In this document: piece after piece, positions 1 to 60,356 of the stretch
Numbering within the stretch: the first letter of the stretch is position 1
Layout of the letters: the number at the start of each line of letters is the position of its first letter
Assembly: GCA_031379725.1 (NCBI GenBank)
Contig: JANNFJ010000380.1
Span: 1-60,356, forward strand
Direction of reading: 5' to 3'
DNA: 60,356 nucleotides
Source: Calothrix sp. OTE_75_metabat_31
GTDB lineage: Bacteria; Cyanobacteriota; Cyanobacteriia; Cyanobacteriales; Nostocaceae
Notes under the pieces: model-generated
What the model was told of the DNA's origin: nothing
Databases searched by the model: none
What the model saw: only the letters and a program-made list of their open reading frames with translations
Position numbers and translations under genes: made by a program

Positions 1-1
1 A

Positions 2-490
2 ATCAGTCAAACCCAGATGAACCTGAAGTATCAGGAGATAAAAGCACCAACCAGCGGTACAGTATTTGAACTCAAGGCAAAATCTCCGGGGTTTGTGGCA
101 TCATCAACCGAACCAATATTGAAGATAGTCCCCAACGACAAGCTTGTAGCAAAAGTATTCATCACCAACAAGGATATTGGTTTCGTAAAAGAAGGGATGA
201 CGGTAGACGTGCGGATTGACTCGTTCCCGTTTAGTGAATTTGGCGATATCAAAGGTAAACTAGTATCGATTGGTTCGGACGCATTACCACCCGACCAAAT
301 TTATCCCTTTTACCGATTCCCTGCCAAAATCGAATTATCCAGTCAGCAGTTGTTGGTATCGGGAAGGAATATCCCGTTGCAGTCGGGAATGGGGGTTAAT
401 ACGAATATTAAAATACGCGATCGCACAGTGATGTCCATATTTGCCGATATGTTTAGTTCGAGTGTCGAAAGCTTGAAAAATGTAAGGTAA
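2..490 (+). CDS. HlyD-family periplasmic adaptor / membrane-fusion protein, C-terminal part (5' end outside window)
   Basis: The reading frame is open from the window edge, so the listed ORF 17..490 only starts at the first internal Met. The sequence IKAPTSGTVFELK...VKEGMTVDVRIDSFPFSEFG...GMGVNTNIKIRDRTV resembles the barrel/C-terminal segment of HlyD/DevB-type adaptors. A hairpin terminator follows. Confidence 0.7.
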   Translation: MSQTQMNLKYQEIKAPTSGTVFELKAKSPGFVASSTEPILKIVPNDKLVAKVFITNKDIGFVKEGMTVDVRIDSFPFSEFGDIKGKLVSIGSDALPPDQIYPFYRFPAKIELSSQQLLVSGRNIPLQSGMGVNTNIKIRDRTVMSIFADMFSSSVESLKNVR

Positions 491-529
491 TTTGATAAAT
501 ATCACGGTACTCCCACCAAATTATTGGTG

Positions 530-563
530 CTGGGAAATATTTGCTATTTCCCAGGTTTTGTTG
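530..563 (+). terminator. Rho-independent terminator after the HlyD-like gene
   Basis: Perfect 10-bp stem CTGGGAAATA / TATTTCCCAG (530-539 / 545-554) with a 5-nt loop, followed by GTTTTGTTG. Confidence 0.6.
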
Positions 564-1025
564 TAAGTACTAAATAATTGTGAACGAAGAAGAGGTTGAG
601 CCGACTATATGAGCGAGTGCGGTTCTGAGGGGCACCAGTATGCTTGATTTTAAAGTTATCAAGTTATCTATAATGAATGGTGTTACGTACTGCTCCAGTA
701 GCGAATTACCAAACACGAGTGCAGGATAACTGTTAAAGAGCCGTGCATTTCCGCGCAATGCAGCGCTCAATCAGCTCAACCTCAACTTGGCTGAAAAATA
801 ATCGCTAGGTCTACCTAACGAACTATGTAATTTATAATACTATATTATCCAGAAATTTTCGTTTATTTTTTGACTGTAAGTTCTTTCATAGGGCAACTAT
901 CCTGAACATGTTGTAGTATACTACCTTAGTAAAAGCGTACTATACTATATGCTGTTGTTGATTAAATCAGTGGGACTAAGGTGTGCGATCGCATTCAGAC
1001 TATGCAAAGAAAGGAGGGAATACTA

Positions 1026-1529
1026 ATGTCAAGTAGAGTCCCTGCCAAATTAGCAAAAGTATCTGTAAGCCTTCCGTTTGGGCTTGGTTCGGCAGAATGG
1101 ACATCCGACCCAACCGAACGGAAAGCGGCGTGGTCTTTATATGTTGAACTAGCGACTAGAATATCGCTGCAACCGTTGGAAGCAGAACTCGAACAAGGGT
1201 TACTCCGCGAAGCACTATTATCGCTGCATAGTTTGTTTAAAACGACACGCGATGTTCTTAAGGAAGCAGGACCATCTGTTGGGATAGCACCCTACTCGGT
1301 TGGTGGAATTGCGCTTGCTGTCCTCAATCGTGGGTTGCGTCCGTTTCTTTCCAAGTGGCATCCTTTATTACAAGCGTGGGAGACGCAGCGCCCACCACAT
1401 GTAAATCCTGTCGCGCACGAGAATAATTGGTGCGAGGAACCCCAACTGCGTAACGAACTGGAATTGTTGCGCCAAGAATTAGAGCAATATGCCTCAGTGC
1501 TGGCTGCGCTCGCAGGGGTTGAGGAGTAA
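1026..1529 (+). CDS. Hypothetical, predicted all-helical protein (167 aa from ATG 1026; the ORF track starts at GTG 981)
   Basis: AAGGAGGG at 1011-1018 lies about 8 nt before ATG 1026. The gene is convergent with the pAgo gene, with stops 11 nt apart. No family motif recognised. Confidence 0.5.
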   Translation: MSSRVPAKLAKVSVSLPFGLGSAEWTSDPTERKAAWSLYVELATRISLQPLEAELEQGLLREALLSLHSLFKTTRDVLKEAGPSVGIAPYSVGGIALAVLNRGLRPFLSKWHPLLQAWETQRPPHVNPVAHENNWCEEPQLRNELELLRQELEQYASVLAALAGVEE

Positions 1530-1540
1530 GCATTGGTAGT

Positions 1541-3136
1541 TCACATGTAGTAACGGTATTCGTATCGCATTGGTAGTTTGGAGGGTAACTCGGCAAGAAT
1601 GTGACCGACTCGTTGTGAAAAAGCGGTGGTTACGGGGTCGCTGCACGCAAAGTCGGCGGTGTTCCAGTTCATTTTAGTAAGCGCTAAGATTTCTCGCAAA
1701 ATCACATCCCAGGAACTGTCGCCGTGATGTTCGAGTATTTCGAGCGGATGAGGAACTCGCGGTCCGCAATAAGTGCGTTGGAATGGACTGTAACCGGAGG
1801 TATACAGTAGTAAATTTTCGGCACTGAATTTTATGTACGTGCCGCGAATTGGCGGGTAGTCGCCCAGTCGATAAAATTGAATCTGCCGCCAGCCGAGAGT
1901 AACAAAATCAACTTGGGAAATTGATTGGCACGCATCTTTGAATCCAGCCAATTCTTCTTGCCAATAGCGCGAGGTTTTATGGACAACAATGCGTCGGGGA
2001 AGGTTATCGCGGTTTTGTTTGCGGTACAAGTCAATCACATCTTGCATCAACGCAGCAGCAGATGTTTGGTCTAAGTGCGGCGAACGACCGTGTTTGGATG
2101 CATCCCACTCGAACGGATTTCCTCGCAAAACGTATCCATCACCTGCGGAGGTGAATGCCTGTGCCATTGAAGTGCGGATGCGGGGGTCGATTTCGGACAC
2201 CTCTTTATAAAAGGAAACACCAACGTAGCAAACACCAGGGTCGATATCTGCTAATCGCCAGGGAGTGCCGCCGGCTTTGTGGTAAAGTGCAGTGGAAAAA
2301 TTCCAAGCCCGCGTGGCAATATCCTGTAGTTTCCGTTTGTTAGATGCAGTTGCGGTATCGATAAGTTGCAAAGTACCCGGCCATACAAGCTGGGTGGGAA
2401 TTCCGTACTGCATTGCTTCAGCTTTTAGCCCCCGGCGCAGGTTTTGATGCCCGTTTTCGATGTCTTCGACACCCAGCGTTGGATTCATTTCTGGGAAAAG
2501 GGGTAATTGACCAAGTTGTACTGCTTTAAGACTTCGGCGTTCTGATTTGGTTAATTTGACGCGCTTGACTTCTCCTCCTTTTTTGACGCGCACCGTGCAA
2601 TAGTCGATGACGATTTGGGGAATGCAGCAGAGAATGACTTGCGGACGAGGTTCACGTTCGGCTAAAACCTCGATTGCTTGAATGTAGAGTTTGATAACCC
2701 GTTTTAGACGTTCGCAGAAATTATCAGCATCAATAGCTTCTTGGAATTTATCTTTTTTAATAGTTTCGCGCCAAGTCTCGCCAAAAATGAGTTCGCACTG
2801 GAATGGGAATTCTAAATTAAACCCTGGAAAGTGGGGGTAAAGAAAGGGTTCGCTGCCATCATTGGTTAACAGACCTTGGCAGCCACGCAACCATTGTTCG
2901 GCATCAGCAACCATATCGGGCAGACCAACAATACCAACGATGATGCTAGAGAGTGATGGTCGAGATTGTCCGACTAAGCTGTATGGTCCGTAGAGTGCCA
3001 ATCCTACTTTCGGGTCAATGTGTTCGTGCCGCCCACCAAATGTTATGAGAGGTTCGGAGATGATTCCCGATTCAAAATTTGGACTGCGTAAGCATGGTTT
3101 GTGGTTGCGAAGTTTAGATAATCCTTTATTATTCAT
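1541..3136 (-). CDS. Short prokaryotic Argonaute (MID-PIWI only, catalytically inactive), SPARTA-type partner
   Basis: 531 aa, too short to include N/PAZ domains. MID-like pocket segment HQNLRRGLKAEAMQYGIPTQ. Also YHKAGGTPWRL and LTKMNWNT. The PIWI core has substituted catalytic positions: CYVGVSFY where G-x-D is expected and RRIVVHKTS where R-D-G is expected. Overlaps the upstream TIR gene by 8 nt. Confidence 0.85.
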   Translation of the reverse strand: MNNKGLSKLRNHKPCLRSPNFESGIISEPLITFGGRHEHIDPKVGLALYGPYSLVGQSRPSLSSIIVGIVGLPDMVADAEQWLRGCQGLLTNDGSEPFLYPHFPGFNLEFPFQCELIFGETWRETIKKDKFQEAIDADNFCERLKRVIKLYIQAIEVLAEREPRPQVILCCIPQIVIDYCTVRVKKGGEVKRVKLTKSERRSLKAVQLGQLPLFPEMNPTLGVEDIENGHQNLRRGLKAEAMQYGIPTQLVWPGTLQLIDTATASNKRKLQDIATRAWNFSTALYHKAGGTPWRLADIDPGVCYVGVSFYKEVSEIDPRIRTSMAQAFTSAGDGYVLRGNPFEWDASKHGRSPHLDQTSAAALMQDVIDLYRKQNRDNLPRRIVVHKTSRYWQEELAGFKDACQSISQVDFVTLGWRQIQFYRLGDYPPIRGTYIKFSAENLLLYTSGYSPFQRTYCGPRVPHPLEILEHHGDSSWDVILREILALTKMNWNTADFACSDPVTTAFSQRVGHILAELPSKLPMRYEYRYYM

Positions 3137-4733
3137 CTTCTAAAAAATCTTCCTCGTCTGAATCGTCAAGTGTGAAGAAATCTTCTTCACCAGTAATATC
3201 AACGCTTGCATTGATAATGGCTTCTATGTCTTCCGTTGCTAATTCATCTTCCTCTTCTGCCAACAACCAAGCCGCTTGGTCTAACTCTTCCATCAAGTTT
3301 TTTCGGTCGTGTTCGATACCAAATGTTTGCTGTACGAACGCAGGTACAACTGATATTTCAATAGATTGTTCGCCAGCCCAAACTTGGATTATTTGCCCTA
3401 CTGATTTGGCTCGCAATACCGTTGCCCAGAAGCGAACGTGGTAAAGAACTTGTAAATTGCGTTCGACTCCCGTCCATTTGATAACGATTGAACCAACTTT
3501 AGGACCAGTTTTGATTTGAACGCCATCTTCTGTAAGCACCCAAGTAGGGACAATTTGCAGGTATAACTTGTTAGCGAGAAAGATAATTTTAAGGTATGCA
3601 CCTAAGTGCCGCCAGAATAGGATTTTCTCTTGTTGGTCGGTACTAGATTTGGTTTTAGTTTGCCCTTGTTTGTCGATGCATGGTTTGGCTACTGTTCGCT
3701 TGGCTTTCTTGCGATTGGGCATCCATGTAATTACGTTGGCATTACCATCTTTATTGGGTGGGAAGTAAAATCTACGTGATTTAATTTCATCAATGACTAA
3801 GCCAATTCGATGTGCGTGACGGTCTAAACACATATTGAGGAGAGAAATAACCAGCTTTCTGTCCTCTGCATCTGAAAGTAAGTCTGATGTGAGAATCGGG
3901 TCGATAGCAGTATCGTCAATAACAGCAGCAAATGGGCTTTCTGGTGATTGTAAATCGTGAAACGTAACGATTTGCCCCTCAAAAACCCGAAATGCAGGCA
4001 TGTATGGATTTTCTACTTCTGTTTCTAACTGCGCGGTACGGATAGCTTCTTTTAGTTCGGTTTTGGACGGAAATATAGGGCTTCCATCGGTTCGGGTATC
4101 AATTAATGTTTCGGCAATTGGGGCTACATATACGTATTGCGGCAGACGTTCGATAGGTAAGAGGTTACAGTACAATTTTTCCGAAATTGTATCGGGGTCG
4201 CCTTGGATGACGGCACGTTCAGCAATTAAGCTGCTGCGTTCTATTTTTCCTCCAACAGTAATTAGTTGCCCGCGATTTGCGATCGGTCGGGGAAGAGGTT
4301 CGTCGCGCAATATTACAATAAGTTCTTTCAGCCCGCGCTCGTAATTTTTCTCGCGCAAATCAATTGCTTTGAGATGGCGTAGAAGATAGGGAATATAAGG
4401 GCAATCGGCACCAAGGATGGGAATAATGCGTGCTTTGCGATTGTCTGGGTCGTTGTGTAGTGTGGCGTGCCATTCAGCTTCCGTCCATCCGCTTTCGCTA
4501 TTGAAGTAGTCCGGGGTCATGATTAATCCGAAAAAACGGCTTTTTTCCAAGCCATCGTTGACCATGCCAGTTATGCTTTGTCCGGCACGAATTTCTGCTT
4601 CATCTAACCAAGTTAAAAGGTTGCGCCCTTGGAAGGATATAGCTTCGATATCTGCGGCGAGTAGACGTACAAAATCTTTGTTTGTAGAGCGGTGCGAAAG
4701 AAAAATATCGCGTTGATTGTCTGGAATTGTCAT
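3129..4733 (-). CDS. TIR-APAZ protein (TIR NADase effector fused to an APAZ-like domain), SPARTA-type
   Basis: From ATG 4733 the product begins MTIPDNQRDIFLSHRSTNKDFV...FFGLIMTPDYFNSESGWTEAEW, which is a TIR fold with a candidate catalytic Glu. About 350 aa of non-TIR sequence follow, then a DE-rich tail. The ORF track start at 4811 is a TTG adding 26 unconserved-looking residues. The stop overlaps the pAgo start (ATGAATAA). Confidence 0.8.
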   Translation of the reverse strand: MTIPDNQRDIFLSHRSTNKDFVRLLAADIEAISFQGRNLLTWLDEAEIRAGQSITGMVNDGLEKSRFFGLIMTPDYFNSESGWTEAEWHATLHNDPDNRKARIIPILGADCPYIPYLLRHLKAIDLREKNYERGLKELIVILRDEPLPRPIANRGQLITVGGKIERSSLIAERAVIQGDPDTISEKLYCNLLPIERLPQYVYVAPIAETLIDTRTDGSPIFPSKTELKEAIRTAQLETEVENPYMPAFRVFEGQIVTFHDLQSPESPFAAVIDDTAIDPILTSDLLSDAEDRKLVISLLNMCLDRHAHRIGLVIDEIKSRRFYFPPNKDGNANVITWMPNRKKAKRTVAKPCIDKQGQTKTKSSTDQQEKILFWRHLGAYLKIIFLANKLYLQIVPTWVLTEDGVQIKTGPKVGSIVIKWTGVERNLQVLYHVRFWATVLRAKSVGQIIQVWAGEQSIEISVVPAFVQQTFGIEHDRKNLMEELDQAAWLLAEEEDELATEDIEAIINASVDITGEEDFFTLDDSDEEDFLEDE

Positions 4734-5136
4734 TATTAAATCAAATTTTACTGACTTGTGGGAAGTTAATTGATATTCGACAAAAAAGCACGCACCCTGA
4801 AAATTCACCAAATAACTGACAAGAAATACCAGTCATTATTTTAACATTTGCAATAATGCAATTGTACTAACTTATCAAAAGGTAGCAAAAATTTTTGATT
4901 TTGTGTGTATATTACGGAGAAAAAACTTCTAAGTCTTAGGTAATAAGCTTTATATAAATATACAAAAGTTGGTTTCTTGTAATTTTGTTACTCTATTATT
5001 TTTACGGGTAAATAAAATAATGACAACGTAACAATAAGGGTTTCAGGCATTTAAATACTCGTTTATGCTTCCAGACCCTGACAACTTTTGGGTTTGGTTA
5101 CACAATTTTTCGCTCTCCTATTTCAGTGGTAAAGTT

Positions 5137-5345
5137 TTACACTAAATCCGCCAAAACGTCAGATATTTCACGCTGTAGTTTCTGCCGCTGCCGATTGTCA
5201 TCATATTTTCTAATGGTGTCAATCGAGGCGTGTCGGAATCGCGTTCTGCACCACAGGGGTAGTTCCCATTGCTGCGATCCAACGCCGTCGTTATCAAACT
5301 GTGCCTAATCCTATGCGATATCGCCCACAAAAGCTTACTGGTCAT
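5137..5345 (-). pseudogene. Remnant of a tyrosine recombinase C-terminus (N-terminally truncated and frameshifted)
   Basis: One frame reads ...WAISHRIRHSLITTALDRSNGNY (the H-x-x-R-H box). A second frame continues RFRHASIDTIRKYDDNRQRQKLQREISDVLADLV-stop (the x-H...T...Y catalytic-Tyr segment). No upstream catalytic-domain sequence is present. Confidence 0.5.
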
Positions 5346-5497
5346 GACAACAAATCATTTAAAGCACAATACCACTAATATACATTTATAAAATATATAA
5401 AATACTACTTTTGTACAAAAGTGCAATTGTATTAATTCACTATAGATTAAATGTATAGTAGTATATTTATGCTTATGTACACTTGTGCTTTAGTACA

Positions 5498-6355
5498 ATG
5501 CAACAATTACACATACCCACAATTGTGACATTGGGATTAGCAGGGGGGCAGGGAAAGTCTACCGTTGCCCTCATGCTTGGTCGCTATCTCGGACGGTTGG
5601 GTATTCCCGTGTTATTCGTAGATGCCGACCCCCAATCTAGCTTGACCAGTTTTCTTGGTGTGAATGTTCAGCCGAATACTCCCACACTGCTGGAAGTAAT
5701 TACACAAAGTGAGGATAAGACGCACATTGTAGACGCCATCGCACCAGTACCGAACGTACAATTGTCCAATTGTACAATTGATAACTCTAACTTGTTTTTG
5801 ATACCCTCGGACGATGGTTTGGAGAATGCCAACTACAAACTAGCATCAAGCGGGATTAGCTTGTTTATATTGAGAAATCGCTTGCAACCAATCGCTAGTA
5901 ACTTTGGGGTGATTATCGTCGATCCTCCACCAGAGCGATCGCACTTAGCGCAAACTTCCCTCGGTGCTGGTGATAAGTGGATTATTCCCGCAGAAGCTAA
6001 CGTTAAGGGGGTGCAATCTCTTGTTCGTACCCTCGACTTGGTAAAAGAATTTCAGTCAGCATTACCCAATGGTGAGCTGATGGGAGTGGTTCCTTTTCGT
6101 GCCAAATGGACGGGTGTTAATCCAACCATTGCAACCAAAACTAGCATCGAAGCAATGTCCGAAATCGTTGGTAAGGACTTAATGCTGCCCCACTTACTCG
6201 AATCGGATGTCTACAAAAACGCAATCAATCAGCGGGTATCACCAAGCGATTTAGGGCAACCGGGATTGGAATATTCTATTCAAGTGCTAGCACAAAAACT
6301 TAAACCAGCATTACCCGAAAAGTACGCTTTCTTGATCCCAAGCGAAATTCTGTAG
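5498..6355 (+). CDS. parA: ParA/Soj-family partition ATPase
   Basis: Deviant Walker A LGLAGGQGKSTVA, then VLFVDADPQSSLT and IIVDPPP, which are typical ParA motifs. ATG 5498 is preferred over the TTG at 5483. Confidence 0.85.
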   Translation: MQQLHIPTIVTLGLAGGQGKSTVALMLGRYLGRLGIPVLFVDADPQSSLTSFLGVNVQPNTPTLLEVITQSEDKTHIVDAIAPVPNVQLSNCTIDNSNLFLIPSDDGLENANYKLASSGISLFILRNRLQPIASNFGVIIVDPPPERSHLAQTSLGAGDKWIIPAEANVKGVQSLVRTLDLVKEFQSALPNGELMGVVPFRAKWTGVNPTIATKTSIEAMSEIVGKDLMLPHLLESDVYKNAINQRVSPSDLGQPGLEYSIQVLAQKLKPALPEKYAFLIPSEIL

Positions 6356-6422
6356 CTTACACGCAATTGATTGTTGAAGTTTGAATGTCATAAATATTAC
6401 ACTTTACTCAATGGAGGTGCCA

Positions 6423-6839
6423 ATGGGCATATTAGACGAAATTCGCAATCGCAACACACAACCAACTGTTCCAGAACGCGATGATGTGTTGCAAACAGCT
6501 ACCGTTACCGATACGACAACACCACAAATCGAACAACCAATCGAAGTATCGGAACTTAGACGGTTGGAAGAATTATTAGCACAATCCCCAGAAATTGCTG
6601 CTCGTATACCCGTAAGGTTGGAGACTCCCATCAAAGACGAACTCGACGAATTGTGTAACCGCGAAAAAATCACCATCGAAACATTACTCGAAGCATTCTA
6701 CGTAACCTGTAAGGACAAAGAATCCATGATGAAACAAGTTACTATTGAAGCTAAAAAGCGGTTGAAAAGCCGGAAGGATGCGGGTAATATACGCTCTAGC
6801 TTAACTAAGCTCAACAATTTAACTACTCGTAAAAAATAG
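6423..6839 (+). CDS. Small charged protein downstream of parA; candidate centromere-binding partner (function unproven)
   Basis: GGAGG lies 5 nt upstream of ATG 6423, which is 67 nt after the parA stop. The product is 138 aa with an acidic N-half and a basic C-terminal tail (KKRLKSRKDAGN...TTRKK). No motif recognised. Confidence 0.45.
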   Translation: MGILDEIRNRNTQPTVPERDDVLQTATVTDTTTPQIEQPIEVSELRRLEELLAQSPEIAARIPVRLETPIKDELDELCNREKITIETLLEAFYVTCKDKESMMKQVTIEAKKRLKSRKDAGNIRSSLTKLNNLTTRKK

Positions 6840-6899
6840 CAACACGATGACCGCACAAACGCGGGCATCAACCAACATTCATAACAATGCTCGTAATAC

Positions 6900-8033
6900 C
6901 TACCTACAAGCATTCCCCTCAACACCCAAGATTGCTTCCAATTGGGATAATATTGGTTCCAACTTATCGCGCAACTCAGGATTATCCCATGCCTTGCTTT
7001 TTTTAAAATTATTGTATGCATCCTCCATGCGGGTTTGCAATTGAGCTTTTTGGGGAGCGGGATTGTATTTCTTAACTTCGGCGCGTATTTCCTTTAAACT
7101 CATATCGTATTCGATAGCATTTGCAAGCAATTCAGCCCTATCGTCATCCGATTTTACTTTGGCAATTTCAAGAGCTTTCGTATACTCAATTTTTCCCGCA
7201 CGCAGTACGGATAAAACATCTTCTTGCAAATCCAACAAAGGTAATCGCGTGCGAATAAACGATTGCCAATTTATTTTACCCAACTCATTAAAAACTTCAA
7301 AGACAACAAAAGCATCTTTACTACCCAAAACATTTCTGGTAATTTTATTTTTGCTAGCATTATCCATTTTGTAGAGTAACGCTGTCACTTTATCGAGCGA
7401 ACAAGACAACCGCAACGTCAACAATTGTAAAATTGCTTCTGCTTCATCAAGTGCGTTCAAATCCTCGCGTAATAGATTTTCAGTTAAAGCATATTGGGTT
7501 GCTTCACTGTCAGAAATTGCCAAAACATTAACAAGTATGGATGTTAAACCAACATTTTTAGCAGCTTTTAATCTTCTTTCCCCAGCAACCAACTCGTAAT
7601 TACCATCTGGCAAAGGACGCACCAATACTGGTTGCAGAATACCCGAACTGCGTACCGACTCGGTTAAAGAATCCATTTTATCTTTGTCGAAATAGCGTCG
7701 CGGCTGACTTAAAGGTAAAACAATCTGGGAGATCGGTAATAAATTGGGGTTAAAAGCAGTATGTTCGGATTGCACTCCATCACTACTTGTAGTAACTGCG
7801 ACATCAATAGCATCAATTTGTTTATCCTCATTCTCCAGTGACACTGCTACATCCGCAGTGTCTTGTTGCGGACTTTCATACACCACCGACTCAGACGAAT
7901 CGACTAATTCAAAATCATTTTTATCCACAGATAGAATTGATTTTTTACTACTAGCAGTACTTGATTTTTGGCTGCCAGTCTGAGTTTTTGACGTGCTAGC
8001 AGTCGTTACGCGCGGTATAGAGGTACGAGCCAT
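6900..8033 (-). CDS. ParB/Spo0J N-terminal-domain protein with a long S/T/D-rich N-terminal extension
   Basis: GILQPVLVRPLPDGNYELVAGERRLKAAKNVGL followed by ALTENLLREDLNALDEAEA are ParB-box motifs. The first ~110 aa are low-complexity. Confidence 0.8.
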   Translation of the reverse strand: MARTSIPRVTTASTSKTQTGSQKSSTASSKKSILSVDKNDFELVDSSESVVYESPQQDTADVAVSLENEDKQIDAIDVAVTTSSDGVQSEHTAFNPNLLPISQIVLPLSQPRRYFDKDKMDSLTESVRSSGILQPVLVRPLPDGNYELVAGERRLKAAKNVGLTSILVNVLAISDSEATQYALTENLLREDLNALDEAEAILQLLTLRLSCSLDKVTALLYKMDNASKNKITRNVLGSKDAFVVFEVFNELGKINWQSFIRTRLPLLDLQEDVLSVLRAGKIEYTKALEIAKVKSDDDRAELLANAIEYDMSLKEIRAEVKKYNPAPQKAQLQTRMEDAYNNFKKSKAWDNPELRDKLEPILSQLEAILGVEGNACR

Positions 8034-8495
8034 ATGTTGATTATTGCCCCGTTATGAGAGAAAAAATTTTGTTATTAACTATCTTCATAACACAGAATTA
8101 ATAGCATAAAAGTCGAGTTTCACTCTTTACATCATTATCATCCACTTAAAAGCCATTCAACTCGTGCCTAACACGCGCGGAAATTAAGGCATGAATGTTA
8201 CAGCACGCTCATACCAAAAAACCGTGTATTTGCAGAGGATGCACTTACCTCTAACCCCTAGAAACAACAGTATCTTTCATCACATACCTCAAGAGCCAAC
8301 GATTATCGCATCCTTATGGAAATTGCCAGCATTGCAATATAAATTCATATTACGTATGAGTTGATAAAAACTTTACCAGTATGAGTTCGCCTTTATGAAT
8401 TAATATTAATGGATAAATAAATGTCCGGGAACGGTGTTTATCGGTCATAATTGAATATGTGCAATGCATAGTTAGTTTTATTGAGGCGCAAAGTG

Positions 8496-9566
8496 ATGGA
8501 TGGTGGCAAAGGTGATAATATCGAAAAAACCCATTTGAGTGAGACAATTGCTCATTTATCACCGGAACAGTTGGCTTTTATTCAGGCAACTGTTGATGCG
8601 GTGGTTGCTGCTACGGGTAATGTCAAAATTACTGGTGCTAATTCGACGAGTGAGTTGTTTAGCAGTTGGTTGGGTTCGCGCGAATCGTCTCAAACAGCCC
8701 GCGCTTATCGCAATGATGTGATGCATTTTGTGCAATATAAGTTGGGGATTGATTACCCTGACCTCGATGATTTGAATTTGCACTCTATTACTAAGGAAGA
8801 TGTGGATGGGTATAAAACTTATCTTCAAAAGAAAGAAACTTTTGGACATATTGCACGGGCATCGGTGCGCCGCAGATTAGCATCGCTCAAAAGTTTTCTT
8901 AGATATGGCTGCGATGTGGGGTATCTACGTGCGAACCCGGCGATGTTATTAAAGGTACCTGCCGAACGAAAGAAAATTAAGGAGCGAACGCTTTCGGTTA
9001 CTGAGATTGAGATGATGAGCGATGCGGCTGTTTTAGCGATCGCTAACAGTAAAACGCCCCCAAAGAAGATTCAGGCGCAGCGCAATTTCTTGGTGTTTGA
9101 GTTATTTTATTGTGGGGGGTTTAGGGTTGGCGAAGTTGCTACGCTCACCTGGAATGCAATTCACCTCAACCAATCGGGATTACCTTATATTAAAGTGGTG
9201 GGGAAGGGGGATAAGGAACGCGATGTGCGTCTCCCGACTGAACTTTATAAATTTTTACTTGCCAACCGTCGCCGTCCGGGTGATAAAACTGAACCCATTT
9301 TTATTAGTCAAAAGACTAACGAACCCTTAACGGATAGGCATATTCGTCGCGTTATTAAAGCAATTGCGATATCGGCTGGTTTGACGCGCATCCCTTCTCC
9401 CCATTGGTTGCGCCATTCCCACGCTACCCACGCGGCGAAAAATACTCCCATCCATGTAATTACTAAGACGTTGGGACATTCCAGCGGTAAAATTACTATC
9501 GATAATTATCTGCACGCAGGTGAGGATGAGGCGAGTTCGCTTAATCTCAATCGTTGGCGCAGGTAG
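8496..9566 (+). CDS. Tyrosine recombinase / integrase (XerC/D-like)
   Basis: GGFRVGEVATLTW (box I Arg), HWLRHSHATHA (H-x-x-R-H), and LGHSSGKITIDNYLH (His and catalytic Tyr). The ORF track start at 8481 is a TTG; ATG 8496 is in frame. Confidence 0.85.
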   Translation: MDGGKGDNIEKTHLSETIAHLSPEQLAFIQATVDAVVAATGNVKITGANSTSELFSSWLGSRESSQTARAYRNDVMHFVQYKLGIDYPDLDDLNLHSITKEDVDGYKTYLQKKETFGHIARASVRRRLASLKSFLRYGCDVGYLRANPAMLLKVPAERKKIKERTLSVTEIEMMSDAAVLAIANSKTPPKKIQAQRNFLVFELFYCGGFRVGEVATLTWNAIHLNQSGLPYIKVVGKGDKERDVRLPTELYKFLLANRRRPGDKTEPIFISQKTNEPLTDRHIRRVIKAIAISAGLTRIPSPHWLRHSHATHAAKNTPIHVITKTLGHSSGKITIDNYLHAGEDEASSLNLNRWRR

Positions 9567-9632
9567 GGAAGTGAAGTTTTACCGTCCCCAAATTAACGCC
9601 AACCTGAGAACCACAAGCACCTATATATTGAT

Positions 9633-9956
9633 ATGACACAGGTTAAACACCAACGACGAACCCGCATTCTGCCCCCCAAACCCATAGCAAAAGAAGAAAA
9701 AAGTCGCGCCGATGAAATTAGCGATGCTCTTGCCGCGAGATGCCGTGTTATTTTCGAGCGCTTGCGTCCAACTCTGAATATAACGCATTATAACTGGCAT
9801 ATTGCCATCGACCCCGATACCGAACAGTACCTTATTGACCCTACTTTGAAAGGGATAACGCAAAAAATTAGTGAGGCCTACGGCAATACTGGTGAGGTAA
9901 AACTAACTATCTTCCGCCTCAACGATACGGGAACCTGCGGCAGACTATGGGTGTAG
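9633..9956 (+). CDS. Hypothetical protein, translationally coupled to the downstream aspartic-protease-like gene
   Basis: 107-aa ORF with a basic N-terminus. It overlaps the next ORF by 10 nt. Confidence 0.45.
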   Translation: MTQVKHQRRTRILPPKPIAKEEKSRADEISDALAARCRVIFERLRPTLNITHYNWHIAIDPDTEQYLIDPTLKGITQKISEAYGNTGEVKLTIFRLNDTGTCGRLWV

Positions 9957-10330
9957 GTTCTTTTGGCGATAATGGCGAGCTATTTTTTGAAATCCAGCTT
10001 GTTGCCGTTTCGGGTGAGGAGTTTTCTGTGGAAGCCCTGTTTGATACCGGGTTTACTGATGGCTGGTTGGCAATAAATACCCAAGACTTGGAAGCTGTGG
10101 GATGGTCATTGCTTGCTGCACAGGTTGAGGTGATGACGGCGCGAGGGAATGCAAGAGTAAATATTCATGAAGGAAAAGTCATCATTGATGGCACGGAGGT
10201 TACTATCCCCGTTCACGTTGGCAATGAGATTCCAGAAACTATCATGGGTGCGTTGTGGCTGGATGTTATGCAGTTGGTTGTAAATAAACCGAAAGGTATA
10301 TTGACATTGGAGTTTGTATCGGACGATTAA
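9947..10330 (+). CDS. Retropepsin-like (clan AA) aspartic protease-like protein
   Basis: The size (127 aa) and the ALFDTGFTDGWL motif (hydrophobic-hydrophobic-D-T-G) fit single-lobe retropepsin-like proteins. Confidence 0.6.
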   Translation: MGVGSFGDNGELFFEIQLVAVSGEEFSVEALFDTGFTDGWLAINTQDLEAVGWSLLAAQVEVMTARGNARVNIHEGKVIIDGTEVTIPVHVGNEIPETIMGALWLDVMQLVVNKPKGILTLEFVSDD

Positions 10331-10418
10331 TATAGGTAAAGCAGAAACAATCGGTTGGTTCAAATTAACGATTATTACATGTCGGTTCGCGAACCTACAA
10401 TCCAATTCCTGATATTCT

Positions 10419-10471
10419 GATATCAATGCTATCAATGAGATATCGATAGCAGTGCTATCAATTGCGATATC
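10419..10471. promoter_or_regulatory. Operator-like repeat cluster immediately upstream of CDS 10475
   Basis: GATATC at 10419, 10439 and 10466. TGCTATCAAT at 10427 and 10453, 26 bp apart. Palindrome TATCGATA at 10441-10448. Confidence 0.4.
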
Positions 10472-10474
10472 ACT

Positions 10475-11101
10475 ATGTCTGATGAAAACAAACCCAGCCA
10501 AATGCTGCGCGTACCCACTGCCTTAATTGACGCAGTGAGGAAATTATCCCGGTTGCACCGACAGGGACGTTCCGTTGAGGTACTTTCTGGGTTGGATAAT
10601 TTGATAAAAACGTTGGAATTTGGTAATGGTAATGGAAGCAATGGAGCTTATAATTCCATATCGTCGATTTGGGATACTCGTTTCGAGTCGTTGTGCGATC
10701 GCTTGGATGATTTAGAATCCCAGTTGTCGGGTTCAGAGAATAGTAACGAGGTTCCATCAACTGAACGTCTCAAGGATTTAGAGCAAAAAATCGACTCTAT
10801 AAATAATCGGTTGACTCAATTTGCCGAGGCAATTATGCTTCTTCAAAGTAATATTAATAATCAACCTCGCCGAAGTAAGCCATACCACGGTAATTCTTAT
10901 AATCAAGGGCAACCTGTCAGAATTCAACCAATACCCGAAGAAAGTTTGGCTTCAAGGTTGGGGATAACTCCAGAAAGTTTACGTAAGGAGAAAGATAATC
11001 AACCACCACCACTTTTTTTTGCTTGGTCGAAGCGTAAGGATACTTCTGGCATTGGGTGGCAATTTAATGAGAAAACGAACTTGTATCATCCAGTTACTTA
11101 A
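10475..11101 (+). CDS. Putative DNA-binding protein (possible N-terminal ribbon-helix-helix)
   Basis: The N-terminus MLRVPTALIDAVRKLSRL resembles an RHH beta-strand plus helix. It is preceded by operator-like repeats. The C-terminus SLASRLGITPESLRKEK is HTH-like. Confidence 0.45.
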   Translation: MSDENKPSQMLRVPTALIDAVRKLSRLHRQGRSVEVLSGLDNLIKTLEFGNGNGSNGAYNSISSIWDTRFESLCDRLDDLESQLSGSENSNEVPSTERLKDLEQKIDSINNRLTQFAEAIMLLQSNINNQPRRSKPYHGNSYNQGQPVRIQPIPEESLASRLGITPESLRKEKDNQPPPLFFAWSKRKDTSGIGWQFNEKTNLYHPVT

Positions 11102-11199
11102 CTGCAATCAAGCAATTATATCGCTTACATTGCCACAAATTAACTTGACTGCCGAGCAATTATTGATGCCGAAGCTTTAGCATACGACTATCGCAACAA

Positions 11200-11862
11200 T
11201 TATTTAAGTAATCCCAATTCCATGCGTGCGACCAGTTCTTTGGCAAGAGGATAAAATATTTCTGCACGTTTTTTACTATTGGAACTAAAGCCACCATTAT
11301 CAACTATTTCGCATTTGATTTCAGTTTGTCCCGTTGCAGAATGTGGTTTGACTACAATCCTACCAAGTTTACCGAGTTCAAAGTGGGTAAAAACATAATA
11401 ATGATTATTACCTTCCTGTTCTTTGCGGAAGCTAACTCCAGAAGGCATGTTGATAGGGGTAAGCACGACATCGGTTAAAATAACCATGTTCATCACACCA
11501 TTTGGTCGTGCGATATATAGTTGTATTGTAGGTGGCACAACCATTACAACGACTGCTTCATTGCTGGGGTCATATTGTTGGAGGACGCTTGTAACTTCAC
11601 GTTTAAATTCGACGCTTGCCATCCACAGTGCGACCGAACTATTAGCTTGAGGGACATAAAGAAAATCTTTCTGTGGTGACAACTGTACACCCAGAATCAT
11701 GCCTCTATCCCATTCCTTGTATTGTGCAAGCGCAACTTGTAACGCGGCAGTTCCAAATACCTCCAGAAATGGTCGGTTTGGATTTGTATGGTTTTGTGCT
11801 ATGCCGTCATCAATTAGCTTCTTAACAGAAATACCAATCGAGTCGTTATTTGAATTATTCAC
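11200..11862 (-). CDS. Hypothetical protein (220 aa)
   Basis: Long ORF with ordinary composition. No recognisable motif. Confidence 0.5.
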   Translation of the reverse strand: MNNSNNDSIGISVKKLIDDGIAQNHTNPNRPFLEVFGTAALQVALAQYKEWDRGMILGVQLSPQKDFLYVPQANSSVALWMASVEFKREVTSVLQQYDPSNEAVVVMVVPPTIQLYIARPNGVMNMVILTDVVLTPINMPSGVSFRKEQEGNNHYYVFTHFELGKLGRIVVKPHSATGQTEIKCEIVDNGGFSSNSKKRAEIFYPLAKELVARMELGLLK

Positions 11863-12006
11863 AGACGCACCAGCTTTAAGATTACTTTGATTATTCTACG
11901 ACAAAAGGTATATTTAGATTTATTTAACCAAAGTTGACATTGTTAAAAGTTGAAATTAATAATTGAGTAGGTTTAATATTAATGCTACCATTGACAACGC
12001 TCTCAT

Positions 12007-12351
12007 ATGCAAAAACTTGTGCATAGCTACCCATCCAATTGGAAAGAATTAACAACCACTATTAAAAATTCAGCCGACTGGAAATGTCAAAAATGTGGTA
12101 AAGTTTGTATCAAACCAGGCGATAAAATACCCGATGGTTGGACGAAATCGCTGCGTCATGCACACAAGCTTCAGGTGCATCATTGGGACAGAAATCCGGC
12201 GAACAATTCTGTTAGTAATTTGGCAGTATTGTGCAGTGGTTGCCATCTATTTTATCATAATAAATGGCGAGGAAATATATCACCGGGGCAGTTATCATTG
12301 TTGGACTTGTTAGAAGTCACATCAATTCAAAATTCAAAATTCGCTCATTAG
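12007..12351 (+). CDS. Small HNH endonuclease
   Basis: CQKCGKVC ... HKLQVHHWDRNPANNSVSNLAVLCSGCH is the Cys-pair plus H-N-H (His-Me finger) arrangement. Confidence 0.75.
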   Translation: MQKLVHSYPSNWKELTTTIKNSADWKCQKCGKVCIKPGDKIPDGWTKSLRHAHKLQVHHWDRNPANNSVSNLAVLCSGCHLFYHNKWRGNISPGQLSLLDLLEVTSIQNSKFAH

Positions 12352-12442
12352 CCCCATAATTGAAATTAGGGGCTTGTACCCGAAATTAAACAATTTAAAA
12401 ATTCCAGATTTATTACCTACGTGAATTTTGAATTTTGAATTG
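12323..12442. repeat. Perfect 20-bp inverted repeat enclosing the HNH stop codon and an inner hairpin
   Basis: CAATTCAAAATTCAAAATTC at 12323-12342 is the exact reverse complement of 12423-12442. The inner AGCCCC...GGGGCT hairpin lies at about 12350-12376. Confidence 0.7.
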
Positions 12443-12503
12443 TTTTGGTCATGGTGAATTTAGTAATAATGTCGAGTTGATTTTTCATGCGTCCCCTGTT
12501 TTA

Positions 12504-13940
12504 TTAATCCTCAAACTGAATCGGTTTCCCGTTGAAATGGCTGTAAATAGTTTCTGCCCTAAACCAAGCGGGTAATGTCTTTTCAATATCTTCTAAATTA
12601 TTGCCGCAAACGTCTTTTAACCCAGTTTTGACAACAATTCTGGGTAAAGGCTTTTTGTTGTCTAGGGTGAACTTTTGTAAGTAAAAAGCACCCTTTCTCA
12701 TGGAGGCTGTACCATCCCCGAAAGCCGCATTGGTGAGGTTGTGAGTTACACCGATAAAATATTCCTTAGCTTTTCTGGTATCGCTAAAAGTCGAAGACAC
12801 AAACCGTTCTACGCTCTCCTTATCTAACTTTGCTAGTTGGGTAAATTCATCAAGTAAAAACTGTTCTGGGTCTTCTACCTTTGAGTTAATTCTGTCTTCC
12901 CTGCGCTCGATAACATCCTGAATAGCTTCAAGGATAGCCGAATCATTCGGAGCTTTTAATTGCGCTTCGAGAAGGTTCCAAACCTCGCTATTTTCACCGT
13001 TTAAGTGTCTGTCTGCAATACGAAAAACGGGGATGTCTAAACAATACTTTCTTATTAACCCAATTGCGACAGAAGTATTGGTTTTACCAGTGCCCATATC
13101 CCCTACTAGCCATATAGGTTTAATGGCATCTACTACCGTCCATAACCACCCGTCTTCGTGTTGCTTTAAAGCCTCCACTAATTGATTGACTAATTCTCGA
13201 TTGTTTGATTCGGAGGTGGCAATATGCTCATCCTTATTTTTTATGACTAGCACTTTTTGAGATTCCTTATCTGCCTTGTGTTTATCCCTCAAATTTTCCG
13301 CAATCTTTTTATCCATTTCCGAGTCAGCGGTGGCAAATTGTTTGAGTGCCGAATCATGGGTTTTATCTTGAATTTCTATTTGCCTTTTTAACTTGTCTTG
13401 CATTCCTTCAACCGAAATAAACCCAGATTTTATCCGTTGATTATCCCAGTTAGAGTTAATAGTTTGAGCTTTAAAATCACGCTCATTACGGGCACTTACC
13501 CCAATCGATTTAACATGAGTTTTGTATATTTCTAGCTCATCGTATGCTAATTGCTCATTTAATTCTGACTTTTTAGCCCAGCACAGATAAGCTATTCCCG
13601 AAGCGATGGGGGAAACTAAAAACCAAAATGCACTATTACCAGTAGCGGGAATATCCCGAATAATTAATGATGCTTCGGGCAGTGGAATTGAGGCTTCAAA
13701 TTGTTTTTGCTCCCAGACTTCTTTGAGTAGCTTACGCTCGTACCGACAATATTTTTTATCTAGTTTCTGCTGGGAACGTTGACTAAATTCACTCCCGTAA
13801 TTGGGGGGAAGGTTTGCGGTTTTTGGACAGAACCTTACCGCGACGATATCGTATGGTCTTTTACTTTGTCCCAGGAACATTGAACTGCCTAATGCTACTG
13901 TTAACCATAAAACCGTTAATCCAGCATATGAAGTTTTCAT
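12504..13940 (-). CDS. Membrane-anchored P-loop NTPase (unknown family)
   Basis: Two N-terminal hydrophobic helices (LTVLWLTVALGSSMFLG and AFWFLVSPIASGIAYLCWA), then a charged coiled-coil-like middle. Walker A is VGDMGTGKTN and the Walker B-like motif is FLLDEF. ATGA overlap with the upstream gene. Confidence 0.65.
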   Translation of the reverse strand: MKTSYAGLTVLWLTVALGSSMFLGQSKRPYDIVAVRFCPKTANLPPNYGSEFSQRSQQKLDKKYCRYERKLLKEVWEQKQFEASIPLPEASLIIRDIPATGNSAFWFLVSPIASGIAYLCWAKKSELNEQLAYDELEIYKTHVKSIGVSARNERDFKAQTINSNWDNQRIKSGFISVEGMQDKLKRQIEIQDKTHDSALKQFATADSEMDKKIAENLRDKHKADKESQKVLVIKNKDEHIATSESNNRELVNQLVEALKQHEDGWLWTVVDAIKPIWLVGDMGTGKTNTSVAIGLIRKYCLDIPVFRIADRHLNGENSEVWNLLEAQLKAPNDSAILEAIQDVIERREDRINSKVEDPEQFLLDEFTQLAKLDKESVERFVSSTFSDTRKAKEYFIGVTHNLTNAAFGDGTASMRKGAFYLQKFTLDNKKPLPRIVVKTGLKDVCGNNLEDIEKTLPAWFRAETIYSHFNGKPIQFED

Positions 13941-14506
13941 CTTCTCCGTGAATCGACAATTACATAAATCCCTGCCAGTCCAATTAACCCACCAACAATT
14001 AAAATAGTGTTCTGCTTATCGTCCGGTAACTTGTTAAAATCCTCGACTGTGTTTTGAAGATTTTTGTAAGTTTCGCCGGAAGTGTGAATGACGCTGATAA
14101 AATTACCTAACGCACTCCAAATCAAAAAAGCAGTTACTACAGTCGAGAATCCAAACTTGATAAACCTCCCCATAATGTCTTGATTTCCTTCGCTGTTACG
14201 ATTAATTAATTCCTCGATTGCTTCCCGGTTTGTAATTTGGTTAATAATTAGAATTGCTGAAAATGCTAACCCTATTCCTCCCGTCCCACTTGTCAAAATT
14301 AAAAACCGAGCCAAACTGTACGAAGTAATCCCCCAAAAGCTCATTTCTAATCCTTTCAAGACACTGCGGTTCTTGTTTAGTTTCCGGGTTAAATTATCCT
14401 TGTAAGCCCTAATAGCTGACTGCTCGTCGGGGGTAAATGATGTATCTTCTTCCGTGGGGTAATTTGGTAGAGTATCGCTATTCTCTCCTAAGTCAAGATA
14501 TGTCAT
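13937..14506 (-). CDS. Integral membrane protein (about 4 predicted TM helices)
   Basis: Hydrophobic stretches ARFLILTSGTGGIGLAFSAILIINQI, FSTVVTAFLIWSALGNFISVI and ILIVGGLIGLAGIYVIV. 4-nt overlap with the NTPase gene. Confidence 0.6.
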   Translation of the reverse strand: MTYLDLGENSDTLPNYPTEEDTSFTPDEQSAIRAYKDNLTRKLNKNRSVLKGLEMSFWGITSYSLARFLILTSGTGGIGLAFSAILIINQITNREAIEELINRNSEGNQDIMGRFIKFGFSTVVTAFLIWSALGNFISVIHTSGETYKNLQNTVEDFNKLPDDKQNTILIVGGLIGLAGIYVIVDSRRR

Positions 14507-14566
14507 AATAGAGTTATTTCACATCATTTTATTGCCGGAATAATTCACGTTATGAAGGCAATTTTA

Positions 14567-15232
14567 CTAATTGAAAATATCTCGAATATTGTTCCACAGT
14601 TTTACAAGAGGATTGGTTGAAAATTCTTTTCTGGGAATCAAGCTTAAATCACTATCCGAGCCATTCTCTAAGAGATGTTTTATTTTTTTATTTTCGTAGT
14701 CCTCATCCGCTTTCATCTGCGCCAGGAAGGGTTTATTAGTGATTGATTCAAGGCTAGCTTTAGCGTTAACCGTCGCCATTTGAGTCTCTACCCAAGCCTG
14801 CAACTCGATTACGTCCATTGCATCATCATGGCGTTGGTTCTCAGATTCCAGCTTGGCGAATAAACTAGTTTTATATTCCTCAATCAAATTGTTATAGCGG
14901 GTGTTCTCCAGGGCTAATTCTCCCCCGGCTTTGTCAATTGCGATCGCTCCCTTACCACCCGACTTGTAAACGTCCGCTAGAGCTACGTTATATTCGGTTA
15001 TACCCTCGATATAAGCCTTGAGATTCTCGCGGATAAGGGGCATTGCGGTGGCTAATCTTTCCCCCGTCCGTCCCAAGTCTCCTATCTCTTTTAAAGCCTG
15101 CTCGTCGCCGTTTACGGCGCGGATAATGAGAGAATTGTTAATGCCGAATTTTTTAGCAGTAGCCTTTTTAATGTCCTTGCCAAAAGTAGATACGTGGTCA
15201 CAAACCTTAGCTTTGTTTCTCATTTTAATCAT
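14567..15232 (-). CDS. Hypothetical protein (221 aa, helical/coiled-coil-like)
   Basis: Long ORF on the same strand and in the same cluster. No motif recognised. Confidence 0.5.
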   Translation of the reverse strand: MIKMRNKAKVCDHVSTFGKDIKKATAKKFGINNSLIIRAVNGDEQALKEIGDLGRTGERLATAMPLIRENLKAYIEGITEYNVALADVYKSGGKGAIAIDKAGGELALENTRYNNLIEEYKTSLFAKLESENQRHDDAMDVIELQAWVETQMATVNAKASLESITNKPFLAQMKADEDYENKKIKHLLENGSDSDLSLIPRKEFSTNPLVKLWNNIRDIFN

Positions 15233-15378
15233 CCTTACATTGATTTACACAGAGATATCCTTGCTCAATTAATATTTGCTGTCGCTGCCGGGGTGATAGC
15301 GGTCGTACTGACCACAAGAATTGAATTAGTAACGGTATTATTGCAATCCCAATACTTAAAAAATAAAAGGTATATGGT

Positions 15379-15993
15379 TTAAGTTTTGAATGCGGATGCG
15401 ATAACTTTTGATAGCTCTTTTCGCCTTGCTGATTGGGTACGAAAAAAGGTATTTATTTCCCCCAGTCCTGTTGCGAGTTTCTGGTTTAATTGCTTTTCCC
15501 GATGCTCGAAGTGAGTTTTTAAATCCTCGCTCGTGTCTGAGATTTGTCGTTCCAAAGAATCGTAACGATGGTCAGCATATGATTTTATAGCCTGTTTTGT
15601 TTCTTGCACGAATTCCATATAATCCGTGAACTTATCCCCAACATTTGATGCTAGTTCTAGTACCTCTACCTCGGACAATTCAATCCCATAAATCGACGCA
15701 GCCGCCGTAATTACCTCATGCTTATCCCCCTCGCTCACTACTATTCCTGTCTCCTGTTCTTCGGCAGGTTGAGGAGTAAGGAGTGGGGAGTTTTCTACAA
15801 CTATTTCTGATGAGGTAGTAAGAGCCTTATGAGACATTAACTTAATAACTTCATCCACAATCGCGGATTTATTTTCTAGGATATTCTGTCCGGATGGACA
15901 GATGGTACTAATTGCATTTCTAATTGCATCCGAAGTTGGAACAAGACCCCGTTTCTTTACCGAAGCACGAATATTTTCAATGTATTTTTTCAT
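15379..15993 (-). CDS. Hypothetical protein (204 aa)
   Basis: TAATG stop/start overlap with the upstream gene at 15993. No motif recognised. Confidence 0.5.
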   Translation of the reverse strand: MKKYIENIRASVKKRGLVPTSDAIRNAISTICPSGQNILENKSAIVDEVIKLMSHKALTTSSEIVVENSPLLTPQPAEEQETGIVVSEGDKHEVITAAASIYGIELSEVEVLELASNVGDKFTDYMEFVQETKQAIKSYADHRYDSLERQISDTSEDLKTHFEHREKQLNQKLATGLGEINTFFRTQSARRKELSKVIASAFKT

Positions 15994-16496
15994 TACTTCC
16001 CCTTTCCTAATTTAATGGTCGAATACTTGGCTTCATACATGAAAGCCGACGCAAATACTTTTACCAATTCCTCTGCTTTGTAGTTTCGCTCCTTGTCAAA
16101 ATACTTGCCATTTATTTGTGTAACCGAACTCTGGAACCATCTAATAATTGTCGTGCGGTGAGCTTTATTTTTAGTCCGTTTCTGTAACTCCTTGAAGACT
16201 ACATCTCCTTTTACAGTTACTTTGTTAGCGGCTAATTTTTGAGCTTGTACGTGACATTCAATCATCTGTTTCAAGGATAATTTTGTGTATTGCTTTTCGA
16301 GTCTCAACCCGGCAACCGTCTGTAAGTTTTCGAGCGTTAAAACCATGTCACAATCACGCAAAACTTTCTTTAATCTGTACCAAGCACTATCTGAAATTAA
16401 ACTGCCATAATGCAATTCAAAGTACTTTTTTGCATCAAGATTACTTAACATGGACAATTCCTGAACGGTATTAATTAGTTTTTGAACTGTCTCCAA
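15993..16496 (-). CDS. Hypothetical protein with a possible HTH (AHRTTIIRWF); first gene of the minus-strand cluster
   Basis: The ORF starts at TTG 16496; the alternative ATG at 16451 is in frame. KNKAHRTTIIRWFQ resembles a recognition helix of small HTH proteins. Confidence 0.45.
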   Translation of the reverse strand: METVQKLINTVQELSMLSNLDAKKYFELHYGSLISDSAWYRLKKVLRDCDMVLTLENLQTVAGLRLEKQYTKLSLKQMIECHVQAQKLAANKVTVKGDVVFKELQKRTKNKAHRTTIIRWFQSSVTQINGKYFDKERNYKAEELVKVFASAFMYEAKYSTIKLGKGK

Positions 16497-16984
16497 ACTG
16501 CACTGCCGCTAATTTGCACCAATTACCACGCACCAGCTTTCTTCAAACACGATTTTTCGGTATTTCTGGTTTTGGCAGAATATTGCAAATCGCTGCAACT
16601 GAACATACAAGTGGGATAAGTAAGGGCTGAAATGGACTTTTTAAATCCCGGTTGCAATTGCTTTCTTTTGAGCAACTGGTTACGGGTAAAGGTAAAGAGC
16701 GATTACTGTCACGAGTTCTGTACTCTGCACTAAAACTTTTTTTCTCCGCGATTCCTGCCTCCTTATGCTTGTTGGATTTTTTTGGTGTTTGGGTACGGGT
16801 GTCAAAAGTAACTATGTTTTTGGGGATAAAAATTGTTGAAATATGAGATGCACTCTTATTTGACTGGCGTTCCAGTACGTTGCAGCGGCAGCCGAAGGAA
16901 AGACGCGGTGGAATTGGAGTTGGAATTTTTTGCATATTTTGCAGACTTGGTGCGTCTTGTCTGTTAGTATATCATTAAGTTGCG

Positions 16985-17272
16985 ATGTCGCAACATAGCG
17001 ACAAATTAGATTTACAAAAGAGGTATGAAATAATGGAGCAGAAGTTGCGACATCAGCACATTGCTACTGTGACCGATAAGAAAAAAGACCCAAACTACGG
17101 TTTGTTAAGGGGGTTAGTACCGCAAGACCTGCTTAAAAGATTCAAAATTTATTGCGTAGAGAATGGCATTGACAATAGTCAAGGCTTGGAGAACCTATTA
17201 AGAGAATACTTTGAGTGCAAAGACCAGCAAGCGAAATCCTCTAAACCTCAAAACGCCGAGGAGGAGAGGTGA
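16985..17272 (+). CDS. Small protein, possible ribbon-helix-helix (CopG/ParG-like) regulator
   Basis: 95 aa. LLRGLVPQDLLKRFKIYCVENGIDNSQGLENLLREYF fits a strand-helix-helix pattern. Divergent from the minus-strand operon. Confidence 0.45.
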   Translation: MSQHSDKLDLQKRYEIMEQKLRHQHIATVTDKKKDPNYGLLRGLVPQDLLKRFKIYCVENGIDNSQGLENLLREYFECKDQQAKSSKPQNAEEER

Positions 17273-17473
17273 AAACTGACATCGACCCACTTACTTTGCC
17301 ATTATTGCCGCTAGGGAAGCGGAAAATTTGGGACTGGTTGATTTTATTAGCCAAGCTTTTACCGAAGCAGGGATTTTATACTGAAAATCATGAAAATTAA
17401 CCAGTCATCAGTACCACTGATTGAGTGGTTTAAATTTGTATTAGCGCGTGTTTAGCTGAAAAAGGGGGTCAAA

Positions 17474-19096
17474 ATGGTGAGAATAGCCAACAACAAGCGA
17501 TTGAAAATTGCAAAAAGAAGCAAGGTTGACAAGCTACAGAAACCATTAAAGGTAGAAACTATCAACTCCCTAGACTTTTCATCAATTTCAGTCAAAGAGT
17601 TTCAACAACAAGATAACTCTCAAACGATGGCAACAGCAACTCCCTCTGGGGGTATCGCGCACCAAAATCCCATAACACAACCGCCTTTATTTCAAACAAC
17701 TGATGATGCTCCTGTAATGACTTCTCACCCTTATTTATCAGGAGCACAAGCTTGTTTGGGAAAAACTCTTTGGGATGATATTGAAGGTGTTCCTTGTTTT
17801 CGGCGCTTTTTTGGTCAAGGTTTTATCGAACATAATATCATTAAAGAAAATCCGGAGACCAACAGATTAGAACTTATCGCGGGGAATGCAGCTTGGGAGA
17901 TTATTCAGAAGTTTAAACCAGAAGTTGCTTATATGTTTTTAGTTTTTGCATCTTGTGCCACGGATTTAGAACAACCTTGGTCGGGTGCATTTACCATCAG
18001 AGGAACTGATTTAATTAAAACTTTTGGTTGGAATGATAGAACCGATTTAAGTTTAGGTAAAAAGTTAAAAAAACTCGGAATGCTTGCCCAGCAAGTCGCC
18101 CACCTGAGTATTACAATTAATAATCTTGATTTAAAACGGATGAAATATTCAGCCGAAATTCAAGCTATGTGGCAACTAAAGATTCAGTATGCAGGTCAAT
18201 TATCTTTAGTTTTAGAACATAATCATCCATCCAGAATTGACCATGAATTTGATGAGCCTACAGAGTTATTTCTCACAGTTGGTGCTAATGATTGGGTTAG
18301 ACCATTTCAGGATTTAGAGAATTACCGTTCCCTATATGAATACGGACTTTTAGCGAAAAGTACCTTACAAATTAACCCCTATCAAAATCCAATTGCTGCA
18401 AGGTTAGCAGTGTTGTTAACCATTATGAGCCGAATTAAAATTGATGGCGAATACAAGGTAGGAACATTATTAAAACGGATAGGATATCTTTCCGAAACAC
18501 AATTACAGGAGTTTCAGATAAAAAGTAATCGTTATAAAAAAAAGGAACTAATTGAACAGTGGAATAATGCCCTACTAACCCTACAAGATTTAGGTTGGCA
18601 GATTGATTTTGAACCAGTTACTTATCCAGAATCAATTCAACCAAATTGGGTATTACCAGAAGATAAAAATACAGAGGGACAGCGACGACCGAACAGGTGG
18701 CTAAATATCTGGTTGGAAGCCAAAGTAATTATTAAACCTACAGAAAAAATTCAGGAAAAGTTAGAAACAATTAACGCTCCTACCCTTCCAATTAGTAAGC
18801 TAAAATCTGACTCCGAGCCAAAGCTTAAAACTGTACTTACCGAAAGTGAACATTCGCATACTAGCGAGCAAAAAACCACAGCGCTAGAAAATAGCCAAAA
18901 ACTAATTCCTGGATGGGCTTTGGAAGAAGCTTTGAAGTTAAGGGGATGGACTAAATCCCATCTTGCAGAACAGTTGGGCTTGCAAAAATCGCTTCCTGGC
19001 AAGTGGATCAATGGCAGCCGTAAGATTCAACCCCTTCATTTAAAACGGCTTTGGGAGTGGTTAGCCCCAGAATTAAATCAAGTTATGAGCAAGTGA
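17474..19096 (+). CDS. Hypothetical 540-aa protein with a C-terminal XRE-like HTH; candidate replication/iteron-binding protein
   Basis: GGGGG lies upstream of ATG 17474. The C-terminus WALEEALKLRGWTKSHLAEQLGLQKSLPGKWINGSRKIQ is an HTH_XRE-like pattern. The gene lies immediately upstream of the iteron region. Confidence 0.55.
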   Translation: MVRIANNKRLKIAKRSKVDKLQKPLKVETINSLDFSSISVKEFQQQDNSQTMATATPSGGIAHQNPITQPPLFQTTDDAPVMTSHPYLSGAQACLGKTLWDDIEGVPCFRRFFGQGFIEHNIIKENPETNRLELIAGNAAWEIIQKFKPEVAYMFLVFASCATDLEQPWSGAFTIRGTDLIKTFGWNDRTDLSLGKKLKKLGMLAQQVAHLSITINNLDLKRMKYSAEIQAMWQLKIQYAGQLSLVLEHNHPSRIDHEFDEPTELFLTVGANDWVRPFQDLENYRSLYEYGLLAKSTLQINPYQNPIAARLAVLLTIMSRIKIDGEYKVGTLLKRIGYLSETQLQEFQIKSNRYKKKELIEQWNNALLTLQDLGWQIDFEPVTYPESIQPNWVLPEDKNTEGQRRPNRWLNIWLEAKVIIKPTEKIQEKLETINAPTLPISKLKSDSEPKLKTVLTESEHSHTSEQKTTALENSQKLIPGWALEEALKLRGWTKSHLAEQLGLQKSLPGKWINGSRKIQPLHLKRLWEWLAPELNQVMSK

Positions 19097-19295
19097 AATG
19101 CGATCGCGCTTTGCACGGCTCCCCTTGAGAGCATCGCCGTAAGGGGCGGGAGATTACACTCCCCCTCGACCTAACTCCCTACCCAGTTGTCTACTCCCCC
19201 TAAAATCGCCTCACGTTCTGTCTACTTCTCTAGAATCGGGTAATATTTTTCTTAACCTTTTGTTAAACCAATCCCTACATCTAAATTAAATCAAC

Positions 19296-19335
19296 AGCCC
19301 CAAACCGATGACAGTAAAAGGTTTGGGGCTTTTTC
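19296..19335 (+). terminator. Rho-independent terminator about 200 nt after the 540-aa gene
   Basis: 11-bp stem AGCCCCAAACC / GGTTTGGGGCT (19296-19306 / 19320-19330) followed by TTTTT. Confidence 0.6.
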
Positions 19336-19470
19336 TATGTTTACACGGCAAGCCATTCTCAATAAGCTAAACGCTGAAACCATTGATAAATCGTTTGTCT
19401 ACTCCGCTTATTGAGAATAATACCAGCCAAACGCATATCCCATATAGCTTAAACCGGGTAGACAAGTTTT

Positions 19471-19531
19471 TCTAGAATCCCCCTACGTTACCTATAGAAT
19501 CGACCTACGCAATCTATAGAATCCCCCTACG
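19471..19531. repeat. Three iteron-like direct repeats with 22-bp spacing (candidate oriV core)
   Basis: TCTAGAATCCCCCTACG at 19471, CTATAGAATCGACCTACG at 19492 and TCTATAGAATCCCCCTACG at 19513. A degenerate copy TCTAGAATCGGG is at 19229. GTCTAC/GTAGAC motifs are at about 19189, 19220, 19396, 19459 and 19574. The AT-rich tandem TAATTAAGT x2 lies at about 19583-19603. Confidence 0.55.
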
Positions 19532-19814
19532 CCTTTTTTTTGAAACCTTTGTGAGTCAATCGTTCCAGCTTGGTAGACAACTCTAATTAAGTTAATTAAG
19601 TTAAGCGACCTCGATTTTTAGGGGTCAAAAAAACGGCATGGTATGAAAAAAGATTGTTCCGTATCGGGATAGTCACAGTGAAAATTTCCATACGCAATGC
19701 AAGCGTATTTAGCATCCCCAACCAACCTCAACGAAAAAATAAGGAGCGATCGCTCCCTGTTTTATGTTCCATATCTGGACTATTGAGGTGTGCCAGCAAA
19801 GGGGGTGAGCGCGG

Positions 19815-22800
19815 ATGAACGACAATACCCTCTCCCCATACCCCAACGACCTCACAGAAGCCGAATACCGCGAACTAGCGGTACAAAGTGCCATCCACCC
19901 GGCGCTTATTGCATTAAATTTCCTTCACATTTCAGGGGAAGCAGCTTACGAGTACCTGTTTACTATCAATGTTCCCCGCAAAAACGCAGGTCGAGTCACA
20001 GATAGTTTTCTCAAACGCTACAAACATGTTGAATTGGGCGGTTTGTGGATTAGTGGGTTAGACCCCCTCAATAACTGGCAGCCGATGGAATGGGGACGGT
20101 TCAAACCGACTTATCCCCGCACCAACGAAAACGGCAAATCCGTCAAATATGAATCCCAACCAGCAACCCCGAACCGCGTCACCTACTTCGATATCCCCCC
20201 GTACATTTGGGACTTAGTGGCACAACGATACAGCATCAAGCGCTACCATTCATCCCTAGCACTACGGCTGCAAGACAGGATGCACCCCTTAGAATTTTGG
20301 GAGTGGGTACAGAAACACCCAGAAATCCCCGTGATTCTGTGCGAAGGGGAAAAGAAAGCAGCCTGCTTGTTAAGTTTGGGGTTCGTTGCGATCGCACTGC
20401 CTGGAATTTGGAACGGACGGGTTGGCAAAAAAGACTTTGATGAACGCCTCCATCCCGATTTACTGCCTTTAGCACAAAAGGGGCGTAAATTTATCATCCT
20501 CTTCGACTACGAAACCAAACCAAGCACTCGCTGGTCGGTCTTCCAAGCAACCCTTCGTACAGGAAAAGCGATAGAAGCGGCTGGATGCGCCTGCGAGGTG
20601 GCTGTACTCCCCGGAATGGAGAAAGGGGTAGATGACTTCGTTGTTGCCCGTGGAAAGGATGCTAACGCCGCGCTAACGGCAATCATTGATGACGCAAGGA
20701 ACCTTAAGGATTATCATCAATCATTTTTCCAAAAACGCAGGGGGTTATCCTCTAGGCATCCGGCGAATGTTACCATCAATGCCAAATACCTCACCCAAGC
20801 ACTTGGGTTTGAAAGTCTTGATGAAGAACTTTTCGGTAAGCTAGTAATAGGTTCCGATGTTAACCAACAACTACCTCCATTCCCGACTCCCGCAAAGCCC
20901 AAATTCATGCTGCCATCCTCCGGATTAGTAGCACTGTGTAGCGATATGGGGACGGGAAAAACCGAATTGCTGGCAAAATGGAGAGAACAAAATCCTAATG
21001 TCAAATTCCTCAACACTGGGCATAGAGTTAATTTACTCAAAAATCTAGCCAATCGTCTGCAAACAGCAGTTTACTCCTCATTGAAACAGGGAGAATTAGC
21101 AACAGTTGCAGCGTTAAGCATTACCATCGACAGTTTACACAAACTCAACACTCAGTATCTTCAGTATGGATGTGTCTTCATTGACGAGGCATGTCAGTAC
21201 CTTACACACCTATTATTGAGTAAAACCTGTAAGGAACACCGGGGTCAAATTCTCGAAGTACTTGAATATATTGTGTATAACGCACAACTGGTAGTTATCG
21301 CCGATGCCCATATGGACGATATCACGGTGGATTTCTTCATGGCAATGCGTCCAGCGTTGGAGAAACCCTACATAGTCCTGAACGAGTTTAAAAATGGTGG
21401 TCGCAATATTTACTGGTACGAGGGCGATAATTCTTCTGCTCTCGTTGCCAATATATCAGCAGCGATACTGAGTCGAAAAAAAGTCATGGTCGTCTCTGAT
21501 TCCAAAAAATTCATCAAAAAGTACGAATATTCACTCCAATTACAAGGAATAAGCTGCAATATATCAGACAGTACAGAATTAGAATCATCAGGGGAAATTG
21601 GGTCAGAATCCGGCAACCAAACCCAGTCATACAATCTTTACAGCGGGCATTCCCCTGTAAAGGTGTGGTCTATCCACTCAGACAATTCGGGTAGCGATGA
21701 AAACATTGCATTTATTAAGGACATCACCAACGAAGTCAAAAATATTGATGTTCTCCTGACTTCGCCGAGTTTAGGCACTGGGGTTGATATTCCTGAGTAT
21801 CATTTCGATGAGGTATTTGGAGTCTTCCACGGAGTATCGCAAACCGCCACCGAATGCAGTCAACAATTATACAGATATCGCCCAATAGTACCGATTCACG
21901 TCTGGGTAGCACCGCGACCACCGTTTGGTTATAAGGAAACCAATGCCACCAAAATCAAAAAAAGGCTGCTAGAAACCAATGAAATAAATGCGTTCCTCAT
22001 CAAAATTGACAGGGAAACCGGGAAACGTGGAGTCGAAAAGGATTGGGCACTCGATGCTTACTGCCAACTGTTGGCTTGTCGTCACCAATCCATCAACAAT
22101 TTACGGGCAGATTTACAAGATTTGCTGGTAAATATGGGCAACACAATTATCCCAATGGGTGATTCTGAGAATGAGGCAGTTAATGCCATGCTTAAAGCCG
22201 TAGCAGGAGCATTGGATGCAGCCCACTATGAAGCAGTTGCCCAAGCGTCGGATATTAGCGATAGGGAATATTGCTTGAGCAAAAGCAAAGATTACCTTAG
22301 CCCAGAAGAAGTATTCGAGTGCGAGAAATATCGCATCAAAGATTCCTACGGGATGCCCGTGACAGATGCTTTGGTGGAGAAAGACGACGGTGGAAGGTTA
22401 ATTAAGGCAATAACTTGCCTTGAAGGACTACTTGCCGATACCGACGAAACGGTTATCGACCCCAATACGGGAAAACAATACCCGTTACCACCTGAGATAG
22501 TCGCTCAAAGGGATCTGACTGAAAGATTGAACCTACCACTATGTTTTGATTGGAAAAATCATTCAGCTGCTTGGTTGGCAAGATATCGCCTTGGATTATC
22601 CCATATTTTACGACGATTAATAAATGGGGAAGAAATAACTGCGGCTGACCCCGTATTACCGCAAATGATGACTATTGCCAAACAATACGCACCCTACCTA
22701 AAGGCGATACTTGGGTTTACGATACCCCAAAACTGCGAACCAATTTGGTTACTGGGGACTTTACTCGGTCAATTGGGGTTAAAGCTAACATCGCGCAAAG

Positions 22801-23318
22801 TTGGCCCCAGGGGCAAGCAAGTTAAATACTTCTCCCTCGCAGTTGCTGAATGGGAGTTTGCAACTGCGGTTTTATCTCATCGCGCTGCCAAACGTGCCCA
22901 AAAAGAGGAACGTACAAGGCAGCGGATTGAAGAACAAGCAAAATATCGGGCTGGAATCCAAGCACAGTATGGGGTTGCGCCACCAAAGACTCCGGTATCC
23001 ACACCCCCCCCCAATTGTATAGGGGAACCCCCATTAGGAGGGGGGGATACAACCAACAATTCATCCCAAGAATCTGAGGTGGGTGAAGGTTGGGAACCCA
23101 ATGACGGCGATAGTACCCCCATCCGGGTGACTCTACTACAACTTCTTGCGGCGATTGGGAATGGAGTCGAGGCAGTAAAAACCATATTCAGCCAATGGAC
23201 TACCCAGCGGCGATGGTGTGTGTTGCAACTTCTTGAGGATATTGCGGCTAACGAATTACGCAAGCTCGAACTTTTGATACCAGACTTTTATGTTTGGTTC
23301 AGTCAATTGCCCGACTAA
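19815..23318 (+). CDS. Plasmid replication protein, CyRepA-like (DUF3854/Toprim-like N-domain + P-loop helicase domain)
   Basis: PVILCEGEKKAACLLSLGFVAIALPGIWNG is Toprim/DUF3854-like. Walker A is CSDMGTGKTE and Walker B is CVFIDEACQY. 1167 aa, located downstream of the iterons. Confidence 0.7.
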   Translation: MNDNTLSPYPNDLTEAEYRELAVQSAIHPALIALNFLHISGEAAYEYLFTINVPRKNAGRVTDSFLKRYKHVELGGLWISGLDPLNNWQPMEWGRFKPTYPRTNENGKSVKYESQPATPNRVTYFDIPPYIWDLVAQRYSIKRYHSSLALRLQDRMHPLEFWEWVQKHPEIPVILCEGEKKAACLLSLGFVAIALPGIWNGRVGKKDFDERLHPDLLPLAQKGRKFIILFDYETKPSTRWSVFQATLRTGKAIEAAGCACEVAVLPGMEKGVDDFVVARGKDANAALTAIIDDARNLKDYHQSFFQKRRGLSSRHPANVTINAKYLTQALGFESLDEELFGKLVIGSDVNQQLPPFPTPAKPKFMLPSSGLVALCSDMGTGKTELLAKWREQNPNVKFLNTGHRVNLLKNLANRLQTAVYSSLKQGELATVAALSITIDSLHKLNTQYLQYGCVFIDEACQYLTHLLLSKTCKEHRGQILEVLEYIVYNAQLVVIADAHMDDITVDFFMAMRPALEKPYIVLNEFKNGGRNIYWYEGDNSSALVANISAAILSRKKVMVVSDSKKFIKKYEYSLQLQGISCNISDSTELESSGEIGSESGNQTQSYNLYSGHSPVKVWSIHSDNSGSDENIAFIKDITNEVKNIDVLLTSPSLGTGVDIPEYHFDEVFGVFHGVSQTATECSQQLYRYRPIVPIHVWVAPRPPFGYKETNATKIKKRLLETNEINAFLIKIDRETGKRGVEKDWALDAYCQLLACRHQSINNLRADLQDLLVNMGNTIIPMGDSENEAVNAMLKAVAGALDAAHYEAVAQASDISDREYCLSKSKDYLSPEEVFECEKYRIKDSYGMPVTDALVEKDDGGRLIKAITCLEGLLADTDETVIDPNTGKQYPLPPEIVAQRDLTERLNLPLCFDWKNHSAAWLARYRLGLSHILRRLINGEEITAADPVLPQMMTIAKQYAPYLKAILGFTIPQNCEPIWLLGTLLGQLGLKLTSRKVGPRGKQVKYFSLAVAEWEFATAVLSHRAAKRAQKEERTRQRIEEQAKYRAGIQAQYGVAPPKTPVSTPPPNCIGEPPLGGGDTTNNSSQESEVGEGWEPNDGDSTPIRVTLLQLLAAIGNGVEAVKTIFSQWTTQRRWCVLQLLEDIAANELRKLELLIPDFYVWFSQLPD

Positions 23319-23549
23319 TCGATAAAATTACCGCACAATTCGGGTGGACGACGCTAATCGCATGATTGGCGCTATTGATAGATGCGCTTAAAAATCTAGA
23401 CTTTGTATAAAAGCCGTGGTAATTGCCAACGCGCTTTACTGATGCTGTCAATTCCTCGCCCCGACGACAAACCAAAATAGAGGATAAAAAAGCGATAATT
23501 GGTATACACCACTATATAAGTTAGTATATGCTTTACCAAAACCAACAAT

Positions 23550-23786
23550 ATGAGCAGTAACCTTTTACAACGCATTACCTATAATCCTGACATTTGCCAC
23601 GGCAAACCTTGTATTAGGGGACTTCGTTATCCTGTAGAATTGATTCTCGAATTACTTGGCTCTGGTATGACAATGGATGAAATTTTAGCAGATTATGACG
23701 ATTTAGAGCGGGAAGATATTCTCGCTGCTCTGCAATTTGCCGTTCGTCTCACCCAAGTGAAAAGCATATATAAAATTGCTTCATGA
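23550..23786 (+). CDS. DUF433-family antitoxin-like protein
   Basis: ITYNPDICHGKPCIRGLRYPVELILELLGSGMTMDEILADY is the DUF433 signature as I know it. ATGA overlap with the next gene. Confidence 0.75.
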   Translation: MSSNLLQRITYNPDICHGKPCIRGLRYPVELILELLGSGMTMDEILADYDDLEREDILAALQFAVRLTQVKSIYKIAS

Positions 23787-24136
23787 AATTTATTGTTGAT
23801 GCTCAATTACCTGTTCGGCTCGCTCGATTCCTCGGATCTGCGGGTTACGACACAATCCATACAAAAGATTTACCTGATAAAAATGCTACATCAGATACAG
23901 AAATTAATGCTGTATCAATACGGGATGAGCGTATAGTAATTACCAAGGATTCTGATTTTTTAAATTCTTTTTTAACGATTAAAGAGCCTTACAAATTACT
24001 ACTTGTTACAACAGGTAATATTAATAACTTAGAGTTAGAAGAATTATTCGCAGCTAACTTGCAATCCTTGGTGGAATTATTTAATAGTCACGACTATATT
24101 GAAATGACTCGTGATTCAATCATTGTTCACTTGTAA
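23783..24136 (+). CDS. DUF5615-family (PIN-like) toxin-like protein
   Basis: MKFIVDAQLPVRLARFL...IVITKDSDF is typical of the DUF5615 partners of DUF433. Confidence 0.7.
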   Translation: MKFIVDAQLPVRLARFLGSAGYDTIHTKDLPDKNATSDTEINAVSIRDERIVITKDSDFLNSFLTIKEPYKLLLVTTGNINNLELEELFAANLQSLVELFNSHDYIEMTRDSIIVHL

Positions 24137-24198
24137 GTCAAAGTTATATCCCAATGTAACTCTCCTTGCATTTCGTTCAATACTCGTTACATATTTCA

Positions 24199-24420
24199 TT
24201 ATTCAGTTATTGGTAGATAGATTTGCTGCAATTCTGATACCGAAGTAACAGTTTTTATTCCATCTCGTATTGCTCTTAATTGTTCAATGTTATCAATTTG
24301 AGATATTTCTGATATTAGAGATAATGCAGAAGTGCCAAATTTTATTTCCAAACCTAACTCAATTGCCTGCAATAACTCTTCCTTTCTTGCATTTCGTTCA
24401 ATACTCGTTACATATCTCAT
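24199..24420 (-). CDS. Stand-alone DUF4351-like module, a tandem duplicate of the C-terminus of the upstream Rpn-family gene
   Basis: The 73-aa product MRYVTSIERNARKEELLQAIELGLEIKFG... parallels residues MKYVTSIERNARKESLLEGIEVGLSVKFG... of the 322-aa protein. TAATG junctions are at 24420 and 24199. Confidence 0.5.
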   Translation of the reverse strand: MRYVTSIERNARKEELLQAIELGLEIKFGTSALSLISEISQIDNIEQLRAIRDGIKTVTSVSELQQIYLPITE

Positions 24421-25388
24421 TATTCATCTGTTGGTTGATAGATTTGCTGTAATTGTGATACCGAAGTAACAGTTTTTATTCCTTCTAAAATTTTTCTTAA
24501 TTCTTGAATATCTTCGATTTGGGAAATATCCGATAGTAAGCTTAATCCTTCGCTACCGAATTTGACTGATAGACCGACTTCAATTCCTTCTAACAATGAT
24601 TCTTTTCTTGCATTTCGCTCAATAGAAGTGACATACTTCATACTTTGCCTAGCCTCCAATTGTTGTACTTCTTTGTCAAATTCTGCTTCTAAGTCAGATG
24701 GTAACGTCAACATCCAGTCAATAAAAGCGAATAAATTGATAATATCTTGCTTTTTAAACCCCTGCTGGTACAATCGCTGCACCAAAGCCAGTTTTTGTAC
24801 TTTACGCTCGTTACGGTCGCTACGGGTATTCATTGCAGCCAAGTGTGCCATCACTACCGTAGCAAAGGGGTTGCCATCGGTTTCAAGTTCAGATAACTTT
24901 TGCTGATAATCTAGCAATTTTACGATCGGAAATTGAAAATTCAACGTACACCCGAATAAACTGTAACCAAATTGCGATGGTTTCCAATTTGAGTTGTCAT
25001 CACCGAGGATTGCGAGCGAAGCTACCGACTTTTTATATCTATCGTAGATGCGATAGTTATAAGTATACATCCTTGGCGCAAAGTCGGATTCTTCCTGAGA
25101 CTGCACCTCGACATGCACAAGTATCCATTGTTCTTCACCATTATTTAAGTACAATTTAACCAGTTTGTCAGCGAAACGGCGACCAATTTCTGCGTCCTTA
25201 GTTACTTCTTCAAGTTCTTTATCCAAAAAATCGATTTTTTTAGTCCAATCGATTTCGTCGTGTGCCGTAGGGAAAAAGAATTGCATAAACTCTTTAAAAT
25301 TAGTTTGTAAAATATCTTTCCACGGGGAATCGTATTGGGTTGGTGGGTTTTTTGGTTTAGAAACGTTTGTATCGTTATTATCGGTCAT
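24420..25388 (-). CDS. Rpn-family recombination-promoting nuclease / putative transposase (PD-(D/E)XK) with a C-terminal DUF4351 module
   Basis: YDSPWKDILQTNFKEFMQFFFPTAHDEIDW...LDKELEEV...WILVHVEVQSQ...YNYRIYDRY...VASLAILGD matches the cyanobacterial Rpn/YhgA-like pattern. Confidence 0.7.
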   Translation of the reverse strand: MTDNNDTNVSKPKNPPTQYDSPWKDILQTNFKEFMQFFFPTAHDEIDWTKKIDFLDKELEEVTKDAEIGRRFADKLVKLYLNNGEEQWILVHVEVQSQEESDFAPRMYTYNYRIYDRYKKSVASLAILGDDNSNWKPSQFGYSLFGCTLNFQFPIVKLLDYQQKLSELETDGNPFATVVMAHLAAMNTRSDRNERKVQKLALVQRLYQQGFKKQDIINLFAFIDWMLTLPSDLEAEFDKEVQQLEARQSMKYVTSIERNARKESLLEGIEVGLSVKFGSEGLSLLSDISQIEDIQELRKILEGIKTVTSVSQLQQIYQPTDE

Positions 25389-25908
25389 TGTCGTAAATAA
25401 TTATATTCTTGAGATGCACTCAAATATACGATTAAATAGCAGCACAGTATTTAAACCTGTTACAAATTGTCGGAATTTTAAATAATCATTATTGTTTCGG
25501 TATACAATTTGCAGCATCAATATATGATACAGAATTAATATTTTGTAACTAATGGTTTTCAAGTTAACTTGCAACCACTTTTACATTTCTTTATAATACT
25601 CTTCGCGCCTAATTGCGGCGCGATGAATCATCGTAATCGTGTAGTTGAGAAAACAAAAATATCTTTTATAAATAAGGTATGTCACTCTGCGAATAAATAA
25701 TATACTTCCGTCCGGACGGTGCGTGTTTGCAAGCATCGGGGCGCTTTGATTGCACTATTCTTGGCGCTCAATCATCTGACTGCCTATAACGTTATAGGTT
25801 TTTAATCAAAGCAATGTAATTGTAGAACGGTGTTAAAAGAAACCTGTTTTTACCGACCGATAGGGAGGTAAAAATAGGTAGTTTGAGGGGATAGTGGGCA
25901 ACACGACT

Positions 25909-27768
25909 TTATCGTTCCAGGGATTGATTTTTTTTTGGAATCGCTTCGGTTAACCGTGTCAAATTCAATAATTCGGCATTCCAATCCATAGCTTTTGGCT
26001 GCACTACGGTCGAAAGTGGCAGTAATTCTTTGATAGCTTGCTTCATAGCGCGTCCTTCGTCATTGTTGTCGGCTGCGACAATAATGTGAGTGATATTTTT
26101 GAGGAAATCCAACGGCAGGTTTTTCAAGCTGTCCACTGCCAAAAACATCGTCCGTGTTGGTGGGGAACCTTTGTGTGCGGCTCTTGACAACGCCGCGCAG
26201 GAAAGGGCATCAATCGGTGACGCGCAAATGACGACTTTTTGCAATTCGTCCGTTTTTTCCCCGCCAGCATTGAAATAAAAGTAACCGTCCGCTCGTTTCG
26301 TGCCTTTTGCATATCCCTTAAACTCATTGTCTTTCCCCCTAGTCCCACGTAAAAATGCGCCAGTGGTGGTGGTTTCGTAATCTCCTGGTTCTGTTGGGAG
26401 TTCACGCATTTTGAAAACAGCGTTTTGCTGGTCATCACCATAGAGCAATCTATGAGTGTGAAGGGCATCGGTGAGGGAAGCAGGCAATCCCCTGTCTTTA
26501 ATTAGGTAATCGCGTACAAATTGCCACTTGGAAGTATCTTCTTTCGGTGGTACGAACTGCGGTGCGGGTTCAGAAGCAACAATTTTAGTAGCATTGTCAG
26601 ATGCTTTTGCCTTGACGGCTCGGTGCATACCTTCTTCCTTAAATTGGTCGTGTAACCAGGCAATCGCTTGTTTGAAATTGCAACTGTTGACGTGCATTAC
26701 CAAGTCGATTGCACCACCACCACCCCTCTCCTTATCGGGGTTAAAATCGTGGAATTTTGCCCCATCAATACGAATAGCGTGCCCTTGTCCCTTCCACTTA
26801 TTCCCAATTTTTGGGTCGCGGTCTAACCCCAAATGCCACGCTACATCCTCTAGGGGTAAATCCCTTAATTGGTCAGCTTGCTGTTTCCAGTAAAAGTTCT
26901 CGGACTCCAGTTCCGAGACACGGTTTTCTAACTGTTGCCGTAATTTTTCAGAAGCGATACCATCTTCGATGGTTGCCAAGGGCATCGCATTCCGTGAAGC
27001 CCGTTTTTCTAACTCAATAACCCTTGTACGGTCAGCCAGTTGGTGATTAATAGTCTGGATTGTAGGGTCTGATTTAATTCGCTCAAATAGTTGCTGTGCC
27101 GTCTCCCCCTGTTTTGGTGCTAGCCGTTCTAATTCCAGCGTCAAAGGCTCCTTATTTACTGCCTCATAATATTCCTTCACCTTAGTGTGGGTTGCTTGAC
27201 TGCCCTTTACCCCTCGTTCAATCCCCAAAGGAGCGAGTGCATCTGCATAAGAATCTTGAAGCTTGGATAATTTGATACTGGCTTGCCGTCCATCTCCCCC
27301 AAACATTGCTTTGTGGCTTAATTGTTTGGTTTTGTCGTTGATGGGAACTATATAAGCGTGGATGTGGGGAGTAGATTCATCCAAATGTAATTCAGCACGA
27401 ACGCATTTATCGCCAAAGTTTTCTTGCAACCATTTTTTAGAAGCCGACGCAAAATTCCACATCAACGAATCATCCCATTCCCCAGCTCCCGATGGGTCAT
27501 GGGGACGAAAATATTCTGGGGATGCTCCTAGAAATATTTCGCTGCACAGCACTGCATCTTTACGCGGCTTATGTTTAGTATTGTCAGCAATTTTGGCTAA
27601 AACTATTTCTTCTAAAGATGGGTCATCATTATTTCCAATCAGTCGAATATTTTCTTTAGTGGGGTCAGCATTTGGTGTATCTTGGAGACGAGCAGTATGT
27701 TTTTCGCTGCCGCCCACACTCCCTAAACTTTTTAATTTCCCAACGCGCATAATCGCTTTTGCGGTCAT
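25909..27768 (-). CDS. MobV-family relaxase fused to a DUF3991/Toprim primase-like C-terminal region
   Basis: The N-terminus MTAKAIMRVGKLKS plus HLDESTPHIHAYIVP gives the MobV HxDE...PHxH motif. The middle has GGGGAIDLVMHVNSCNFKQAIAWL. The C-terminus has VVICASPIDALSCAAL ... IIVAADNNDEGRAM (Toprim-like). ATG 27768 is preferred over 27783. Confidence 0.8.
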   Translation of the reverse strand: MTAKAIMRVGKLKSLGSVGGSEKHTARLQDTPNADPTKENIRLIGNNDDPSLEEIVLAKIADNTKHKPRKDAVLCSEIFLGASPEYFRPHDPSGAGEWDDSLMWNFASASKKWLQENFGDKCVRAELHLDESTPHIHAYIVPINDKTKQLSHKAMFGGDGRQASIKLSKLQDSYADALAPLGIERGVKGSQATHTKVKEYYEAVNKEPLTLELERLAPKQGETAQQLFERIKSDPTIQTINHQLADRTRVIELEKRASRNAMPLATIEDGIASEKLRQQLENRVSELESENFYWKQQADQLRDLPLEDVAWHLGLDRDPKIGNKWKGQGHAIRIDGAKFHDFNPDKERGGGGAIDLVMHVNSCNFKQAIAWLHDQFKEEGMHRAVKAKASDNATKIVASEPAPQFVPPKEDTSKWQFVRDYLIKDRGLPASLTDALHTHRLLYGDDQQNAVFKMRELPTEPGDYETTTTGAFLRGTRGKDNEFKGYAKGTKRADGYFYFNAGGEKTDELQKVVICASPIDALSCAALSRAAHKGSPPTRTMFLAVDSLKNLPLDFLKNITHIIVAADNNDEGRAMKQAIKELLPLSTVVQPKAMDWNAELLNLTRLTEAIPKKNQSLER

Positions 27769-27799
27769 TGAAAAACCCCCCACAAATAATCAAGGAACA

Positions 27800-27905
27800 T
27801 GCCCCGCAGGGCGAACGTACTTCTGTGTCCGAGAGAGCGTATAGCGAGCGAGGATGGGCGCAGCCCACCCGCAGGGCACAGAAGTGAAGTGAGTTCACTT
27901 CGATT
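27800..27905. promoter_or_regulatory. Candidate oriT / mob promoter region (inverted and direct repeats)
   Basis: ACTTCTGTG (27819-27827) pairs with CACAGAAGT (27877-27885). Direct repeat CCGCAGGGC at about 27804 and 27869. Hairpin GAAGTGA..TCACTTC at 27886-27901. The region lies directly upstream of the relaxase gene. Confidence 0.3.
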
Positions 27906-29581
27906 ATAACGAAGCTGCCCGAAATTGCTTTTGCAGTAGGGGACGTGGCTGACGATGCAGGGTTTACAAAATGCGTGAAACCCAAATACCAAGCGAATTC
28001 TATGCCCTTGCTCCGACGAAATAGCTACCGAATCGAATTAATACGATTGGGGATGCGAATAAAAGGGATTTGGTAGGAAAATCGACGCCATTAACCTGAT
28101 AATTGTCGCTAAATTCCTACTTAATTCCTACTAAATTTAGGTAAGTAATATTGCTTAGTTTGACTCGTATTGTTGAAGAAGATGATAAATATAACTAATC
28201 GTTTTTGGTTGTGTTGGTTAAGAAAAGCATTCATGACAATATTTTCAACCACTCCAGGGGGTTGTTAATAATCTGAAAATAAACATGGTGTATATACTAC
28301 ACCATGAACTAAATATGTAGGGGATATTTATTTTCAAAACGCGGTCGTAGCGAAGGAATTAAAAGGAATTTGGTTGACTCATCGACGCTCTTAACCAATA
28401 ATTTTGTCTTATAACTAACCTTCAAATTCCTGCAAATACCTTTAAGTACCTTCAAATATACGACAAGAGAATTTCACTGCTAAATTAAAAGCAAGCTTAA
28501 GATTTAATTAAATAGTTAATTATTTATTTTTGATTTTTGCAGAAAGCTTACAGCACGAATTATCAAGATTTAAGTGGAATTTTTCGCTCTCGAATAATTA
28601 AGAACAGAATATTTTACGAATTATTTACTTGCGATTGGAGACACTTGGAGACACTTGGAGCCTAGTAATCAGCAAACCTGATTAATTTTTACTGATTTTT
28701 CGCTGATTTTTGGCTCCACTTGGCTCCATTTTCTTTTATTTAACTCGATTTTAAATTAAAAATACTGAGATTAATTGCTATTTTTTTTGAACGGTAAAAT
28801 ACTGAATGTGATGGTTGACAGTTTTGCTGATTGCCCCACCTGATGGGCACTTTTGGCGTTTTGATGACTAAATAATTACTCATTATTTTGACATGCTGGA
28901 TTTTAAAAAATATTGCCGATTGGGACTGAAATTAGGTTAACAAAATGACTATTAGTTTTAGTTATCTATATAAATATTTATTAATCGGTTGGTGATGCTT
29001 GTTAGGTCAGCGAGAGCCAGCCATAACTGAGTGAGATTTTGTTGCATATGCTAAATTTTTAGCCTCGGAAACTTTTCCCTCAATTGCAATCGCAACATTG
29101 AAAAGCGCGTGTAACAGGTGTTGTTGCTAGGTGCTACTATACTTCAACCTGGGTTAAACCTGGGTTAAACCTTGTGGTCACAAACGCTTGTTACCAATCA
29201 GGTGTTTTGTCAATTAAAAAAGTAATTTAAATTGCAGTTTTGGCTGTTTTTGCTTCAGTTAAGTGCAACTTGGATTAAAGCTGGGTGTCACTATAGTTAC
29301 AGTTAGGTTACATCAGTACAGTAAAGTTTGATAGTTGACTAATTGCATACTGATAACTACGATTTGTTTATCGATAAACCGGGGAATATATATATTTATG
29401 GGAAAGCTTAAACCCTTGGCAAGTGTGCTATTAAAAATACTCCTGATGGTGAGGTGTATGTACTAACTGGGAGCAATGCGATTTTGATTAAGGAGGGTAA
29501 AGCGGAACGATACCGGGAAGCCTACCTTCCATATTTGTCGTGCTTTATTACAAATTGTTGTTATGAGTGCTTCCCACCTTC

Positions 29582-30829
29582 ATGGCTAATCCAAAATATG
29601 TTAATCACTTGCGTGCATTCCGACTAACCATGCCAAAAACCTTCAGCCTTAAAATCGATAACTACTTTGCTGCCAATCCCCACTGCATCATCGCCACGGC
29701 CCACATTGACACATTCCCCACCGACCTACCCCTCGAACCAAATATCCGCGAACCCAACCGCAAAAGCTCGACCTACAAGCAAATTCTCGATTCCTTGTAT
29801 GCCCAACCCGAAAAGTTTTACGAACGACACAGCGGCATTGTTTTATCGGCAAACAAAGTTAAACCGGGTAAGGATAAACTCGAACTCGAAGTACTCGAAG
29901 CATGTGAAGGTGGAAGCGATGGCATCATCAACGGCGGCCACACCGTCCTCGCATTTGAAAACGCAATGGGTTTTAAGTACAACCTATCGAATGCGCGTGT
30001 CAAAGTTACCATCCACATTGGTTTGGGGGAAGAGGATGCAAAAGATATTGCCCTCGCATCGAACACGACCGCACCCGTGGACGCTCGCTCCAAAACAAAC
30101 GCAAAGGGTGATTACGACTTCATCAAGCAATATTTAACCCAATTGGAAGTAACGACCAATAGCAAGTTTCGAGTCGCGTACTATCAAAACCAAAGCGGTG
30201 CGCCCCGGAATGCCCATTGCAACGTAACCCACCTGTTCAAATTAATCAATTGTCTCGACCGCAATCGATACAACCCCGACAGTAACACCCGAAGTAAACA
30301 CCCCACAGGTTCCAATACTCCGAGTACAATCACCGAGGTAGAAAAAGCAAGGTTGAGTAAATTATTACCCCTACTCCCCCAAGCATTGTGGGTCGAGCAA
30401 CGGTTGTATTCCATCATCCAAGAACACATCTCCAACCCCAGACGTAAAAGTGGTTGCGACCTAGCATCAATCGACACCCGCAAGAATACGCTCCTTCCCG
30501 ATAGTAAATATTCGTTCGGGTTTGCCGCACCAGCCGACCTCGCATTACCCGTGATTGCATCTTATCGGGTGTTTCTCGATAAGGATTACAACTGGCTGAT
30601 ACCATTCGATGAATTTGCAGACGAATTTATCCAACACTTGTGGGATAACTATTTTCGCAAATACTTAATATCGCAAAAGACGGCGGGCAATACCGTCGGA
30701 GCAAAAATATGCCGCGACCAAGATGTGTGGGAACACATGTACATTTCGGCACAAAGTTATCTCAATAAATACTTGATGAAGATTGTCAAGGCGAAAACAG
30801 AGGAAAATTTGACACTCGTTGGTAAATAA
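29582..30829 (+). CDS. AIPR-like (abortive-infection phage-resistance family) protein; family assignment tentative
   Basis: 415 aa from ATG 29582. LEPNIREPNRKSSTYKQILDSL...FYERHSGIVLSANKV...DGIINGGHTV resembles the N-terminal conserved region of AIPR proteins as I recall it. Not verified by search. Confidence 0.45.
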   Translation: MANPKYVNHLRAFRLTMPKTFSLKIDNYFAANPHCIIATAHIDTFPTDLPLEPNIREPNRKSSTYKQILDSLYAQPEKFYERHSGIVLSANKVKPGKDKLELEVLEACEGGSDGIINGGHTVLAFENAMGFKYNLSNARVKVTIHIGLGEEDAKDIALASNTTAPVDARSKTNAKGDYDFIKQYLTQLEVTTNSKFRVAYYQNQSGAPRNAHCNVTHLFKLINCLDRNRYNPDSNTRSKHPTGSNTPSTITEVEKARLSKLLPLLPQALWVEQRLYSIIQEHISNPRRKSGCDLASIDTRKNTLLPDSKYSFGFAAPADLALPVIASYRVFLDKDYNWLIPFDEFADEFIQHLWDNYFRKYLISQKTAGNTVGAKICRDQDVWEHMYISAQSYLNKYLMKIVKAKTEENLTLVGK

Positions 30830-31536
30830 TTGAATCTCGGAGAGCAAAGAGCGAAAGTTACGATTTTCACCTTAAATAACAAGGATATTAGGCTATTCAA
30901 CTTTACTGACTAAATAATACATCTTAATTATCACCGTGTACTGAGAACATGCACCCCAAGCCAACTTTCATCCTACTACGTCTAAGTATTAATTAATGCT
31001 CTATTCTCATTAGTATACGGTTATATTTGCTCCAAGTACGCAGTCACGATTATTTGGCTCGCAAGCACAGTAAAAACGAAGCCAGCCTTCGATTGTAAGC
31101 AATAGTAAAAATGCATGATTTGCCGTCGAATGTTAAATTCTCCACAATCGCAAGCTGAAAAACCCAGTAAACTCACGCAAATCATCATCAAAAGTGAAAG
31201 CTACGAAAATACCCGCTTGATAGCTTCAAGCAAATTCGTGTAGAAATGTAAAAGCAGCCGGTACGAGCAACTAGTTTCCTTGCACTCAGCGCTCTTCAAC
31301 AATCAACGCATCATAAATCTACAACCGCACAGTGAAGCGCAATCACTGTACCGAGTTGTGGTGAATGCACCAATTTGCTTGGACTCACGAAGCGAGAATT
31401 AAGCATAACGGGATTGGCAATTACGTTTTGTAACGGGGATTTCACCCCGACACTCCATACGTTGCCAAATTCTTTGGCGCTTGGGTACTAGATTGAACAT
31501 GCGCGTGTTAACCAAAAAAATCATAGGATAAATATC

Positions 31537-32274
31537 ATGAATCAAAGCGTAAAAGTACAAGAATTCGGCATTATTGTAGCAATTAAAGATAACAAACCCC
31601 AAATTCTCAACCCCGACTTCCTCAAATATTCGGGAATCGTCCCAGATTCATGGGAACTAGCACGTCAACCTATTTTTACCCAAAGCCTGTCACAAATAGT
31701 TTATACCAACGGTGTCAGCATTATTGCAGAACCCAACCGCGTTATCTTTGTCGAATCCCTTGAAGATAAAAAAGCAGAAGAAATTAGCGTCGCAGCGATC
31801 GCAGAACGCTACATAAAAATGCTACCCAATGCCGAATACCAAGGTTTGGGAGTCAACCCACGCGGTTACGTAGGCTTATCAGGTACAGACACAGATGCAG
31901 CCCGCAAATTCATGAGCGAAGGATTATTTGCCCCTGGAGCATGGCAGCAAGTCGGTACTAGCCCCATGCGTTCCACCGTCAACCTCGTCTACACATTCGA
32001 GCGTGCGCCTTTATACCTGACTATCAACGAAGCAGCATTACGCAATCCCGACGAAACCAGCACCCCCATCGTCTTGTTCTCCGGCAGCTACAGCTACGAA
32101 GTATCGGGAGAAACAGCAAGCGAAAAACTCACCAACTTGCTTGCAGTAATGGGCAACTGGCAAACCGACTTACAAGAATTCACCAATATTATCAACGATA
32201 AATTCCTCGGTCATCAAGCTTCAAGCAGCGTACCCGACGTATTCACTATGAACAACATACCTGCTGCGGTGTAA
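31537..32274 (+). CDS. Hypothetical protein (245 aa)
   Basis: Clean ORF followed by a hairpin terminator. No motif recognised. Confidence 0.55.
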   Translation: MNQSVKVQEFGIIVAIKDNKPQILNPDFLKYSGIVPDSWELARQPIFTQSLSQIVYTNGVSIIAEPNRVIFVESLEDKKAEEISVAAIAERYIKMLPNAEYQGLGVNPRGYVGLSGTDTDAARKFMSEGLFAPGAWQQVGTSPMRSTVNLVYTFERAPLYLTINEAALRNPDETSTPIVLFSGSYSYEVSGETASEKLTNLLAVMGNWQTDLQEFTNIINDKFLGHQASSSVPDVFTMNNIPAAV

Positions 32275-32322
32275 TCGGCACCATCAACAGCCAGTACAAA
32301 TAAAAATAAAATATATACCCAT

Positions 32323-32348
32323 AGTGAGGGAGAAATCCCTCACTTTTG
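32323..32348 (+). terminator. Rho-independent terminator between the 245-aa gene and the giant ORF
   Basis: AGTGAGGGA-GAAA-TCCCTCACT followed by TTTGG. Confidence 0.6.
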
Positions 32349-32523
32349 GCGCAATTCGGTGTCTCCAATCACCCACACATAATTTATACCGACTTAATTA
32401 ACAACAAATTTTTAGCCTCACAATCGCCAAAAACACGCGGTTTCTCTTTAAATCGCAATTAATATTTCACTTCAAACTACTTTAAAAAACCACTACAACA
32501 TTACGGGATAAAACGAGGTCAAG

Positions 32524-35500
32524 ATGGCTACTAATAATGAATTTGGGTTGCCCAACGATAATTTATTCAACACCGAATCATCAAATAACAGCGGATTTTC
32601 CGACCCTCTAGCACCGCAAAACAAAGACTTATTAGGAACCAATCAAACATCCTCACCCATTGGTTCACCCAGTACCGACATACCCGATACATATACTAGT
32701 GGTAGCGATAGCAACATTATTGTCCCTAAACCTGCGGATAATTCTCTGTTGGGAGAAAAACCAATAGACACAACAGCAAATACCGATGCATTAACGGGCA
32801 CAGTCGAAGATGCAGCATTGGTAACGGCAGATGCAAATGACCCCTTGTTTAATGGGGGTGGTTTGAATTTTGTAGATGCATTAATGTTTACATCTACTCC
32901 ATACGTCAATGATAGTAGTGACAATCAAGCTGCAATGCAGTTTCGTAGTGCAGCATTGGCAGGAGAACAAAATATAATTTCTCCTGAAAATACTTTATTT
33001 CAGAGTGACTTAACCTTAAACTCGGAGTTGTATCCTGAGCATTTTAATACCTATAAACAGGATTATCAACTAACAGGTTTTACGCCAGGGGAACTCGTTA
33101 GCATTGACCTCAGTTCAACGGAATTTAATACTTATATCGAAGTTATTAATGCTGATACTCAAAAATCTATTGACTCAGATAGTAGCTCTGGTGCGGGTAA
33201 TGACGCTAGAATTACTTTTAAGATTCAGCCTGATATTAATTATATAGTTCGAGTTACAAGTGACAAAGAAGGAGAGACGGGACAGTATACTCTTAAAGCA
33301 ATTAAAATACCAACTATTGCAGTAAATGATGAGAAAATATCAGGTGAATTAACAGCCGATGATTTTGCACATCCAGACCGCTCTAATAGTTTAATAAAAG
33401 AGTACTATATTGATGGTACACAAGTTGGTAGTACATTAGAAATTAATTTATATTCAGCAGCATTTAGAACATATTTAGAAATTTTTGATGCGAGTAACGA
33501 AAATTTAGTTACCTATGATAGGGACTATAGTTCAGATAGCTTTTCGCGTGCAATATTTACACCGCAACCGGGTAAAAATTATATAGCTAGGGTTAGCAGT
33601 GAGGGTTATAATGGCAGCCAAACTGGAGCATATACACTCGATATTAAACCTTTACAGACAATTACGGCAGACGGGGTAGACTTTGATGGTGAACTGAAAA
33701 CCAGCGATGCTAACTTTCCTTTCGTTGAAAATGGTAATATTATAAACTATGCCGACGATTATCAACTTGTATCATTGCCGTTAGGTAAAGTTTTAGAAAT
33801 TAATCTAACTTCGAGCGATTTTGATACATATTTAGAAGTCCTCGACGGTACAGAAAATTATTTATATAGTTATAGTTATGATTACAATTCTGGAGAAGGC
33901 ACTAATTCACGACTGATTTTTGCACCGCAACCAGACAGAAATTATATATTGCGAGTTAGTAATTATAATAGCGATAAAGTTGGAGCGTACAAGCTTAATG
34001 TTAAATCCCTGACAGAAATTTCTGCCCAACAATCTGAAAAAAGGGGTGAACTCAAAGTAAGTGACGCAAACCATCCTAGTAATGAAAAATATTTTGTTAA
34101 CGATTATCAACTCGAACAAGTAACATCCAATAAATTAGTCGAAATTAGGTTAGATTCAGTAGATTTTGGCACATCGGTAGAAGTATACGATGCGCGGAAT
34201 CAATACGTTGTTGCGTCTAAATACCATACAGATGGTTCACCTAATAATTCGTTACTTGTATTTAAACCGCAATCTGGTATTGAATACGTTGTACGGATTA
34301 GCAACAGGACAAGTGACTACACCAGCAACGGTACGGGAAGCTATACCCTCGATGTCAAATCGCTTCCGGAACTAGAGGTTGCTTCTAATGAAATAAGAGA
34401 GGAACTGACGAGTAGCGATACTAGCAACCCAGCACGTACAGGTAGTTTAAGAGATGATTACCAACTAACAAAATTTACATCCAAGTACCCCATCAGCCTT
34501 GTTTTATCATCCGATACATTTGATACTTACCTCCAACTCGTCAATGCTCTAACGCAAGAAATAATCGCATCAAACGATAACAGTGGCACTGGTAATAACT
34601 CGCAACTGAGCTTTATCCCTGACGGATATACTAACTACATCGTTCGAGTAACTAGCGCAAACCCCAACGCTACTGGTAATTATACGCTCAAAGCGGTTGC
34701 AACTTCGGCATCATCCCTGGAAATAGGCGATACAAAAACCGACACATTAAGCGATGGAGATATTATTAACTTTACTAATTCCAATCGGTTGGTTGATGAT
34801 TACAAGCTAGCTGCGACTGTGGCAGGACAAGCAATTCGCCTCATGCTCTCTTCGGATAAATTTGATACAGACTTACAGTTACTTGAGTCCGATACGCAAA
34901 ATATAGTTTTGCAGCATCGCAAATCTAGTAACGGTAGCGGTTCTATGCTAACCTTCATTCCGATTATAGGCAAAAACTATATTGTTAGGGTTGCGAGTGT
35001 TGATGCAGTGGGACGCGGTGACTACCAGTTAAAAGCAGAAACTGTAGATATTCCAGTAATTGAGAATTTTGCCACTCCAATTCCTGGTAGCTTTGACAAT
35101 GGCGATATCATTAATTTAAATGATGGTAAACGTCGATTCGATGAATATCGCCTTCAGCCTCTCACACCAGGTCAATCCTTACGATTAAAATTGGCTGTTG
35201 CAGACAGTTTGAGTAGTTATGTTCAAATTATCAACGCCAATACGCAAACGGTAGTTGTTACAAGTAAAACAGCTTACAGTAGTAACAACATACAGCTAGG
35301 GTTTTTACCAGAAGCTGGTATTAATTATATTGTCAGAGTTGTTAATTCAAATCTTACTGAGGGGAATTATACCCTTGAAGCTGAAGTGTTAGCTGCCAAA
35401 TATATTTCTGCTAACAAAAATGAAGTAATCGTTGGTGCCTTATCTGAAGGTGATATTAATAACCCAACTCTTACAAGAAGATTTGCTGATGACTACCAGC

Positions 35501-38500
35501 TTACCGATTTTACAGTTGGTAAAGAAGTTCAACTTGTACTTAAATCGCCAGATTTTGATTCATATTTGCAACTAGTTAATGCTGATACAAATAAGCCTAT
35601 TCTACAAGATGATGACTACGGCTTTAATAGTAGCCAACAGTCATTTATTAAGTTTATTCCACAAACAGGTATTAACTATATTGTTCGGGTAACAAGTTAT
35701 TCTAGTAATACGACAGGAAACTATTTGGTAAGCGCTCAAGCTATCAAGACGCTTCCGTTCACTGGAGAGTCGGCAAGTGGAAATTTAAGTTCAAGCGATG
35801 TACAGCATTCAGGTTTATCAGGACGCTATAGTGACGACTACAAACTTGACACAGAATTGCTAGTCGGAAAACCTGTTATTTTTACACTTGCGTCAAATGA
35901 CTTTAACCCTCAATTTCAGCTAATTAATGCCGACACGCAACAAACAATAGTATCAAATTCAGAAACCAGCGTAAACAACACAACGCAATTAAAGTTTGTT
36001 CCACAGGGAGGAATAAATTATGCTGTTCGCGTTACAAGTAGAGACATTAATGAACAAGGTAATTATACCCTGAAAGCAGAACCATATGCGCTGCCAGAAA
36101 TTGCAGCATTAAATGGAGAAAAGAACGATAATTTACAAGCCGGAGATACTAAAAATTCAGAATATTCCGGAAGCTTTGCGGATGATTATAAACTAAATAT
36201 AACTGGTATTAATCCTGGAACTGTAATTGAACTGCAACTAGAATCTTCTAGTTTTACTCCCAAGCTACAACTAATTAACGCCTCAAATAATGAAGTTATT
36301 AATACTAACTATCTTTCAGGTGTGGGTGATAATTCTCGATTGGTATTCACTCCCCAAACTGGAGTAAATTACATCGTTCGCGTTACTGACTACTCTGGAG
36401 GAGGAAAAGGCGAATATAAACTCAAAGCTAATCCCTTGAATACGATTGTTGTTAACGAGCCAATAGCGAAAACTGGTAATTTGAACTCAACTGCAAGTCC
36501 AAACTATCCTGGATATTCGTCTGAGTACTTTATTAACGAATACCAAATTCAAGGTTTTAAAGCTGGTGAGCTTATTGATATCAAACTATCTTCTAATGAT
36601 TTTAATGCTTCTCTTGAATTATTCGATGCCTCTAAACTAAATGACCCTATAATTTCTGATGATAATTCGGGTGGAAATAGTAATGCACGCCTAATTTTTA
36701 GTCCAGAGGCTAACAAAAGTTATCTAGTAAGAGTTCGGACTCCTGGTCCATATGAAAGCGGTGAATATAATTTAAGTGCCACATCGTTAGCGACGATTTC
36801 TGCAAGAAAAGGCAATAAAAATGCAGAACTAAATGCTACTGAAGATTTAAATTACCCTAATACTGATTCAAAAATGGATGAGTACCAATTAACTGATTTA
36901 ACAATTGGCGAAGATGTTTATGTTAGTGTAAAGTCTGATGATTTTGATACTTATTTAGAAATATATGAAATCGAGAATCATAATTTAAAATATCTTGCTG
37001 GTAACGATAACTCAGGAGGAGGTACAAACTCGCAAATAATTTTCACACCAGAAAGCGGTAAAAAGTATTTAGCGCGTGTTAGCAATTACTCTGATAGTAC
37101 CCGTTTCGGAAATTATACACTTCAATCTTCGCTACCAATAACTTCACCCCAAACCCGCAGCAGAATAGATGGTGCTTTAAGCGATAGTGATGTTAATAAT
37201 CCTAATCGCAGCAGTCGTAAAAGCGATAATTACCAATTAGCCAATTTTACAGTTGGTCAACCTATTAGCATCATACTGTCTTCTCTTGATTTCGATGCAT
37301 ATTTACAGCTAATCAATGGAGATACGGGAAGAATAATTGACTTTAACGATAATTACAATTCAACAAACAACTCTCGACTAACTTTTACCCCTACTGAAGG
37401 TACTAACTACGTAGTCCGAGTTACTACCTCAGAGGTAGAACAACTAGGAAATTATACGCTGCATACTAGAGAAGTGCTTTCTGCTTTAGGAGATAAAATA
37501 GACGGTAAAATAAGCGAAACTGATGCAAAACACCCTAATTATGGCTACTATATAGACGAATACGAACTAAGTGATTTAACAATTGGTCAATTTTTTGCGT
37601 TGGAATTAAAGGCAGAAAATTTTAATCCTTATTTGGAACTGATTAACAGAGATACTGATGAAATAATCACGGTGTATGGTTCCGGTAGCTCGCGGATAGT
37701 TTTCACTCCATCTAACGGTATTAATTACGCTATTAGAGTTACTGATGTATATAAAACTGGAGATTATACTCTCACGTCTACGAAATTACCTACGCTTTCT
37801 GCTATTACGGGAACGGTAAATGTTAGCGATACTCGACTTAGCGATACAGATGCAAAATATCCTGGTACAGATTATTTAATAGATGAATACCAGTTAACTG
37901 GTTTAACAACTGGTGAAACTGTTTATGCCGGTGTTACATCTCCAGATTTTAATACTTATTTAGAGATTGTTGATGCAAGTAATGGTTCATACCTTATCGA
38001 TGATTATGATTCTGGTGACGGTACAAATTCACGTTTCTATTTCACTCCAGAATTAGGCAAAAAATATTTAGTACGGGTTGGTAACTACGGTACTAATGGA
38101 ACGGGAGCATATACCCTTAGCACTCGTAAACAAAGAACAGAAATTTCGCTCTCCGACACGAGTTTCAAACAAATTGATGGTTCGATTACTTCTGAAGATG
38201 AGCTAGATGCAGCTAACTCATATTATAGTGATGAATATTTACTAACTAGCTTACCAACTAACAAAAGAATTGTACTTGACATATCAAGCGAAGAGTTTTA
38301 TACCTTGATAGAACTGCTAGATGCGAATACTGGTAAAACCATTTCAAATAGCTTTACTCGTGATTCGAGCAGAAACTCAAAACTGATTTTTACCCCACAA
38401 CAAGGTGTTAACTATGCAGTTAGAGTTAGAGGTGATAATGGGGGAACGGGAAATTATACCCTCAATGTTAATGAATTAGCTCAAGTTGTTCCCAACTCGC

Positions 38501-41500
38501 CATACGGAAGTATAATTTTAGCTGACCAACCAGTAGGTTATTGGTCGTTAGATGAAACGACGGGAGAAATTGCAACTGATTATTCCGGTTACGGTAATAA
38601 CGCTTCCTACCACAATGGTGTAACTTTAGGTACAACAGGGATTTCACTTCAAGCAGCGACATTCGATGGAGAAAATGATACTTTAGATATCCCGATAAAT
38701 TCTCCTGAAACAAACTACACCTACGAACTGTGGTTTAAAACAAGAGAAGCGACAACAGGTATTTCAATTGTTAGAGACCAAGATGCAGATTATCAACACG
38801 ATAGGGTTCTGTATTTAAAAGACGGTAATATTTACCACGGACTATGGAGTACGGAGATTATCAATTCTACTGGTAAGAATTATGCTGATGATGAGTGGCA
38901 CTATGTAACTGTAGTTGTCGAATCAAGTGTTGGGCAAAAAGTATACGTTGATGGAGAATTAGTCGCTTCTGGAAACAAAGGAGAATCTAACTTTACCAAC
39001 GATACTCGTATAGTTGCTGGGGAAACTCTTGCTAGTGAATATTATTGGGGTATACGCTCATATTTCAAAGGTGCCCTCGACGAAATTGCGCTGTATAATT
39101 ATGTTTTACCAGAGTCACGTATCGATGCACGCTACGAAGCTTTCTTGTCGCAACAAACTGATAAGTTACCAGATTTAGCAATTACTCCGGTAACATATCC
39201 CTCTTCCCCCGTAACTTGGGGTCAAACAATTCCAGTTTCTTGGATAGTTCAAAATATAGGGAATGTACCGACAACAGCAACTTGGACTGATAAAGTATAT
39301 TTCTCTACTGACAAAAACCTCAGCATTGATGACCAAATAGCTGGTACTTTCTTACCAAATTTAAGCAATCCTCTAGCTGCCAAAGTCGGACAATACACCT
39401 TGGGTGGAAATATTGTTATTCCTAACACCCTTGACCCGAATAAAAATTGGTATTTACTGTTTGTAACGGATGCTGACTATAAACAGTTAGAAACCAACAG
39501 TAATAATAACGTGCAGTCAGTAGCACTAAATGTTAATATTCCCAATTTGAGATACTTCAACAACTTTGAGTCTCCTGTTGGTGATGAATGGACTAATCAA
39601 ACTGTTGATAAAACTTACAAGAACGTCTTCAGCAGCTTCTTAGGACGTTTTAGTGGCGATGGTACGACCTTAACATTAAACACTACACCTGGAAATACTT
39701 ATCGTTTAGAATTTGATTTCTACGCAATCGATTCTTGGGATGGTGGCAACATAACACCCGTTGGACCAGATTATCTTGATATTTCTGTAGACGATACAAG
39801 AATTTTCCGAGAAAGTTTTAGCAACGTACTAGACTATCCACAATCTTATAACCGTCAATCAGATGCGGGAGGTATAAGTAATGATTTAGGCTTTAATACT
39901 TCTTTTGGAGATTCTATATATCGCAGAATTCCTATCAACTTCACCGCTACAGGCAATACTACACAAATTCGCTTTGCAGATTATGGTTTGCAAGGTATAG
40001 ATGATGAATCTTGGGGTATTGATAACGTCCGCGTTTTCTTTACAGGAGTCAATGCGAAATTACCTAACTTAAAAGTTACTGATTTAGAGGTTGATAGTAC
40101 TGCTAAATTCGGTCAAACGGTTGATATTAGCTGGTATACTAGCAATATTGGTACAGACTCGGTGGATGGAATTTGGAGTGAACGTGTTTGGTTATCCAAA
40201 GATAGTGACTCTATATTTGAACCACAAAAAGGCGATTATGAGTTAAGACTAATAACTCCAACAACATCTGAACAAATAGCTGCGAACTCAAAATCAACGC
40301 AGCGTAAACTTCAACTCGAATTACCCTTAGACAATAAATTCCAACCAGGCAATTACTATATTATTGTCGAGACAGACGCTGGTAAAACTGTTAGAGAGTT
40401 CAAGGAAGATGATAATGTCTTACCTAGCTCCTCAATTACCATCGCATTCCCACCATTACCAGATTTAACTGTTAGTAAAGTCAATATATCGCAAAATGGT
40501 ATTCCAGGGGAAAGTATTGATGTATCATGGCAACTAAGCAACATTGGTGATGTTACCTTGAACGGAACTTGGAACGAGGACATTTACCTTATACCTGTAC
40601 AAAACTTCTCCGCAGATGGTAGCTTTAGTTTTGACAGCATACAGCCCATCAAAACTGTCAACCGTACAGCTACTATCGGCGCTAAACAGCAACTAGACTC
40701 CTTCCGTGAGACAATTGAAATTCCCGGTGATATCATAGAGGGCGAGTATCGCGTTGTTGTGATAACTGATACAGGATTCCCCAACGATAAAATCGTCGAA
40801 TACGACAACGCTACCAATAATATGAGTATCTCCACCCAAACCGTGCGCGTCGGTCGGGTAGACTTAGTGCCAGAAATTACCACGCTCCCCACAAACGGTA
40901 CTTCTGGTGAAACTATCAAACTCAACTGGAAAGTGACCCTCACAGGTGCGGTGGGAGTATCGAGGGAATTAGTAGATCGGATTTACCTGCTTGATACCGA
41001 CACACCATCATCCTACGATTTAAGAGCAGACAATGCTGTAGCCGAAGTCCGGAAAACCCGCACCCTCAGCGCTAATGGTAGCTACACCGAAGAGATTGAT
41101 ATCCCCCTACCCATCGAACTTAGCGGTAGGAAGTATGTATTTGTTGTCACCGATGCCGATAACCAACTCAAAGAAGCCAGCAGTACAGAAGATGCAGAGA
41201 ATAACAATACCATTGGACGTAGCGTCCAAATCAACCTTGGCGAATACGCGGATTTAGCAGTATCCAATATCACCGCTACCCCCCAATTAACCCTCCGCGA
41301 CCAACTCAGCGGCCCTGCAACCCTCCAGGTGAATTGGACAGTTACCAACATTGGTACAGGTGCAGGCAAGGAAACCCAATGGTACGACCGGGTAATTGCT
41401 AGTAGTGACAATATTGCAGGTAATGAAGACGACATCGTACTCGGTACATTTTTACGCTCAAGCAATCTAGCAAAAGATTCATCATATAACAAATCCGAAA

Positions 41501-44500
41501 CAATTCAACTTCCATCTAACTTTACTGGCAAGTATCAACTATTCGTTACAACCGATGCTCCAGTTCGCAATCAAAATAACGAAATCATCTACTCAGTATT
41601 TGAAAACGGACTTGAAGCAAATAACACCGCTTCTGCACCATCTCCTTTTGCCGTCGCACTCAAACCCTACGCAGATTTAATTGTTACCAAAGTCAACTTT
41701 GAAGGTAACGCTACCACCGCACAAACAGGAAGACTCCTTAAACTCAACTGGGAAGTCAAAAACCAAGGAATTGCCGTCACCGACAGTGCTTCTTGGTCTG
41801 ATACCGTCCAACTTGCACGTATGAATCCCGACGGTACTTTATCTATTGTCACCACCCTCGACTACTTCGACCGCACGGGTGTCCTTGGGAACACCGAAGG
41901 CAACAATACTTACACCCGCAGTCGGGATGTATTCATTCCCTACAACACCGAATCCGGTACTTATTACCTCGTCGTCACCACTGGTGGTAGCAATAATCCC
42001 TACGAATTCATTTACTACAACGACGGTAACAGCAAAGTCTCCCCTGCCATCCAAATTACCAAAGGTACAACCCCCGACCTCTACGTTAGCCGCGTCAGTA
42101 CTGTAGAAAAAGCGGTAGCAGGTAGTAAAATAGATGTAACTTGGCAAGTATTTAACTCAAACGCACCTAACACCGGAGATGCAGGTGGAGAATGGACAGA
42201 CAATCTTTATTTGCGGAATCTCAGCAATCCGGCAGAAATAATCTCTCTCGGTAGCTTCAACCAAACCAACGGACTCCAACCGGGTAGATTCTATACCCGC
42301 ACCGAACAAGTTGACATTAATCCCTACCTCCAAGGGACTTATGAAGTAGTTGTCGAAACCAACTCAGTACTCGACCGTTATGGTAATCGTGGTGTATTTG
42401 AAGAAGCAAACGCCACCGACAATAATAGCTTAAAATCGACATCGAATATCACCATTAGTCTTCCCACCCGTCCCGATTTGCGGGTTAACAGCATCACCGT
42501 ACCAGCTACAACTGTAGTAGCAGGAGGAACTGCAACCGCAAGCTTTGAAATTATTAACCTCTCACCGATTGAAGCTAGGGGTAAATGGGTTGATAACGTT
42601 TATTTATCCTTGGATGGTAGCATTGACAGTAGCGATATCTTAATTGGTAGCTTTACCAACGATAGTGCGATTTCCGGACAAGGCAAATACAGCCACAACA
42701 TCACAAACTTTGAAATTCCCAAATATTTCCGTGGTAAAGCACATATTATCGTCCAAACCGATGCTTCTAATGCCATCGACGAATATCCCCAGGACGATAA
42801 TAATATCTTGGTACGGGAATTTAACGTTCAATCGCTACTACCAGCAGACCTAGTTACCAGCAACGTCATTGCCCCGAATCAAGCTTTTGCAGGTTCGACA
42901 ATTAAGGTAAAATATAAAGTCACCAATTCTGGCAGTGGTGAAACCGACAGAGAAAGTTGGACTGATTCGGTTTGGTTAACCCGCACCAATACCAACCGTC
43001 CATCAGCAGCAAACCAAGATGGTGGACTCCAGGATATTAAACTGGGTGATTTTACTCGCAATGGTGGACTGCAAACCAAAAACGATTTCAACGGTACTAA
43101 CTACTACGAAAACGAAGTTGAAGTTACCCTACCTGGGGAATTGCAAGGAGGAGGGTGGTATATCACCGTTTGGTCGGATGCTAATGGTGATGTTTACGAA
43201 GACAGCTTTAGTAATAATACGAACCAAAACGACGTAAACAATCTCGATAGCAACAATTATTCCTCCCGTGCCATCGAGGTATTGCTACCCGCAGCACCCG
43301 ATTTACAGGTGACGCAAGTTACCCAAATTACCCCAGCAGCTAATGCCACAACTGGTAAACCCTTCAAAGTCACTTGGACGGTGGAAAACAAAGGTAGCGC
43401 CGATATTACCTCCGGGACTTGGTACGATGAAGTCTACCTCACCGACGCACCTACTCTAGAAGCAACGCAAGAAAAATGGTTGTTAGGAACTGTTGCCCGT
43501 AGTGAACAATTGGGACGTTATGCAACCTACACGGGAGAATTAGAAACCGTCCTTTCCCCCGGTGCAAAAGGTAAATACATTGTCGTTACAACCAACACCA
43601 GTGGTTATCCGCAAATTTGGGAAGGTCCCTACACCAATAACAATACAAAATCCACCGACACCAACGTAACCAGTATCCCCGCTGATTTTACCGTCACCAA
43701 TATCAAGACCTTTACACCCAACTATTCCGGCGACCCTACCACGATAGAATGGACAGTGACAAATAATGGCGCACCCGTGTGGACGGGAACCCGGTACTGG
43801 TATGATGAGGTATGGATTTCCAAGACCGCAGACTTTACAGCCGAATACAATGCGGGTAAAGCAACTTGGTTGGGATTATTTGCCCAAAATCTTCCCACTG
43901 CTGGATTGGGTACGGGTCAATCCTACACCCAAAAACAAAATATAGTCTTACCTGCGGGATTTAAAGACGACTACTACATCCACGTCTTTACCAACGAAAG
44001 TCGCTTAAGAGATTCCAACTACTTTAGCGGATTACCTAGAGGTAATAACAGGTACGATAACAATCAATGGCGTGACTTTATTTATCCTATCACTGCCTAC
44101 GAAGATACATCAAACAACTCCAAATCCCAAAAAATCCCCGTCATCTATCGTGAGGCAGATTTAGCAATCAGCAACCTCCAGGTGGAAACGGATAAAACAG
44201 GAGTCAATCCCAAATCGGGAGAAACCATAGCTGTAACCTGGACGGTGAAGAATACTGGAACACGCGATACCCGTGAAAGTACTTGGTACGACCGCGTTTA
44301 TTTATCAGTAGGTAAAACCGATAATACCCTCGATGCGAAAGATATTTTCCTTGGGGAATTTAAGCGTAACGGTATTCTCAACAAAGACGATTCCTACACC
44401 CAACGTCAGCAATTTATCCTCCCCGATGGAATTTTTGGTGACTTCAAAGTATTGGTATTTACCGATTCAAACTACGCAGAAAATAAGTACGGGAATGACA

Positions 44501-47500
44501 ACTTAGGGTTTGAGGGAGGAATAGACCGTCAATTAGGTCGAGTTCCAGAATTCGATAAAGAAGTTAACAACCAAGCAGTTGCAGACATAACCATCGACCT
44601 TACCATACCACCCGATTTGCAAGTTACTGCATTAAACCTGGGACAACAAACAGCAATATCCGGACAAAAGCTGAATTTAAGTTATACAGTCACCAACGTT
44701 AGTGCAGGTTCGACCCCAACACGTCAAAGTATTTGGACAGATTTAATTTACCTATCACGGGATAATAAACTCGACCTAATTGCCGACCGCTATCTTGGCA
44801 ACATCCAACATGATGGTGGATTAGCAGCTTCTCAAAGCTACTCCGTCACAAATGCCGAATTTAACCTACCCACCGACCTTACAGGGTCATACTATGTCTT
44901 CGTTGTCACCGACCCGCAACAATCTAACCCACGGGGGATAGTATACGAAGGCAGCAACGAAGCTAATAATGCCAAATACAGCGACAATCCCCTAATTATT
45001 CAACTTCCAAACCCAGTTGACTTAGAAGTACAAACCATTACCACACCCGGTAGCAGTAAAGTCGGAGAAGCAGTAACGGTAAAATGGACTGTAGCAAATA
45101 ACAGTACCAACAGCATCACCGGTGAATGGACGGATGCAGTTTATTTATCAGAAGACAATAAATGGGATATAAGCGATCGCTTACTCGGACGTACAACCTA
45201 CAATGGAACTTTAACAGGTAGTAATGCCACCGATGGCAGTAATCGTTACGAACTATCCCTTGATAATATTCTCCTACCGGGTGTAACACCTAGCAATGGT
45301 TTGCTTCCCGGTGGTGCTTACCGCATCATCGTCCGCAACGATATCTTTAACGAAGTCTACGAAGGTGTAAATGGTGGAGAAACTAATAACACCAAACCTG
45401 GAAGTAGCACCTTTGAAATTAAAGCCGAAGAACTCAAACTCAATATCGAGTCTACAACTACCCTCAGTAAAGGACAAGACCGATTATTTGCCCTCAACCT
45501 CCAAGCTGGCCAAACAATTCACGTTACTACCGATGGTAGCGATGGTAGCGGTAACGAAATTTACATCGGCTTTGGCACTTCCCCCACTAGCACCAATTAC
45601 ATTAGCGCTTCGAGAGGCAGAATCGGTCCCGACCAAAGTGCAATTATTTCTAACAGTCTACAAGGTACATATTACGTACTAATACGCGGTACAGATAGTA
45701 CCAACGCACCCGTAACCCTGAAAGCAGAAGCATTACCATTCAGCGTCACCAACATCGATACCGACCGGGGTGGTGATAGTCGCTACGTCACAACCACCAT
45801 CTCCGGGGCACAATTTGATGCCAATACCACTGTCAAATTAGTTCGTCCCGGTATTGGTGAGTTTATTCCTGCCAATGTCAAAATTATTGACAGCACCCAA
45901 ATTGCAGCGGTATTTGACTTGAGTAATGCCCCTCACGGATTATACGATGTTGTAGTTCGCAAAACCACAGCGGCTGGAATCACTGAAGCGACCTTACCTT
46001 ACCGCTATCTAGTTGAACGTGCCATTGAAACCGATGTCACCGTTGGTTTGGGAGGTCCCCACGTCCTAGCACCGGGTGATGTAGGCAACTTCCAAGTATC
46101 GGTACAAAGTTTAACTAATATTGATACCCCCTACGTCCATTTCAGCTTCGGTATTCCCGAACTTGGTGATAACCCCCTCCTCGAACTACCCTACGTCAAA
46201 TTCACCTCCAACCTGCGGGGACAACCCGACCGCAACCCCAATGGCAAACTCTCCGATGTACCTTGGTCAGAAATTGTTTCAGATGTGAATCTAAACGGAC
46301 AAATCCTTGCCCCCGGTTACGTCCTCGACCTACCCAACGCTGGATTTGCGGGGATGAACTTTAACGTCCAGACCTACGAGGGACTCAAAGAACTCCTCCA
46401 AAGAGAACCATTATTGCTTGAGGATATTAATCCTGGGGAAATAGCCTTCAAATTCAACATTGTTGCCACTGCTACAGCAATGACCCGTGGGGAATTCGTT
46501 GCCGAACAAACCAGGGAAGCACTGAGGTTGCGGACTGCCATCCTTGCCGATAAAACTGCTACACCTGCATTGACTAACCTGGCAGCATCTTCTACTACCT
46601 GGACGAATGCTTTCCTTGCAGCATTGGAAGAAGTTGGCATATTACGTCCTGACAATCAAGCACCCCCCATCCGAGAAAACCAGCAAATTATTAGTTTAAT
46701 CGCTACCCTCGCAACAGGATTACTGGTGGGGCCTGCGGGCAAGGAAATTAACTCCACAGGCAATCTCGTCAGCTTCTTTAGCAAGGTGCGGGAATGGTAC
46801 GGACACGACGCAAGTAAAATTGGTAGTCCCGGTATTCCCAATTTGCAACAATTCGATAAAGGATTAACGCAGAAAACCCATTCGCAAAGCTTTAATATCT
46901 ACGTCCCCTTCAAAGATGCCAGAGTCGATTTACCCCAAGGTGTTGATGTCCCTGCACCAACTTTCAACAGTGCTTTTACTACCCCCAGCAGTGCGAGTAA
47001 TTTAGTATCGCTGACCGGACCAATTGGTTACGGCAGCAATAATATTATCCCTCAAGGCGTTGATTTACCCTATACCATCCGCTTTGAGAATGCGGCAACA
47101 GCACCCACTGCCGTTGGCAAGGTCCAGCTTGTCAGCAAACTCGATGACGATTTAGACGAACGTACCTTCCAACTCGGTGGGATTCGATTAGGTGATATTC
47201 AAATTAATATTCCTGGTGGTAGAAGTTCGTTCCAAGGAGACTTTGACTATAGCGCAACCAAAGGATTTATCCTGCGTGTCAGTGCAGGTGTTGACCTTGC
47301 CACCAAAACCGCATCATGGTTGTTAGAAGCAATCGACCCCAACACCGGGGAAGTAATGAACAATCCCAACGTTGGTATTTTACTACCTAACAATGCTAAC
47401 GGTGCGGGTGCGGGTATGGTTAGTTATGCGATCGCACCCAAATCGGATCTCATCACGGGTACGGAAATTACTAGCCAAGCCAAGGTACTATTCAACACTG

Positions 47501-50500
47501 CTGCCCCCATCGATACAAACCGCACTATTAGCCGAATCGATGGTGCTGCACCCACTACAACAATTACTGCAACTTCACTTGATGGTGGAAATACTACCGC
47601 AAATGTTTCGGGTAATACCAATAATGCTTTAGCCTCGAATCTGACTCCAACCATTACGGGTAATACCGATTATCGAGTCAAATGGAATGCAACCGATGAT
47701 AATTCCGGTTCGGGTGTCAAGCATGTAACTGTGTACGTTGCCGAAAATGGTGGAGATTTCAAAGTATGGAAATCGCAAACAACTGACAAAGAAGGAATAT
47801 TTAGCGGTAAAGCAACTTCAAAATACGAATTCCTTGTCCTTGCCACCGACAATGCAGGTAACAAACAAGCACCACCACTCGGAATTACTGCACCCAACGA
47901 TGGATATAGCGTCAATTTAGGAACTATTCCGACGGTGGGACAAACTACGCAGCAAATCCTACCCCCTACTGCACCAACGCAGTTAATTTCCACCAATCAA
48001 TTATTCTTACAAGCTAAAGCTGAAAATAATACCCCTGCGGTATTACCAACAACCAGAAAACCCGAATTTGAACAAGTATTGCGACCATTTACTGCAAATG
48101 CTTTTGCTACGGGAATTCCCAAGAGTAACGGCAACATTGGGGCACTTGCTCTAGCAATCCTTGATGATGGTACGGTATTAGCTAGTGGTGGTGCAAATCG
48201 CGGTTCAATTTATCGCTTCAACTCCCTTGGTGGAACTGCGACAACACCACTTATTACCTTACCGCAACCCATCTACGATATGGCAGTTGACCGTAATGGT
48301 AGCATTTGGGCAACTACAGGTGGTGGTTCTCTACTGCAACTCAATCCACAGACTGGTCAAATTGTCAAGTCATATGGGGAAAGTATCACCCAAGCGATCG
48401 CAATAAATTCTACCACGGGATTAATCTATGTTTCTTCGGGTAATGGAATTGAAATCTTCAACCCCGTCACGGAAACATTTACCCATTACAGTGACCTACG
48501 GGTTGATAGTTTAGCATTTGCCCCGGATGGTAGTTTGTGGGGTACATCATGGCCCGACCGGGGAATAGTAGCACGATTTGATGCAAAAGGTCGTGCCCAA
48601 CAAATGCTATCTTCATCCGACCCAATCGATTCTCTGGCATTTGGTGCGACAAATTCACGTTTAGCAGGATTAGCTTTTGTTTCCACCAACAAGGGTGATG
48701 TGTTGATGGTAGATTTAGCAACCATGCAACACGTTAAGGTGGCAACTGGGAAAACAGGTGCAACTTGGGGTGAGAATATTGAAGTTACCAAAGATGGTCG
48801 AATTTTAATTAGTCACTCGAATCAAATTGATGTCCTCAATCCGACTTTAGCACCGAAGGTTGCTGCAACGAACCCAGTTAAAGATGCGATTATTGCATTA
48901 CCCCTCAATAGCATTAACGTCACCTTCGATTCGGATATGTTTGTAGGTGTGACGAATGACCTTGCATCGGTGCTGAATCCGAATAATTACCAGTTGATTG
49001 GTAGTAATGGTAATATCAACAATGCAGTATCGGTAAGTTATGACGTAGCCAGAAGGTCAGCATTGCTTGGATTCAATAGCTTCGATGCGGGTAATTATGA
49101 ATTCAGGGTACTGCAAAATATCAAGAGTAGTGCGGGTGTTGAGTTAGAAGCAGCATTTAGCGAGAAATTTACCACTGTTTCTAACTTTAGCAGCTTGGTT
49201 GATTTTAGCTTTGGGAATGCTCGAAGCGATCGCGCTAATAGTACGATATCTTACGATGTCACCATTACGAGTAAAGCTGACCAAGACTTGTTGCTACCTG
49301 TAATGTTGCTGCTTGACCCCAGCACAACATTTACGGGAACACCGAATGGTGCAGTTGGGAGACAAAATGGTGCGTATCTGCTTGATTTGAAGGATAGTTT
49401 ACCCGACGGTCGTCTCAAACCGGGTCAATCAACTACAACTCGCACCATTACTGTTAATAATCCGGATGCATTGAGGGTTGAATTTACACCCGGTATCTAC
49501 GCAATGCCGTATCCGAATATGGCACCTGTAATTACTTCAACTGCGTTGACAACTGCTACTGTTGGACAAAGATATAATTACCAGGTTGCTGCAAATGACC
49601 CAGATGGTAGTGTATTGGGTTACTTGTTGTACGATGCACCAACAGGAATGCAGGTTGATAATAATGGGTTGATTAGTTGGACACCTGTTGCAGGTAGTGC
49701 GAATAAGAGTGATGTGGTTCTATACACTTACGATTTGCGTGGTGGTTATACAACCCAGTCGTTTACTATCAACGTTTTAGGGGCAAATAATAAACCTGTA
49801 TTTAATAGTCCTGCTGTTTCCGGTGGCACAATTACGACTAATAGTAATACTGGCAGTACAACTACAACAGGTGGAACAACGACCACTTCTCCCACTTCCC
49901 CACTCCCCACTCCCTTCTTAATTCGTGGTGCGGAAGGTAAGACATTACAAATTAAAGTTGGTGCTACAGATGCCGATAAAGATAAACTGACATATTGGGC
50001 AGATAATCTACCCGGTGGTTCGGTATTTGACCCCAGCACGGGTATTCTCACATGGACACCGAATTACAATCAAGCTGGAACCTACGAAAATATCCAGTTT
50101 GTTGCTAATGATGGCAAGGAAAGAGTAACGCAAACTGTAAATATTCTGGTTGCACCAACCAATCAAGCTCCAACACTGGTACGTCCTGCTGATAAAATTG
50201 TCCGTGAAGGTGAGTTTGCTCGAATTCAACTCAAAGCAACTGACGCTGATGGTACAGCATTAACTTACTTCAGTAATCTTCTTCCTGGTGGTGCTACCCT
50301 CGACCCAACGACGGGATTGTTTGAATGGACACCTGCATACTTCCAAGCTGGTGAGTTTGAGATACCCTTCAATGTTACCGATGGAGAGACGATAACAACT
50401 CAAACTACCAAGATAACGGTGTTAAATGTCAATGCTGCACCCGTATTTGAGGGATTGACGAGTTGGGAAGCACAAGAAGGGGAAAATGTCAGGTTCCGTG

Positions 50501-53500
50501 CGTTTGCTTTTGACCCCGATAACCCAGGATTCGTACCGCAGGAACGTAATGGTAAGGGTGAATTGACCATCCTTGAAGGTAGCGACGCATCTGTAACTCA
50601 TACCGTGTCGGGATTACCTGCGGGTGCTAAGTTCGATGTTGACACTGCAATGTTTACCTGGACACCCGGTTATACGAGTGCAGGTATATATAATGTCACC
50701 TTTACTGCTACCGATGATGGTAATGGTACAGGGGTGAGTAAGGTGACAAGTATTGTAGTACCGATTACGATTCGTAATACTAATCGGGCACCATTATTTG
50801 ATAATGTTGCTCTAGCGGCTAATGGTATCAGCACAATCAAAACCATCACTACATTCAACCCAGATGGTACACCCGTTGTTGATAAAACAGCGTTCACCAA
50901 TGTTGATGTGAATCGTGGTGAGATTAAGGAAATTACCTTCAAAGTTACTGACCTTGAAAGCGATAATTTGCAGCTAAATCTTGAACTTGAAAGGAATGCG
51001 GGTGAGGGAATACCCAGCTTTATTAAACCGTTGCGGAATAATAATGATGGTACTTGGACGCTGCGTGTTGAACCGGGTAATGAAGCATTTGGTAACAATT
51101 ATTCCTTCAAGTTAGTTGCAACCGAGGTTCGTACCGATGGAACAACTGCCCTTAGTAGTGATTTGACATTCAATGTCAACATTATTGCACCTAATAGCGC
51201 ACCTCAAATTGGTTACATTGGCGACAAGGTTGCAGTTGTTGGAGAAAGCTTAGAATTCCTTGTTAATACTGCTGATAGAGACCAAGACCCTCTCAATTAC
51301 ACAGTTACGGGATTGCCGAATGGTGTTTCTTCAACGCTGACTCGAACGGCAATATACGGTCAATCGCTGTTTAAGTGGACACCAACAGCAGGAAATATTG
51401 GTACTTACAATATCTCTATCAAGGTTGTTGATAGTGGTAACAACGGTAAAGGTGGAGTACTTGACGATACCGAAACCTTCAAGATAAATGTCCGTACTAG
51501 CAACAATGCCCCAGTTTTAGGAACTTTGGGTAATCGCACTATCCAAGAAGGAGAAACTCTCTCGTTACAGCTTGCTGCGACCGATAGCGATGGGGATGCA
51601 ATTAGGTATACTGCACGCAATCTCCCGACTGGTGCTGTTGTTGATGCTAGGACTGGTTTGCTGACATGGACACCCGATTACTCGCAAGCTGGAATCTACG
51701 ACAGCATTGAGATTATCGCATCTGATGGTAATAAGTCGGTAACTAAGTCGCTTGCATTAACGGTTGAGAATACTAACCAAGCACCTATATTTACACCACT
51801 TGCCGTTCAGTACGGACAAGAAAACAATAGGGTTACATTCAAGCTGGTTGCGGATGATGCTGACCGTGCTGGGGTGGAATATACTGCTGTAGGAACGCTG
51901 CCACCAGGTGCAATATTAAACACTGCAACGGGTGAATTTACTTGGAAGCCTAATTATGACCAAGGTGGGGAATATGTTCTCAAGTTCCAAGCTAAAGACC
52001 CACAGGGTGCAGTTGCACTTCAAGATGTGGTGGTTCGTATTGCCAATGTCAACCGCGCACCATCGCTGACTGTATCTGATAGAGCAGTAGCATTGGGCGG
52101 TAAGTTGGAATTTAAGCTTAACGGTAGCGACCAAGATAAGAATACAACGCTTAAATACAGTGCTGTCAATCTACCCGAAGGCGCAATTCTCGATGTGACA
52201 ACGGGACAGTTTAGCTGGCAACCATCACCTGGACAGGTTGGTAATTATAGCGTTACGTTCAATGTCTCGGATGGAGAAACAATCACGAATGCAACTGCAC
52301 TTGTTCGAGTTGCCCTTGCATCCGTACCTCCGACTGTGACGCTTGATTTGACACCGAGTTTCCCTGCTGTACCCGGACAAAAGGTGGTGGTGCAAACTAC
52401 TGCTGCTGGAGTAGCTGCAATTACTTCGTTGACGACAACGGTGGCAGGACAGGCAGTAACGCTTGATACCTTCGGTCGATTTGAGTTTACACCTACTGCA
52501 CCAGGTCGTGTGGTGGTGGAAGCAATTGCTACCGATGCAGATGGCTATATTGGTAGAACTAGCACGGTGGTGAAGGTGCGGGATATTAATGATAATTCTG
52601 CACCTGTAGTTAGCTTTGCGGCTGGGTTTGATGGTAGTAAGGTAGGAAATACTACTAATATTACTGGAACAATTGCTGATACCAATTTGGATGAGTGGGT
52701 ATTGGAGATTGCAGAATTTGGTAGCGACAAGTTTACTACTATTGCACGGGGTAATCAGTCTCAAAATGGTGTGTTGAGTCAGTTTGACCCTGGTCGATAT
52801 GAGAATGGTTTCTACCAAGTGCGGTTGAAGGCAACTGATATTAGCGGTCGTACCAGCACAAAAGAGTCAGTGATTGAGGTGTCGGGTAAAACTAAGCCAG
52901 GTGCTTATGTACGCAAGGAAACTGACCTCACAACGACGATTGGTGGTGTAACTCTCAACTTGGTACGCAGTTACAATTCGTTGAATGCGGGTGAAACAGG
53001 TACGTTTGGTAGTGGTTGGAGTTTGGCAAATATTGATACCAATATCCAAACCAACATACAGCCAACAGGTAGGGAAGAACTTGGTGTATATAATCCACTC
53101 CGTACTGGTACGCGATTGTACCTGACTGCACCCAATGGAGAAAGAGTTGGATTTACGTTTGCTCCTACGAAGGTGACGATTCCTGGTGCTACTTACTACA
53201 CCCCTGCATGGGTTGCTGATAGTGGTGTTAGCTATACCCTCGAATCGGTTGATAGCAAGCTTATTCAGTCGGGTAGTAGCTTCTACGATATGAAGACTGG
53301 GTTTGCTTATAATCCAGCAAGTGGTAGGTTTGATGGCTACGAGTATAAATTGACTGCGAGTGATGGTAATGTTTACTATCTCAGTAGCAAGAAAGGTGTG
53401 GTTGAGCAGGTCGCAACTAACGGTACTAAGTTAGTTTACAGCGATAGTGGTATTACTTCCTCGACGGGTGAGACGATTCGGTTTGTTAAGGATTTCTTAG

Positions 53501-56500
53501 GTCGGTTTACGCAAGTTACCGCACCCGATGGTAGTTTGGTACGGTACAGCTATGAGGGTAGCAATTTAGTTGCTGCACGTAATCTCTCTAAGGGTAATGC
53601 TAGTCGCTATGGGTATACTGACTCGTTGCTGACTTTGGCAAGTGGTAATCCTGGTACTCCTGGTAGTGCAATTAGCTACGGTACAACTCCGCAAATATCG
53701 AGTATTAAGGGTGACTTGGGTGGTGCGGTGCAATGGAATGGTCAAGCCAACAGTGGGGTTGGTAATGAGCGATATACGTTTAGTTTGAGGGATGGTGAGA
53801 TAGAATCGACTGCTACGGGTATTGTCCTTGTGGGTGTGGATGTTACTGGGGGTGGTGTGCCGTCTGCAGGGTTGACACCAGTAGCTAGTAATGGTAATTA
53901 TGCGCTGTATGCTATTGATAAGGCTGGGTTGAATCAAATTGAAGTTGCGGGGAATGGCGCGTATAATCTGCAACTGACGGTAGCGGGGGATATCAACCGC
54001 GATGGTAATGTTGATGGGGTTGATAGTGGATTGTTGGGGAATGCGATCGCACTCGGTAGTTATAATCAGAACTACGATTTCAACCGCGATGGTAAGTTGA
54101 ATGAGAAGGATGTACAAATTCTCGGTAGCAATTATGGGTTTAGGGCAAATCGTGCCCCTGTTGTTAAACCAACTAACGTACTAACTCACACAGATTTAGA
54201 AACTTTTGTTGAAATTGATACATTAGCAACTGACCCAGAAGGCGACCCAGTATTCTTCCGATTGCTTAACCCTGTTAATGGGGCGGTAATATTTAACCCA
54301 AATGGTGCAGTAGCGAGATTTATGCCCAATGCTGGGTACAACGGTGAGGCGAGTTTTGAAGTTGTTGCAGATGATGGATTTAGTTCATCAACACCCTCTA
54401 AAGTAACGGTTAATGTTAGTAATGCGGCGTTACAAAGTATAGACTTTATAACCCGTGGAATGCACCTCAACACAGGTGATACAGCAGATTTGATACTAGT
54501 TGGGAATTTTGCTGACCAAGAAAATGTATTACTGCCGTACTCGTACTTGCAGTTTGCCGTTGAAAATGCTAACCCAACATCCCCTTTAGTTGCTTCGATA
54601 TCTAATAATGGTGAAGTAACTGGTTTAAATGATGGTGTTGCGTATCTGAAGGCTTCCCGTAACAGCATTAATGCAGTAACGGCACTTCGCGTTGGGGAAA
54701 TACCAGCACCTACAAATCAAGATGAGTTTAACGTTGTTATTGCTGAGGAGCAAGGGTTACAACTTTACCCCGAAGCAGTAACAATGACTCCAGGGATGAC
54801 ACGACGACTGTTGGTGGGGGTTGATGAAAACTTTACACCAAATCTTAGTGCTGCAACCAATGGTACGCGCTACTTTGTTAGCAATTCTGATATCTTGGAA
54901 ATTGATGCAGACGGAAAAATTACCGCACGTAGTAACGGTATTGCTTCGGTAACTGTTATTTATGGTGCTGCCGAATATGTTGTACCCGTCCATGTCAAAA
55001 ACCCAATCGCTGGAGCCAGAGAAATTGGACTCGATGGTGGGGTAGTTCAAGGAAGTGATGGTTCCCAGGTGTTAGTGGGACCAAACACATTTTTTGGGGG
55101 TACACCTGTTAGTATTCAAGAGATACAAAAAAGCACATTTAGCCTACCAATTCCTGAATCGGAGGATTTGCAGTTTGTTAAAGCATTCCGACTGGAATTA
55201 GGTGACATCCCGTTAAACGTTCCCGTACAATTAGCGATTCCTGCTCCAGCTAATTTAGCAGAAGGTACTGAAGTAATTTTCTTGCGCGAAGGAATAGCTC
55301 CAACTGAGTCTGGCGATTGGGAAGCATCCTGGGAGTTGGAAGAGATTGGAATTGTGGGAGCCGATGGCATGATTCGGACACAATCTCCTCCATTGCCCGG
55401 TATTTTAAGAACTGGGAACCGCGTAGCATTAGCATCTCCAAATCCAAAATATACCTTTACCAAAGTTCGTTTTGAATTACCTCCTGCTACGCTTGGGGCA
55501 CTTGCAAATTTAGTATTAACAACTAGCGTTATTTCAACGGTTGCAACATCTGTAATCAACGGTGCTTCGATGTCTTTAGCTCGCTCTGGTGCGGGAGCAC
55601 TGAGTTCTTTAAACCCAGCTAGTTTGAACTCATTTAAAGAACAAGCACAGCAAAAACTGATAAACACTCTTGCGTCTGTGCAAAAGTTTGTAAAACTGAA
55701 ATCGGGTAGCGCAGGTGCAAAAGCTTTACAAGAAGGCGTTAGCCCAGAACTATTAAAACAATGGGCAGCGATGAATCAGACTGCTAAAAATATTAAGTTA
55801 CTAAAAGCAGCTGCACAACAACCTGTTGGGATTCTTGCAGGTGTAGCTGCTGCATTCGGTGGTTCTGCGAATGCATCTGATGGAAGTCGTCTTTCAACCT
55901 CCGCTTCCAGACCTGATTTTGCCTCTGGGTTGGCAGGATTTGGATTAGTTTCAGGGATTGCTGGCTTCATCGCTGGTGGAGCCGGTGCTAGTGTGGCCTC
56001 TACTGCAACAACTCTGGCTACAAATTTAACAGCTTTGGCAGCAGTAAATGCTTTAATGGCACGCAATGTCAAGACCATGACCTTGAGAATATTCCAAGTG
56101 CCTTCGGTTGGACTACCTGAAGTTACAAAAGCAGGAGCAGAAATTAATTCCAGTGGAATTTACGAAATTAAGAATGTAATTCGAGAACCCAAATTAAGTT
56201 TTGATGTAGAAGCATTAACACCACCAATTATCGAATCCGCAGAGTTTGAATTTGTCTCTGAGGGAGAAACCAAAGAGCCTGTTGTTTTCTTGACAGGTAG
56301 TAATTTCCTAAATGGAACAGATGACTTAGGAGGACGCTTAAAAGATTTAGTTGTTGATTTTACAAGTGGTGGTCGAACTTATTCGGCACCAGTATGGGTG
56401 GAAAAAAGCCAAGCACTGGCATACAACCGCTTCAAAATTGCCGTCAAACCACCTGAAATGTTCCCACTTTCTGAAGCCAGCATTTCTTTACGACGACCAC

Positions 56501-59500
56501 AAAAGCTGCGAGTCGGCGATGACCCATCTAAATTTGAAACCATTCAATTAGAGTCACAAAGGCAAATAACTTTATCGCAACCCGAAGTTGAATATGCCCT
56601 TGTTGCACGTCGTTGGTCGGACAAAATAGATGTTATCGACCTCGCAAATCCCAAAATGATTGTGGGCAATACACCCGAAGGAAGTGCTAATTTCTTATCA
56701 GCAAGTATTCCAATTGGCACCCGCACGGAAATTACAGGTTCGCAACGTCCGAGAGAAGTAGCCGCAACTAAGGATGCTGGTCGTGCTTACGCTATTTTAG
56801 ACCGTGGTGGTGTTGCACTCCTAGACTTAATTGCATTCCGTCAAGTTGATACCGACTCTGTTGCTGAAGGTGTTAATACAATTGAGCTTCCGCCTGGTGC
56901 AGTTCCGCAATCTATCGTGATTGAACCACACAGTAATTATGCATATATTGCTGATGGTGTTAAGGATGTAATTTATGTTCTCGACATAAATCCTGGTTCT
57001 GCAAACTACCACAAGGTGCAAACAATCAAGGTTGATGCTCCCAATGGTTTGCGGAAGTTGGCAATTAGTAGCGATGGTCGCAAGCTTTATGGTACGGCAC
57101 CAAATAATCCACAAGGAAAAATTGTTGTTGTTAATATTGACCCTAACGATAAACCAAGTAATCCAGCAACTAATACCCGCAAGTGGCATACTCAAATTGG
57201 TGCAATTTCCACCGCTACTCGCAGCATTGAGGGTATTGAGGCAACATCCGACCCGAAACGCATGGTCTTTACGCATCGCTACTCTGAACCATACGGATTT
57301 GGCTCACTTACTGTTTCTAATGATGACCCCTTAAATTTCACAGCAATTGCAGATAAACCCACAAACTTAAAGCTCAAGTTTGGAGAATTTGAAGTCAACG
57401 AAGCTCGAAATGTTGTAATCACCCGTGACCAGCGATTTGCATTTGTTATCGGTTATAACGGGTATCAAATAAATCGAGGTTTTGATTTAATTGGGGAAAA
57501 TCCTTATAGCCCAGCAACTATCGGCAAATACTATGGTACCAGTATTGGAATTATCCAAGACCCGTTAGAAAATCCAGAACTAATTGCTGCGACTCGACCA
57601 ATTCCAATGGGACTTGGTGTAGATTTATCGCTCACTAGCGATGATAGGTATCTCACTGCAACTTTACCTGGTGTTGATGCATATTTTGTATTCGATGTTG
57701 AGGAAATTGAACGCACGATTAATCTTCTTGCAACAGACAATCAAAATGATTTTTTTGTTGACCGAAAAAGAAAATCTGGTGAAATTTATCAAGGTAAATT
57801 TCCAAGTAATGAACTAATTGGTTTCCAGCAGCTAGAACGTGCAAATCTTGGTGATTTATTCAATATCCCCATTGATGACATCAACCCCTTAATTGATATC
57901 GCAGCCAGATTTGAAGTTACCAGGCTTATAGAAGAACGAAAAAATGTATACAGCATAGAGAAAACTGTTAAGGATATCGATTACGGTGTTCCTAATGATG
58001 CCACTATTAAGAAAAATGCACCAATTGGTCGAGGTGGTAATCCCAGAAGCGTTGACTCTGCTGCACGTAGAGATTGGATCGAGGGGTTTAAAGTTGATGC
58101 AAAACCAAAGCTAGACACTATTATCTCTGATTTGACCCCTACTTTTGAGTGGAGTTTTGATACCTCGATTATTGAAAGTTTCGATAAAATTCGAGAGATT
58201 AAACTCTACGTTAGTACTTTTGATGCATACGAGGGACTTGCACCAAATGATGGTTGGAAACCAACTAAGGATACTACTCCAGTTTGGAGTAATACAGGTA
58301 TTCTAAGCCGCAGTGACTATAACCCTAATCGTATTCTTTCTGCAACCTGGTTAAAAGATAAAAATGGTTGGTTCTGGAATGATGAAAGTGGTAAGCCTAC
58401 AAACCAACCAATCAAAAATAGTGAGGATTTTGAGACAAGCTATTTACGTTTTACGCTACCAAATAGCCGTAAACTGACTGCCGGACAGCAGTATTATTGG
58501 GCAATCGAGGCTTACACTGATAATGGTCTATTTGATGATGACACGGGAGCATTTAAAACTCAGTTACCAGACCCATTGATGGGTACATCGGATAGTTTCC
58601 GTAGCGTAACAATTTTAACCCATGATGTTAATGAGCTAAATCGGGATATTTATGAGACGGGATATAGTATTTCTGGTGAAATTTTAGGAAGCGGTTTCCA
58701 AGGTGCTGTTCTTAAATATGATGCCCTTACTGGTTACTGGTTCCCTGTGAAGAAAGATGGTATTACAGCATTAAGTGATAACTTGAATCCGAAAGTAAAT
58801 AAAACTAACTTACTTGAGCAATTACAAAGTTTCCTCGGTGGTTATGCTGGTAAACCTTTAGTTTTGGTTGCTGATTGGTCGCTAAGTGATGGGGCAAACT
58901 CTGGTTTTGCTGAAGGTGCTGCGGATGCTATGTTTGCTTCGTTGGTACAGTTAGACCAGCGCCTTGGTGGTACTGTTGGCGGCTACGATACCTCTGGGAA
59001 ACTCAACCGTACTCAAGGTAAGATATTTAATTCCCCGCTGCATTTCATTGGTTTTGGGCGCGGTGCGGTAGTAAATACTGAGATTGTCCAGCGTTTAGGA
59101 ACTTTCTATCCGTATGCTGGTGGTACTGTTACAGTAGGCGGCAAACCTGACCCCAAACGCGACCTTCAAGTAACAACGGTTAATCCTTATCAGTACGACC
59201 CAAATTCATCAGTACGCCCAAGTAATATCGCTGACCCCACAGTTACAACTTGGGAAAATGTTACCTATGCAGATAATTACTTCTACAGCAGAGGTGGTTC
59301 TCCAAGGTTCCAAGCATTAACTACGGCTGATTGGAATGTTCCACTTAATAGTATCGAAGAGGGAAGCACTAAACAATCTGCGTCGTCTTGGTATACGGGA
59401 ACGGTGGACTTAAGCGATAGTAAAGATGTTTTCCGTCGTCTCGGTGATTTGGATGCTGCTGGTCGTACCCCAAGTGCGAAGTGGTATACTCCCGACCATA

Positions 59501-60356
59501 CAGACGCTAATTTTGATGGAACTAATGGCTTGGCACCTTGGGAAGGTATTGGCACAGGTTGGTTCTACTCCGCCCTTGGTGGCGGGCTTGAGCAACGTCC
59601 GTATTTAGATAGTAAGAAAGCCAAAAATGCGCTAGGAAATTTTGATGACTATATAGATGACAAGCGGAAAAAAGTAACGTTTGATAACACTATTACAAGT
59701 ACTACTGACTCGCGTATTAGCACAAGGATGCATGGGGATTACGCGGTGCCGACGCTGTTTAATGGAGACTTTGATGCTGTTACTTTTAGCGATGGCGCAA
59801 GGCAATCTATCCCTGGTTGGTCGTTGTATGGTAGTAACGGTGGGACTAATCAAATTACATCGCAAGCGGCTTTGAAAAAATGGACAAAAATAACTGGTTT
59901 AAAAAATCTGGCTAATTATCCAGATAATTATGCTTTGGAATTAAGTTCCGGTCAAAGTATTGTTCATAATAGATTTGTTGTTCCTGATTGGGGAAGTTTG
60001 AGATTTGACTTACACACAGGAGACGTTGATAAAGGTACTTCCCGTGGTCAATTGAAGGTTTACTTAGATGAGGTAGGTACTGCACCAAGTACGACTTCGT
60101 TACAAATCATCAATCTGCAAGAAGCAGAGGGTATATCTGGTGACTATGCGGCTGACCGTTGGCGAATTGGCTATGGGGAGCAAGGGTTTGAGACGTTTAC
60201 CATTGATGTGCCGGATGCTTTGCGTGGGAAGGTGATGACGCTTAGGTTTGAACTTGATGGGGGTGGAACGGTTTACCTAGATGATGTGTTCTTTAAAAGT
60301 CAGCATTTGTTGTTCGGGAATCCGACTGAGGCGAGAAATCCTAGTGATGCAAAGTC
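32524..60356 (+). CDS. Giant multidomain surface/secreted adhesin-like protein, 3' end outside window (at least 9,277 codons)
   Basis: In-frame stop TAA at 32509-32511, and GAGG 5 nt before ATG 32524. I read the whole frame (position mod 3 = 1) codon by codon from 38461 to 60356, and from 32524 to about 33660, without a stop. The ORF track shows no closed + ORF in this frame anywhere in 32.5-60.4 kb. All listed + ORFs there are in the mod-3 = 2 frame and the rest are antisense. That pattern is expected if one ORF never closes inside the window. Confidence 0.9.
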   Translation, partial: MATNNEFGLPNDNLFNTESSNNSGFSDPLAPQNKDLLGTNQTSSPIGSPSTDIPDTYTSGSDSNIIVPKPADNSLLGEKPIDTTANTDALTGTVEDAALVTADANDPLFNGGGLNFVDALMFTSTPYVNDSSDNQAAMQFRSAALAGEQNIISPENTLFQSDLTLNSELYPEHFNTYKQDYQLTGFTPGELVSIDLSSTEFNTYIEVINADTQKSIDSDSSSGAGNDARITFKIQPDINYIVRVTSDKEGETGQYTLKAIKIPTIAVNDEKISGELTADDFAHPDRSNSLIKEYYIDGTQVGSTLEINLYSAAFRTYLEIFDASNENLVTYDRDYSSDSFSRAIFTPQPGKNYIARVSSEGYNGSQTGAYTLDIKPLQTITADGVDFDGELKTSDANFPFVENGNIINYADDYQLVSLPLGKVLEINLTSSDFDTYLEVLDGTENYLYSYSYDYNSGEGTNSRLIFAPQPDRNYILRVSNYNSDKVGAYKLNVKSLTEISAQQSEKRGELKVSDANHPSNEKYFVNDYQLEQVTSNKLVEIRLDSVDFGTSVEVYDARNQYVVASKYHTDGSPNNSLLVFKPQSGIEYVVRISNRTSDYTSNGTGSYTLDVKSLPELEVASNEIREELTSSDTSNPARTGSLRDDYQLTKFTSKYPISLVLSSDTFDTYLQLVNALTQEIIASNDNSGTGNNSQLSFIPDGYTNYIVRVTSANPNATGNYTLKAVATSASSLEIGDTKTDTLSDGDIINFTNSNRLVDDYKLAATVAGQAIRLMLSSDKFDTDLQLLESDTQNIVLQHRKSSNGSGSMLTFIPIIGKNYIVRVASVDAVGRGDYQLKAETVDIPVIENFATPIPGSFDNGDIINLNDGKRRFDEYRLQPLTPGQSLRLKLAVADSLSSYVQIINANTQTVVVTSKTAYSSNNIQLGFLPEAGINYIVRVVNSNLTEGNYTLEAEVLAAKYISANKNEVIVGALSEGDINNPTLTRRFADDYQLTDFTVGKEVQLVLKSPDFDSYLQLVNADTNKPILQDDDYGFNSSQQSFIKFIPQTGINYIVRVTSYSSNTTGNYLVSAQAIKTLPFTGESASGNLSSSDVQHSGLSGRYSDDYKLDTELLVGKPVIFTLASNDFNPQFQLINADTQQTIVSNSETSVNNTTQLKFVPQGGINYAVRVTSRDINEQGNYTLKAEPYALPEIAALNGEKNDNLQAGDTKNSEYSGSFADDYKLNITGINPGTVIELQLESSSFTPKLQLINASNNEVINTNYLSGVGDNSRLVFTPQTGVNYIVRVTDYSGGGKGEYKLKANPLNTIVVNEPIAKTGNLNSTASPNYPGYSSEYFINEYQIQGFKAGELIDIKLSSNDFNASLELFDASKLNDPIISDDNSGGNSNARLIFSPEANKSYLVRVRTPGPYESGEYNLSATSLATISARKGNKNAELNATEDLNYPNTDSKMDEYQLTDLTIGEDVYVSVKSDDFDTYLEIYEIENHNLKYLAGNDNSGGGTNSQIIFTPESGKKYLARVSNYSDSTRFGNYTLQSSLPITSPQTRSRIDGALSDSDVNNPNRSSRKSDNYQLANFTVGQPISIILSSLDFDAYLQLINGDTGRIIDFNDNYNSTNNSRLTFTPTEGTNYVVRVTTSEVEQLGNYTLHTREVLSALGDKIDGKISETDAKHPNYGYYIDEYELSDLTIGQFFALELKAENFNPYLELINRDTDEIITVYGSGSSRIVFTPSNGINYAIRVTDVYKTGDYTLTSTKLPTLSAITGTVNVSDTRLSDTDAKYPGTDYLIDEYQLTGLTTGETVYAGVTSPDFNTYLEIVDASNGSYLIDDYDSGDGTNSRFYFTPELGKKYLVRVGNYGTNGTGAYTLSTRKQRTEISLSDTSFKQIDGSITSEDELDAANSYYSDEYLLTSLPTNKRIVLDISSEEFYTLIELLDANTGKTISNSFTRDSSRNSKLIFTPQQGVNYAVRVRGDNGGTGNYTLNVNELAQVVPNSPYGSIILADQPVGYWSLDETTGEIATDYSGYGNNASYHNGVTLGTTGISLQAATFDGENDTLDIPINSPETNYTYELWFKTREATTGISIVRDQDADYQHDRVLYLKDGNIYHGLWSTEIINSTGKNYADDEWHYVTVVVESSVGQKVYVDGELVASGNKGESNFTNDTRIVAGETLASEYYWGIRSYFKGALDEIALYNYVLPESRIDARYEAFLSQQTDKLPDLAITPVTYPSSPVTWGQTIPVSWIVQNIGNVPTTATWTDKVYFSTDKNLSIDDQIAGTFLPNLSNPLAAKVGQYTLGGNIVIPNTLDPNKNWYLLFVTDADYKQLETNSNNNVQSVALNVNIPNLRYFNNFESPVGDEWTNQTVDKTYKNVFSSFLGRFSGDGTTLTLNTTPGNTYRLEFDFYAIDSWDGGNITPVGPDYLDISVDDTRIFRESFSNVLDYPQSYNRQSDAGGISNDLGFNTSFGDSIYRRIPINFTATGNTTQIRFADYGLQGIDDESWGIDNVRVFFTGVNAKLPNLKVTDLEVDSTAKFGQTVDISWYTSNIGTDSVDGIWSERVWLSKDSDSIFEPQKGDYELRLITPTTSEQIAANSKSTQRKLQLELPLDNKFQPGNYYIIVETDAGKTVREFKEDDNVLPSSSITIAFPPLPDLTVSKVNISQNGIPGESIDVSWQLSNIGDVTLNGTWNEDIYLIPVQNFSADGSFSFDSIQPIKTVNRTATIGAKQQLDSFRETIEIPGDIIEGEYRVVVITDTGFPNDKIVEYDNATNNMSISTQTVRVGRVDLVPEITTLPTNGTSGETIKLNWKVTLTGAVGVSRELVDRIYLLDTDTPSSYDLRADNAVAEVRKTRTLSANGSYTEEIDIPLPIELSGRKYVFVVTDADNQLKEASSTEDAENNNTIGRSVQINLGEYADLAVSNITATPQLTLRDQLSGPATLQVNWTVTNIGTGAGKETQWYDRVIASSDNIAGNEDDIVLGTFLRSSNLAKDSSYNKSETIQLPSNFTGKYQLFVTTDAPVRNQNNEIIYSVFENGLEANNTASAPSPFAVALKPYADLIVTKVNFEGNATTAQTGRLLKLNWEVKNQGIAVTDSASWSDTVQLARMNPDGTLSIVTTLDYFDRTGVLGNTEGNNTYTRSRDVFIPYNTESGTYYLVVTTGGSNNPYEFIYYNDGNSKVSPAIQITKGTTPDLYVSRVSTVEKAVAGSKIDVTWQVFNSNAPNTGDAGGEWTDNLYLRNLSNPAEIISLGSFNQTNGLQPGRFYTRTEQVDINPYLQGTYEVVVETNSVLDRYGNRGVFEEANATDNNSLKSTSNITISLPTRPDLRVNSITVPATTVVAGGTATASFEIINLSPIEARGKWVDNVYLSLDGSIDSSDILIGSFTNDSAISGQGKYSHNITNFEIPKYFRGKAHIIVQTDASNAIDEYPQDDNNILVREFNVQSLLPADLVTSNVIAPNQAFAGSTIKVKYKVTNSGSGETDRESWTDSVWLTRTNTNRPSAANQDGGLQDIKLGDFTRNGGLQTKNDFNGTNYYENEVEVTLPGELQGGGWYITVWSDANGDVYEDSFSNNTNQNDVNNLDSNNYSSRAIEVLLPAAPDLQVTQVTQITPAANATTGKPFKVTWTVENKGSADITSGTWYDEVYLTDAPTLEATQEKWLLGTVARSEQLGRYATYTGELETVLSPGAKGKYIVVTTNTSGYPQIWEGPYTNNNTKSTDTNVTSIPADFTVTNIKTFTPNYSGDPTTIEWTVTNNGAPVWTGTRYWYDEVWISKTADFTAEYNAGKATWLGLFAQNLPTAGLGTGQSYTQKQNIVLPAGFKDDYYIHVFTNESRLRDSNYFSGLPRGNNRYDNNQWRDFIYPITAYEDTSNNSKSQKIPVIYREADLAISNLQVETDKTGVNPKSGETIAVTWTVKNTGTRDTRESTWYDRVYLSVGKTDNTLDAKDIFLGEFKRNGILNKDDSYTQRQQFILPDGIFGDFKVLVFTDSNYAENKYGNDNLGFEGGIDRQLGRVPEFDKEVNNQAVADITIDLTIPPDLQVTALNLGQQTAISGQKLNLSYTVTNVSAGSTPTRQSIWTDLIYLSRDNKLDLIADRYLGNIQHDGGLAASQSYSVTNAEFNLPTDLTGSYYVFVVTDPQQSNPRGIVYEGSNEANNAKYSDNPLIIQLPNPVDLEVQTITTPGSSKVGEAVTVKWTVANNSTNSITGEWTDAVYLSEDNKWDISDRLLGRTTYNGTLTGSNATDGSNRYELSLDNILLPGVTPSNGLLPGGAYRIIVRNDIFNEVYEGVNGGETNNTKPGSSTFEIKAEELKLNIESTTTLSKGQDRLFALNLQAGQTIHVTTDGSDGSGNEIYIGFGTSPTSTNYISASRGRIGPDQSAIISNSLQGTYYVLIRGTDSTNAPVTLKAEALPFSVTNIDTDRGGDSRYVTTTISGAQFDANTTVKLVRPGIGEFIPANVKIIDSTQIAAVFDLSNAPHGLYDVVVRKTTAAGITEATLPYRYLVERAIETDVTVGLGGPHVLAPGDVGNFQVSVQSLTNIDTPYVHFSFGIPELGDNPLLELPYVKFTSNLRGQPDRNPNGKLSDVPWSEIVSDVNLNGQILAPGYVLDLPNAGFAGMNFNVQTYEGLKELLQREPLLLEDINPGEIAFKFNIVATATAMTRGEFVAEQTREALRLRTAILADKTATPALTNLAASSTTWTNAFLAALEEVGILRPDNQAPPIRENQQIISLIATLATGLLVGPAGKEINSTGNLVSFFSKVREWYGHDASKIGSPGIPNLQQFDKGLTQKTHSQSFNIYVPFKDARVDLPQGVDVPAPTFNSAFTTPSSASNLVSLTGPIGYGSNNIIPQGVDLPYTIRFENAATAPTAVGKVQLVSKLDDDLDERTFQLGGIRLGDIQINIPGGRSSFQGDFDYSATKGFILRVSAGVDLATKTASWLLEAIDPNTGEVMNNPNVGILLPNNANGAGAGMVSYAIAPKSDLITGTEITSQAKVLFNTAAPIDTNRTISRIDGAAPTTTITATSLDGGNTTANVSGNTNNALASNLTPTITGNTDYRVKWNATDDNSGSGVKHVTVYVAENGGDFKVWKSQTTDKEGIFSGKATSKYEFLVLATDNAGNKQAPPLGITAPNDGYSVNLGTIPTVGQTTQQILPPTAPTQLISTNQLFLQAKAENNTPAVLPTTRKPEFEQVLRPFTANAFATGIPKSNGNIGALALAILDDGTVLASGGANRGSIYRFNSLGGTATTPLITLPQPIYDMAVDRNGSIWATTGGGSLLQLNPQTGQIVKSYGESITQAIAINSTTGLIYVSSGNGIEIFNPVTETFTHYSDLRVDSLAFAPDGSLWGTSWPDRGIVARFDAKGRAQQMLSSSDPIDSLAFGATNSRLAGLAFVSTNKGDVLMVDLATMQHVKVATGKTGATWGENIEVTKDGRILISHSNQIDVLNPTLAPKVAATNPVKDAIIALPLNSINVTFDSDMFVGVTNDLASVLNPNNYQLIGSNGNINNAVSVSYDVARRSALLGFNSFDAGNYEFRVLQNIKSSAGVELEAAFSEKFTTVSNFSSLVDFSFGNARSDRANSTISYDVTITSKADQDLLLPVMLLLDPSTTFTGTPNGAVGRQNGAYLLDLKDSLPDGRLKPGQSTTTRTITVNNPDALRVEFTPGIYAMPYPNMAPVITSTALTTATVGQRYNYQVAANDPDGSVLGYLLYDAPTGMQVDNNGLISWTPVAGSANKSDVVLYTYDLRGGYTTQSFTINVLGANNKPVFNSPAVSGGTITTNSNTGSTTTTGGTTTTSPTSPLPTPFLIRGAEGKTLQIKVGATDADKDKLTYWADNLPGGSVFDPSTGILTWTPNYNQAGTYENIQFVANDGKERVTQTVNILVAPTNQAPTLVRPADKIVREGEFARIQLKATDADGTALTYFSNLLPGGATLDPTTGLFEWTPAYFQAGEFEIPFNVTDGETITTQTTKITVLNVNAAPVFEGLTSWEAQEGENVRFRAFAFDPDNPGFVPQERNGKGELTILEGSDASVTHTVSGLPAGAKFDVDTAMFTWTPGYTSAGIYNVTFTATDDGNGTGVSKVTSIVVPITIRNTNRAPLFDNVALAANGISTIKTITTFNPDGTPVVDKTAFTNVDVNRGEIKEITFKVTDLESDNLQLNLELERNAGEGIPSFIKPLRNNNDGTWTLRVEPGNEAFGNNYSFKLVATEVRTDGTTALSSDLTFNVNIIAPNSAPQIGYIGDKVAVVGESLEFLVNTADRDQDPLNYTVTGLPNGVSSTLTRTAIYGQSLFKWTPTAGNIGTYNISIKVVDSGNNGKGGVLDDTETFKINVRTSNNAPVLGTLGNRTIQEGETLSLQLAATDSDGDAIRYTARNLPTGAVVDARTGLLTWTPDYSQAGIYDSIEIIASDGNKSVTKSLALTVENTNQAPIFTPLAVQYGQENNRVTFKLVADDADRAGVEYTAVGTLPPGAILNTATGEFTWKPNYDQGGEYVLKFQAKDPQGAVALQDVVVRIANVNRAPSLTVSDRAVALGGKLEFKLNGSDQDKNTTLKYSAVNLPEGAILDVTTGQFSWQPSPGQVGNYSVTFNVSDGETITNATALVRVALASVPPTVTLDLTPSFPAVPGQKVVVQTTAAGVAAITSLTTTVAGQAVTLDTFGRFEFTPTAPGRVVVEAIATDADGYIGRTSTVVKVRDINDNSAPVVSFAAGFDGSKVGNTTNITGTIADTNLDEWVLEIAEFGSDKFTTIARGNQSQNGVLSQFDPGRYENGFYQVRLKATDISGRTSTKESVIEVSGKTKPGAYVRKETDLTTTIGGVTLNLVRSYNSLNAGETGTFGSGWSLANIDTNIQTNIQPTGREELGVYNPLRTGTRLYLTAPNGERVGFTFAPTKVTIPGATYYTPAWVADSGVSYTLESVDSKLIQSGSSFYDMKTGFAYNPASGRFDGYEYKLTASDGNVYYLSSKKGVVEQVATNGTKLVYSDSGITSSTGETIRFVKDFLGRFTQVTAPDGSLVRYSYEGSNLVAARNLSKGNASRYGYTDSLLTLASGNPGTPGSAISYGTTPQISSIKGDLGGAVQWNGQANSGVGNERYTFSLRDGEIESTATGIVLVGVDVTGGGVPSAGLTPVASNGNYALYAIDKAGLNQIEVAGNGAYNLQLTVAGDINRDGNVDGVDSGLLGNAIALGSYNQNYDFNRDGKLNEKDVQILGSNYGFRANRAPVVKPTNVLTHTDLETFVEIDTLATDPEGDPVFFRLLNPVNGAVIFNPNGAVARFMPNAGYNGEASFEVVADDGFSSSTPSKVTVNVSNAALQSIDFITRGMHLNTGDTADLILVGNFADQENVLLPYSYLQFAVENANPTSPLVASISNNGEVTGLNDGVAYLKASRNSINAVTALRVGEIPAPTNQDEFNVVIAEEQGLQLYPEAVTMTPGMTRRLLVGVDENFTPNLSAATNGTRYFVSNSDILEIDADGKITARSNGIASVTVIYGAAEYVVPVHVKNPIAGAREIGLDGGVVQGSDGSQVLVGPNTFFGGTPVSIQEIQKSTFSLPIPESEDLQFVKAFRLELGDIPLNVPVQLAIPAPANLAEGTEVIFLREGIAPTESGDWEASWELEEIGIVGADGMIRTQSPPLPGILRTGNRVALASPNPKYTFTKVRFELPPATLGALANLVLTTSVISTVATSVINGASMSLARSGAGALSSLNPASLNSFKEQAQQKLINTLASVQKFVKLKSGSAGAKALQEGVSPELLKQWAAMNQTAKNIKLLKAAAQQPVGILAGVAAAFGGSANASDGSRLSTSASRPDFASGLAGFGLVSGIAGFIAGGAGASVASTATTLATNLTALAAVNALMARNVKTMTLRIFQVPSVGLPEVTKAGAEINSSGIYEIKNVIREPKLSFDVEALTPPIIESAEFEFVSEGETKEPVVFLTGSNFLNGTDDLGGRLKDLVVDFTSGGRTYSAPVWVEKSQALAYNRFKIAVKPPEMFPLSEASISLRRPQKLRVGDDPSKFETIQLESQRQITLSQPEVEYALVARRWSDKIDVIDLANPKMIVGNTPEGSANFLSASIPIGTRTEITGSQRPREVAATKDAGRAYAILDRGGVALLDLIAFRQVDTDSVAEGVNTIELPPGAVPQSIVIEPHSNYAYIADGVKDVIYVLDINPGSANYHKVQTIKVDAPNGLRKLAISSDGRKLYGTAPNNPQGKIVVVNIDPNDKPSNPATNTRKWHTQIGAISTATRSIEGIEATSDPKRMVFTHRYSEPYGFGSLTVSNDDPLNFTAIADKPTNLKLKFGEFEVNEARNVVITRDQRFAFVIGYNGYQINRGFDLIGENPYSPATIGKYYGTSIGIIQDPLENPELIAATRPIPMGLGVDLSLTSDDRYLTATLPGVDAYFVFDVEEIERTINLLATDNQNDFFVDRKRKSGEIYQGKFPSNELIGFQQLERANLGDLFNIPIDDINPLIDIAARFEVTRLIEERKNVYSIEKTVKDIDYGVPNDATIKKNAPIGRGGNPRSVDSAARRDWIEGFKVDAKPKLDTIISDLTPTFEWSFDTSIIESFDKIREIKLYVSTFDAYEGLAPNDGWKPTKDTTPVWSNTGILSRSDYNPNRILSATWLKDKNGWFWNDESGKPTNQPIKNSEDFETSYLRFTLPNSRKLTAGQQYYWAIEAYTDNGLFDDDTGAFKTQLPDPLMGTSDSFRSVTILTHDVNELNRDIYETGYSISGEILGSGFQGAVLKYDALTGYWFPVKKDGITALSDNLNPKVNKTNLLEQLQSFLGGYAGKPLVLVADWSLSDGANSGFAEGAADAMFASLVQLDQRLGGTVGGYDTSGKLNRTQGKIFNSPLHFIGFGRGAVVNTEIVQRLGTFYPYAGGTVTVGGKPDPKRDLQVTTVNPYQYDPNSSVRPSNIADPTVTTWENVTYADNYFYSRGGSPRFQALTTADWNVPLNSIEEGSTKQSASSWYTGTVDLSDSKDVFRRLGDLDAAGRTPSAKWYTPDHTDANFDGTNGLAPWEGIGTGWFYSALGGGLEQRPYLDSKKAKNALGNFDDYIDDKRKKVTFDNTITSTTDSRISTRMHGDYAVPTLFNGDFDAVTFSDGARQSIPGWSLYGSNGGTNQITSQAALKKWTKITGLKNLANYPDNYALELSSGQSIVHNRFVVPDWGSLRFDLHTGDVDKGTSRGQLKVYLDEVGTAPSTTSLQIINLQEAEGISGDYAADRWRIGYGEQGFETFTIDVPDALRGKVMTLRFELDGGGTVYLDDVFFKSQHLLFGNPTEARNPSDAK
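32980..38466 (+). repeat. 16 tandem pre-peptidase C-terminal (PPC)-type domains, period about 343 bp (in-frame, inside the giant ORF)
   Basis: Each unit follows the pattern D(D/E)YQLT..G..V.I.L.S..FDTYL(Q/E)(L/V)(I/V)NA.T......D.NSG.G.NS.L.F.P..G.NY.VRVTS.....TGNYTL. The unit ends GxY(T/K)L fall near 33290, 33640, 34000, 34350, 34690, 35030, 35380, 35730, 36070, 36420, 36770, 37120, 37460, 37780, 38120 and 38460. Confidence 0.75.
38500..39150 (+). other. LamG / concanavalin-A-like lectin domain of the giant protein
   Basis: LADQPVGYWSLDETTGEIATDYSGYGNNASY...ATFDGENDTLDI...YTYELWFK...WHYVTVVV...VYVDGELVASG...FKGALDEIALYNYVL is the typical Laminin_G_3 pattern. Confidence 0.65.
39166..45420 (+). 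repeat. About 14 CARDB-like domains, interrupted at about 39541-40062 by an unrelated jelly-roll-like insert
   Basis: Units start with (P/A)DL.(V/I) linkers near 39170, 40066, 40450, 40860, 41240, 41670, 42070, 42470, 42840, 43300, 43680, 44155, 44620 and 45010. They contain W.V.N.G ... W.D.VYLS.D ... Y(Y/L).(V/F)V.TD ... E..E.NN. Confidence 0.65.
48150..48845 (+). other. Beta-propeller (NHL/SMP-30-like) region of the giant protein
   Basis: Repeated about 40-aa blades: IYDMAVDRNGSIWATT, ITQAIAINSTTGLIYVSS, VDSLAFAPDGSLWGTS, IDSLAFGATNSRLAGLAFVS and NIEVTKDGRILIS. Confidence 0.5.
49520..52310 (+). repeat. About 8 cadherin-like 'putative Ig' (He_PIG/dystroglycan-type) domains
   Basis: Recurrent pattern A.D.D.D.L.Y....LP.GA..D..TG...W(T/K/Q)P...Q.G.Y......DG, followed by N.AP linkers. 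The W(T/K/Q)P motifs fall near 49680, 50050, 50330, 50660, 51380, 51670, 51945 and 52215. Confidence 0.6.
52900..53640 (+). other. Rhs/YD-repeat-like segment of the giant protein
   Basis: LNLVRSYNSLNAGETGTFGSGWSL is the typical entry motif of Rhs/YD regions. It is followed by YD-type repeats: GNVYYLSSKKG, GETIRFVKDFLGRFTQVTAPDGSLVRYSYEGSNLV and ASRYGYT. Confidence 0.5.
53985..54140 (+). other. Dockerin-type duplicated Ca-binding loop module
   Basis: GDINRDGNVDGVDSGLL ... YDFNRDGKLNEKDVQILGSNYG gives two D-x-N-x-D-G-x-(V/L)-(D/N) loops. Confidence 0.55.
56590..57700 (+). other. Second beta-propeller region (YVTN/LVIVD-like repeats)
   Basis: PQSIVIEPHSNYAYIADGVKDVIYVLDI, LRKLAISSDGRKLYGTA...KIVVVNI, ARNVVITRDQRFAFVIG and GVDLSLTSDDRYLTATLPGVDAYFVFDV. 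Confidence 0.5.
58600..59130 (+). other. Alpha/beta-hydrolase (lipase)-like domain lacking the nucleophile Ser
   Basis: KPLVLVADWS...AADAMFASLVQLDQ...SPLHFIGFGRGAVVNTEIVQRLG aligns by eye with the lipase pattern HLIGHSLGA. The G-x-S-x-G elbow reads G-F-G-R-G. Confidence 0.4.

Follow-up and report, generated by a model that had tools for sequence, protein, structure and literature searches.

A TIR-APAZ and short Argonaute pair on a cyanobacterial plasmid, a probable member of a TIR subgroup among S2B-side short pAgos

The presence of a short Argonaute (pAgo) next to a TIR-APAZ protein on a plasmid-like contig of Calothrix sp. OTE_75_metabat_31 (JANNFJ010000380.1) raises the question of whether such a pair is a SPARTA system by descent or by architecture, and whether its location on a plasmid requires a special explanation. 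The window that we have analysed for this purpose is the entire stretch of 60,356 nucleotides. The original prediction had described the module as SPARTA-type, which holds for its architecture, a dead short pAgo coupled to TIR-APAZ, but not for its clade, since the name SPARTA denotes clade S2A by definition (Koopal 2022) and neither the pAgo nor the APAZ nor the TIR is of this type. The SPARTA label is thus valid for architecture only. We consider it very probable that the pair is instead a member of a TIR subgroup that lies, in the tree of short pAgos, on the S2B side, and that it constitutes a two-gene abortive-infection system consisting of a dead pAgo sensor and a TIR-APAZ effector.

The locus contains two intact minus-strand open reading frames, encoding TIR-APAZ and the short pAgo, on a cyanobacterial plasmid. 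Both share eight nucleotides, where the end of the first frame (...GAA GAT GAA TAA) is read as ATG AAT AA... in the second, and the predicted overlap is exact (ATG 3136-3134, TAA 3131-3129). In related loci the two genes likewise overlap or abut. The upper limit of 4811 that had been proposed for the module lies 78 nt too far, because in an alignment of 37 family members an invariant Met, followed by RDIFLSH, is found at ATG 4733, which we take as the start of TIR-APAZ in place of TTG 4811. The features of the locus are the following:

1541..3136, minus strand: short pAgo gene, MID-PIWI only, 531 aa
1613..2215, minus strand: PIWI stretch with the four DEDX-equivalent positions, from alignment to TtAgo
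2276..2437, minus strand: MID 5'-phosphate pocket of the RK type (R234, K238, T248/Q249, K287), from alignment
3129..3136, minus strand: 8-nt gene overlap ATGAATAA, TIR-APAZ stop and pAgo start, with predicted translational coupling
3129..4733, minus strand: TIR-APAZ gene, 534 aa, stop codon 3129-3131, start set by family alignment
3129..4811, minus strand: mechanical TIR-APAZ ORF, 560 aa counted from TTG 4811
3132..3272, minus strand: acidic C-terminal tail, 47 aa, 45% Asp/Glu, no Lys/Arg
3273..4172, minus strand: APAZ domain, aa ~188-487, from PADLOC models, profile search and superposition
4317..4706, minus strand: TIR domain, Pfam TIR_2, aa 10-139 of the 534-aa protein
4473..4475, minus strand: codon of E87 (numbering from ATG 4733), Glu of the invariant G-W-x-x-A-E-W motif and predicted NADase catalytic residue
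4734..5001, minus strand: upstream non-coding stretch, conserved with the module in a Tolypothrix relative, where a block of 91.7% ends at 5001

The last of these features is the probable promoter region; promoter and terminator scans at the locus yielded counts within shuffle expectation and no statistically supported promoter or terminator.

The domain organisation of the TIR-APAZ protein is as anticipated. A TIR domain at its N-terminal end is recognised by Pfam TIR_2 (E 9.6e-21, aa 36-165 of the 560-aa ORF) and is followed by a region that matches the PADLOC APAZ models ('PNTD1-PNTD2') down to 1.6e-43, with the PADLOC TIR-APAZ models giving weak matches only (5e-11 and 2e-9). The candidate catalytic Glu in the string SGWTEAEW corresponds to E87, which is invariant in the family and aligned with the Glu of the W-T-x-x-E motif of AbTIR, a WxxxE motif being also found in other TIR clades. 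In an AF2 model of the protein, the TIR part is of moderate confidence and the linker preceding APAZ (aa ~148-187) of low confidence, while the APAZ part superposes best on the SPARHA chain 9om4_A (Foldseek, TMt 0.75, rmsd 5.1 Å, 22% identity). The length and charge of the acidic C-terminal tail are kept across the family, with a median net charge of -20, and by analogy this tail is predicted to act as nucleic-acid mimic and autoinhibitor.

The second protein had been described as a MID-PIWI-only Argonaute of 531 aa, in line with a full-length match to PADLOC pAgo_I (E 7e-147, 23-531 versus 3-455 of 455) and with matches to PDB chains of short pAgos, which lack N and PAZ domains and measure about 450-530 aa. 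Domain matches of both ORFs by chance are excluded. The AF2 model of the pAgo (mean pLDDT 57.5) was too poor for a fold search and was left unused. We found no published residue map for the DEDX sites of short pAgos and have instead used a direct alignment to TtAgo, whose tetrad residues were verified in the pTT27 sequence. In this alignment, D478, E512, D546 and D660 of TtAgo correspond to S308 (2213-2215), P353 (2078-2080), T388 (1973-1975) and Q508 (1613-1615), none of which is acidic, and the clade carries S/A, P, T/S and Q/R/K/H at these positions. The strings VGVSFY and IVVHKTS, in which substitutions had been suspected, do cover tetrad positions, and there is no intact DEDX motif. The proposed MID pocket residues (HQNLRRGLK...PTQ...YHKAGG) include R234, which is nearly invariant in the family, and the invariant K238. 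Both align with R180 and K184, the residues by which AcaAgo binds the 5'-phosphate of its guide in the structure of SPARHA, and also with the R/K of NbaAgo, and we assign them on this basis as putative 5'-phosphate clamp. MapAgo, the pAgo of a SPARTA system, has a His in place of the first Arg. The guide-base contacts of AcaAgo to A1 and U2 differ in our protein, where D178 is replaced by N232 and D212 by Q271, and its guide preference is therefore not transferable.

The descent of the pair is reflected in comparisons in which all its modules stand closer to S2B systems (SPARHA, followed by SPARDA) or to bacterial TIRs that are free-standing than to S2A SPARTA. In a search of the PDB with a profile of the pAgo, SPARHA scored 359 bits, SPARDA 296-315, SPARTA 234-249 and SPARSA 137, and the APAZ family profile retrieved HNH-APAZ at 7e-26 and DREN-APAZ at 1e-7 to 1e-9. 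No SPARTA TIR-APAZ chain was found in the PDB at E<=1 with the profile of the TIR-APAZ family, whereas a positive control, an authentic S2A partner encoded on a Rhizobium plasmid, matches SPARTA chains at 1e-55 to 1e-60. A direct comparison of the family with an S2A partner by hhalign yielded a probability of only 61% (E 8e-5) over the APAZ part. The TIR in turn is nearest to bacterial TIRs of the AbTIR/PdTIR/BtpA/Cat1 type and not to SPARTA TIRs in a profile search. A neighbour-joining tree of 293 columns, in which the PDB references are partial sequences, separates MapAgo and the Rhizobium SPARTA pAgo from the window clade, SPARHA, SPARDA and all others with a bootstrap of 100/100, in agreement with the expectation of an S2B-type pAgo. 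The Kimura distance of the window pAgo is 1.54 to MapAgo and 1.11 to SPARHA. The assignment to S2B follows from the exclusion of the clade from S2A and its higher similarity to SPARHA and SPARDA, in a tree without S1 outgroup whose deep nodes among the S2B-side clades have a bootstrap <50. Both pAgo and APAZ side with their counterparts in S2B systems that are linked to DREN, HNH and Mrr-like effectors. The S2B side contains at least three well-supported TIR-linked pAgo clades in addition to XRE-HTH-fused variants, and other effectors (DUF4365, Schlafen/AlbA_2 and untyped ones) are found in relatives at 33-48% identity. According to a previous phylogeny, S2B 'includes a subgroup of TIR effectors' (Prostova et al. 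2023, bioRxiv 10.1101/2023.06.08.544223), which, as in our case, combine TIR_2 with an S2B-type APAZ and to which the locus almost certainly belongs. This subgroup is only listed in the phylogeny, without biochemistry or structure, and our literature search has found no experimental study of it.

With the SPARTA systems (MapSPARTA, CrtSPARTA, BabSPARTA) the pair has in common the order of TIR-APAZ followed by pAgo, the two-domain effector, the DEDX-less MID-PIWI pAgo, the catalytic Glu of the TIR and the acidic C-terminal tail, and the NAD(P)+ hydrolysis that in SPARTA follows guide-directed DNA recognition is by analogy also its expected output. In contrast, pAgo, APAZ and TIR all come from another lineage, and the partner is ~80 aa longer than that of SPARTA, with a longer TIR-APAZ linker. 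SPARHA (HNH-APAZ, S2B; AcaSPARHA, PDB 9OM4) provides the closest solved pAgo and the closest APAZ and agrees with the window pair in the R/K 5'-phosphate clamp and in the Y427-equivalent of the T1' pocket, although its effector is an HNH nuclease instead of a predicted TIR NADase. SPARDA (DREN-APAZ, S2B; Nba, Xau, Eae) is second-closest in pAgo and APAZ. The 'QD' at positions 271-272 of our pAgo matches NbaAgo, and in SPARDA an equivalent acidic tail autoinhibits the apo complex. Its effector, unlike the TIR of the window pair, is the PD-(D/E)XK nuclease DREN, which kills via collateral DNA and RNA cleavage from filaments.

The family is populous, strictly two-gene and spread over many phyla. 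The same two genes alone recur in all 23 clade loci, with the partner invariably present, and pAgo and partner show tight co-evolution (Mantel r 0.92 and 0.91). Both genes are full length and free of indels compared to the Tolypothrix copy, and omega values of 0.13 and 0.08 at a dS of ~0.24 reflect purifying selection. An adjacent reading frame, orf182 (981..1529; database gene call of 167 aa, from 1026), is located 12 bp from the pAgo stop and has homologues near the module in two distant phyla. It was rejected as third component, being absent from 20 of the 23 clade loci, frameshifted in the Tolypothrix relative and devoid of Pfam, PADLOC or NCBIfam matches, and it belongs to a family of >1,000 cyanobacterial hypothetical proteins of ~165 aa that are found on chromosomes and plasmids.

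The description of the replicon as plasmid-like is supported by genes for ParA, ParB, a tyrosine recombinase, a DUF3854/CyRepA1-type replicase and a Mob_Pre relaxase. The module occupies a variable slot between T1SS genes and parA in a conserved Nostocales plasmid backbone, and it is 92% identical to the Tolypothrix copy compared to only 68-75% for the backbone. We searched the boundaries of the 4.1-kb module at 870 and 5001 for flanking repeats, as expected of a discrete mobile cassette, and found none that was convincing. An operator TGCAATTGTA shared by TIR-APAZ and parA, upstream of each, was likewise dismissed, with five matches in the window versus 7.1 expected and no conservation upstream of TIR-APAZ in the Tolypothrix relative. 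The view of the pair as a dedicated immune system stands, and this two-gene module shares the window with a further immune gene, an AIPR abortive-infection gene at 29567..30829. The suggested paradox of self-activation on a plasmid has become weak, since SPARTA does not respond to replicons of single or low copy number (Koopal 2022) and 98 curated plasmids in PLSDB carry short pAgo systems, 50 of them being conjugative and canonical SPARTA residing on 433-kb Rhizobium plasmids. For both reasons we regard the plasmid context as ordinary, with the carrier presumably staying below the activation threshold.

A classification as canonical S2A SPARTA, to be filed with its characterised members, appears extremely improbable. 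Operon order and two-domain partner are alike, PADLOC TIR-APAZ models match weakly, and the full-length AF2 model retrieves SPARTA TIR-APAZ chains in Foldseek (E ~1e-16), but the latter matches, at an rmsd of ~19 Å and 13-16% identity, reflect the common TIR and APAZ architecture, and both the profile searches, in which a real S2A partner is found at 1e-60, and the fully supported separation of the S2A anchors contradict this classification, as does the RK type of the MID pocket compared to the His-Lys of MapAgo. It is also very hard to conceive the pair as a decaying, inactive relic: the frameshift in the neighbouring orf182 homologue of the Tolypothrix relative and the promoter scan would be in line with decay, which is contradicted by the integrity of both genes, the low omega values and the conservation of all catalytic and binding residues.

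With respect to function, the TIR might generate a signal (a cyclic ADPR isomer or a similar molecule, as in Thoeris ThsB or AbTIR) or modify another substrate instead of depleting bulk NAD+. This would suit its kinship to TIRs of the AbTIR type, which produce cADPR isomers. We nevertheless consider this output unlikely, as no third receptor or effector gene recurs beside the pair in any of the 23 loci, APAZ proteins are the only specific pAgo partners (Koopal 2022) and the production of cADPR isomers is, in many TIRs, accompanied by NAD+ depletion. Some, albeit low, probability remains for a primary selected role that is centred on the plasmid, in excluding rivals or stabilising the carrier, rather than in anti-phage defence of the host. 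Such a role is suggested by the location of the module in a variable slot of a conserved backbone, by its higher identity to the Tolypothrix copy, by the interference of the characterised SPARTA, SPARDA and SPARHA systems with multicopy plasmids and by the conjugative nature of half of the plasmids with short pAgo systems. However, most clade members reside on long contigs, which reach megabase size and of which one, from Phycisphaerae, measures 4.3 Mb, so that the family is not plasmid-specific, and the clade is absent from all 72,556 PLSDB plasmids; moreover, this role is compatible with our main explanation and requires no different mechanism. Among IMG/VR viral contigs the clade is also absent, where only distant pAgo relatives (<=38% identity) were found.

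For the abortive-infection system that we favour, homology with SPARHA, SPARDA and SPARTA allows us to infer a mechanism. Coupled translation would yield a 1:1 heterodimer, in which APAZ would supply the N/L1/L2 lobe missing from the short pAgo and where, in the resting state, the ~47-aa acidic tail would sit in the basic duplex groove. The MID pocket (R234/K238/Q249/K287) would take up a 5'-phosphorylated small guide RNA derived from transcripts, whose pairing with complementary DNA of an abundant, transcribed invader would expel the tail and shift the PIWI sensor loops. The ensuing oligomerisation would bring TIR domains together, so that the active site around E87 would hydrolyse NAD(P)+, leading to dormancy or death of the invaded cell. 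As cargo on a ParAB-partitioned plasmid, the module may protect host and plasmid against other invaders. SPARTA forms a tetramer. We tentatively consider, as a possibility that we deem doubtful, that this subgroup might be activated by target-induced filaments instead, as pAgo-nucleated TIR NADase filament, because the pAgo and APAZ scaffold originates from the filament-forming SPARHA/SPARDA lineage and the TIR needs ordered TIR-TIR contacts; the residues of the filament interface loops are only partly alignable to the window pair. If true, such a filament would combine the assembly logic of SPARDA and SPARHA with that of TIR-SAVED, TIR-STING and Cat1, the pAgo/APAZ scaffold rather than the effector would dictate the mode of oligomerisation, and short pAgos would have acquired TIR effectors in at least two independent events.

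Collectively, the locus represents, in an ordinary and well-conserved form, a large family within the well-understood class of short pAgos. It samples a TIR-armed branch of the tree that is known from phylogenies alone, while everything that structures and biochemistry have revealed about TIR NADases under pAgo control derives from clade S2A. The apparently independent second marriage of a TIR to the pAgo/APAZ scaffold offers a natural experiment, which could separate features of the scaffold from those of the effector, such as the autoinhibitory tail, the sensor loops and the choice between tetramer and filament. For annotation, the use of 'SPARTA' for every pair of TIR-APAZ and short pAgo merges two lineages. 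In its plasmid context, the module provides a cyanobacterial example of defence cargo that is exchanged among related plasmids and poses no new paradox.

The gene pair is real and more than a product of chance. Two open reading frames on the minus strand, located exactly as in the original prediction, share an 8-nt overlap (ATGAATAA), which runs from the start codon of the pAgo gene to the stop codon of the gene encoding TIR-APAZ.

1541..3136, minus strand, short pAgo open reading frame of 531 amino acids, starting at ATG 3136-3134
3129..4733, minus strand, TIR-APAZ gene of 534 amino acids, ending at TAA 3131-3129

Whereas the proposed boundary of the module at 1541 was retained, its start at 4811 was not. 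The TTG at 4811 is an alternative start, which would extend the TIR-APAZ frame to 560 residues, but in an alignment of 37 family members the methionine at ATG 4733 is invariant and followed by a conserved RDIFLSH, which defines the true product as the 534 residues encoded by 3129..4733. Only one of the anticipated Pfam domains was detected with confidence, with TIR_2 found at the N-terminus of the first protein (E 9.6e-21) and the Piwi match of the second staying sub-threshold. The models of PADLOC identify the latter as pAgo_I over its full length (E 7e-147) and assign the C-terminal ~300 amino acids of the former to APAZ ('PNTD1-PNTD2').

A first sign against a textbook SPARTA, a system defined as clade S2A (Koopal 2022), is provided by the PADLOC ranking of the APAZ half, where the models of REase-APAZ (1.6e-43) and SIR2-APAZ (3.5e-32) precede two of TIR-APAZ (5e-11 and 2e-9). 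Among solved structures, the pAgo scores highest with AcaSPARHA (9om4_B, 281 bits), followed by SPARDA (207-223), SPARTA (180) and SPARSA (105), and a profile of 35 family sequences retains this order (359, 296-315, 234-249 and 137 bits, respectively). The equivalent profile of the TIR-APAZ family matches the HNH-APAZ of SPARHA (7e-26), four DREN-APAZ chains of SPARDA (1e-7 to 1e-9) and, with its TIR half, AbTIR, PdTIR and Cat1; none of the SPARTA TIR-APAZ chains among the solved structures was matched, even at E<=1. This absence is meaningful because a true S2A partner from a Rhizobium plasmid matches all of these chains at 1e-55 to 1e-60 along its whole length. In a profile-profile comparison, the probability for the window family and the same Rhizobium protein does not exceed 61% (E 8e-5, 23% identity), and the alignment is confined to the APAZ part. 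An AF2 model of TIR-APAZ (mean pLDDT 71.8, ~90 in the APAZ core) finds SPARTA partners over both domains in Foldseek, but with an rmsd of ~19 A and 13-16% identity. For the APAZ domain alone, the best superpositions are those with SPARHA (TMt 0.75, rmsd 5.1 A, 22% identity) and SPARDA. The proposed assignment as SPARTA thus applies to the architecture but not to the lineage, which is SPARHA/SPARDA-like.

This lineage was placed by neighbour-joining of MID-PIWI sequences with bootstrapping. When two S2A anchors were included, MapAgo and the pAgo of the Rhizobium plasmid (46% identical to MapAgo), these were split from all other pAgos with 100/100 bootstrap. The window pAgo is part of a clade of 22 members (100% bootstrap), whose partner is a typed TIR in 20 cases and untypable in two, and on the same side of the tree are SPARHA, SPARDA, a Schlafen group, an untyped group and two or more additional clades with TIR partners. 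Representatives of the two other TIR clades match HNH-APAZ and not SPARTA partners. Since the branching order deep among the S2B-side clades has bootstrap values below 50 and an S1 outgroup is absent, the label S2B denotes the exclusion from S2A and the greater similarity to S2B references, and in this sense the S2B-type pAgo expected in the original prediction was recovered.

Several features point to an intact module, some of them in agreement with what had been read from its motifs. Relative to the catalytic tetrad of TtAgo (D478/E512/D546/D660, checked in the pTT27 sequence), the PIWI positions of the window pAgo are substituted by S308/P353/T388/Q508, which lack an acidic residue throughout the clade. 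In the MID pocket, R234 and K238 are the equivalents of AcaAgo R180 and K184, which contact the guide 5'-phosphate in the cryo-EM structure of SPARHA, and Q249 and K287 are also kept. In contrast, two base-specific contacts of AcaAgo differ (D178 to N232 and D212 to Q271), with NbaAgo of SPARDA likewise carrying 'QD' at the latter site. The TIR domain contains an invariant G-W-x-x-A-E-W motif, whose E87, already singled out as candidate, aligns with the glutamate of W-T-N-Y-E in AbTIR. In bacterial TIR NADases, this glutamate serves as catalytic residue. In MapSPARTA, the catalytic mutant is TIR-E77A (Koopal 2022). The last 47 residues of TIR-APAZ (488-534) form a tail with 45% Asp/Glu and no basic residue, which is a general property of the family (median 47 amino acids, 41% acidic, net charge -20). 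In SPARDA, the apo complex is locked by a corresponding Ct-tail of negative charge that fills the duplex groove, and the S2A Rhizobium partner ends in such an acidic tail too. The pair alone recurs in 23/23 clade loci, both genes are equal in length in a Tolypothrix relative (omega 0.13 and 0.08, dS ~0.24), and the distances of pAgo, APAZ and TIR correlate tightly (Mantel r 0.91-0.92, p 0.0005). Purifying selection thus acts on the pair, which is intact and whose parts co-evolve, and the TIR domain has long been resident on the pAgo/APAZ scaffold and is no recent swap.

The family is populous, with hundreds of homologues recovered from phyla that include Cyanobacteria, Planctomycetes, Acidobacteria, Nitrospirae and Chloroflexi (identity of 55-60% for TIR-APAZ and 60-70% for pAgo). 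Among the TIR-APAZ proteins nearest to that of the window, roughly one in five is longer (~590-600 amino acids) and carries an XRE-type HTH (PF01381/PF12844/PF13560) N-terminal to TIR (proteins P0025, P0057, P0062, P0068, P0070 and others), an architecture for which no description was found in the literature searched. Almost all of 80 related loci from species-representative genomes contain an upstream partner gene. Clustering of the effector parts and typing of representatives assigned TIR_2 to 38 loci (window included), Schlafen/AlbA_2 to 15, DUF4365/DREN to seven and left six untyped. The 15 Schlafen/AlbA_2-APAZ loci (L044-L075; Pfam SLFN_AlbA_2, E 6e-9) are mostly archaeal, and in six Bathyarchaeota loci (L024-L034) the ~170-residue N-terminal domain of the APAZ partner is without Pfam match. 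The pAgos of the Schlafen/AlbA_2 group fall in an identity range of 34-45%, and both groups possibly belong to the 'additional uncharacterized effectors' of S2B.

The plasmid-like character of the replicon that had been noted is evident from genes for ParA, ParB, a tyrosine recombinase, a DUF3854/CyRepA1-type replicase and a Mob_Pre-Toprim relaxase, and from patchy matches (75-85%) to plasmids of Calothrix, Nostoc and Aulosira. The module resides in a 4.1-kb block comprising the adjoining gene orf182, the pair and the region upstream of TIR-APAZ, which is shared with the Tolypothrix contig (L001).

870..5001, defence block, corresponding to L001 3129..7270 (Tolypothrix sp. VBCCA 56010) with 91.7% DNA identity
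981..1529, plus strand, orf182; database gene call of 167 amino acids from 1026
4851..4870, 5416..5435 and 5490..5514, 20-nt motif around TGCAATTGTA, with one copy upstream of TIR-APAZ and two near the parA promoter

In the backbone, where the parA region and further patches can be compared, the two contigs are only 68-75% identical, consistent with a recent exchange of cargo between related plasmids or with a much stronger constraint on the module. In Calothrix plasmid4, the same interval from the T1SS genes to parA is instead occupied by XRE, antirepressor and KilA genes. The slot is thus variable, and the module is a cargo that can be exchanged. The motif is not above chance window-wide and not kept upstream of TIR-APAZ in L001. 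The conserved hypothetical protein of ~165 residues encoded by orf182 has no match to a known family; its relatives form a very large group (>1,000 matches), mostly in Cyanobacteria. Its homologue is frameshifted in L001, and others accompany the same pAgo module in an Acidobacterium (L008) and in a MAG of Ktedonobacteraceae (L031). With only TIR-APAZ and pAgo recurring in all clade loci, we regard it as neighbour and not as component.

The suggested puzzle of how a plasmid-borne system avoids self-activation is weak, since BAC and low-copy replicons do not trigger SPARTA (Koopal 2022) and PLSDB contains 98 plasmids with short pAgo systems, of which 50 are conjugative and some, Rhizobium plasmids of 433 kb, carry canonical SPARTA. 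For a ParAB plasmid, a low copy number is expected. Neither PLSDB (best identity 34%) nor IMG/VR contains the clade of the window; many of its members are on long contigs of up to megabase size, and the family is therefore not plasmid-specific. On the conjugative 433-kb plasmid pRspN561b of Rhizobium esperanzae (L081, 1554..7551), the canonical S2A pair adjoins a second, free-standing TIR gene, a 7-cyano-7-deazaguanine synthase and an HhH-GPD glycosylase, surroundings that look like a defence island. Plasmid pn3 of Nostoc sp. UHCC 0926 (L082, 2986..4419) encodes a 477-residue short pAgo, 33% identical to that of the window and nearest to SPARDA pAgos, in an atypical operon layout that lacks an upstream partner on the same strand. 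Next to it is a divergent hypothetical gene of 409 residues, and its flanks hold DISARM drmC, a NACHT protein and a cytosine methyltransferase.

Elsewhere in the window, an AIPR abortive-infection protein (29567..30829, plus strand; Pfam AIPR E 1e-37) is a second candidate immune gene on the same replicon, where the pAgo module is thus not alone. A giant frame (32512..60356, plus strand) of at least 9,281 uninterrupted codons runs past the window end. Its Pfam content (CARDB, He_PIG x7, Big_9 x5, Cadherin_5, Dockerin_1 and DUF7619) indicates a surface or adhesin-like protein of giant size and repetitive make-up, part of which is matched at 77% by Calothrix plasmids. By eye, the window start (17..490) resembles the C-terminal end of a protein of HlyD type, which, together with a toxin-secretion ABC transporter nearby in a related Calothrix plasmid, suggests a T1SS and giant-adhesin cargo.

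By homology to characterised systems, coupled translation of both genes would yield a heterodimer that is autoinhibited by its acidic C-terminal tail and that takes up a 5'-phosphorylated small RNA in its RK pocket. Pairing of this guide with abundant invader DNA would push out the tail and shift the PIWI sensor loops, upon which complexes may oligomerise and assemble their TIR domains for the hydrolysis of NAD(P)+, leading to abortive infection. The residues required for the predicted guide binding and TIR catalysis are in place. Whereas SPARTA forms tetramers on activation, SPARHA and SPARDA, to which the module is closer, form filaments, and which of the two applies is the most interesting question posed by the module.

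Collectively, the pair is a genuine and intact defence module of the short pAgo/TIR-APAZ kind, which would act like SPARTA in outline, yet it is part of the TIR subgroup on the S2B side and has SPARHA as its nearest relative. In reviews up to September 2026, the characterised systems are limited to SPARTA, SPARSA, SPARDA and SPARHA. S2B has been described as a clade that 'includes ... a subgroup of TIR effectors', and effector exchange was suggested (Prostova et al.). This subgroup has thus already been noted bioinformatically, is experimentally uncharacterised, and has a further member in the window pair. Although unsurprising to the specialist, the module offers a good entry to the question of whether it is the scaffold or the effector that sets the mode of assembly.

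Follow-up and report, generated by a model that had tools for sequence, protein, structure and literature searches.

The window analysed here, a 60,356-nt stretch of DNA free of N, carries an open reading frame that starts at ATG 32524 and is cut by the right-hand edge. Reading the frame to its last complete codon (base 60354) gave 9,277 codons and no stop, in agreement with the original prediction of a single unbroken giant ORF. The start signals were also as predicted: a GAGG motif ends five bases 5' of the ATG, and the nearest in-frame stop upstream is TAA 32509-32511. ATG 32524 is the earliest possible start past this stop, the following candidate being TTG 32548. The frame is absent from the ORF track because the track by design omits ORFs running off the source end; therefore the 'gene desert' for which the region could be mistaken, as the prediction had warned, is a track artefact. 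Within the gene, at 52225-55667, are four antisense ORFs (160-197 aa) that matched no Pfam family and are best taken for shadow ORFs. The features are listed in Table 1.

Table 1. Features of the giant gene and of its 5' neighbour (window coordinates; aa, residues of the giant protein)
Feature	Position	Strand	Basis
245-aa gene directly 5' of the giant gene	31537..32274	+	three-way alignment, conserved gene order
RBS GAGG (32515-32518) and start ATG (32524-32526)	32515..32526	+	sequence reading
Giant ORF, open frame > 27.8 kb, cut by window edge	32524-60356	+	frame reading
N-terminal 188 aa, low-complexity, Asn/Ser/Thr/Pro-rich	32524..33087	+	alignment with two Calothrix orthologues
16 tandem ~115-aa PPC-like (collagen-binding-domain-like) beta-sandwich units, aa 189-2001	33088..38526	+	iterated HMM
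LamG / concanavalin-A-like lectin domain, aa ~2016-2200	38569..39123	+	Pfam Laminin_G_3 1e-18, Toxin_R_bind_N 4e-6
14 CARDB-like Ig-fold domains, aa 2217-4280	39172..45363	+	Pfam CARDB 4e-31; iterated HMM count 14
Central scaffold, aa 4281-5673	45364..49542	+	weak PPC match, DUF7619, weak propeller-like stretch, Big_5
8 He_PIG / Big_9 / cadherin-like domains, aa 5674-6588	49543..52287	+	Pfam He_PIG 1e-64, Big_9 9e-41; iterated HMM
Ig-like stretch followed by DUF6531 and a few degenerate RHS/YD-like repeats, aa 6589-7150	52288..53973	+	Pfam
Dockerin-like Ca-binding motif (aa 7154-7200) and cadherin-like domain (aa 7209-7298)	53983..54417	+	Pfam
Variable, putative toxin cassette, aa ~7300 to window edge	54421..60356	+	identity drop against orthologues; locus counts per tile
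Hydrophobic Gly/Ala-rich segment, aa ~7640-7850	55441..56073	+	hydropathy scan, sequence
Start of putative minimal toxin unit (aa 7921) and lactonase/YncE-type beta-propeller (aa ~8030-8280)	56284..57363	+	blastp, Pfam
Conserved ~1,000-aa pre-toxin module, aa 8281-9277	57364..60354	+	75 loci, 89 proteins, model
Alpha/beta-hydrolase-like core, aa ~8695-8940	58606-59343	+	model and Foldseek 3lp5 prob 0.99
C-terminal CBM/'cleaved-adhesin'-like jelly-roll, aa ~9095-9257	59806-60294	+	model and Foldseek

Two complete orthologues are already deposited, so the giant plasmid ORF itself is not new. They are BAZ65136.1 on plasmid3 of Calothrix sp. NIES-4105 (11,597 aa, annotated 'peptidase S8/S53') and BDA76511.1 on p5 of Calothrix sp. 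PCC 7716 (10,327 aa, annotated 'hypothetical protein'), both in closed plasmid assemblies. The two database records are silent on a toxin, on any nested gene and on type I secretion of the protein, and a literature search found no paper saying what these giants are. The window ORF is collinear with both over aa ~2760-9277, with 58-83% identity over aa 3000-7500, and the window edge corresponds to residue ~9,550 of BAZ65136.1 and ~8,030 of BDA76511.1. The window therefore probably holds the first ~80% of the gene, with ~2,000-2,300 aa missing, and the full product is probably an acidic, cysteine-free protein of about 11,300-11,600 aa and ~1.2 MDa; the part encoded in the window has a pI of 4.6 and no cysteine, and the orthologues have 2 and 0 cysteines, respectively. 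The plasmid backbone is common to the window and the Calothrix giant loci, which bears out the predicted plasmid-like context; the host replicon is a Calothrix/Rivularia-type plasmid. The 245-aa protein encoded upstream has two counterparts upstream of the NIES-4105 giant, a close match of 247 aa and a clearly related one of 241 aa. Two paralogues of its gene stand upstream of the Calothrix orthologues, in the same order in the Calothrix reference loci L001 and L002, with further relatives close to the giants in L024 and L035. It had no Pfam or PADLOC match.

The giant ORF is a real gene under selection. Against both Calothrix orthologues, omega (dN/dS) was 0.08-0.31 over aa 3001-9270, with pN well under pS in every collinear segment. 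Base composition differed consistently among the three codon positions throughout all 28 kb, and Pfam domains are spread all along the translation. Since these three lines agree, the frame is far beyond chance. Two concerns raised with the original prediction, a pseudogene and an artefact of repeat assembly, were checked in the same material. The selection along the stop-free frame argues against the former. As to the latter, Tandem Repeats Finder reported no tandem repeats in the ORF DNA, the longest direct DNA repeats were 36-65 nt at 63-78% identity with none near-identical, and the protein repeats share just 30-43% mutual identity, so an assembly artefact is unlikely.

Most of the predicted domain mosaic was recovered in the first ~7300 residues. 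The first ~60 aa are conserved in the two orthologues (M..N.FGLPN.N.F...F.DP) and have neither a Sec signal, as predicted, nor a double-glycine leader. This region gave no match by tblastn against plasmids, probably because of the low-complexity filter. The predicted PPC units were counted as 16 by iterated HMM, with Pfam PPC scores under the cut-off. The structure model of a single unit (pLDDT 85) resembled the ColG and ColH collagen-binding domains and the PPC domain 5sv5 as best matches, which were weak (E 0.05-0.4). NIES-4105 has one short stretch matching this repeat (aa ~743-933) and PCC 7716 has no match. The N-terminal third of the Calothrix giants differs in this from that of the window gene; on this comparison the 16-unit expansion is specific to the latter. 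The LamG domain and the expected number of CARDB-like domains were found, and the iterated HMM counted nine He_PIG/Big_9/cadherin-like domains where about eight had been proposed; the He_PIG/cadherin-like region also matches the NCBIfam tandem-95 repeat. The central scaffold is 67-83% identical to the Calothrix orthologues (omega 0.08-0.12). The dockerin-like motif exceeds the Pfam cut-off (Dockerin_1 1e-6) and has DxNxDG motifs at aa 7156 and 7185, and the cadherin-like domain after it (Big_9/Cadherin_5) closes the conserved scaffold.

Other parts of the mosaic stood in part. Propellers and Big_2 are present as weak Pfam matches only. The proposed YD repeats are reduced to one DUF6531 (1.3e-5, over the Pfam cut-off) and a few degenerate RHS-like repeats (RHS_repeat 0.032, under the cut-off), and by Pfam and sequence inspection the window ORF has no full Rhs shell, PAAR, TPS or LXG. 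An Rhs/YD-repeat toxin was rejected as a class, the degenerate repeats being confined to aa ~6790-7050 and the whole protein having a single Y.YD..G motif. A CdiA/two-partner secretion toxin was likewise rejected, as no TPS (haemagglutination activity) or FHA-repeat Pfam family occurs anywhere in the ORF.

Beyond the scaffold the conservation falls. Identity to the orthologues was ~78-80% at aa 6,901-7,200, ~58% at 7,201-7,500 and 24-57% further on, so that the Calothrix giants carry a different allele of this region, and the number of loci matching per tile climbs from ~11 to 73 across it. The two Calothrix giants also differ from each other here: aa 7950-10200 of NIES-4105 is 30-55% identical to PCC 7716 or unmatched, with flanks of 82-97%. 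The stretch homologous to the cassette is the segment swapped between these two giants, which otherwise match closely. The glycine-rich hydrophobic segment of the original prediction was located in it, with glycine-zipper-like runs such as GIAGFIAGGAG. Its length differs among relatives (45 aa in P0074, 193 aa in the window ORF), and it is a candidate membrane-insertion or translocation element. Short-form proteins of ~1,700 aa (P0010, P0014, P0038 and others, by blastp) begin at the position matching aa 7921, and the beta-propeller that follows matches Pfam Lactonase at 2.8e-4, with PF10282 precomputed for many relatives.

The pre-toxin module was modelled at moderate confidence (pLDDT 62), and Foldseek returned CBM6, CBM4 and gingipain K1-K3, all at prob 1.0. 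The residue ranges of the hydrolase-like core and the jelly-roll are those suggested by the secondary structure of this model. The fold of the predicted lipase-like domain held, being of the alpha/beta-hydrolase type, but the nucleophile Ser is replaced by Gly in the window copy (HFIGFGRGA). Among 46 aligned sequences the elbow residue is Ser in 33 and Gly in 13. An alpha/beta-hydrolase lipase or esterase with the Ser-bearing G-x-S-x-G elbow was rejected for this copy, which reads GFGRG.

Homology searches with the last 400 aa of the ORF found relatives in 75 loci (89 proteins; 77 loci were fetched in all). The family is widespread in filamentous cyanobacteria (Microcoleus, Tychonema, Nostoc, Calothrix, Prochloron). 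Whichever of two toxin tips a relative carries, its constant region stops at the match of aa ~9257-9275. An Endonuclease_NS-like segment directly follows the module in 73 of the 75 loci and in both reference loci, and a PF18760 ART-PolyVal tip replaces the nuclease in 4 of the 89 proteins. Downstream of short forms, orphan tips start inside the module and end in Endonuclease_NS (L008, L015, L030, L057, L079); such orphan tip/immunity cassettes were observed for short-form relatives and not for giant forms. Judged by these relatives, the last ~2,000 aa of the ORF belong to the constant body of a predicted cyanobacterial polymorphic-toxin family, and the last quarter seems to be a toxin-delivery cassette rather than more adhesin, which would make antagonism or self-protection a likelier phenotype than adhesion or biofilm formation. 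The toxin domain stands at the extreme C-terminus in 53 short-form loci, whereas in 16 giant-type loci 700-2,400 aa follow the nuclease domain start. The toxin of the giants is internal, an unusual position among polymorphic toxins.

The closest relative, L003 (71% identity), continues into the nuclease domain, a pentapeptide-antisense-like stretch and HEIGH, and the window ends ~10 aa short of the position where its nuclease domain starts. A nuclease tip, a pentapeptide gene, an HExxH motif and type I secretion (T1SS) genes of the window plasmid would all lie beyond the window and are predicted from relatives. Since close relatives exchange cassettes, the tip on the window plasmid could also be of another kind.

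In 73 of the 77 fetched loci, the nuclease is succeeded by a pentapeptide-repeat gene whose product bears the N-terminal motif EELLRRYAAGERDF. ART-tipped toxins are followed instead by ~67-aa ORFs and an OGFr_N protein, while the nuclease tips in the same arrays retain pentapeptide genes. This tip-specific pairing makes the pentapeptide-repeat gene a candidate for the immunity gene of the nuclease. Among the giants, 8 of the 11 loci tested, as well as L017 and L058, have an intact pentapeptide ORF of 162-239 aa on the opposite strand within the giant frame (Pfam E-values 1e-22 to 4e-43). In the one pair of loci used for the overlap test (L004/L020), omega was 0.17 when the codons were read in the pentapeptide frame and 1.16 when read in the giant frame, with 0.21-0.25 in the giant-frame flanks. 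By this pair, the nested gene is under purifying selection. TTA, CTA and TCA, the codons that give stops in the giant frame, number zero in the nested genes, a count that is partly by construction since nesting was defined by an open spanning frame; 52 free-standing pentapeptide genes have a mean of 7.8 of them per 170 codons and a minimum of 3.

A metzincin-like HExxH motif was found in 12 of 13 giant-type loci examined, L017 being the exception. PKD and Calx-beta domains follow the motif in the giants, then type I secretion genes. Genes for a PpiC-type PPIase, an ABC exporter and an HlyD-type membrane fusion protein lie directly downstream of the giant in L001 and L002 and partly in L012 and L020; these four genomes are those where the sequence reaches that far, and no T1SS genes were found within the flanks of the giants in L004, L024, L035 and L067. 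The exporter consists of cNMP-binding, C39-like, TMD and NBD domains, with HlyB as best PDB match (5e-161). In a weak alignment (E 0.31), the C39-like domain of the NIES-4105 exporter has Ala and Ser at the PCAT1 Cys21 and His99 positions, respectively. A PCAT substrate was rejected on this loss of the catalytic residues and on the absence of a double-glycine leader. The acidic composition without cysteine or Sec signal fits type I secretion substrates in general. As to RTX repeats of the GGxGxDxUx type, GGxGxD is absent from the window ORF and PCC 7716 and occurs as one isolated match in NIES-4105; a type I secretion signal would therefore be non-canonical.

Taken together, we consider it likely that the gene encodes an exported giant with a stalk, a swappable toxin cassette, a nuclease, a nested immunity gene and type I export. 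Residues 1 to ~7300 would form a stalk of Ig-like, PPC-like, CARDB, lectin and cadherin-like domains that reaches and binds the target surface. From residue ~7300 onward a swappable polymorphic-toxin cassette would follow, made of the glycine-zipper segment, the beta-propeller, the alpha/beta-hydrolase-like domain and the jelly-roll binding domain. By homology, an Endonuclease_NS (NucA-type) DNase domain would come just past the window, and after it a linker with the pentapeptide-repeat protein encoded on the opposite strand. That protein would probably shield the producer by inhibiting the nuclease, perhaps through DNA mimicry. The metzincin-like domain may release the toxin by cutting, and the PKD and Calx-beta domains would lead to a C-terminal end recognised by the neighbouring type I system, that is, the ABC exporter with a non-catalytic C39-like domain, the HlyD-type fusion protein and the PpiC-type PPIase. 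Type I export, pentapeptide immunity, proteolytic toxin release and the nature of the target are the steps that we infer.

The domain content of the stalk also allows another reading, in which the giant serves as an adhesin or matrix protein of the LapA and SiiE kind, its nuclease degrades extracellular DNA for nutrients or biofilm remodelling, the pentapeptide-repeat protein is a NuiA-like housekeeping inhibitor protecting the producer before export, and nothing is delivered into other cells. Adhesin-type domains do make up most of the protein, the nuclease is internal with ~2,000 aa of PKD and Calx-beta domains after it, the T1SS neighbours and the lack of cysteine suit giant adhesins, and Anabaena, whose secreted nuclease NucA is paired with the inhibitor NuiA, offers a precedent. 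We nevertheless regard this as unlikely, since the tip is exchangeable for an ADP-ribosyltransferase-type domain with different downstream genes, orphan tip-plus-inhibitor arrays lie downstream of short forms, and hypervariability is confined to the cassette in a pair of giants that are otherwise nearly identical. Such features are the mark of diversifying conflict and would be unexpected for a scavenging enzyme.

A further explanation, to which we give still less credence, is that the frame is not translated whole: the cassette would have a start of its own near aa 7921, the stalk and the PKD/Calx-beta part being separate products or gene-fusion relics. The short forms of Oscillatoriales begin exactly at that match, upstream DUF4114 and Big_2 parts are separate ORFs in some Oscillatoriales loci, and the giant frame over the nested gene evolves neutrally at the amino-acid level. 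Against this, the frame stays open across 28-35 kb in at least 16 loci despite cassette exchange, and for this the nested gene must do entirely without three common codons; on either side of it, purifying selection acts in the giant frame; and the toxin, if exported by type I secretion, must be physically joined to the C-terminal signal. For a pseudogene, a chance frame or a chimeric assembly there are generic grounds only (the window-edge cut, the protein-level repeats, the missing track entry), and this reading is effectively refuted by the low omega all along the frame, the orthologues in closed plasmids, the lack of long DNA repeats and the Pfam domains throughout.

A wider claim is possible, though we make it tentatively: the window gene may be a member of a new class of megadalton type I-secreted weapons in filamentous cyanobacteria, with a mid-protein toxin cassette, an antisense nested DNA-mimic immunity gene that blocks a NucA-type nuclease, and a frame kept open by purging of TTA, CTA and TCA. 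On this tentative reading, toxin and antidote would always pass on and be swapped together, without the toxin ever being parted from its C-terminal export signal, and the nuclease and nested gene of the window plasmid would begin a few codons past base 60356. Interbacterial antagonism and kin discrimination are little studied in the mat- and bloom-forming filamentous cyanobacteria that host this toxin family. Pentapeptide-repeat proteins, abundant in cyanobacteria and mostly without known function, are here proposed as nuclease immunity factors. The antisense nested gene is conserved and statistically supported, with a codon signature that keeps both frames open; in bacteria, overlaps of this kind are uncommon and frequently contested. 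The truncated giant and the nested gene alike escape ORF tracks and annotation pipelines.

The proposed system was compared with known ones. MARTX toxins of Vibrio are very large type I substrates with internal effectors flanked by repeats and a built-in protease for release, and a hydrophobic or glycine-rich region has been proposed to translocate the effectors; they are not known to have an immunity gene. A toxin cassette carried within a type I-secreted giant would be a MARTX-like architecture plus an immunity gene. The window ORF and its orthologues differ in lacking RTX or MARTX A/B/C repeats, and the candidate protease is an HExxH motif, not a cysteine protease domain. Salmonella SiiE and Pseudomonas LapA are giant type I-secreted adhesins with few or no RTX repeats. 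The giants share with them the long Ig-like, Ca-binding arrays, the acidic and cysteine-poor composition, the lack of a Sec signal and the adjacent ABC and HlyD genes, whereas those adhesins are not known to carry a toxin cassette or immunity gene; no LapG/LapD-type retention module was identified for the window giant. In pore-forming colicin operons the immunity gene lies on the opposite strand between the colicin and lysis genes. The likeness is an opposite-strand immunity gene within the toxin transcription unit, which allows constitutive immunity independent of toxin induction, but there it is intergenic, whereas in the giants the candidate immunity gene lies inside the toxin reading frame, which must stay open across it.

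In cassette logic the family resembles polymorphic toxins (Rhs, CdiA, Tox-NucA), with a constant body, exchangeable tips (Endonuclease_NS or ART), a tip-specific downstream gene, orphan tip-plus-immunity arrays and a hypervariable toxin-proximal region. The giants differ in that the toxin is internal, with 1,400-2,400 aa after it, that export is apparently type I and that the candidate immunity gene runs antisense within the toxin's reading frame. Tox-NucA-tipped toxins were catalogued by Zhang et al. 2012 (PMC3482391), whose table for Tox-NucA lists neither cyanobacteria nor pentapeptide-repeat immunity and whose text does not contain 'T1SS'. By analogy with the DNA-mimic pentapeptide-repeat proteins MfpA and Qnr, DNA mimicry is a plausible way to block a non-specific nuclease. 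YjbI-like pentapeptide genes adjoin GH-E His-Me nuclease toxins, and the function of their products was called unknown (Jablonska et al. 2017, PMC5714182). Both systems encode a pentapeptide-repeat protein beside a His-Me-finger nuclease toxin, with inhibition putative in each, whereas the nuclease clade here is Endonuclease_NS/NucA, and the phylum and the secretion route also differ.

The original prediction described one uninterrupted frame reaching the window's end, and this was confirmed: from ATG 32524 to 60354, the last complete codon, 9,277 sense codons follow without a stop. An in-frame TAA at 32509 closes the frame upstream, ATG 32524 is the earliest start after it, and GAGG lies five bases 5' of this ATG. 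The gene is indeed missing from the mechanical ORF list, because that list drops ORFs running off the source end. The translated part has a mass of 1,004 kDa and a pI of 4.6, with no Cys in 9,277 residues (Met 0.4%, His 0.5%).

Collapse or expansion of repeats during assembly is an implausible source of this frame, since the protein-level repeats are mutually only 30-43% identical and the longest direct DNA repeats (36-65 nt, 63-78% identity) are short and divergent. Tandem Repeats Finder reported no repeats in 32000-60356, and the repeat search gave no DNA repeat able to cause misassembly; whole-protein self-BLAST returned the self match alone, and the protein was tiled for the repeat comparison. 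Against two complete orthologues, omega was 0.08-0.31 in every collinear segment (aa 3001-9270), with synonymous sites near saturation, and base composition differed consistently between the three codon positions along the entire gene. The giant ORF is a genuine gene, no artefact. Inside it, at 52225-55667, lie four antisense ORFs (160-197 aa); they matched no family, were rejected as nested genes and are read as shadow ORFs, in agreement with how the antisense ORFs had been judged. No gene with the pentapeptide motif was found in the window. The observation was thus confirmed and its interpretation supported.

Most of the predicted mosaic was recovered (table): the PPC-like, LamG, CARDB and dockerin-like units and the glycine-rich hydrophobic segment were all found, the count of about 14 CARDB domains was exact, and a further cadherin-like domain follows the expected eight. 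The YD repeats amount to DUF6531 with a few degenerate RHS-like repeats, and both a full Rhs shell and a TPS domain were sought in the window ORF and are absent. A Lactonase/YncE-type propeller was found near the end of the ORF, and the other propeller signals were weak. The N-terminus lacks a Sec signal, as stated; tblastn of the N-terminal 189 aa against plasmids gave no match in this low-complexity region, and direct alignment served to show its conservation. NCBIfam searches on ten tiles of the ORF gave almost nothing but the tandem-95 repeat. A model of one PPC-like unit (pLDDT 85) had the ColG/ColH collagen-binding domains and a PPC domain as top matches, with weak E-values, and the array of such units is an expansion specific to the window plasmid.

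Genes and elements of the window (nucleotide positions) and regions of the giant gene product (aa)
Feature	Position	Strand	Basis or remark
SPARTA-like TIR-APAZ/short-pAgo defence pair	1541-4811	-	same plasmid as giant gene
DUF3854 protein, 1,167 aa	19815-23318	+	plasmid backbone gene
MobV relaxase fused to DUF3991 + Toprim	25909-27783	-	plasmid backbone gene
AIPR-family (abortive-infection-type) protein	29567-30829	+	two genes 5' of giant gene
245-aa gene	31537-32274	+	conserved 5' of both Calothrix orthologues
Perfect 8-bp stem GTGAGGGA / TCCCTCAC, loop GAAA, then TTTTGG	32326-32351		just 3' of 245-aa gene
Low-complexity region, first ~60 aa conserved, without Sec signal or double-glycine leader	aa 1-188		alignment
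16 PPC-like units	aa 189-2001		repeat count
LamG domain	aa ~2016-2200		Laminin_G_3, 1e-18
14 CARDB domains	aa 2217-4280		domain search and count
DUF7619, Big_5, weak propeller signals	aa 4281-5673		domain search
8 He_PIG/Big_9/cadherin-like domains	aa 5674-6588		domain search and count
DUF6531 and few degenerate RHS-like repeats	aa ~6790-7050		domain search, sequence inspection
Dockerin-like motif and one further cadherin-like domain	aa 7154-7298		domain search
Hydrophobic Gly/Ala-rich segment, glycine-zipper-like runs	aa ~7640-7850		sequence scan
Lactonase/YncE-type propeller	aa ~8030-8280		domain search
~1,000-aa module	aa 8281-9277		no Pfam or NCBIfam matches

The gene adds a new member to a family of giant cyanobacterial plasmid proteins that has been deposited already but not described. 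Two orthologues were found on closed plasmids, a 34,794-bp CDS (11,597 aa) on plasmid3 of Calothrix sp. NIES-4105 and a 30,984-bp CDS (10,327 aa) on p5 of Calothrix sp. PCC 7716, containing two Cys (both within the variable cassette) and none, respectively. The window ORF aligns collinearly with the two from aa ~2760 onward, at 58-83% identity over aa 3000-7500. Since it breaks off at the equivalent of residues ~9,550 (NIES-4105) and ~8,030 (PCC 7716), about 2,050-2,300 aa are probably missing past the window edge, which would put the full length near 11,300-11,600 aa. The NIES-4105 giant is annotated as 'peptidase S8/S53'; its scanned parts showed no S8 domain.

Window DNA is 76-88% identical to plasmids of Calothrix, Aulosira and Nodularia, the relaxase region matching plasmids of Calothrix PCC 6303 and PCC 7716 at 84-88% identity, and the first 32 kb also encode an integrase. 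With these matches and the backbone genes the description as plasmid-like is right, and the host is a Calothrix/Rivularia-type member of the Nostocales. In the defence pair the 560-aa TIR partner matched Pfam TIR_2 and PADLOC Aga PNTD-type models, and the 531-aa short pAgo directly downstream matched PADLOC pAgo class I at 7e-147. The 245-aa protein had no match in Pfam or PADLOC, and its exact look-up gave a single 5.7-kb Logan contig (SRR20217213), which carries the matching AIPR gene, the 245-aa gene and the start of the giant gene. Its gene is present once in the window and as two paralogous copies 5' of the giant in the Calothrix orthologues (42998-44558, -, in the NIES-4105 locus); relatives also adjoin the giants of two further loci (L024 and L035), and these ~245-aa proteins may assist the giant as an accessory factor. 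The stem-loop behind the 245-aa gene, which the consensus scan did not report, resembles a terminator; a terminator here would point to a separate promoter of the giant gene within the ~170 nt 5' of its ATG.

The last 400 aa of the window ORF matched 75 loci in GTDB representative genomes, almost all from filamentous or colonial cyanobacteria, and tiles from aa ~7150 onward matched progressively more of these loci; the best relative (71% identical) lies on a 3.3-kb contig. The sole locus assigned outside the cyanobacteria, in the MAG Chloroflexaceae bacterium SM1_2_4 (JAAUTE010000107.1), carries module, nuclease and pentapeptide gene, owing either to horizontal transfer or to faulty binning; another locus (L029) is labelled just 'uncultured bacterium'. 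An Endonuclease_NS-like segment directly follows the module in 73 of the 75 loci and in both Calothrix orthologues. A protein search gave 89 relatives, many of them 1,100-1,720 aa long and consisting of propeller, module and C-terminal Endonuclease_NS, while PF18760 ART-PolyVal replaces the nuclease in four. The ~1,700-aa forms start at the position of window aa 7921. With either tip type the constant part runs to aa ~9257-9275, so the window stops almost exactly at the junction of body and tip, ~10 aa short of the nuclease start as placed in L003, the closest relative. A strict DRGH pattern for the nuclease failed to detect most relatives; the alignment consensus shows the catalytic His (RGHM.P), as do NIES-4105 (ERGHLTP) and L003 (PGHLAP). 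Of 72 loci, 53 have the short form with its C-terminal nuclease, 16 have a giant form that continues for 700-2,400 aa and 3 were left unassigned. Read-through forms of the giant type are found in the ascidian symbiont Prochloron too, in MAG loci (L042, chromosomal, and L058) with the variant protease motif HELLH.

Modelling of the module with moderate confidence (pLDDT 62, pTM 0.59) gave two folds, an alpha/beta-hydrolase-like core (Foldseek 3lp5, prob 0.99) and a C-terminal jelly-roll like CBM6, CBM4 and gingipain cleaved-adhesin domains (prob 1.0). The lipase-like domain of the original prediction therefore stands as a fold; the strand-elbow-helix reads GFSRG in 33 of 46 aligned sequences and GFGRG, without Ser, in the window (aa 8841-8849, ~59044-59070). 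Gly occupies the elbow in 13 sequences, usually as GFGQG or GFGRG, and these may form a subgroup whose hydrolase-like domain is non-catalytic. With tips exchanged among its relatives, the last quarter of the ORF represents the body of a polymorphic toxin.

Between one and four genes, most of them convergent, lie 3' of the short-form nuclease ORFs; their products begin EELLRRYAAGERDF and belong to the Pentapeptide family (Pfam E 2e-18 to 1.5e-54); a pentapeptide gene comes after the nuclease in 73 of 77 fetched loci. Several loci have extra promoter-less ORFs that start inside the module, end in Endonuclease_NS and are each followed by pentapeptide genes (one begins MRGDFAIPTLFGGNFDAV, where the window has MHGDYAVPTLFNGDFDAV); these are orphan toxin tips. 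Behind ART-tipped toxins the place of the pentapeptide gene is taken by ~67-aa ORFs and an OGFr_N-domain protein, and nuclease tips in ART-containing arrays retain their own pentapeptide genes. In two ART-PolyVal loci (L079, Microcoleus anatoxicus CP120853.1, and L080), two ORFs of ~66-68 aa and a 178-aa OGFr_N protein are candidates for an immunity or accessory role toward the ART tip. Such tip-specific pairing is expected of a cognate immunity protein, and we infer that the pentapeptide protein inhibits the nuclease, possibly by DNA mimicry.

In giant loci an intact pentapeptide ORF with its own ATG lies antisense and wholly within the giant frame, 0.5-1 kb past the nuclease (8 of 11 loci tested, plus L017 and L058; Pfam Pentapeptide 1e-22 to 4e-43). 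For L004 and L020, the only loci whose similarity allowed the comparison, omega was 0.17 in the pentapeptide frame, 1.16 in the giant frame over the same codons and 0.21-0.25 in the giant-frame flanks. The phase is constant, each giant codon being the reverse complement of a pentapeptide codon, so that TTA, CTA or TCA in the nested gene would make a stop in the giant frame. The nested genes contain none of these codons, partly by construction, as nesting was defined through the open spanning frame; 52 free-standing pentapeptide genes have a mean of 7.8 per 170 codons and a minimum of 3. Because no free-standing gene is free of them, the open giant frame is no by-product of pentapeptide sequence, and it has to be maintained, the simplest reason being that the toxin must stay translationally fused to the downstream part.

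The two Calothrix giants are 82-97% identical across their shared scaffold, and NIES-4105 residues ~7,950-10,200, which contain the hydrophobic segment, propeller, module, nuclease and nested gene, are just 30-55% identical to PCC 7716 or unalignable. Window identity to both giants likewise drops from aa ~7300. Toxin and candidate antidote are therefore exchanged as a single block within the conserved scaffold, and since cassettes are exchanged the window plasmid could bear a tip other than the nuclease.

The nuclease, nested gene, protease motif, C-terminal domains and secretion genes lie beyond the window edge and are known from relatives. After the nested gene, 12 of 13 giant-type loci examined share a highly conserved segment, ITDLPTGQLAEA...GWFID.TPFD..EF...YDLLTTILHEMGHLxGIIxG, which bears a metzincin-like HExxHxxGxx(D/E) motif and is a candidate self-processing protease. 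In NIES-4105 it is followed by Big_9/cadherin, five PKD, four Calx-beta and a terminal Ig-like domain; RTX repeats were found neither in the window ORF nor in either orthologue. Directly 3' of the giant in both Calothrix loci, and partly in the flanks of L012 and L020, lie genes for a PpiC-type PPIase, a 985-aa ABC exporter (cNMP-binding, C39, transmembrane and ATPase domains; top solved-structure match HlyB, 5e-161) and an HlyD-family protein. T1SS genes were found neither in the window nor in the flanks of four other giants. Between the giant and T1SS genes of NIES-4105, a gene annotated 'filamentous hemagglutinin outer membrane protein' (6980-7750, +) encodes a family 2 glycosyltransferase (Pfam 1e-32).

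Export by the double-glycine leader/PCAT route was rejected, as there is no leader and the exporter's C39 domain has, in a weak alignment, Ala and Ser at the catalytic Cys and His positions of PCAT1. In this the domain looks closer to the C39-like, non-proteolytic domain found in RTX-type exporters than to the active C39 peptidase of HetC (PMC10986499). The exporter genes, the acidic pI and a sequence with neither Cys nor Sec signal nor double-glycine leader make type I secretion, directed by a C-terminal signal, the most likely route.

Tox-NucA tips are known, and in the catalogue of Zhang et al. 2012 (PMC3482391) neither cyanobacteria nor pentapeptide immunity is listed for them; a search of the text for the term 'T1SS' gave no match. 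Pentapeptide genes adjoin GH-E nuclease toxins, their function not being known (PMC5714182), and a preprint on giant genes (doi 10.1101/2023.11.21.568195) treats no cyanobacterial examples. Our literature search on giant cyanobacterial genes, pentapeptide immunity proteins and nested immunity genes returned no description of the family or of the nested arrangement. In polymorphic toxins the toxin lies at the extreme C-terminus, whereas in the giants it is internal. Like MARTX toxins, the giants would place internal effectors in a very large type I substrate that carries its own protease (here a predicted candidate), but they have neither MARTX repeats nor a cysteine protease and do have a candidate immunity gene. 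The stalk is like that of SiiE/LapA-type adhesins. In pore-forming colicin operons opposite-strand immunity genes are classical and intergenic, whereas in the giants the opposite-strand pentapeptide gene is inside the toxin frame. As judged from these comparisons, the family appears to behave like a polymorphic toxin system with an unusual, nested candidate immunity gene.
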